A stretch of 33,488 bases of DNA from Choristocarpus tenellus KU-1152 (GCA_964200185.2 CAXNAD020000062.1:1-33488); one strand, 5' to 3'. Shown: positions 1 through 33,488, counted from the stretch's first letter. The notes: a model not told the origin generated them from the sequence alone. Numbers and translations are program-made.

Positions 1-41
1 GGGTTGTCTTCTTGTGTATCAACTTTGTCACACACATCCAC
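1..41 (-). CDS. Exon S (partial, runs off window): VDVCDKVDTQEDN...
   Basis: Acceptor ctctcatccctcag|GTG. Phase 0 matches exon R and the frame is open to the window edge. Confidence 0.7.
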   Translation of the reverse strand, partial: MDVCDKVDTQEDN

Positions 42-3000
42 CTGAGGGATGAGAGCTAGATTCTATCAGTAATTAATTGATCCCTGTTACCATACATGGG
101 ATTGTGTCTCACTGGCATCTTCTTGTCAAGTCATTTTGTTGAGCACAACTGATAAAAGAACTATTGAGGAATGCTGAGTACACTCTGCACACAATCACAG
201 TCTCCCAAAAATTCATAAAGTCCACTTTCATTTGATTCTGTCACACCCATTGGATGAGTCTCATCCAGGAGGTCTGTGTGAAACAGTAAACAAAAACACT
301 CTTCTACCTAGGAATTTTTGATAACGAGACCACATTAAAGCAACATATAACAGTACCTTTTATTATAGCTATTTTGAAGAAGGCGTGCAGCGTAAGATTC
401 CCTATGGAGATACAGCGTACATATGGTTTATATTCCAGAGCATGATTACACCATTGTATCTACGGAAGAATCAAGTACTCCAGAAAATGCACTCCAAATT
501 CGGTCTGCCTCTCAAGTTTTTTGTGCTTCATCTGCTGTGACAAGAAGGTGCTTTGAACTATGAAGTATGGTGTTACATTTTACTCCAGAGTACTTGTAAT
601 ACTTGATGTAGTCATCCTTCCCAACCTATGAAAACTAGTTTCTCTCTGATGTAGACATTGTGTCATTGGAAGGTTAGTTATTTGTAGTATATATCTACAC
701 AGGAATACCACACTTCCTCAAATCCTATGCTCCTGCACTGCTCATAAAGTGGAAAAGTTCTACAGCCTACAGCACGTGGTTGAAGAGCTGATTGGTGGGT
801 ACATACCATCAAGGGAGTCTGAAAAAATGTTGTAATTGATTGCATCAACTCTTGTGTGGTGCTTATTGCTTTCCTATGGCATAGAATATCTCACCTCCTC
901 AATCACACATTCCAGCAGCTCAGATGCACCCACCAGGCTGGTCGTTTTCCTTGGGCAATTTACATCAGGTGATGATCCTGTTGTGGTACCATCAGGACAG
1001 TAGTACCCCACTGGGCACTTGTTCTGCAAAAATTGAGGTTGGTAGGCAGCAGATGTATATTTTGTGTTGGCAATTTACATCAGGTGATGATCCTGTTGTG
1101 GTACCATCAGGACAGTAGTACCCCACTGGGCACTTGTTCTGCAAAAATTGAGGTTGGTAGGCAGCAGATGTATATTTTGTGTTCAATAGTAACCTCACGA
1201 AGACCAGGGATCGCCAATGCACTGAATTGATATACTGCAAAATCAAGATAATCTAACATGATTACAGCACCCCATTTTTCACTCTGCATGTAGATTTGCT
1301 GCAGCCCAGCAAACTTACAGTATTCGGATTTTCATGTTTTCAACCCCACTCAGCATGAAAAAAGGACCGCCTCCATAATGGAGATCAGAGCCTGGGGCCT
1401 ATAGAGCATCAGTTGAAGGCACCTATGGCATGGTACACTATGTACAGTAGTTTGAAGACAGTATTGCTTCTAAGGAAATATTTCAAGCACATGCAAAGAA
1501 CAAGATGAAAGTGCCCAAGGTTTTAGAGTGCACCTGTGTTGCCAAGTAGTTGGGTGTTCCACTTGTGCAGTAGTAGCCACTCTCACATACACTCAAATAC
1601 TGATTCTTGGACTCAGTTCCCGCAGAACAAGAGAAACCAGCAGGGCACTTGTGGGAGAACTGATTGGAACGATCTGACCCGCACCCACAATTGTATCCTG
1701 CTGGACACACCTTCAATAGGAATATAGATATTGATTTTATATAAATGCAAGTGTGGTGCAATTTTTTTAATACATATTATATTCAGCACTCCATACTAAC
1801 CAAGGTAAGGTGATGCCATACTCACATTACTCTCTGTAAGGTTCACCATGGCCTGTGTTCCACATATTCGTCCAGGTGGACATGGGAGGCAAAAGGACAT
1901 GTCGGTTACACCCATTGATGAAGAGAATGTTCCTGTTGGGCATGGTCGGCAAGTTACAGAATCCGACAAAGATCGATAGTGCCCAGGCTCACACACAGTA
2001 GGCTCGTATGTTCCATATGATGGGCATGTATAGCCAGCAGGGCACACTCGACACTCATTTGCACCTGTGAGTGGGGCATAAGTGCCTGGAAAGCAAAGCA
2101 TGGGCACTACTGATCCCTCATCTGACGCAAAGTTTCCGATTGGAGTTTCAATCGGATAGCCAACCCCAGGAGGGCAATAGTGCCCTCTATAGCATTGACC
2201 GGAACCTGAGGGTGAAACTGATGCTTGCTCACAGTAAGTGCCTTCTGTGCATATTTGTGGTGCTGAAATACCTTCTGGTATTGAAGAAACCCAGTTTATG
2301 GTCAAGTTGTGTGCCACTCCACCAAGGCAAAATGTCCCTGCTGGGCAAGGGAGTGGTCTCTTGTCAGTAGGGTCAGCTGGGTTGAGAGTGTAGGTTCCTT
2401 CCTGGCAGTAGTATCCAGGTGGGCAAAGCAGAATGGGGGCAGAGAGTCCCTGGGCGACACAAACAAAGCCTGCAGGACACAACTCTGGATAGATCGTTCC
2501 CCATCCAGGGCAAATATGTCCTGTATCACATAGAGTGCAGTTGGATTGTGCCACTTGCATGTTGTAGGAGCCTGGACTGCATTCTCTGGGCTTTGTGTTG
2601 GCCACACCTGGACAGTATTGGCCTTGTGGACATGCCACTGCTGCAAAAGGGGTAGGACAGAAGTATCCTGTAGGGCAAGGCCCTGAACCCTCAGGAGTGG
2701 ATGATCCACGGGGGCAAAAGAATCCATCAAAGCAGCGTTGTGGTGTACTGAAGTTCTTAGGGAGGGGCACACTACTGCTAACGCCTTGTCCACAATAGTA
2801 CCCAAGGGGACAAGTAATTGGTTGCTCTGCTAGTACAAGGGTAGTTGGTGGGTGTTCAAATCTAACAGAACCTGTAGCCGGTCTATCACGGGAATGATAG
2901 ATCCATCTAGAAGTCCATGACGAAGTGTTGGCAAAGGCTGCACCAGTCTCCAGAATCTCTATCCAATGTAAGCTGTCAGAAGAGTTGGATATACCGACAG

Positions 3001-6000
3001 CATGCTGAGTTTTGACACCGTGAGGGCAGAAATGACCCTTGGGACACTGTGATGCAGGTTGTCGTAGCCCAGTCTCATGGCATACAGAGCCAGCAGTGCA
3101 GATAATAGGTGTAGTGAGGCCAAAATCTGTAGTGAAAGATTGGATGGCGAAAAAGATCAAAGAAGAGTATGAATATCTTTGCCAATAAGAGTACAAGTAG
3201 TAATATCAACTTTCAAGGCCCTTTCCCTCAGGGGTTGTGGGTGGTAAGTTTTTGAGAGTTTCCTCCCAATACCATAATCTTGTATCCACACATCACAAGC
3301 AGCAAGTGGAACCTAGGTTCCCTCCTCCTCCTTCTGGTTTGATTTCTTCAAAAGAGTATGACTTGTACGTTTCTCATCAGGCATAAATTAGAGCTGTGGA
3401 TGACCTCAAGAAAAAATAAACAACAAAACCAACAATTTCCTTCTCCAACTTTCCTGTCAAGAGGGAAGCAAAAGATCAACTTAGGTATGTTCAATATTGT
3501 TGGGACCAGTATTGGCTTTGTTGCTACCTATGGTGGAGATCATTTGCTGATGACAATGCCTATTTAGGGTCAAAGGCTAAGATAGATGTAGTAGCTTCAC
3601 GTTGGTGTCTTGGTGTGTGTGCGTGTGTAGAGCTTTCCCGCACCCAACTTGGCAAGGTATTGCATCATAATGCACTGAAGGTGAAATTTTCACATGTTGC
3701 TGCCAAGGCGTTACACCACATAGAATGTGCAATGAGCAAGCAGTATGTAAAGATGTAAGGTTCAAGTTCTTGCCTGGACACATGTACCCGACTGGGCAGG
3801 GCAGGCACTGCACAGCCCCCAATGACGGTTGGAAGCCCCCTGGCTTACACAAAGTGAAGTTTGATGTACCAATTTCAGAACAGAAAGTTCCACTAGGGCA
3901 GGAAATAGGCAAGAGGTGTGGGGAGAATGTTCCTGCCCTGTGTCCCCGGATGTATTTTATTGTCTTTCCATTGTTGGTATGGTCGATACCATTAACTGTC
4001 ACCTCAAGAGAAAAACTTCCAAGGTTAGACCATAGACGGGGCTGTGCTGAGTGGGATGGTGCCATACACAATGCAACCGTTGACATGACAAATACTCCCT
4101 TCACACTAACACCTCCAAAACGGCAAGCAAGGGCTGAGGTATTCACAAAGTTTGACCCAGTCACAAAGACAGGTACTTGTCCTGTCTCCAAAACTTCAGT
4201 GGGTTGCAATCCATCCACTGATGGGTCTTTGATATACAAAAATTGTATACTATTCATTGAGTAGTCAACACCATTATTTGTCACATCCACCGAGACCAGC
4301 CCAGGAGGATGTTTGGGTGTCTTGCACAGGATTGTGCTTGGTGATATCCAGGTGACTGCAGTAGCAGAAACCTCCCCAAATTTGCATGTCAGCTCAGAAG
4401 ATTCATTGAAACCAGTCCCACTGACTGTTACAACAGTCCCCCCCCTTGAAGCTGGCCCCATCAAAGGCCAAACACTGGTAACTGCAACAGGGGGGTGGTA
4501 GGTATATTCCACACCAGAAAGAGTATAGTCAGCCCCATTTGCACTAACCTCAACTGGCACCACACCTGCCTTGCTTGGGGGTGCCACACAGAGCAATTCA
4601 TTGTGGCTGAGATATCTAGCCATGACCACTTCAGTGCCAAATTTGCAAGTTGCTGCAGGTGTGTTCAGGAAATTAATGCCAGTTAGTAGGACCTCACTTC
4701 CACCCCTGGATGGGCCCTGTGTAGGACTTAGCACTAAGATTTCCATTCTGCTGTCATAGGTGAAGGTTGCCAAACTGGTCGAAAAACTGACACCATTGCT
4801 GGTCACCTGTGAGATAGATCGTTCTGTTAGGAGCACTTGGAGACATAGGGATAGTAAATCGCATTTTAAAAAAAAATCCACAGTCAAACAATAATTGCAA
4901 TACTTTGATCATGAGGAAGGAGAGTACATGCCTGCTTCAGGAATTCAAGCAAAAAAACAGTATCAGACTCACTGAACATGATTGTGGGATGGTTAGACTC
5001 ATAACAATTTTAATCAAGGTGTCCACATCCAGTAGCTATTCCTTCAAACATTGTCTCTACCTCCACATACACCACAGTTATAGATCCCTCTTGCTGTGGT
5101 GACCAGCAAACCACTTCTGTTGATGTTTGATACACCCCTGGCACCACAATGTCTCCAAATTGACAGGCAAGGGATGAAGAATTGATAAAGTGGTCACCAT
5201 GAATAGTAACCATGGTTGAACCTTCTGCAGGACCATGAAGAGGCGAAATTTCACGAATAGAAATGTCATGATGAAACGTGAATTCCATACCACCTCTGGA
5301 AAATTCAACTCCATCATTGGAGACCTCAAAAAGAACCGTAGCTGGGACATGGCGAGGGGTCACACACTGCATAGTATTCCTTGTGACCATCAGGGCTTGG
5401 ACCAGCACTCCCCCAAAAGAGCAAGTAGATGCTCTACTGCTAACAAACCTTTCCCCAGTTAATGTGATTGTACTACCTCCTGAACTTGGTGCCCCATTGG
5501 GCTGGAAATGACTAATCACAGGCACCGGGGCAATCTGTTTACTCATGCCATGAAGTCCAAGGTTGAAAGTAGTAGCCTGGGAATTAGCAGTCAATCCACT
5601 GCGACTGAATGTTGCACTGGTTGGATGAGAACACCTGGTCGTACTGTCCATATATGCATCTCCCACAGATGCTGGAAAATCACCTCTGTCAAGGACACAG
5701 TCCAATTCAAGAAATTCACCTGAACTGTAGTTGGCATGAAAGGGTGGAAGTTTCCCAACACTAGTTGAGGTAACACCCCAAGCAGTCACATTACCAGATG
5801 AGGTTGCTGGGTTGTAATAGTTTTGGTATGTGAAGGTGGCATCTGGTCCATCTACAACTTGGTCGTTCAATGTGAGTGAGAGTTTCACTTCTCCTTCCTG
5901 ATGTCTGATTGCTGGTGGACTAACGCAAAAGAGCTGCGTGTGTGACACAGTTCTGGCTGCAACAGATCTAGAGCCAAACAAACAGCGCATATTCTGCTGC

Positions 6001-9000
6001 AGTGAAGATCCGAAAATGGCAACAACTGTACCACCATTTAGTGATCCCTGGGCAGGAGATATAAATGATATGACAGCTAATGGAAGGTAAGAAAATGTAA
6101 GCCCACTTGAGGTGTAGTCTACACCATTGATGGTGATGTCAAGGAGAACTGTCAATTCTTCTAATGATCCACTTATCCACTCTGGAGTGATGCATGTCAG
6201 ACTAGAGCTGGACAGGAACTGTGCGGCTGATATGGCAACAGTACCAGTGAGGGGGTCAGTGAATCTGCAGGTAAGGGCCTCAGATGACATATAGCTTTGA
6301 CCAGACACATAAACTTTTGTGCCACCTGATTGGAATCCCCGTGAAGGAAGGACTGAGACAATTGAAGGGGGGTCGATATACATAAATTCAAAGTCTGTGA
6401 CTGTGCTTGTTGGTGATATGGTATTAATTAATTCAAGGGTCACCTTGCCCGTCCTCAACCCAGGTGAAGTAGGGGTGATGCACTTAAAGGTATCAGATGA
6501 AACCTGGGTGACTTGTGCAGTGACCTCCCCAAACTCCGAAGTGAACACACACTCCAGAGAAAGCCTGTCTGCCAAATCAAGTCCTCGTGCTGTCAAGACT
6601 GTGCCACCATAAACAGTTCCCTCATGCGGGGTTAAACTAACATTCAGTGCCTTTTTTGAATACATGAATGGTACACCTGTGGGTGAAAAGTTTGTTCCAT
6701 CCATTGCAACAGATAGCACCACGACATGATCTTGGCTGGCTGGGGGAGGGCACTGAATTGCAGTTTCATTGATGAATGTGCCAATTACATTGTATTCTCC
6801 AAAACGACATATTAGACCAGGTGATGGCCAGAATCCATGTCCATGAACAGTAACAATTTCACCATTTTGATCACCAAGGCCCAGAGATGCTGAGTTCACA
6901 TGAACTGAAGCACTAAATGTGAAATTGGCTGAGGTGTGAAATGCATGCAATACTCCACCAAATACAATTGTAGCAGAGACCTGGCCTGGCATGCGCATTG
7001 GTGTAGAGCATGTAACTGCTTGGGAGGAGATGTATTTGGCAGGGACAATGAAGGCGCCAAACTGGCACTCTAAGCCAACGATGTTGCTGAAATTTTCTCC
7101 AGATATCAGCACAGAGGTTCCACCCCGTTCACTACCGTATGATGGTTCCACTGAGATCACAGTTGAAGGAACCAGGTACAAAAACTCGGAGGCTGAAGCA
7201 CCTACATCGATCCCATTTTCCCCAACAAGGGATACAAGTGTGGCAGTCCTTCCAGAGAGAATTGAGACCTTTTCTAACGGAGGAGATGAGCATATTACTA
7301 CCATATTGGGACCATCAACAAGAAGTGGAACTTGCTCATACCCCCCAAACGAGCATAGCAGTTGGTAATGCAATGCATATAATTCGATGTTTTTCACTTT
7401 GAGAGTGATTGCAGCTCCTCCTGTTGTCCATCCCATAATTGGGTCAATATCGGTAACTTGAATACCTGGGAGGTACTCAAATAAAGGACCTGGATCACTG
7501 AATATATTACCATCCATGCGGATACTAACAGGGAGGCTACCTACAGGAGCTGGTGGGGAAGTACACAAAATGGTATGAATGTCCACAAACGCAGCTGGCA
7601 CCTCAGCTGAACCAAATATACAGGAGATTTGTCCAGTAAGGTGGAAGTTGTTTCCTCTTACTCGCACAGGTGTCCCGCCGGATGTACAACCCTTGGGTGG
7701 CAACAACATGGTCACTTGGACTTGTGACTCATATGTGAATTCAACCAGCCCTGGAATACTAGTGCTACCAACTTTCAACCCAACTTGAACAGTTCCTGGA
7801 TGGTGTGGTGGTGTGTCACACACAACCTCCTGCTCAGAAATCCACCTTGCTGATGATGTAGCTACCCTCTTGTTCATGATCTCCTTATGGTCCAAATTGA
7901 GGGCAACAAAAGTGCAAGAAATGTTTCCACTGGGGCGAAATCCAATGCCATGAATGTGCAGTTTGGTTCCTCCAACTTCATTCCCTCGCTCAGGATTCAA
8001 GGTAACAACAGATCCAACTGAGTAATAGGTGAAGCTGAGGCCAGTGGGAATGAAGCTTGTGCCGTTAATGCTGATCTTAACACTCGCCTGAACTTGCTCC
8101 CTGGAAGATTGCCACTCAGGAGATTGACAAATAACACCAATTACCCGTTTGGGATTGACAAGCACTTCTGCAACAACATCAGCATAGATACCACCCTCAG
8201 CAAATCTGCAAATTGCAGAAGAGTGAACTGATTTTGTCCGGGTAACATTCCCCTCACTGATATGCCCAAAGCCCAAGAACACCTTGGTACCTCCAGCAAA
8301 TTCACCAGATGATGGTTTCATTGATATTGGAATATCATTGGAGTATGAATATGTAGCTGACTCGTCCGGAGTGGTTGTCCCATATGCCAAGACACGAACA
8401 TGGACAACATCTGCATCATTCCGAGGTGGTGCAGTACACAAAACTGCATTGCAAAGTTGCATATGGTTTGCTGGATCCAGAAGACATTCCTCTGTCGGTA
8501 GTCTGATAGTGTTGCCAGGCACAGGTACATCCCCAAACATGCACTGTGTGTCTCCACTACTCAAGACTTCTCTGACATCTGGAGCTTGTCCAGATAAGAT
8601 TACTTTGACTGGGGTGCCACCAAAAACATTCCCATGAGGAGGAGTTACTTCAACTATTGATAGTCTTTGCCGAATCTCAATAATAGTTACGGAATCCGAC
8701 AGATCTACACCATTAGTTGTAACAGTCACCAAGACTGGGTTGCTCTTCAGAGTAAGGCCAATAGGGGCTTGGCACTGCAGCATATCCATCGACATCCACC
8801 TTGTGCTCAGCCCATATTCTCCATTGAACAAACATCCTAGATTTGGATCATCATAAAAGTTCTCACCAAAAACTGTAACCCATGCAGGCTCATTGCTAGC
8901 AATTGCTTGAGGTGTTAAGCCAGTCACCTTGGGACTAAGTAAGTACCTGAATGGACTGCCATTAACTGACTCCAGCACGATACCATCAATGCTAACAGTG

Positions 9001-12000
9001 ACTGGGAGTAGTGAAGGTACAGAGGTGGGTGGAGCTGTGCATCTGATTTCTGTCGGAGATAGACAGGTCACTAATGAGGACGGGTTATTCCCAAAACTGC
9101 ATGCCATGACTCTTGAGCAAGAGAAACCAGAGCCAGATACTGCAACCACTGTACCTCCTGCCACGGGCCCTTGATTGGGATGTAAGGTGTGTACTTCTCC
9201 ATGGATGAAGGTGAAGGAGGCGTGGGTTGTGGTAAAATATTTTCCGTTCATTGACACCTGTATGCCCACAGTCCCCTCTGTGCTGGGCGGTGTGATGCAT
9301 TGTAGAGCTGTATCATTTAGAATCTGAGCCATCACATCTCCAGCATGACCAAAGCGACAAATAGCATTTGCAGAGCGCACAAAATTGGTCCCATGAATTG
9401 TAACCAAAGCTCCTCCCCTCGTCATCCCAATCGAAGGAGTGGACAAGTGTAGTGCAATGTCCGTTTTTGGTACATACTCAAACTGTATCATTTGTGAACT
9501 GTACTGTTGCTGATTGAGAGTCACAGCAACGATTTTTGACTGTGGCAAGTCTGAAGGAGGAACAATGCATTGTATAGTTCCTGATGACAGCCATCGTGCC
9601 AACACCACACGTTCTCCAAAGCGACATGCCAATTCAGGCACATCCTTAAACCTAAGGCCTGCCACAGTCACTTCCATGCCACCTTGCTCACTACCAAGTG
9701 ATGGTGTCATCCCAGTAATGACTGGTGGGAGCACAAATTCCATATTTCCAGGAGTTCCAAAGTCTATGCCGTTGTTGGTTACATCAACGTGCATGTACCC
9801 CGGCACCTCAGTTGTCAGTTCACAGAGCACAGTTTTAGTGGACAAAAATTTTGCCTTCATGAGAGGACCAGCACCCAATCTGCAAGCCAAGAACGAAGTG
9901 TTTATAAACCCAAATCCACTGATAGTCGTGTTTAAGACTGAGCCTGAGTGTCCTAGTGATGGTGACACTTCTACAACTACGGGACGATCAATGTATGAAA
10001 AGTGAAAGGGAGTAGAATTGAGCACTTTCTGACTTATTGAGGACAAGGAGAAGTTCACTCTTCCAGTCAATGTTGGTGGTGGTGAAGAGCAGAACAGCAA
10101 TTTGCTGGACATCACAGCTGCTGTTGTGGTTTTCGTTCCAAAATGACACTCCATGGTATTATCAAGGATGAAATTTCGGCCTATGACAGTGACTGATGTG
10201 CCACCAGTGTTTGGACCATTGTCAGGGCTAATTGAATCTATGGAAATTGATCCCAGGAACGGAATCTGGATTGTCCTCTCCATGAACTGCTTGGTGTTGT
10301 TTACAGCGTTGACCTCTCCATGAAGTGGGAGAATTGATGGTACGTAAGAGAAAGTAGGTATTTCTTGTTCACCAGGTGGATATTCTAGGACACCATTGGT
10401 AACTGTCAGCAAAACGCTCCCCCCCACATGAGGGGGAGACTGACACACTAGCTTGTTTGGAGACCTACGAGTAGCCAAAACCACCTCTTGCCCAAACCTG
10501 CATGTTATACCCTCTCCAGCATCAATGAAGTCAAAGCCTGTCACAGTGATAAGTGTCCCCCCAGAAAGAGGACCTGACTTCGGTGTTATTCCAGTTACAA
10601 GAGGAGTAGGAATGTACCGGAAAGTGGGCATATGGCTACCAACTGGAACTGCATTCTTGCCATTAAAGTACATGGTAAAGCTGACATCGTTTGAGGCACC
10701 ATGCCCATTCAGAAGGGGTGGGGTAACACATACAGCATGGTGTGTGTCCACAATAGTGGCACCAACACTGACATTCCCAAAACGACATATTGCTTCACTT
10801 GTGAAGAAAAATGATGCTCCAGCCACCACAACCTCGGTGCCACCAGCTAACCCTCCCATAGTTGGAGTGATGCTGTGAGCAGTGGCAGTGGGCATTGCCT
10901 GGAAGACAATGTTAGAGCCTTCAACATAGTCCACACCGTTCACTGACAGAGTAACATTGGTCTTACCAGGCAAAAGAACAGGTGTGTAACATGAAGTTTC
11001 GTAGTCTGAGATCCACCTTGCAGCTGTGTGTGCTCTGTTGCCATCAGTCACACCAGTAAATCTGCAGGTTAGTGAGGAGGAACTTGGAAATCTCACTCCC
11101 TCCAAACTCAATCGTGTTCCCCCTCTCCAGTCCCCCAGTCGAGGGTGAATGCCTATGAGTTGAGGTTGCATATAGAAGGTGAACGTAAAACGTGCAGCAA
11201 TCTCTGTACCGTTGCCTAAGATGCTAAGCTGGGATGGGCCTGGTGATGGCCACTGTGGAGAGATGCAAGAATAATTTCTTGATTTTGGGGTAACAAGAGC
11301 AGGCACAGTAACATCTCTTCCACTTTCACTTGTAAATAAGCAAGAATCTAGTTGTGACTCAGGTTCAAAACCACCAAATAGGATCCAAGTGCCACCCTCA
11401 AGAGGACCAGACAATGGAGTTGCAGATATTTCACCCCCAACATCTGGAGGTATAAATTCACCCTCATAAGGTAGACACCCTTCATTATAAGCTTCCAGGG
11501 ACAGTGAGAACTTCGCACTGTCACACATATGATTCACACCACCAAGCCATGTCTGTTGACATTGCTCAGAATTTGATTGTGTGCCAAAACATTGTGGTCC
11601 AAAGTAGATAGTGTGTTTATAGTGAAACTCTAGTCCATTCCCATAGAAATCAATGCAATTATTGGATACTTCTAGCAAGAGGCGAGAAAGGCCAATGGTA
11701 GATGGGGGAGTGGTGCACTTTACTGAGCTTGGAGACAGGAAAATAGCTCCTGTTGATAAGTCCCCAAAACGGCAGCAGATCAGAGGGCTATCCTTGAATC
11801 CCTTCCCAGCAATAATAATGTCTTGCCCCCCTGCCTCAGTCCCTGTGGTGGGATTGATGGAGAAAAGCTCAATGGCAGGGAGCACCGTGAATGGTGTTGG
11901 CAAACTCACAGTACTGTCATGTATGCCATACACGTGTAAGTCCAACACGCCATCATTGGCAAACGCAGGGGTCTTACACAAATAAATTGATGTGTGTTTC

Positions 12001-15000
12001 TTCACCAAGGGAGTAGAAACATTGCCAAAGGAACAGGACCATGTGATGTGATCTAACTCATTGAAGAACTCTCTAGCCCCCGAGACATCAACAGCTATTG
12101 CAGTGCCACCCCTGGAATCACCGAAAGAAGGGTCTATTGAAATTGAAAATGGGACCGCTGCAGCTGGAAGATACTGAAATGTATACCCATCAGAGGTGAG
12201 GTCAATTCCGTTTGCATAAACCTCCACTGAAACACTTGAAGAGTGCAAATTTGCAGGTGAGACACACGTGATGTGGTTGGGACCATGGTAGGCTGCAGGA
12301 GATAGCTCAAGCCCAAAACGACAGGAAATGCCAGGCACAAACACAAAGTTGTTTCCAAGGACTGACACCTGCGTTCCACCAGTCGTTGAACCGCTTGGAG
12401 GGGATATGTCTATGATGTGCACCATGGGCATAATAACGTAGGGCACTCCACTGATACTATAGTCCAACCCATTCACTGTTACCTCTACAGTCACAACTCC
12501 TGGCATCTGCTTAGGAGCAATGCACCACATATCTCTCTCTGAAGACCAGCGTCCAGGAGACCTCTCACATTGTTGGTTGATTCTGCAGAACAAACAAGCC
12601 AAAGATGCCGTGTCCTGGAAATTAGTCCCGATCACTCGAATCTCTACTCCACCGTGTTCTGGTCCACTATCTGGGATGAGTGATGTAACAGTAGGGGTGG
12701 GTCTAAAACTGAACTTCATATCCTCTTCACCAGTATTATCCATTGCTATTCCTTCAACAGTGATGTCAACGGTGACACCTTCTTCTGGCTGTGCCCAAGG
12801 TGGGGATATACAGATCACCAAAGCTGAAGATATCCACTTGGCTAGCACATACTTGACTACACGATTTCCCTGAAATTGGCATTGGAGTTTTTCTTTTTGT
12901 GAAAATCCAGAGCCTCTCACGTGGACAGTTGAATTCCCATCAATTGATCCAATATGAGGCCAAATGTTAACTGTTGTTGGGATGGAGCTTGAATAGGAAA
13001 ATTTCCCCTGCATGCCACGTGGAGCAACTATGGTGCTTCCAGTCCTGATCTGTATCCCTACTGTGACTTCACTATGCGTTTGACTCGTTATGATACACTC
13101 AACAATATTGGGACTTAGGATAGATGCAGGGACTGCAAGTGAGCCAAAGAGACACTCGAGCTGTGAAAATTGGGGAAAATGCTGCCCAAACAACCTGACA
13201 ACAGAAGTGCCCATAGTAGAACCAACACCTGGAACAACTTCAGTTACATCTGGATCCTGAAACACTCTATACTTAGAAGTCTCAGATGCATCACTATAGG
13301 TAATCCCATTATTTGATACTGTGATGTACATGTCCCCATGAAGGATATTTGGCGGAGACATGCATTGAACTTGTGTAGGTGCTATCCATGCCACTTCTAC
13401 TGCCACAGATCGACCGAAAAAGCACTTTAAATCCTTGACACCGAGGAAGAAATGCCCATAAACCGTGATCATTGACCCTCCACTTGAGAATCCTACAGAT
13501 GGAGAGATCTTGGTAATCACAGGTGTTGGATGGAAGGTGATGATGGCATCCCCCACTATGACTTTGTGGTTCCCATTCCACAGGGTTACTCTAGCTTGTC
13601 CTGGAGGATGGGCAGGGACAAGGCAGTGCACTACTGCTGAATCCAGGTGGACCTTTGCAGCCAAAACTTTCCCACCGATCTTGCAGAACAGACTCCCTAT
13701 GTCAGTCCCCATCTGCAAAGATTCTGGCTTTGCAGAAAAGATAATAGTGGTATCGCCTTTAACATCTACAACACTAGGGTGTACAAGATCAAATTTGACC
13801 AGGTCATAGTACTCAAAGGAGCCAAGGTTTACATCTTGACCAAACACTGACAGAGTCAAGTTGACATCGCCAGATATTACACCTGGAGGAGACATGCACA
13901 TCACCTCTGACTTTGAGATATGTGCTGGAGCTGACTGCTTCCTTCCAAATTGGCACATCACATTACTGTCAGACCCCCAAAAATTTGCTGAACCTGTTCC
14001 CACTATAGAAATCATTGTGCCACCTTCAAGGGGTCCAGCTTGTGGACTAATGATATGAGTAGTAGCACTATAGCCATCATCATAGTATATTTGCACACCA
14101 TTAACTGACCTATGATGTGGGCTGCTCCCAATCTGTAGCACAACCTCTCCAGGTGCATGTGGTGGCGCAAAACACAGCACCTGCACAGCAGACACTAAAA
14201 AAGCATGGGTCTGTTCTTCACCAAAAAAGCACCACAAACCTGTGCTTTGAGTAGAGTTGATGAAGTTGTTGAAGCCTGCTCCATACACCAGTACCCTCGA
14301 GCCACCTTGACTCAGCACAGTGGAAGGTGACACTTGATGTACCAATATTGGTGGGGAATATGGACGACTTTGTGATAGTGAGGGCAATAAATGACTCTCC
14401 ATCCCAGACTGAGGTGTCAATCCACTATCATCACCAACATGAGATTCATGCATGGTATAGGTGCTGTTGATATTTTTGAGTCCCATCCAATTACGACCGA
14501 TATCAAACCCTGTAGACCCAACAATAGGGGAGGGCCTTACTGCCCCATTCCCATCCTGACTGTTGGCATAAGGGAGAAAGGATGTAAAATAGAGGTGGAA
14601 CACCAACCCTGAATCCACAAAGTCCGCCATATTGTTTGATACAGAGACATCATAATCTCCAGGAGGCATAGAAGGTAGAGGGCATTTGATGACTGATGGG
14701 GATATCCACCTTGCTGTAAACACAACATTCCCAAAGCGACATGAGAGTTGACTTGATCCTTCAAAGTTTGCTCCAGTGATAGTTACAGCCAGTGAAAATG
14801 ATCTCCCCTCAGTTATACTTCCCCACAAAGGATACATTTTAATGATCTCTGGAGTTTTGTAGAACTGAAACAGCAATGCAGTACTGTGTTGTGCTGTTGA
14901 CACCTCCGGATCTTCAGCTGAAACACTAACAAAAGCTTGGCCTGTGGAGGAATGTGCAGGGGTTAAACATTCCACTGAAGAGTTGTTCAGCCACTTTGCT

Positions 15001-18000
15001 ACTACCCAACCAGCACCACTAAACTTGCAATGAAGTGGTAGTCCTGCAAGCCTTGAGTTTTGTTGGAATTGCACCACCAAAGAAGTTCCACCAAGAACAG
15101 AACCTCCAATAGGCCAAAGAACCAAAGCATTCACAGCTGGAACATACTGGAGTTGTACAGGCATCTTGATGATTGGGTGAGCATTTCCACTTGAGACTTT
15201 TACATCCACTTCTGTTTCAACTGTTGATCGTCCTGGTGCAATACAATTCAGTGAGTGGTAGCTTATTAGAAGAGCTGGCACATGTTGAAGGCCAAACCAG
15301 CAATACCAGCATATATCTTCTTCGAAGCCAGAACCCACAATAGTAATGGGAGTTCCACCAAGCTCACTTCCCTTTGTGGGTACCATTGATTGAATTGACA
15401 CCGCCTTGTACTGAAAGACCATACTTCCAAGTATTGCCTGAACCCCATTGAACAAAATCTGTAGACTAGCTCCATACACTTCATCATCCCATGACGGGGA
15501 TTCACACTGAATAACTCCAGCTGACACCCAAACTGCAGGAACCATAGTTGAACCAAATTGACAGGCAGGGGTGTCAGACTCCAGAAAGTGTATCCCACTG
15601 ACGGTGACCACAGTTCCTCCTGTTATTGGTCCGCTTGAGGGTGTAACATTTACCCCATCTGGATCTTGAACGTAGTGAAAGATTGCACTATCAGAGGTTG
15701 AATAATTTAGTCCATTTAATGCAATGGCCACAGGTACATGGCCCCCATTTTTGTACTGGGGAACTGTGCAACTAATCTCTGTTTCCGAAACAAACTTTGT
15801 CATCACAGCCTTGACTTCACCAATTCGACAAGTCAGTTGAGTGGTGTTCACAAAACCTGTCCCATACACAGTGATCGTAGCTCCACCTGATATACTGCCA
15901 TGAGATGGTTCAACCGAGTTCACAACAATCATGCCCACATAGTGGAATGATGTAGTGTCCAAAGAAGGAACCAGGATATCGTCAATTCTCAAAGTCACAT
16001 TAACTGTACCATGAGACACTGACCCTGGGACAGTGCATACGAGCTCTGAGGCATCAACATACCTGACTGGAACCTCGGTCTGCCCAAACCAAGCCTTAAT
16101 ATTTCCAGAAAATGAAAACCCGGTTCCAAACAAGAAAATAGGAAATCCACCAACAGTAGGACCGGACTGTGGAAACACATTGGACAATACTCCTGCCCCT
16201 GGGTGGTAGCTGAATCCTGCATCACTGTCAACAAAGTCTTGTGTATTGAAAGTGATACCGAGTGACACGTGTTGTACACTTATATGCCTGCCAGCCAAAA
16301 GAGGAGAGGTGCAAATCACTAGCTCAGGTGATACCCAGAAGCCTGGGACATGTGATCCCCCAAAGCGGCACTGCAGTTCCTCTGTATCAATAAAGTGCCC
16401 ACCATAAACACGGATTGATGTTCCACCAACAACTGGACCTATATCAGGGATAGCAGAAAGAATGAAAGATATTTCATCATACTTGAACAAGACCCCATCT
16501 TGAGTAAAGTCTACCCCATTCATTGTCACCTCCAATGGTACCAATCCTGCCACCTTTGAGCCTGGAGATGTGCATGTAACTTCTTCAGGGGATCTGTAGT
16601 GTGCAGGGACAGGCTCATAGCCATTGAACTTACACGCCAAAGATGTAGAGTTCACAAAGCCTCTACCCAATATTGTTACAAGAGTGCCTCCAGCAGCACT
16701 CCCTCTGACAGGAAGCAAGGATTCCACCCGAGGATTGTCAATGAATGTGAACACCATCTTGTCCGCCTGAATGAGTGCTTCGCCGTTCAGGCTCACAGTC
16801 AGTTGCACCTTGCCTGCAAGAGAGGGAACAGTGGTGCACTGAAGCCTCGAAGAATTAACAAATGCCACTGGCACGTTCATAGCACCAAATTCAGCACGAA
16901 GCCCATTGCTGAATGTGATTCCATTTCCATATATTTCAACAAGTGTCCCTCCAGCCCTGGAGCCTGAAGAAGGTGAAAATCCTGTGACCAACCTCTTAGC
17001 CAAATATGTAAATTGGGCATTCCCGGACGAGGTGGTCTCATCTCCAACAGCAATTTGCACTGGTACGCTCTGACCTGGCTCCCCTCCTGGTGCTTGACAC
17101 TGCACCAAGTAGGTTGACATCCATTGGGCAGGAACAGAGTAAGCACCAAATATACATGTCAGTCCCACAGCATCCTCGAAGTCCATGCCATTTACTAGTA
17201 CAGTTGTCTCCTCACTCGCAGGGCCACTCATAGGGCTGACTGATGTAATGAAGGGGGTCCTGGTGTGGGAGATATTTATGACCTCTGTGATGGGGTTGCT
17301 CCCATTCATGGTCACCATAACAGGTACATGCCCCCCAGCAATATGTGCTTGTGTGACACATTGCATGATTGTCACAGAGACATAGATAGCTTGTACTGTA
17401 ACTGTGCTTCCAAATGTGCACCAAAGGCTTGTTGTACCCTTAAAGCCAGTTCCATGCACAGTAACTCCCTTACGAACAAAAGGGCTGGTAAGAATTGGTG
17501 AAATTGCGTACACCTTTGGCTGGGTAATGAATTTGTACGTAATATTGCCACTAATTCCATAGTCCACACCATTAAAGCTCAAAGAAAGGGTAACAATACC
17601 AAGCGAGGAATGAGGGACATTGCATCTAAGCTCTGAGGGGCTAATGTATGTCACAGGGGCATCTTTGAAGCCGAATCGAGCGCGAATATCACCAGAGAAC
17701 CAAAAACCTGTCCCATAGATGGATACCAAGTTTCCCCCCTCAGCAGGACCTAATGCAGGTGACACACTTGTCACAACTGGATGCGCATAGTAGGAGAACA
17801 TGGCATAGCCTGTTGATACACGACTCCTATTGTGAGCAACCCTTAGTGGAATGCTGCTGTCTTGATCTCCAACTGGAGACAAACAATGGATTAGTGAGGA
17901 AGATATCCAATGTCCTCTAGAGTGCAAAGATCCAAACAAACACTCCAGACTGCGAGATTCCACAAAATTCACACCATGGACAAGCACAATTGTACCACCA

Positions 18001-21000
18001 ATGGAAGGACCAGTGTTAGGGCTTGCACTGAGGACTGACGATACCCCAGTGATGATGAAAGGTACCCCATCTGAGGTGAAGTCAATGCCATTTAAGGTTA
18101 CCTCAACAACAACTGAGCCAAGCATTGTAGAGGAGGGGGAAATGCACTCTACCTCTGTGTCTGATACGAAGCGGGTCAAAGCTAACCCAACATCACCAAA
18201 AGCACAGGCCAGACTGCTGCTGTTGACAAAATGCTCACCATAAACGGACACTACATTACCTCCAAGGTGGCTGCCAAAATGTGGTTCAAGGCTGCTGACT
18301 GTTGCCCTCTCCTGATACTCAAACGTGTTTTCAGTGAGGGCAGTGAACTCTTGGTCATTGTTTCCAACTGCCACTCTTACCACACCAGAAGGTCCTGGGG
18401 GAGAAATACAAAACAGTTCAGACGGGTTGATGAATGTCACTGGCACAGCTATACCTCCAAAGTATGCCATGAGCCCGCTTGAAAACGCAAACCCCTTTCC
18501 ATGTATGACAATAGGCGTTCTTCCCCAGTTTGAGCCGGAGGTAGGCATAATGCTGTCAACAGTTGGGTCAACTAGGTATCTAAAGCTCAAACCACTCGAA
18601 GTTAGCTCCATGACGCTTGAGCTAACTTCCACACTAACTGTGCCATTTCTGTTACTGGGAGGAGCTTGGCATTGAATGGAAGTTGTTGATAGCCAAAGCC
18701 CTGGAACACTCAACCGCCCAAAGTGACACTGCAATCTATCAGAGTCCACCAAATTTTTGCCAGTTAGCAGCACAGTCGTCCCACCACTGTTGAACCCACT
18801 GCTAGGGTTCAGGTCAAGTAGGTATGGTTGAGAGGTGAACCCAAAGTATGCAATATTGACAGTGGCACTCATACCAAGATATCTCTCCCCCTCACTTCCA
18901 TTATGGTGGAGACAACGAAGATCTCCATCAAGCTGGCATTTTGGTTCTATCCTGTTGGACATACGTCTGCCTTCCACAATAGGTGAAAGTGGCAAAGATG
19001 CGAAGGTCGATAAGGCCTTGAATCTAAAATTTGCATTACTAACTTCCCCAAAATCTCTGCCATTGATGCTCACGGTGACAGCAACAACTCCCCTTTGATG
19101 GGGAGGTGTCGTGCACTGGAGCTCAGACTCACTAAAGAATGTTGCAGGGACAATTGTCCCACCAAATTTAACCTTGAGGTCTCTGGAAGGCAGGAATGAC
19201 TTTCCATGTATACTCACATTCGTTCCTCCTTCGATAGGCCCCCACCAAGGAAACAACTCTGTCACTGATGGCTCATCATAGTAGGTAAATTGCTTTGATT
19301 CAGATGGAAGTACATTTCCGTGAAATAACACACCAAAAGCAACCTCATGTTGATCGCCCCTGGGAGATACGCAATGGAGGCTGGTTGATGATTGCCAATG
19401 GCCCATCACAGTTTTTGTGTCAAACAAGCACTGGAACCCATTAGAATCAGCAAAGTTAGCACCATTGACATGCACAATTGTTCCTCCTTCAACTGGACCA
19501 CTGGAAGGAGCACCAAAGAAAACAATAGGAGGATCCACAAATGTAACATGCAAGCCAGTGGATGTGAAGTCAACACCATTCATTGTAAGCTCCACCGAAG
19601 TTTTTCCAGCAATGAGCTGCTCTGGCGCTTGACACTTGATATCCACGCTTGAATGGAATACTGCTTTCAGCACATATTGATTGTCGAACCTACAAGCTAA
19701 GTCTGTGGTGTTGATAAAGCCTTTTCCAGTGATAGTAAAATAAGGTACCCAGCTCTCAGTACCTATCACACTCCATGAAGGTTCAAGTTTATCCACATCA
19801 GGAGGGTCAACATAGTCAAAAACTACTCCTGGAGCTACATGGAAATCCATCCCATTGGTGCTAATCAATACCTTGACTACACCAGCAGTACCAACAGATG
19901 GTGATATGCACTTCAACTCGGAAGTGCTAATGAAAATTGCAGGCACTCGTACTTGACCAAACTGGACCATGAGCTCAGCAGAGAAAACAAAACCTTGTCC
20001 CCTTAGTGACACTTGTGTACCGCCTGTTGTATATCCCAGTGATGGAAAGATGACGCTAACCTGGGCATCATGGAACCAAAAATTGACATAATTTGATGTG
20101 AAGTCAACACCATTTGTGGATACCTCCACCTCCACAGTGTGGTCATGATGTTCAGTTTGTGAGGGAGATGTGCATTGCACAAGCACATCAGACAGCCATC
20201 GGCCAGGCACCAATGATGACCCAAATCTGCAACCAAGCTCCTCAGAATCTATGAAATTGGTACCACTTATAAACACACTAGTGCCGCCAATGGCTGGCCC
20301 ACTCATTGGCTGAACTGAGAGGACAGCAGGCTGCAAGGTATAGCTGAACAACTTGCCGCTTGTTGAAAAATCAATGCCATTCACAGTAACTTCCACTATC
20401 ACTGGCCCAGTCACTGGTAGACCAGGAGATATGCAGGTGATGTGAGAAGGACTCGTGAACTGTGCTTTGACCTGTGTAACTGGGCCAAACTGGCATGCAA
20501 CTAACGTATTGTTCTCAAACCCCTGTCCAGAGATCAATACAGTAGTGCCTCCTGTCAGTGGTCCATGTGGTGGCTCCACATCATGGATCGCAACATCAGT
20601 GTACCTGATGTTCAAAAAAAAGAAATTGTTTTGGTTGATACCTTAATATAATGCCAATACTCCTGATTCGGAACAAGGATTCTTGTAATATTTCCAATTG
20701 TTTTGTACATTATAGTACATACTATAAAGCACAATGCAACAGAAGTCGTCATTTCGGTGACATTGCCACAAAAATGTCAGATAAGATTTAAATTTTCTCA
20801 CAATCTGAGGGATAGGGTCAATGGAGGACTTTGGCTTCAACTTCTTCTAAGTGAGTTATAACACATATACAATTCTACACAATTTTGAGCAACTACAATC
20901 ATGCATACATGCAAAACTAGACCCCAGTAACAACTGCATGTTTTGTAATTTTATTGCCAAAGATGACATGAAAGAAAGATATCTGGGCTTCAATCATACA

Positions 21001-24000
21001 AAGGATTGTTGAACATTGGATCACGTATGTGTGGAGATTGAGTAGGTGGGTACAGCATTGAAATTGTGAGTAAACCTATGTGTTCATACTTTGAACGAAG
21101 GCTACCCGCAACTGCAAGGATTTGGTATTATGAAAGATTACTATCATCACTCAGTCACTCATGATTTTATGTCTTCGCTTGACAACCAAACAGTTGATTG
21201 GATTTAGAACTAGTGATATGAACTGCTAGTCATGTAACAAATGAAGGTAATGGGGTATGCAAAATACGACCCAAATCGAAATTCATGCCTTCCATCCAGT
21301 AGTTAGACCCAACCCAGCAATATACCTGAATTTAACGCTCCCTGGATTGCAGGATGATCCATACAATGAGAAGACCCTCAAGTCAGTGTTTACAACCTCA
21401 TCTGATATCTCCAGTTCAACTCTGCTGCCCACAGTTGAGTAGTCCTTAGAGAAGAGGTAGAGCTTGTCAGGGGCATCTCTAGGCACCTCAAACATAAAGA
21501 GCCCTGCACCTTCAGGTTTAACACTATCATTCAAGGTTTCTCCATGAACTCCAGATCTTACAGAAAGATGTGTGAGTCCTTTTTCCCATGCCTTTCCTCC
21601 CTGCACATGAGTGCCACCCATTGTAGGGGATAAGGATAAGCCAAGACCAGCATTGGATTGATCAGTTTGGTCAATCCAATATCGATGTCCCCTAACCATG
21701 TTGATGATACTGCCTGACTGTGAGAGTGGCATCAAAGTGGGGTCCACGTCGTCAACATGTCCCATATCCCAGTCATTAATGGCTGAAGTGCTGTCATCTT
21801 CAAATATGGAAGAACTACTGTTTCCAAGGGCATGATTCATTGATGAAATGGAATCAGCAATTTCTCCATCAAAGAGATGATGATACACAGGCATTATTTG
21901 TTGATTGATAACTTCCCCTCCCCATTCCTGCTTAACAATAATCTTCAATGAGTTGTCCCTCAATGGAGGGACCCGAGGTGGCACCTGGCACTCAGCAGAA
22001 GAAGAATTGAAAAATTTAGCAGATACCACTAGTCCACCAAAGGAGCATGCCATGCTCTTGTTGTAGAAATGAGAACCAGCAATGGTGACAATAGTCCCAC
22101 CTTCCTTGGGGCCAAACAACGGATAAACTCTCTGAACCACCATTGGCTGAGTGAAGTTGAACCACAGAAACGGCAGGGGTGATATCAGTCCACTGGTGCT
22201 ATTACCCAAAATAATACTACTATTCATACTAGTACTAATGCTAGTATTAATAGTGTTGATGCCAAAGGACCCACTAATCAAACTAACAACAACCATCTGG
22301 TCTTGTGTAAGAATTGGCCACGCTGGGGTCTTACACTGTACCTCACCAGCTCCTCGCCATGTCACAGGCGAGTATACTGCAGAATTGCCCTGGCCAAACA
22401 TGCAGGACAGGTCCTCTGACGGTACAATGTGTTTCCCCAAAATCTTGATGGTTGTACCCCCACATGATGGTCCTATCATGGGGGTAAGTGACAGTAACTG
22501 TGGAGGATACTCCACAAACAACTGGACTGCATTGCTCCAGAAGTCAATTCCATTTGTTACCCTGATTAGAACAAAGAAGCCACTCTCACTCCCCTCACCC
22601 TGAGGTCTAGGTAGTTGTCGTGGTGAAACACAGAATATTTTTTCTGCATGGACCACTGTGGCTGGGATGAGCTCCTCTGCACCAAACTGAACAAACAAAG
22701 TTGACATTGATGTCGAATGTCCAAGATAATAGTCAAAACCTTCCCCAAGAATGGTTAGGACACTGCCACCATCAATGCTCATCTGCGGAGGCTGAATAGA
22801 ATGTATTGATATAGTTTGTGCTCGTAGTCCAGTATCTCCAGTCATTTGGTGTGAGAGGGATATCTCAAAGACCGAAGACTCTTCCCCCCTGGTTTCCTCA
22901 TCCAGAATGTTAACCTGGAACACAAAAAATGTATGATAACAAGATAAGATGTAAGATAACAATGATAAGATTTATGATAACAATAATAAGATTTATGATA
23001 ACAATGATAAGATGTATGATAACAATGATAAGATTTATGATAATAAGATAAAATGTATGATAACAATGATAAGATGTATGATAACAAGATAAAATGTATG
23101 ATAACAAGATAAGATGTATGATAATAAGATAAAATGTATGATAACAATGATAAGATGTATGATAACAAGATAAAATGTACGATAACAAGATGACACTACG
23201 ATTGCAACAAAAGCCTTTGCAAAGATGATCATCGTAGGAATATATTAAGCTTCTGTGCAATCTTGCAAAATGACAAGGGTGGCCCCCACATTGCGCCCCC
23301 TCCGACCATGAAACATGGAAACATTCAGTAAAGACATAGACCAACAGTTAAAAGGAGTCCGGTTCAGAATTCAAAGATTCGCATCAATCAGTGGAGGTAA
23401 CAAAGCCCTAATTATTTATTTACTGCTATTTGAGGGAGCAAGTCAGTCCAACTAGCACGAACTCAAGGTACTCCAAAATTGGAAGACCAAGATATTCTTA
23501 TTTTAAATGACAACAGGTTGTCAAAAATTCACACAATAACAAAAATAGGACAACTAATTTTGATGGTAACATATCCTTTGATAAGTGGCAGAATGTGCAC
23601 TAGTCATGTTAATCATTGATGTTCAAATATGGCTGACAAAGTGTTTACAAGTTATGCAATTACTATGCTCCTCTGGCGTACAATGATATACAATGGAGTA
23701 TCAAACTGCAAACTGCAGCTACTACAAACCTAAAGATTTACTGAGATGGACGCGCTTCTTTACTTCATACAGTGATCTATCTCTCTAAGGAAGAGGAGAA
23801 GGAGAGCAATGTGTGGATACAAAGTACTATTAATATTAATTTTTATAATAAACCATTCCAATGTGAAGAAATAGCAACCATCAAACCAACCCCCAAAATG
23901 AACATTGTATTGATTTTCTGCCCAGATGACCCCTACACATGTCCTTCTGTGCCTATACGTGGTAGTACACAGTCTGTGCACTCTGAACAAATATATGTGC

Positions 24001-27000
24001 CTAAGCCTTGGTTGGACACAGAAGGCTGTCAATTGTCTCCCACAAATCAACAAGAAAAGAAAATCCATTGGCACCAGGAGTGCCTTTTGGGAATCAAATC
24101 ATACTTAGCACCCTCTCCTGATTAATGAGTGCGATGACATTTACCTAATAGTTGATACGACAGACTTTGAGATTAGTGTGCATTGCACCCTATATGTGGT
24201 CAGCTGAAATGTTCACACACACTTCCCCCAAGTCTTAATCTTACCTGTATTGTTTCTGTGCCATCATATCCTGGATTACGGATATATATCAGGTCAGCCA
24301 AGGCAAGGGCTGAAAGCATGTCATCTGCACTTCCAACCAGCTGCAGTTGACTACTAAAACGTGAGCTCCCTCCAGTCTGTGCATAGCAGAGACATTCTCA
24401 TCAGCACCACCACAATGTGCAAGAGGAGTAGTCTGTACTCAGTTGCAAATTGTGCTCTATCAATAGTAGAGCATTGCATCCCTCAAAAACAAAACTAGAC
24501 ATACCGCAAAGTGTGCTGTTAATATCTTACTTTGGATAGTTTTTTCTTTGCTTGACATGATTGTGTGCAACTTGAATAAATTTAGTGCTATAGCTTTACA
24601 AGGTGTGTAAGTGGCTACTGTTCCTGCTTCTTCACCATGACTAATTATAACTTCAATGTACCAGCTCCAATGTACCAGCTTCTAGAAGCAAGAGGTAAAA
24701 AATTAATTTGACCATGTGTTCGTTGTATGCCATTCCATTGTCCATTATTTAAGTTTGTCCACGATTCATGAGGTGGATGTGCCCTTTACATCCTTGTAGT
24801 ATGAACTATTAAATTTCATACCTGTAGGCCAATAGTTCTGTCTTCAACTCCTTGCAGCATGAGAGCACCTGGTGCATTATCAACTGATATTGTCATTGTC
24901 AGATTGTGTGTCAACCATTTTGAGCGCTCCTGAAGTGTGCTGTGCTGGTCTAGCAAATTAAAGGCGGCCATCTTGACAACATGGTGACGAGGTACAATAA
25001 TCTTGGGTTGATCATTCACTGCACCCACAAATACTGGCAGCCCTTTAACGACCTATGACAATATCAGCAAAGAAAGTCATGGATGTAGCAGTGGACAAAG
25101 AAAGTCACACAAATCGCAAAGAGCAAGAGGAGAGGATCAAGTTGTAAGGTACTCAGAACATCAGTCTAAATGTCTACAACCAGGCTAATCAAAACTCACA
25201 GCATAACTGGGCAACTGTTGGCAAGAATACCGCAGCACCTGACATCTACTCAGACTACCCTTTAAACAATGGAATTCACCTCCCAGTTAGTTTCCTTGGT
25301 TTCATCACCTACTGGTCAATACTCAATAAAATAACTAGTACAGTACATAGTATAGCACCGTACAGGTTAGTTGTAACCTTTGTATTGATCAATTTTATCA
25401 GATTAGTAGCAAGGTAATAATGCGCATACAAATACTGTCAGGTATCATGAAATGATATCACAGTGAGCGAAAGTATCTTAGGGTTAGGGTAGAGCCGGGT
25501 CTGTTTGGGGTCCAAAATCCAATTTTTCGATTTTGATGTAATTTCGACCATTGTGTTTGTTACGAAGTGTCAATATCCTTTTTCCGGGCACATCTTTCAA
25601 AAAGTACACATTTTACCTACTCCAAAACAATTCAAAGTAGGAAAAACGGTCATAAAAAACATGTACGAAGCAAAGCCCCAAATGGAAAAAAGGGCAAAAC
25701 TTATACCCTCTAAGATACTTTCAATTAGTCATGTAGGGCTCCGGGCCTACTTGTATATATACAAACTGCTGAAGCCACAATATTGAAGCCTTATGCCTGC
25801 ATCAGCATTTGCAACATAAGCAAGATACAATTTCTTGCAACACACAAATCATACCTTACATCAAACAGTACGTTATTTCTATCTGGTGGAGGACAAGAAA
25901 GTGGCTGGAACTTTCCACCTAAGAATGAATTACCTCTGCCTCCTCAGATGCCACCTGCCATACTGCAGCAGTGAATACCTCAACATGCTGCATGCTGTTG
26001 AAGTCATGGTCTGGTACATACTTAATGTCACCCACAGCAATGTTGATACTGTCAAGAGTTCCAGTGAAAGATAATGAGTGGTCGAGCCATCCCCTTCCAC
26101 GAGTGAAGTTGAGTCCCTGAGTAACAATCAGTAACAATCAGTAACAATCAGTAACAATCAGTAACAATCAGTAACAATCAGTAACAATCAGTAACAATCA
26201 GTATCAATCAACACAGTGGTATGGGAGTATTGACTATTACCAGAACACCTTAACAACAGAGTTACATACACATAAGGGTCCTGCACAATATAGTTCAAAA
26301 ACATTCTTACAATATAGCCATCTTCTAATCCAGTCCTGTGGTATGATTCTAGGTGATGTAGTGAAAATAATGGCTGTACAACTTGACCTTCGTAAGATCA
26401 CTGTACGACAAATAACAGTACTTAAATATCAATATATATGTAAACCAGAGGTCTACAATAGGTGCAAGTAATATCTGCATTTTCTTTCTTTTTCCCTACA
26501 AACCTACATACAACATACAACAAGCAACAGGGGTTAACAACAGAACTCCTCACTATCAATGCACCAATGTGAACATGGCAGTATTTACACACCAGCACTT
26601 AATGATCCATATCCGACAATATGTCAGTGAGACCCTTCTACTTACGAAGTTACCCCCAACTTCACAGCAAATTTGCAAGGTAGCTCCAGCATATGTTAAC
26701 ACAGCACATAGCTCCCCGTATGATTTAGTGGACTTCAAATCTAATTTCAATGAGAAATTGATGTAATCCCCTACACATTTGAGAAAGTAATGTAAAGTAT
26801 GGCTGAGGAAAGATTTTATTCAGTACCAAGAGCTGGAGTACACCTTCTATGAAGAACGCGCATTGCCTTGGCTTCCATAATCAAATCAAATTGTATCTAG
26901 TATAGCGAAAGTAGGAGTGTGAGAACTAAGATATCCAACACAAGTTGTCTTACCAGTGTATTGTTGAGGGACAGTCGTCCAGCAGTGACATGAAGCCTGG

Positions 27001-27210
27001 TGGTAAATAGAAGGTCCTCATCACCCTCCATGGTAGCGTCTGCATCATAGATGCTCATGCCTTGAATGGATAAAACACCATCTTCCTTCACAGAGGGACC
27101 AGCTGGAAGAACAAGTTCTGGACTGTCAGGAACACTGATGACAGAAAGATTCACCTTAAGACAGAGATATTGGAGCATCGGAGGGAAAGGATTGTCACCG
27201 TCTAAAACAA

Positions 27211-27268
<58 letters not shown>

Positions 27269-30200
27269 AATTTCAGGTGAAAGGGACAAGAAAGGAGTGA
27301 GGGGAAGGAACATTGGCAAGCCTCAACGCTGCAATCCACTGAGGAGACACTATTGAGCATATCATCCATAGTGAAACCCATTTCACAACAGCATCCTCAC
27401 TACTGAACAGTCACAAAAGGTTCCTTAGCAGCTATCCAAAACTACCCTTCCCAGTGTTCTCGCTTGTCAACGAAGGAACAATCTGTCCTTGACACTGGCT
27501 ATATAACAATTAGAGCACCTGATACATCAAGTCCACAAAGAAAGTCTTACAATGCAAGTCATTATTATCTCCTCTTTATTGCAGATATTGCCCTGTGAAC
27601 CCACAGCTGCTATGTCCCTCTAGCTGTATGCCCAAGCATGATCACTCTAATAAAATGTCACCATCCTGTCTTGTTTCTTATCAGTACTACTGGGAGTAGT
27701 ACTTTCAATGTGCAATGTTATGAAAATTAGTTGAGAATCTAATGTCCTACAATCACAAACACACCTTCTTGGTATCTGACTTGGCCTCTCCTGCCCCTAT
27801 ATACATTTGGTCATTGACAGTGATTGTCAAGGTATCATTCCCATACCTGAACACCAGTAGGATGGAGGTTACATTGTTCCAATGGTACGAGTTGAGATAA
27901 AGAGCCACCAGAGTAACAGTGATTGAGAGTGAAAAATAATCAATTTGTACATCATTGCATTTGGAATAGAACATTTTAATGCCAAAAAAGACTCAACTGA
28001 ATATACATCTATGTTTTACGTACCAGTTGAGATGCCCCCTGTATGTGATCCTTCCGAGTGCATACATAATACTTGCGACTGAACCATGGAATTGCACAAG
28101 TTCATCCTCAGTCCCATCACCAGTGCCGAAGCTGAGACCATCACTGCCTTGCAGAGACACCACGCCATGCTCAACAAAAAGCCTTACAGCAAGCTCATAG
28201 TCAGAAGCCACGGCCATGTCTATGTCCATAATTTGCACACCACTAATGTGTAGCTCATTATCCTCGTCCAGAACAAAGGGGCCTTGAGGGAGAATTATGT
28301 GGGGCTGGTTGTTTTGTGCATTAACCAGTACCAAGAGCTCCTCTCCACCCTGCTCTTGTTTTTTTTGTAATGGAAAAATACAATAAAAATACAATACCAA
28401 TCCAAGATTGTTGAGAAGGAATTAATGTGCAATGGATAATAGAAATGATAAAATGCTATCTTGCAAGCAACGAAAGGAGTTTTGTTTATTGGTTGTCTAT
28501 TACTTTCAAGTGCAAAGATATCAACAAAGACTGAGAAGGACTGTGCCTATATGATTGTGCCAAAGTGCAGAGGAGCCAATTGCCTTTTCCCAAGCAATTT
28601 GTTTGCAATATAATATGTGACTCCCATGAAACTCATAATTGTGCTGTCACTAATGATTGAAAGTACTCTAAAGTTTGATCCAAATGGTGATAATCAAAAA
28701 CATCTTTTCCGTTGAGCTCTATATTTGCTCAGGCAAAGGTAAGTCACACAACTGGGGTATAGCAGTGAGTCAAACATCAGGGGGTATTTACATGCAATTA
28801 ATGGAAAATCCCAACACAGAATTCAGGTGCATTGTAGAGTAGTATGGATCGATGCTCCTCTCCCAATCCCACCACTTGCCTGGAATGACTCCCCTATGCC
28901 ATTGAGCATATACCACGGCACAGCTGTATCAGTGTGATCTGATTTCCACTGCAATGCGGCTGTGTGACTCCCTGCAGCCAGGGTCAACACCACATGTCCT
29001 CGCAGCTCAACCACGGTACGTTCAGAGCCATCTTTTTTAGTCCCAGAGTCTCTGTCCAGGTGTGGTGCCAGATGAGATGTAATATGGTGTGCTATGAGCA
29101 AGTTCAAGAAAAAATATATATATTGCACAGTCCTTTGGTGAAACAATGTCTGCGATGACTCTAGGCAAGCCAACCTTATCTGTGAATTCAGGTAAAACCA
29201 GCACATGGCTAATAATGATGGAAAGGGCCCCAATGTCCTTCCTCTCAACAAGATAAGATAATGGTGCTAGTGGAAATAATGGTAACAAAAATAGTAATAA
29301 TAATAATAATAGTAGTAGTAAGAAAAATGCTCAAGAAGCATTCCTTGGAATGCATTTGTGTATCATAGTTGATTACTCTTTCAGTGTAGCTAAGTTTGGG
29401 GAACATGAGTGCTTCTCTTCTCAAGTGTCAAGGGTCCAAACCTTGGTCGATGAGATATTTCTTACAACAAAAAAAGTGTTTTAACCATACCCCATGAGAC
29501 AAGTGAGTAGAGCTGTGTGTATGTGGGTACAGATTTATCTAGCAGGACATGATGGAGGGAAATATAACGGTTGCTACTTGATTTGTGAAATAGCACCATC
29601 AGGGGCGTATGCACCATATTTCATGTGAGGGAGAGTTGACAAGTGGTAAGATAGGTTAACTCAATGAACGAGAAGCAAGGCAGTTGATTACCCATGGACA
29701 TACTAGTACTAGTAAAGCTGAATTGCAGAGCACTTTTTGTGAGAGTTGAGACCAAAATTCACGTGACAAGTATTAGTAAGTAGTCCTCACAAACAAGTGT
29801 GATAGAAATATAAGCAACAACCTATTTGTTGGGGTGGAGCGATTCCAACTTGACACCTGGAAATATGCACTGGAATACCTGCAAGTGGTCTATATATCAA
29901 GCATAGATTGCATTTTGCTTGAATTGGGCTATACAGGTGGCTCTCACTGGAATGTACTTTTCTGTACATCCAATCCTAATGAAAATCTCAGCTTCACACA
30001 TTATTATACCGTATATCCCTAAAGGGACTTGTTTAACAGCAAGAGTACCTCATCCTTATCCATACCAAAAGGTCGAGGAATTTGACTACGGGAACAATCC
30101 TGAAGTGCTGTGAAATGTGCAGACTAACACCTTGCAAGAAGAAACGAAACACCAAGAAGATCACTCCATGATACATAGTTGGAAGTATATCTCAATACCT

Positions 30201-32875
30201 GTATGGTACTCCATCAACAAGTAAACGTGCTGCCACTGAGCTCCAGCGTTCCCATGACCATGAGTCCAATGAGGGGTGTCCATACTGAGAGAGTGCAAGG
30301 GTAGAGAGAGAGGAGTAGCCTAAGAACAATACTATAGTTGGTATAATGGTAACAGTACTTTGATGTAGTGGATAAAATTAAAAAGAACTATGATTTAGTG
30401 GAAGAATATCACAAATGAACCATTCATGCTCACCTGAGTCACTGGCAGTCCATATGTGATTAGGACTGTTGATTGTGAGCTCAGTGTAAATTGAAGTATC
30501 TTTCCACCAACGGTCTGCCATTCTTCACGGTTGTCCATTAGAACCACCGGAGTAAGGATGTGCTGTGATACAATGCCAAGGCGCTCTCCCATGACAGACA
30601 GAAAGCGTGACATAGCAAAGCCATCCAAGAATGATGGAGAGGATCGCCAAACTCCAACAAAAGTTCCCCATTTTCGCCACTGAACAATAACTTCATGTTG
30701 TCCAGCCTGCACAGGACGCCACATACACAGACGTGTATACACACATGCATATACCATTTACATATTATTACATCACATGCCTTTGAAATGATGGGAGAAG
30801 CAGTAAAGTAGAATCATCCCAATATGGATTTAACTACCTCTTCTGCATTGAGATAATGGTTTTATAAATAATCCTTCCAACCATTCCACACCCCAACAAT
30901 GATTCCAGCATAATCTGCCCTCTACCCAAAGTTGTTACCTATTCCATCCTTTTCATAGTGTGTAGTACCCTGGCAATCACCTGCAGTGTGAGGACCAAGT
31001 CCCTCTCTAGGATACCAGTGGTCATGCGTCGAGTCAGAAGAGCAAACGACGCAAAAGACTCACGGTAGGGTATTCCATCCACCACCACACGCGCTACAAC
31101 ATCATCTGATGGTTGTACAACTGACCCGAAGTGGAGTGAGAATTTGGAGGGGAAGGCAGGCACTGAACCTCAGTTCAAAGGATTAGTATGGGATATATGC
31201 ACAGCCTTAGGTAGTAAATGGATGTTGACAAATCAAATAACTGGAAAAGTCTATTCTTTTCCCAAAGCAAGCACACCAAGGAAATAAATTATACAGTAAC
31301 ACCACAACAGAATACTGAAACAACAAAGTGAAAAGTACTATGTACACAGCAGATATGCAATTGCGACTTAGGTCCAGGTCATTGTGAGATAAATTTTGTT
31401 AGCAAGAGGTCCATTGTGTTGAATGCTCCCTAGTAGTCCTCACCGTCTGAAGCAAAATTGTAATCTGGCTTGACAGACATGGAGTACAGAATTCTGAGTG
31501 TAGCTGTCTCAGGAAGAGTGAAGACCATTGTCATTTCTGGTACGTCTTCCCATAGTCCTGTTTGGCTTATTCGCGCATCTGTTTTTGCCGCCTTGTGCCA
31601 CATATAACGATGCTGTTGGGAAAAAAAATAAAATACGTAAGCTGGGAAATGGCATTGTGTCTCTCATGCATGGGCACATGAGCGAAGACTTGTAACAGAC
31701 CTGCAGTTTGAGGAAGCTGTTAGATTCATCATGGTCAAATCATTGTCTTAGCATAAGACAAGTCACAAGGATGATGCCATGTGCTGAGAAATTGCACATA
31801 TGATTATGCGGTCACTCAGAAATAGTAGAGCAGCCCCTTGGAAATTCTTGTTGAACTAATGAATGAGCACAATGTAAACGGATCCAATTGGGGTACGGGA
31901 ACGCACTAGGGTGTTTAGGCCTGAGGGAAGATACTTTGTATGGTATTGAATTTCTGTTTGTTCCATGGCAGGCATGTTGTAGGTCATTTTTTTCGCCCTA
32001 ACTAGTACAAGTAACACACCCACACCAAAAGACACAAGTCTTCACCAACCTATGAGGGCTATTGGTACATACCCAAGATATCTGTGTTCAGAAACTCCTT
32101 AGTTTAGCGCTTAGCTTAAGTGCCACTGATCTTTGATGTCTTGTCCACTTTTGTCAATTTAGTATTATAGTTAAAGAGATATCTCCCTTGTAACAGCTTT
32201 AGTAAAGCTACATAATCTTCTTGCACAGAACGCCTTTGTCTTCCTTGTGAATGTGTTGGACATAATGTGCAAGTAGATCATCCACACCTGTTCCATGTAA
32301 TCTGAAGACTAATATTAATAATAAGTTGTGTCTGTCATCAACAGTGTCATATCAAAGTGTGACATAGGCTAGAATATTGCCTGCAGCAGAGAGAGAGTGT
32401 GTGTGTGTGTGCGTTTTCTCAAATAAACAATTTCAAACATGACTAGGAACCAAACAAACATCACTTTATCCAACTGAAAGTGACACCATCATCCAGCAAG
32501 AATATGCCCCCCAACTTTGGTCAGAGGCAAGGAGACCGTGAGTATTCACTGGAGAGCAGTCGACTGTAGCACTTGGTCCACACTGTCAAACTTGATTTGG
32601 TGATGAAGAGAGGATCTATTCTAGGGTCTCACCTGAGCAGTAACCACAATAGATCTTCCACTTGCATGCCCATCTGACTCACTTGGACGGTTACTCCAGC
32701 TTCTTACAACCCCCCCAACACTCTTTTTCCACTCAAGCCCAATTGTGTGGTTTCCTGGGCCTAGGTCTGTCACCAGATGGCCCCCAACAGTACTCACAAA
32801 AGCTTCATATGGTCCAGCAGTTGATGCATGGGAAGCTGATTGCCGAAAAGGTATGCTATTCACCACAAGGCGAAC
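1..32875 (-). CDS. Giant multi-exon gene, partial at both ends. Predicted extracellular/cell-surface protein of >7,300 aa: beta-sandwich modules + cadherin-like repeats + ~60 IPT/TIG repeats + Cys-rich GCC2/GCC3-like repeats. Exons: join(complement 32633-32875, 31444-31612, 30981-31162, 30434-30706, 30199-30284, 28880-29051, 28024-28349, 27765-27846, 26954-27154, 25934-26116, 24822-25052, 24245-24376, 21326-22914, 5061-20604, 3774-4806, 1826-3126, 1534-1710, 895-1023, <1-41)
   Basis: All long minus-strand ORFs join through GT/GC-AG boundaries with matching phases. Protein repeat motifs continue across junctions: VYVE|VTSNGVSF, GHLNW|YGNDTL, YMCP|DFGLTTP, ECVIEE|VDVCDK. No start codon/signal peptide or stop/TM segment is identifiable inside the window. 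Confidence 0.9.
895..1023 (-). CDS. Exon R: NKCPVGYYCPDGTTTGSSPDVNCPRKTTSLVGASELLECVIEE
   Basis: Acceptor caatttttgcag|AAC, donor GAG|GTGAGA. 129 nt, phase 0. The acceptor is duplicated 115 bp upstream. Confidence 0.85.
954..1183. repeat. Perfect 2 x 115-bp tandem duplication (954-1068, 1069-1183) spanning an intron 3' end and the first 70 nt of exon R
   Basis: Direct comparison: ggcaatttacatcagg...gtatattttgtgtt occurs twice, head to tail. Confidence 0.95.
1534..1710 (-). CDS. Exon Q: VCPAGYNCGCGSDRSNQFSHKCPAGFSC...NYLATQ
   Basis: Acceptor cctattgaag|GTG, donor CAG|GTGCAC. 177 nt, phase 0. Confidence 0.85.
1826..3126 (-). CDS. Exon P: Cys-rich CPxGxYCPxG repeats (GCC2/GCC3, ephrin-receptor-like)
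   Basis: Acceptor ttcactacag|AT, donor AAT|GTGAGT. 1,301 nt, phase 1 to 0. Many CPxG(Y/F/H)(Y/F)C units. Confidence 0.9.
3774..4806 (-). CDS. Exon O: completes IPT 54, adds three more IPT repeats and the start of the Cys-rich repeats (GC donor)
   Basis: Acceptor atctcacag|GTG restores VEVTSNG. Donor CCAG|GCAAGA. 1,033 nt, phase 0 to 1. Confidence 0.85.
5061..20604 (-). CDS. Exon N: giant 15,544-nt exon encoding ~54 tandem IPT/TIG repeats
   Basis: Lies within the stop-free 5,201-codon ORF. Acceptor ttttgaacatcag|G, donor GAG|GTAGAG. Hand count of 54 'P-x-x-G-x-x-x-GGT-x-V-x-I-x-G-x-x-F...C-x-FG...C-x-x-P...V-x-x-NG-x-D/F...F-x-Y' units, some degenerate. Confidence 0.93.
21326..22914 (-). CDS. 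Exon M: end of cadherin-like repeat 3, then three IPT/TIG repeats, the third carrying an inserted cupredoxin-like module
   Basis: Acceptor ttttttgtgttccag|GTT, donor AG|GTATAT. 1,589 nt, phase 0 to 2. PxxGPxxGGT...CxFG...C motifs. Confidence 0.9.
22929..23191. repeat. Intronic minisatellite, ~13 units of 20-21 bp (consensus ATGTATGATAACAATGATAAG / ATGTATGATAACAAGATAAA)
   Basis: Units delimited by eye. The array ends about 14 nt from the exon M acceptor. Confidence 0.95.
24245..24376 (-). CDS. Exon L: TGGSSRFSSQLQLVGSADDMLSALALADLIYIRNPGYDGTETIQ (absent from the ORF track)
   Basis: Acceptor atgcacag|ACT, donor CAG|GTAAGA. 132 nt, phase 0. Aligns by eye to FHGSVASIMYALGRITY...YGNDTL of repeat 1. 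Confidence 0.85.
24822..25052 (-). CDS. Exon K: VVKGLPVFVGAVNDQPKI...RTIGLQ, cadherin-like repeat 3 (N-part)
   Basis: Acceptor ttgtcatag|GTC, donor CAG|GTATGA. 231 nt, phase 0. Confidence 0.85.
25934..26116 (-). CDS. Exon J: GLNFTRGRGWLDHSLSFTGTLDSINIAVGDIKYVPDHDFNS...EEAE
   Basis: Acceptor gttactcag|GGA, donor GAG|GTAATT. 183 nt, phase 0. Confidence 0.85.
26121..26210. repeat. Intronic 10-bp tandem repeat (GTAACAATCA)x8 + 1 variant copy
   Basis: Directly visible. It starts 4 nt from the exon J boundary, immediately upstream of the acceptor. Confidence 0.97.
26954..27154 (-). CDS. Exon I: VNLSVISVPDSPEL...KEDGVLSIQGMSIYDAD...GRLSLNNTL, cadherin-like repeat 2
   Basis: Acceptor ctgtcttaag|GTG, donor CTG|GTAAGA. 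201 nt, phase 0. Confidence 0.85.
27213..27266. repeat. (TG)27 microsatellite, intronic
   Basis: Directly visible. Confidence 0.97.
27765..27846 (-). CDS. Exon H: YGNDTLTITVNDQMYIGAGEAKSDTKK
   Basis: Acceptor gtgttcag|G, donor AAG|GTGTGT. 82 nt, phase 2 to 0. Confidence 0.85.
28024..28349 (-). CDS. Exon G: GGEELLVLVNAQNNQP...DEDNELHISGVQIMDID...ITYRGHLN(W), cadherin-like repeat 1
   Basis: Acceptor gagcag|GGT has a weak pyrimidine tract and could shift by 3 nt. Donor TG|GTACGT. 326 nt, phase 0 to 2. Confidence 0.8.
28880..29051 (-). CDS. Exon F: DSGTKKDGSERTVVELRGHVVLTLAAGSHTAALQWK...GESFQ (GC donor)
   Basis: Acceptor ggacag|A completes Arg. Donor CAG|GCAAGT matches the GC-AG consensus. 172 nt, phase 2 to 0. 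Confidence 0.75.
29295..29320. repeat. Short compound (TAA)n(TAG)n microsatellite, intronic
   Basis: taataataataataatagtagtagta. Confidence 0.7.
30199..30284 (-). CDS. Exon E: YGHPSLDSWSWERWSSVAARLLVDGVPY(R)
   Basis: Acceptor ctctctcag|TAT, donor AG|GTATTG. 86 nt, phase 0 to 2. Repeats the RxxVDGxPYR motif. Confidence 0.85.
30434..30706 (-). CDS. Exon D: AGQHEVIVQWRKWG...LITYGLPVTQ
   Basis: Acceptor cctgtgcag|GCT, donor CAG|GTGAGC. 273 nt, phase 0 to 0. Confidence 0.85.
30981..31162 (-). CDS. Exon C: (V)PAFPSKF...VARVVVDGIPYRES...LVLTLQ
   Basis: Acceptor gttcag|TG, donor CAG|GTGATT. 182 nt, phase 1 to 0. Confidence 0.8.
31444..31612 (-). CDS. Exon B: HRYMWHKAAKTDARISQTGLWEDVPEMTMVFTLPETATLRILYSMSVKPDYNFASD (absent from the ORF track)
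   Basis: Acceptor ttttttttcccaacag|CAT, donor GACG|GTGAGG. 169 nt, phase 0 to 1, open frame. Confidence 0.85.
32388..32411. repeat. Compound (AG)n(TG)n microsatellite, intronic
   Basis: agagagagagtgtgtgtgtgtgtg. Confidence 0.8.
32633..32875 (-). CDS. Exon A (first supportable): VRLVVNSIPFRQSAS...LGPGNHTIGLEWKK...SIVVTAQ, C-terminal part of beta-module 1
   Basis: Donor CAG|GTGAGA at 32633/32632. The acceptor is uncertain (gtgaag|GTT assumed). The translation resembles modules 2 and 3. Confidence 0.75.
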
Positions 32876-32898
32876 CTTCACTCATTGCAGCCATAGCA

Positions 32899-32982
32899 TG
32901 ACACAGTAAACAATACAATGAGTGATACAATAAACAATATTGTGAGTGATACAGTAAACACTACAGTAAGTGAGTGATACAG
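32899..32982. repeat. Degenerate ~24-28-bp tandem repeat, ~3.3 copies (TGATACAGTAAACAATAC..TGAG)
   Basis: tgacacagtaaacaatacaatgag / tgatacaataaacaatattgtgag / tgatacagtaaacactacagtaagtgag / tgatacag. Confidence 0.75.
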
Positions 32983-33451
32983 AATGCATTATAGCAGAAG
33001 TGGTGGAGCAAAAACAACAATTGATGTTACTGGCTGGGCGGAGGTATTCACCCATTTTGACAACAAATGAGAACTACTTGCTAGTCTCATGCCCCTGGAA
33101 ATAGCGTATTATTACCTAGCTCTTCCACCTGTGAGAGACCCTCTGTACTAAAAATGTGGGGAAGTGCTTCAGAGGAAATGACAAAGGAGATGAAATCACA
33201 ACGGAACAAATCCAATAACAACGAAAGAGCAACTGCCTGCTTAGATGAGGTGACCCTTATTAGACACCATAGTCCTGTCAGTCAAGATGCACAGAGGCTC
33301 AAAGTATCTGGGGGGGTGGCGGCTGTCCATTTGGGGTCATTTTTTTCATGTTGATATTTTTGTGTGATTTGGTTGCATACGTCAGATGGATAATGTAAGT
33401 GCACTTTTCCTGGTCATGCCCCAAATGGACACCCCTGGTGTAGACCCACCG

Positions 33452-33488
33452 CCCCACCCCCCCCCCCCCCCCCCCCCCCCCACCCCCC
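33452..33488. repeat. Poly-C (poly-G on the gene sense strand) tract at the window end
   Basis: Directly visible. It may mark a contig break. Confidence 0.9.

What the first reader, a model, noticed from the sequence alone, without database searches (positions are those of the whole stretch)
1..32875. Giant (>7,300 aa, both ends missing) mosaic surface protein combining four or five unrelated extracellular repeat types
Seen: one continuous spliced frame with three beta-rich modules, three cadherin-like repeats, ~60 IPT/TIG repeats, an inserted cupredoxin-like module and Cys-rich CPxGxYC repeats. Established: IPT arrays form extended stalks (plexins, fibrocystin/PKHD1, Dictyostelium Tgr allorecognition proteins), and GCC2/GCC3-like Cys repeats occur in large protist surface and wall proteins. 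Inference: 60 Ig-like domains at ~4 nm each could give a rod of order 0.2 micron. That would be long enough to project N-terminal binding domains through or beyond a cell wall, as a eukaryotic analogue of a bacterial giant adhesin or a wall-spanning receptor/sensor. I do not recognise this as a named, characterised gene.
Basis: partly seen in the sequence, partly recalled or inferred. Interest (0 to 1): 0.8.

Follow-up and report, generated by a model that had tools for sequence, protein, structure and literature searches.

The report
Giant surface stalk joined to membrane module
This brown seaweed gene encodes a roughly 9,000-residue cell-surface protein: a stalk of over 60 bead-like domains, possible binding parts at the tip, and an undescribed 11-helix membrane part that weakly resembles force-sensing channels.

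Summary
The window is a whole contig (C62) of Choristocarpus tenellus. Its minus strand carries one multi-exon gene.

- **Domains found:** three copies of an unnamed beta module (the first cut by the contig end), three cadherin-like repeats, 60 HMM-detected IPT/TIG domains (54 in one 15.6-kb exon), a ~180-aa insert inside TIG 3, and about 19 CPxGxYC units (Pfam Ephrin_rec_like).
- **Missing C-terminus found:** window bases 1-56 overlap contig C957 exactly. An exon reads across the joint. C957 continues colinearly with full-length homologues: one more TIG, a juxtamembrane domain, 11 transmembrane helices and a tail. The whole protein is about 9,000 aa.
- **Stalk length is conserved:** 18 homologous ORFs of 5,146-5,273 aa align end to end at ~31% identity.
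- **Reading:** a tethered membrane sensor fits better than a shed adhesin; the function is inferred.
- **Prior record:** a partial, unnamed public model exists. The scan had already noted a look-alike giant IPT protein on other DNA of this genome.
- **Not tested:** the cupredoxin fold and transcript continuity.

The parts
33294..33488 (.). Dispersed repeat at the contig end; the reason the 5' end of the gene is missing
   Evidence: 86-93% identical copies on dozens of listed contigs, with 3,738 first-look candidates. No convincing coding sequence or signal peptide lies upstream of 32881.
28880..32875 (-). Exons for three copies of an unnamed ~160-aa beta module; copy 1 lacks its N-terminal half. 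Supported exon pieces: 32875-32636, 31615-31469, 31106-31041, 30715-30428, 30302-30198, 29002-28880
   Evidence: Module HMM from P0044/P0028, E from 1e-21 to 0.014. tblastn to P0044 residues 99-492 and P0028 residues 4-150. No Pfam family. Weak Atlas lead to the Bc2l-C_N lectin domain, score 0.91.
24245..28349 (-). Exons for three cadherin-like repeats. Approximate pieces: 28349-28066, 27846-27765, 27134-26954, 26116-25934, 25033-24822, 24376-24245
   Evidence: Mutual similarity at E 2.4e-6 and 6.8e-4. Linker motifs of the xVNDxPxI type. Exon 28349-28020 aligns to P0044 residues 500-612 at E 2.4e-8, a region Pfam calls Cadherin_4/Big_9/Cadherin_5 and which finds bacterial cadherin-like giants. 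Exon borders are approximate.
21326..22914 (-). Exon with TIG 1-3. TIG 3 is interrupted by a ~180-aa insert (about 21891-21352) before its last strand
   Evidence: Own TIG HMM hits at residues 54-151, 157-247 and 277-360 of frame 22971-21286, the last stopping at HMM position 68. Closing strand 'VKFRY' at 21336-21322, just before the splice donor at about 21326. Pfam TIG E 4.6e-26. The insert has no Pfam or PDB sequence match.
5027..20604 (-). Giant exon (open frame 20642-5013): 54 detected TIG domains plus five non-TIG linkers of 37-103 aa
   Evidence: It is colinear end to end with 18 ORFs of 5,146-5,273 aa at about 31% identity. Units are 27.7% identical on average, 49% at most. Splice acceptor at 20604 and donor at about 5027 come from my own splice search.
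3644..4835 (-). Exon with three TIG domains and the first two CPxGxYC units (the public model uses 4803-3781)
   Evidence: Pfam TIG E 2.4e-42 and Ephrin_rec_like. Own HMM. Motifs. Public-model blocks.
1801..3126 (-). Cys-rich exon with 12 CPxGxYC units (Ephrin_rec_like / GCC2_GCC3-type)
   Evidence: Pfam PF07699, 24.6 bits against a 23.1 cut-off. 45-55% identical to P0021 5722-6164, P0023 5238-5736 and P0028 6462-6941. Motif count.
892..1707 (-). Further Cys-rich exons (1707-1534, 1138-1070, 1026-892). They include an exact 115-bp x2 tandem duplication at 954-1183
   Evidence: tblastn to P0021 6156-6267 and P0023 5739-5841. TRF finds the duplication at 100% identity. Public-model blocks.
1..56 (-). 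Exact overlap with the start of contig C957. An exon crosses the joint, from about window 50 to C957:171
   Evidence: window 1-56 is the reverse complement of C957:1-56 at 100% identity, and these bases occur on no other contig. P0021 6264-6307 and P0030 4345-4390 align across the joint, in register between P0021 6223-6267 (window 1026-892) and 6305-6429 (C957 518-931).

Best explanation
The gene encodes one very large cell-surface membrane protein of about 9,000 aa, with its N-terminus outside the cell.

Order of parts from the far tip to the membrane:
- three unnamed beta modules and three cadherin-like repeats, the likely binding end;
- a stalk of fixed length made of about 61-65 IPT/TIG domains, one of them carrying an inserted module;
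- a rod of about 19 Cys-rich units;
- on the next contig (C957), one more TIG, a ~480-aa Cys-containing juxtamembrane domain, an 11-helix membrane module with near-invariant acidic residues inside the helices, and a cytoplasmic tail.

Shown: the architecture, the contig join, the conservation of stalk length, the confident fold of the membrane module, and the absence of any Pfam family or Foldseek PDB match for it.

Inferred: fully extended, the stalk would reach about 0.25-0.3 micron, far enough to place the tip in or beyond the wall or matrix. Pull or binding at the tip would be passed through the juxtamembrane domain to the membrane module, which would act as a gated ion or lipid pathway. 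That makes it a tethered sensor, possibly of the TMEM16/OSCA/TMEM63 fold class.
For: Architecture.

Contig join:
- 56-bp exact overlap found on no other contig;
- an exon reads across it;
- about 22 colinear HSPs on C957 match P0021 6305-7779 of 7809 and P0023 5875-7374 of 7414;
- C957 carries the family hallmarks GANDFVDF, ELFHGWK and MCFSSQ.

Full-length homologues show the same order in single ORFs, including Achlya, Aphanomyces and Albugo.

The membrane module is the best conserved part:
- 1,036 clusters at E<=1e-3 and 300 at E<=1e-30;
- invariant Y409, R420, W424, F447, S448, Q450 and D482;
- E195, E327, D391 and E399 are kept in 96-99% of members.

Fold: AF2 model with pLDDT 90.5 and pTM 0.90. 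It has eleven helices, N-terminus outside and C-terminus inside, with K/R-rich cytoplasmic loops.

Structural similarity:
- In VIA-align's wide search, 7 of the top 28 rows are TMEM16F, OSCA1.2, OSCA2.3, OSCA3.1, TMEM63A, Ist2 and TMEM16A. These are mostly the longest alignments (183-290 residues) and span the whole domain.
- Alignments to the 10-helix TMEM16 proteins start after our first helix (residue 46-53). Alignments to the 11-helix OSCA/TMEM63 proteins start at residue 4-27.

Stalk length is conserved across 18 ORFs, and the units are old.
Against: - No experiment or expression data bears on function.
- Foldseek finds no PDB match (best E 0.33, TM about 0.1).
- No Pfam match to Anoctamin, RSN1_7TM or TMC in 53 family members, and no PDB sequence or profile match.
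- OSCA's cytosolic domain between TM2 and TM3 is absent here.
- The N-terminus, including any signal peptide, was not found.
- Transcript continuity across the upstream exons and across the contig joint is untested, and the public model omits the upstream exons.
- The stalk length in nm is an estimate from domain counts.
Confidence: 0.5

Rival explanations
1. Passive structural adhesin or matrix fibril. The stalk and tip bind wall or substratum polymers, and the 11-helix module only anchors the filament firmly, or serves its trafficking, with no gating or signalling role.
For:
- The tip modules resemble bacterial cadherin-like/Big_9 adhesin repeats.
- TIG-domain proteins are enriched in Phytophthora cinnamomi zoospores, a stage that attaches (PMC8360494).
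- The similarity to channel folds is weak.
Against: - A single helix would be enough for an anchor. Here the membrane module and its charged intramembrane residues are the most conserved part of the family.
- The number of units is fixed and the units are old, unlike adhesin arrays that expand quickly.
Confidence: 0.28
2. The membrane module is a transporter or membrane enzyme, for example one that handles wall or matrix precursors or lipids. The stalk would position or regulate it, rather than the module acting as a force- or ligand-gated channel.
For: - Eleven helices with conserved acidic residues also fit secondary transporters.
- The best Atlas shape match is TM9SF, TM 0.34.
- TMEM16 proteins themselves include lipid scramblases.
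Against: - No match to any transporter or enzyme family in Pfam or the PDB.
- Transporter folds align over fewer residues than TMEM16/OSCA.
Confidence: 0.14
3. There is more than one gene. The upstream exons (33-23 kb) or the C957 part would belong to separate transcripts, and the single giant protein would be an artefact of reading across neighbours or of assembly.
For: - The public model starts at 21621 and ignores everything upstream.
- The contig breaks next to an exact 115-bp duplication.
- There is no RNA evidence.
Against: - Same strand and same order as in uninterrupted ORFs of homologues: N modules, then cadherin-like repeats, then TIG in P0044 and P0028; TIG, then Cys-rich units, then the membrane module in P0021, P0023, P0030 and P0050.
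- An exon with the expected homology crosses the joint.
- No competing long ORFs lie on the other strand.
Confidence: 0.08

Closest known systems
Fibrocystin / PKHD1 and PKHD1L1 (animal ciliary and stereocilia-coat proteins)
   Same: Very large membrane proteins, mostly extracellular, built largely of IPT/TIG domains. They are the only named animal proteins recovered by the TIG-array search (P0072-P0081).
   Different: Those proteins carry G8 and parallel beta-helix (PbH1) domains and a single TM helix (Pfam lists). This one has none of these. It has about five times more TIG units, a Cys-rich rod and an 11-helix module. Similarity covers only 6-20% of the query.
Polycystin-1 (PKD1)
   Same: By design: a long array of Ig-like repeats outside the cell, a large juxtamembrane domain, 11 TM helices, N-terminus out and C-terminus in; thought to be a sensor coupled to a channel.
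   Different: No PKD, REJ, GPS/GAIN, PLAT or PKD_channel match in the module or its relatives. No polycystin appears among the fold matches. This is a resemblance in logic, recalled from knowledge, not homology.
OSCA/TMEM63, TMEM16 and TMC membrane proteins (with the cadherin-23/protocadherin-15 tip link for TMC)
   Different: No sequence or profile match and no Foldseek match. The OSCA cytosolic domain is absent. Here tether and membrane module would be one polypeptide. Fold membership is not established.
Bacterial giant repeat adhesins (SiiE, ice-binding adhesin MpIBP, LapA-type RTX adhesins)
   Same: Rods of tens of Ig-like domains with ligand-binding modules at the far end. The homologue's cadherin-like part finds such bacterial proteins.
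   Different: This is a eukaryotic gene with introns and a polytopic membrane end. Its units are old and dissimilar (28% identity) and their number is fixed. There is no type I secretion signal architecture.
Plexins, MET and Dictyostelium TgrB1/TgrC1
   Same: IPT/TIG domains form the stalk of a surface receptor. The best PDB sequence matches of single units are plexin-A1 and MET.
   Different: No Sema or PSI domain, no kinase or GAP domain, and far more units. These proteins have a single-pass anchor, against 11 helices here.

Membership tests
IPT/TIG domain proteins (Pfam PF01833) | Domains scoring above the Pfam gathering cut-off | tested here: met
   943.5 and 706 bits against a 20.9 cut-off, with 26+21+3+3 stretches. 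60 units found with an HMM built from the window's own repeats.
Ephrin_rec_like / GCC2_GCC3-type Cys-rich repeats (PF07699) | Pfam match above the cut-off and a repeated CPxGxYC spacing | tested here: met
   24.6 bits against 23.1 for frame 3196-1799. About 19 motif units.
Fibrocystin / PKHD1L1 | G8 and PbH1/beta-helix domains between the IPT arrays, and a single TM helix | tested here: not met
   The fibrocystin-L hits carry PF10162, PF13229 and PF24606. The window frames and full-length homologues show only TIG-type families and PF07699. The C-terminus has 11 helices.
Classical cadherins (PF00028) | Cadherin domain match with Ca-binding linker motifs | tested here: not met
   No Pfam hit on any upstream exon at E<=1. 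Only xVNDxPxI-like linkers are seen by eye.
Bacterial-type cadherin-like / Big_9 domains (PF17803, PF17963, PF17892) | Pfam match | tested here: inconclusive
   Met in homologue P0044 residues 501-968: Cadherin_4 at 30.8 bits against 25.1, Big_9 at 26.7 against 23.6. The window exon 28349-28020 aligns to that region at E 2.4e-8 but does not reach Pfam thresholds itself.
TMEM16 / OSCA-TMEM63 / TMC superfamily | Sequence family match (PF04547, PF02714, PF07810) | tested here: not met
   No such hit in the module or in 53 family members at E<=10. No PDB sequence or profile hit.
TMEM16 / OSCA-TMEM63 / TMC superfamily | Shared 10-helix core fold, plus a TM0 helix in OSCA/TMEM63 | tested here: inconclusive
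TMEM16 / OSCA-TMEM63 / TMC superfamily | Dimeric assembly and a conduction groove or pore lined by the TM3-TM7 equivalents | not testable with these tools
Near-invariant acidic residues in helices 4, 8 and 9 are only a lead.
Polycystin-1 | PKD repeats, REJ, GAIN/GPS, PLAT, and a TRP-like last six helices | tested here: not met
   None of these families is hit. No polycystin appears among the structural matches.
Cupredoxin fold (the insert in TIG 3) | Greek-key beta sandwich of cupredoxin type; copper ligands | not tested
Pfam at E<=10 and a PDB sequence search find nothing for 21286-21960. Only the insertion itself is confirmed.

The most novel reading that the evidence does not exclude
The protein would be a tether-gated channel (or scramblase) made as one chain. 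A chain of cadherin-like and Ig-like beads about 0.3 micron long would be covalently joined to a very divergent member of the TMEM16/OSCA/TMEM63/TMC superfamily. A single polypeptide would then do what the hair-cell tip link and TMC do with separate proteins. The design would be ancient and widespread in stramenopiles and at least one green alga, and could explain how walled or naked algal and oomycete cells feel wall strain, contact or flow.
Probability: 0.25. Interest if true: 0.9.

Novelty: new variant of a known kind. Interest (0 to 1): 0.68.

Why it matters
Giant Ig-repeat surface proteins are known, and so are TMEM16/OSCA-type membrane proteins. A conserved fusion of a stalk of fixed length, over 60 domains, to an unannotated 11-helix module is not described in anything I could search.

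The module defines a large family of at least 1,036 sequence clusters. It has a confident predicted fold, no Pfam entry and no clear solved relative. That alone makes it a target for annotation and structure work.

If the weak link to mechanosensitive or scramblase folds holds, this family offers a directly testable candidate for contact, wall-integrity or flow sensing in brown algae and in oomycete pathogens, where such sensors are largely unknown.

The conserved number of stalk units also raises a simple, testable question: does stalk length act as a ruler matched to the thickness of the wall or surface coat?

Tried and rejected
- **My own splice-site and hexamer exon finder**. It gave sensible borders only around the TIG exons (22914-21326, 20604, 5027, 4835-3644, 3126-1801). 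Elsewhere it produced many tiny exons. I dropped it for the N-terminal region and for C957, and used homology and module HMMs instead.
- **Pfam on 20 upstream open segments**: nothing.
- **Membrane module against existing resources**: nothing from Pfam, PDB by sequence or profile, the ESM Atlas by features, the Atlas by shape (best TM 0.34, TM9SF) or Foldseek PDB on either model.
- **First model of the whole 1,136-aa C-terminal region.** It was only moderate (pLDDT 61.5) and its VIA list was swamped by three-helix bundles. It was replaced by a TM-only model built from 67 sequences.
- **Word search with the C-terminal module**: only 7 fragments.
- **Literature.** Searches for TIG domains with oomycetes, algae, Ectocarpus, Phytophthora, diatoms or stramenopiles found no characterised relative. 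The phrase form of 'IPT/TIG' cannot be searched, so searches are weak negatives.
- **Readings rejected.** Bacterial contamination, because the gene has introns and brown-algal homologues. Pseudogene, because of the 5,210-codon open frame.
- **Not done.**
The only DNA joined was the two contigs at their exact overlap, inside a script.
  - The cupredoxin-like insert and the N-terminal module were not folded.

Full report
**What the window is.** The 33,488-base window is the whole of contig C62 of a 164-Mb draft assembly in 27,310 contigs. The best protein match is a 6,015-aa 'unnamed protein product' of the brown alga Choristocarpus tenellus, recorded on a contig of exactly 33,488 bp (P0001). 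So the organism is that alga. Rfam finds nothing in the window. All long open frames lie on the minus strand. The largest runs from 20642 to 5013, 5,210 codons without a stop. That cannot be chance and rules out a dead gene.

**Check of the domain census.**
- *TIG domains.* Pfam TIG matches the big frame at E 4.7e-292 and 6e-218. An HMM built from the window's own units finds 54 TIG domains there, three in exon 22914-21326 and three in exon 4835-3644. Five stretches of 37-103 aa in the big exon do not match.
- *Cys-rich part.* It reaches the Pfam cut-off for Ephrin_rec_like and holds about 19 CPxGxYC units.
- *Upstream exons.* None hits Pfam, but two intron-free homologues clarify them. P0044, a 4,379-aa TARA ORF, is followed 150 bp later by a 4,500-aa ORF with TIG and Ephrin_rec_like. 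P0028 is 7,990 aa. Both begin with the same modules, in the same order as the window.
- *Beta modules.* A module HMM from those homologues hits six window exons between 32881 and 28880. This gives three copies of a ~160-aa module, the first lacking its N-terminal half. By analogy with P0044, only about 100 aa, including a signal peptide, would be missing at the N-terminus.
- *Cadherin-like repeats.* The next exons form three repeats with xVNDxPxI-type linkers. One aligns at E 2.4e-8 to the part of P0044 that Pfam calls Cadherin_4/Big_9/Cadherin_5 and that finds bacterial cadherin-like giants.
- *Insert.* TIG 3 is interrupted after HMM position 68 by about 180 aa and closed by a last strand at the end of the exon. 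Whether the insert is cupredoxin-like was not tested; sequence searches are blank.
- *What was not joined.* I built and searched no joined spliced protein. Every search was exon by exon, by reference.

**The public model.** P0001 starts at an internal Met (21621) and skips everything upstream. It also removes two in-frame 225-nt pieces inside the open frame, both in non-TIG linkers, and ends in intron-like sequence near 877. It is therefore a partial model. I cannot tell whether the two 225-nt introns are real.

**The two ends.**
- *The 5' end.* It breaks in a dispersed repeat with thousands of copies. No credible first exon lies between it and 32881.
- *The 3' end.* This one can be recovered.
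  - Window bases 1-56 are the exact reverse complement of C957:1-56, and these bases occur nowhere else in the assembly.
  - C957 (15.6 kb) carries about 22 colinear matches on the matching strand to the last 1,500 residues of full-length homologues: P0021 6305-7779 of 7809 and P0023 5875-7374 of 7414.
  - The window's last matches stop just before that point, at P0021 6223-6267 (window 1026-892).
  - With the two contigs joined at the overlap, an open frame crossing the joint aligns to P0021 6264-6307 and P0030 4345-4390, exactly the missing piece.
  - So the gene continues on C957. In total it encodes roughly 9,000 aa, of which about 7,400 lie in the window.

**What the C-terminus is.** In every homologue with a complete end, the order is the same: TIG array, Cys-rich rod, one or two TIG domains, then a conserved region of about 1,390 aa. 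These include proteins of the oomycetes Achlya hypogyna, Aphanomyces stellatus and Albugo laibachii. Averaged hydropathy shows 11 hydrophobic helices.
- *No known family.* The region has no Pfam family, no PDB relative by sequence or profile and no Atlas look-alike.
- *A large family.* A profile search of 1.84 billion representatives finds 1,036 clusters at E<=1e-3 and 300 at E<=1e-30. One cluster includes a protein of the green alga Prasinoderma coloniale.
- *Fold.* With 67 of these sequences the membrane domain folds with mean pLDDT 90.5 and pTM 0.90. Helix positions and K/R-rich loops fit an N-out, C-in topology.
- *Conserved residues.* Seven residues are invariant. Four acidic residues inside helices 4, 8 and 9 are kept in 96-99% of members.
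- *Present in this alga.* The C957 exons carry the hallmark motifs, so this alga's own copy is intact in these parts.

**Is the membrane module a known fold?** Foldseek says no (best E 0.33). VIA-align gives only modest scores, but they form a pattern.
- In the search of 48,161 representative chains, TMEM16F, OSCA1.2, OSCA2.3, TMEM63A, OSCA3.1, Ist2 and TMEM16A take 7 of the top 28 rows. These are mostly the longest alignments (183-290 residues) and span the whole domain.
- Alignments to the 10-helix TMEM16 proteins begin after our first helix. Alignments to the 11-helix OSCA/TMEM63 proteins include it.
- I therefore hold a very distant TMEM16/OSCA-type fold at roughly even odds and do not file the module in that superfamily.

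**The stalk.** Eighteen ORFs of 5,146-5,273 aa from other assemblies align end to end with the window's 5,210-aa frame at about 31% identity, with offsets under about 65 residues. Partial models from Discosporangium and Ectocarpus indicate a brown-algal origin for this group. Within the protein, the units are on average 27.7% identical and 49% at most. The array is therefore old, each unit has its own counterpart, and the number of units is held constant. This is unlike adhesin arrays that grow and shrink. It fits a spacer whose length matters. At about 4 nm per Ig-like domain (general knowledge, not measured here), 61-65 units plus the cadherin-like and Cys-rich parts would span about 0.25-0.3 micron.

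**Most likely working.** The protein is a polytopic surface protein. Its tip modules (possibly lectin-like; Atlas lead to Bc2l-C_N at 0.91, weak) and its cadherin-like repeats are held far from the membrane on a stalk of fixed length. Its membrane module, the most conserved part, responds to what the tip meets. The most specific version is a tethered, force- or ligand-gated ion or lipid pathway. The architecture and conservation are shown. Coupling and gating are inference. The rivals are a passive anchor for a structural adhesin, a transporter or enzyme module, and separate genes. They are scored in the report sections.

**Comparison with known proteins.** Fibrocystin and PKHD1L1 share only TIG units and lack this membrane end, and their G8 and beta-helix domains are absent here. 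Polycystin-1 shares the design but none of its defining domains. The tip link with TMC, and OSCA/TMEM63, are the nearest functional pictures. No paper in the searchable library describes this family. The brown-algal comparative genomics paper lists IPT only as a domain of FG-GAP proteins. A Phytophthora cinnamomi proteome notes TIG domains as specific to zoospores among its samples.

**Earlier notes of this scan.** Notes on another piece of this genome describe a look-alike giant IPT protein (s1-596038, s1-596027, s1-596023, s1-596059). TIG arrays also lie on C36, C386 and C638, and a second copy of the membrane module lies on C3950. The scan has therefore met this kind of protein before on other DNA. 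The contig join and the membrane module are what this report adds.

**Verdict.** The gene is a real, intact member of a widespread but uncharacterised eukaryotic family. Its new and testable feature is the fusion of a ruler-like stalk to an undescribed 11-helix module.

Noticed in passing
window 954-1183: An exact 115-bp tandem duplication (2.0 copies, 100% identity) repeats a Cys-rich exon ('...NKCPVGYYCPDGTTTGSSPDVNC') together with its upstream intron end. It lies close to the contig break, so it could be a recent duplication or an assembly artefact. The public model uses both copies.
   Followed up: partly
window 19118-18894 and 5759-5535: The public gene model removes two in-frame 225-nt 'introns' from inside the uninterrupted 15.6-kb frame. 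Both overlap stretches that the TIG HMM does not match; the first also removes the end of TIG 6. They could be real or alternative introns, or prediction artefacts.
   Followed up: partly
window 20604-15400 (first ~20 TIG units of the giant exon): There is a three-unit super-repeat. Units a multiple of 3 apart are 35.9% identical, against 29.4% for other spacings, and every third unit has one Cys instead of two. The 67-aa non-TIG linker at residues 539-605 fills exactly one unit slot and keeps the phase, so it is probably a decayed unit.
   Followed up: yes
window 33294-33488: A dispersed repeat of about 190 bp, with 86-93% identical copies on dozens of listed contigs and 3,738 first-look candidates. 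It ends the contig.
   Followed up: partly
window 22926-23191, 26120-26210, 27213-27267, 32899-32973: Intronic simple repeats: a 21/41-bp minisatellite just upstream of exon 22914, a 10-bp unit x9 abutting the acceptor of exon 26116, (TG)27, and a 24-bp unit x3 just upstream of the first recognisable exon.
   Followed up: no
G000 contigs C36, C386, C638 (TIG arrays) and C3950:887-4388 (membrane module): The genome holds at least one more family member. C36 carries tens of TIG units in frames of 321-2,039 aa, and C3950 carries a second copy of the 11-helix module. C36 is probably the 'other piece' of the earlier notes.
   Followed up: partly
cytoplasmic tail of the family (alignments A1, A3, A4; on C957 about 12150-13520): After the last helix, the tail carries Ser/Asp-rich runs, a recurring W-L-x-x-A-R-R motif (three or more times) and, in many members, a CxxC...CxxC pair that looks like a zinc ribbon. 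Their role is unknown.
   Followed up: no
juxtamembrane domain (model md0be4af0c32d residues 30-250; on C957 about 3540-7230): A beta-rich domain of about 220 modelled residues (pLDDT 70-89) within the ~480-aa juxtamembrane region. It has conserved Cys and the motifs 'YLPFFSxCxGxDS' and 'RWxE', and sits directly before helix 1. No fold could be assigned, because the helical part dominated the searches.
   Followed up: partly
L001 (Logan SRR25584953 contig) and L002 (TARA scaffold): L001 is a compact, intron-poor eukaryotic contig. Its family member P0060 (4,435 aa) lies among housekeeping genes, and close relatives of its membrane module cluster with a Prasinoderma coloniale protein, so the family reaches the green lineage. 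On L002, P0044 and the next 4,500-aa ORF are separated by only 150 bp and together reproduce the window's architecture.
   Followed up: partly
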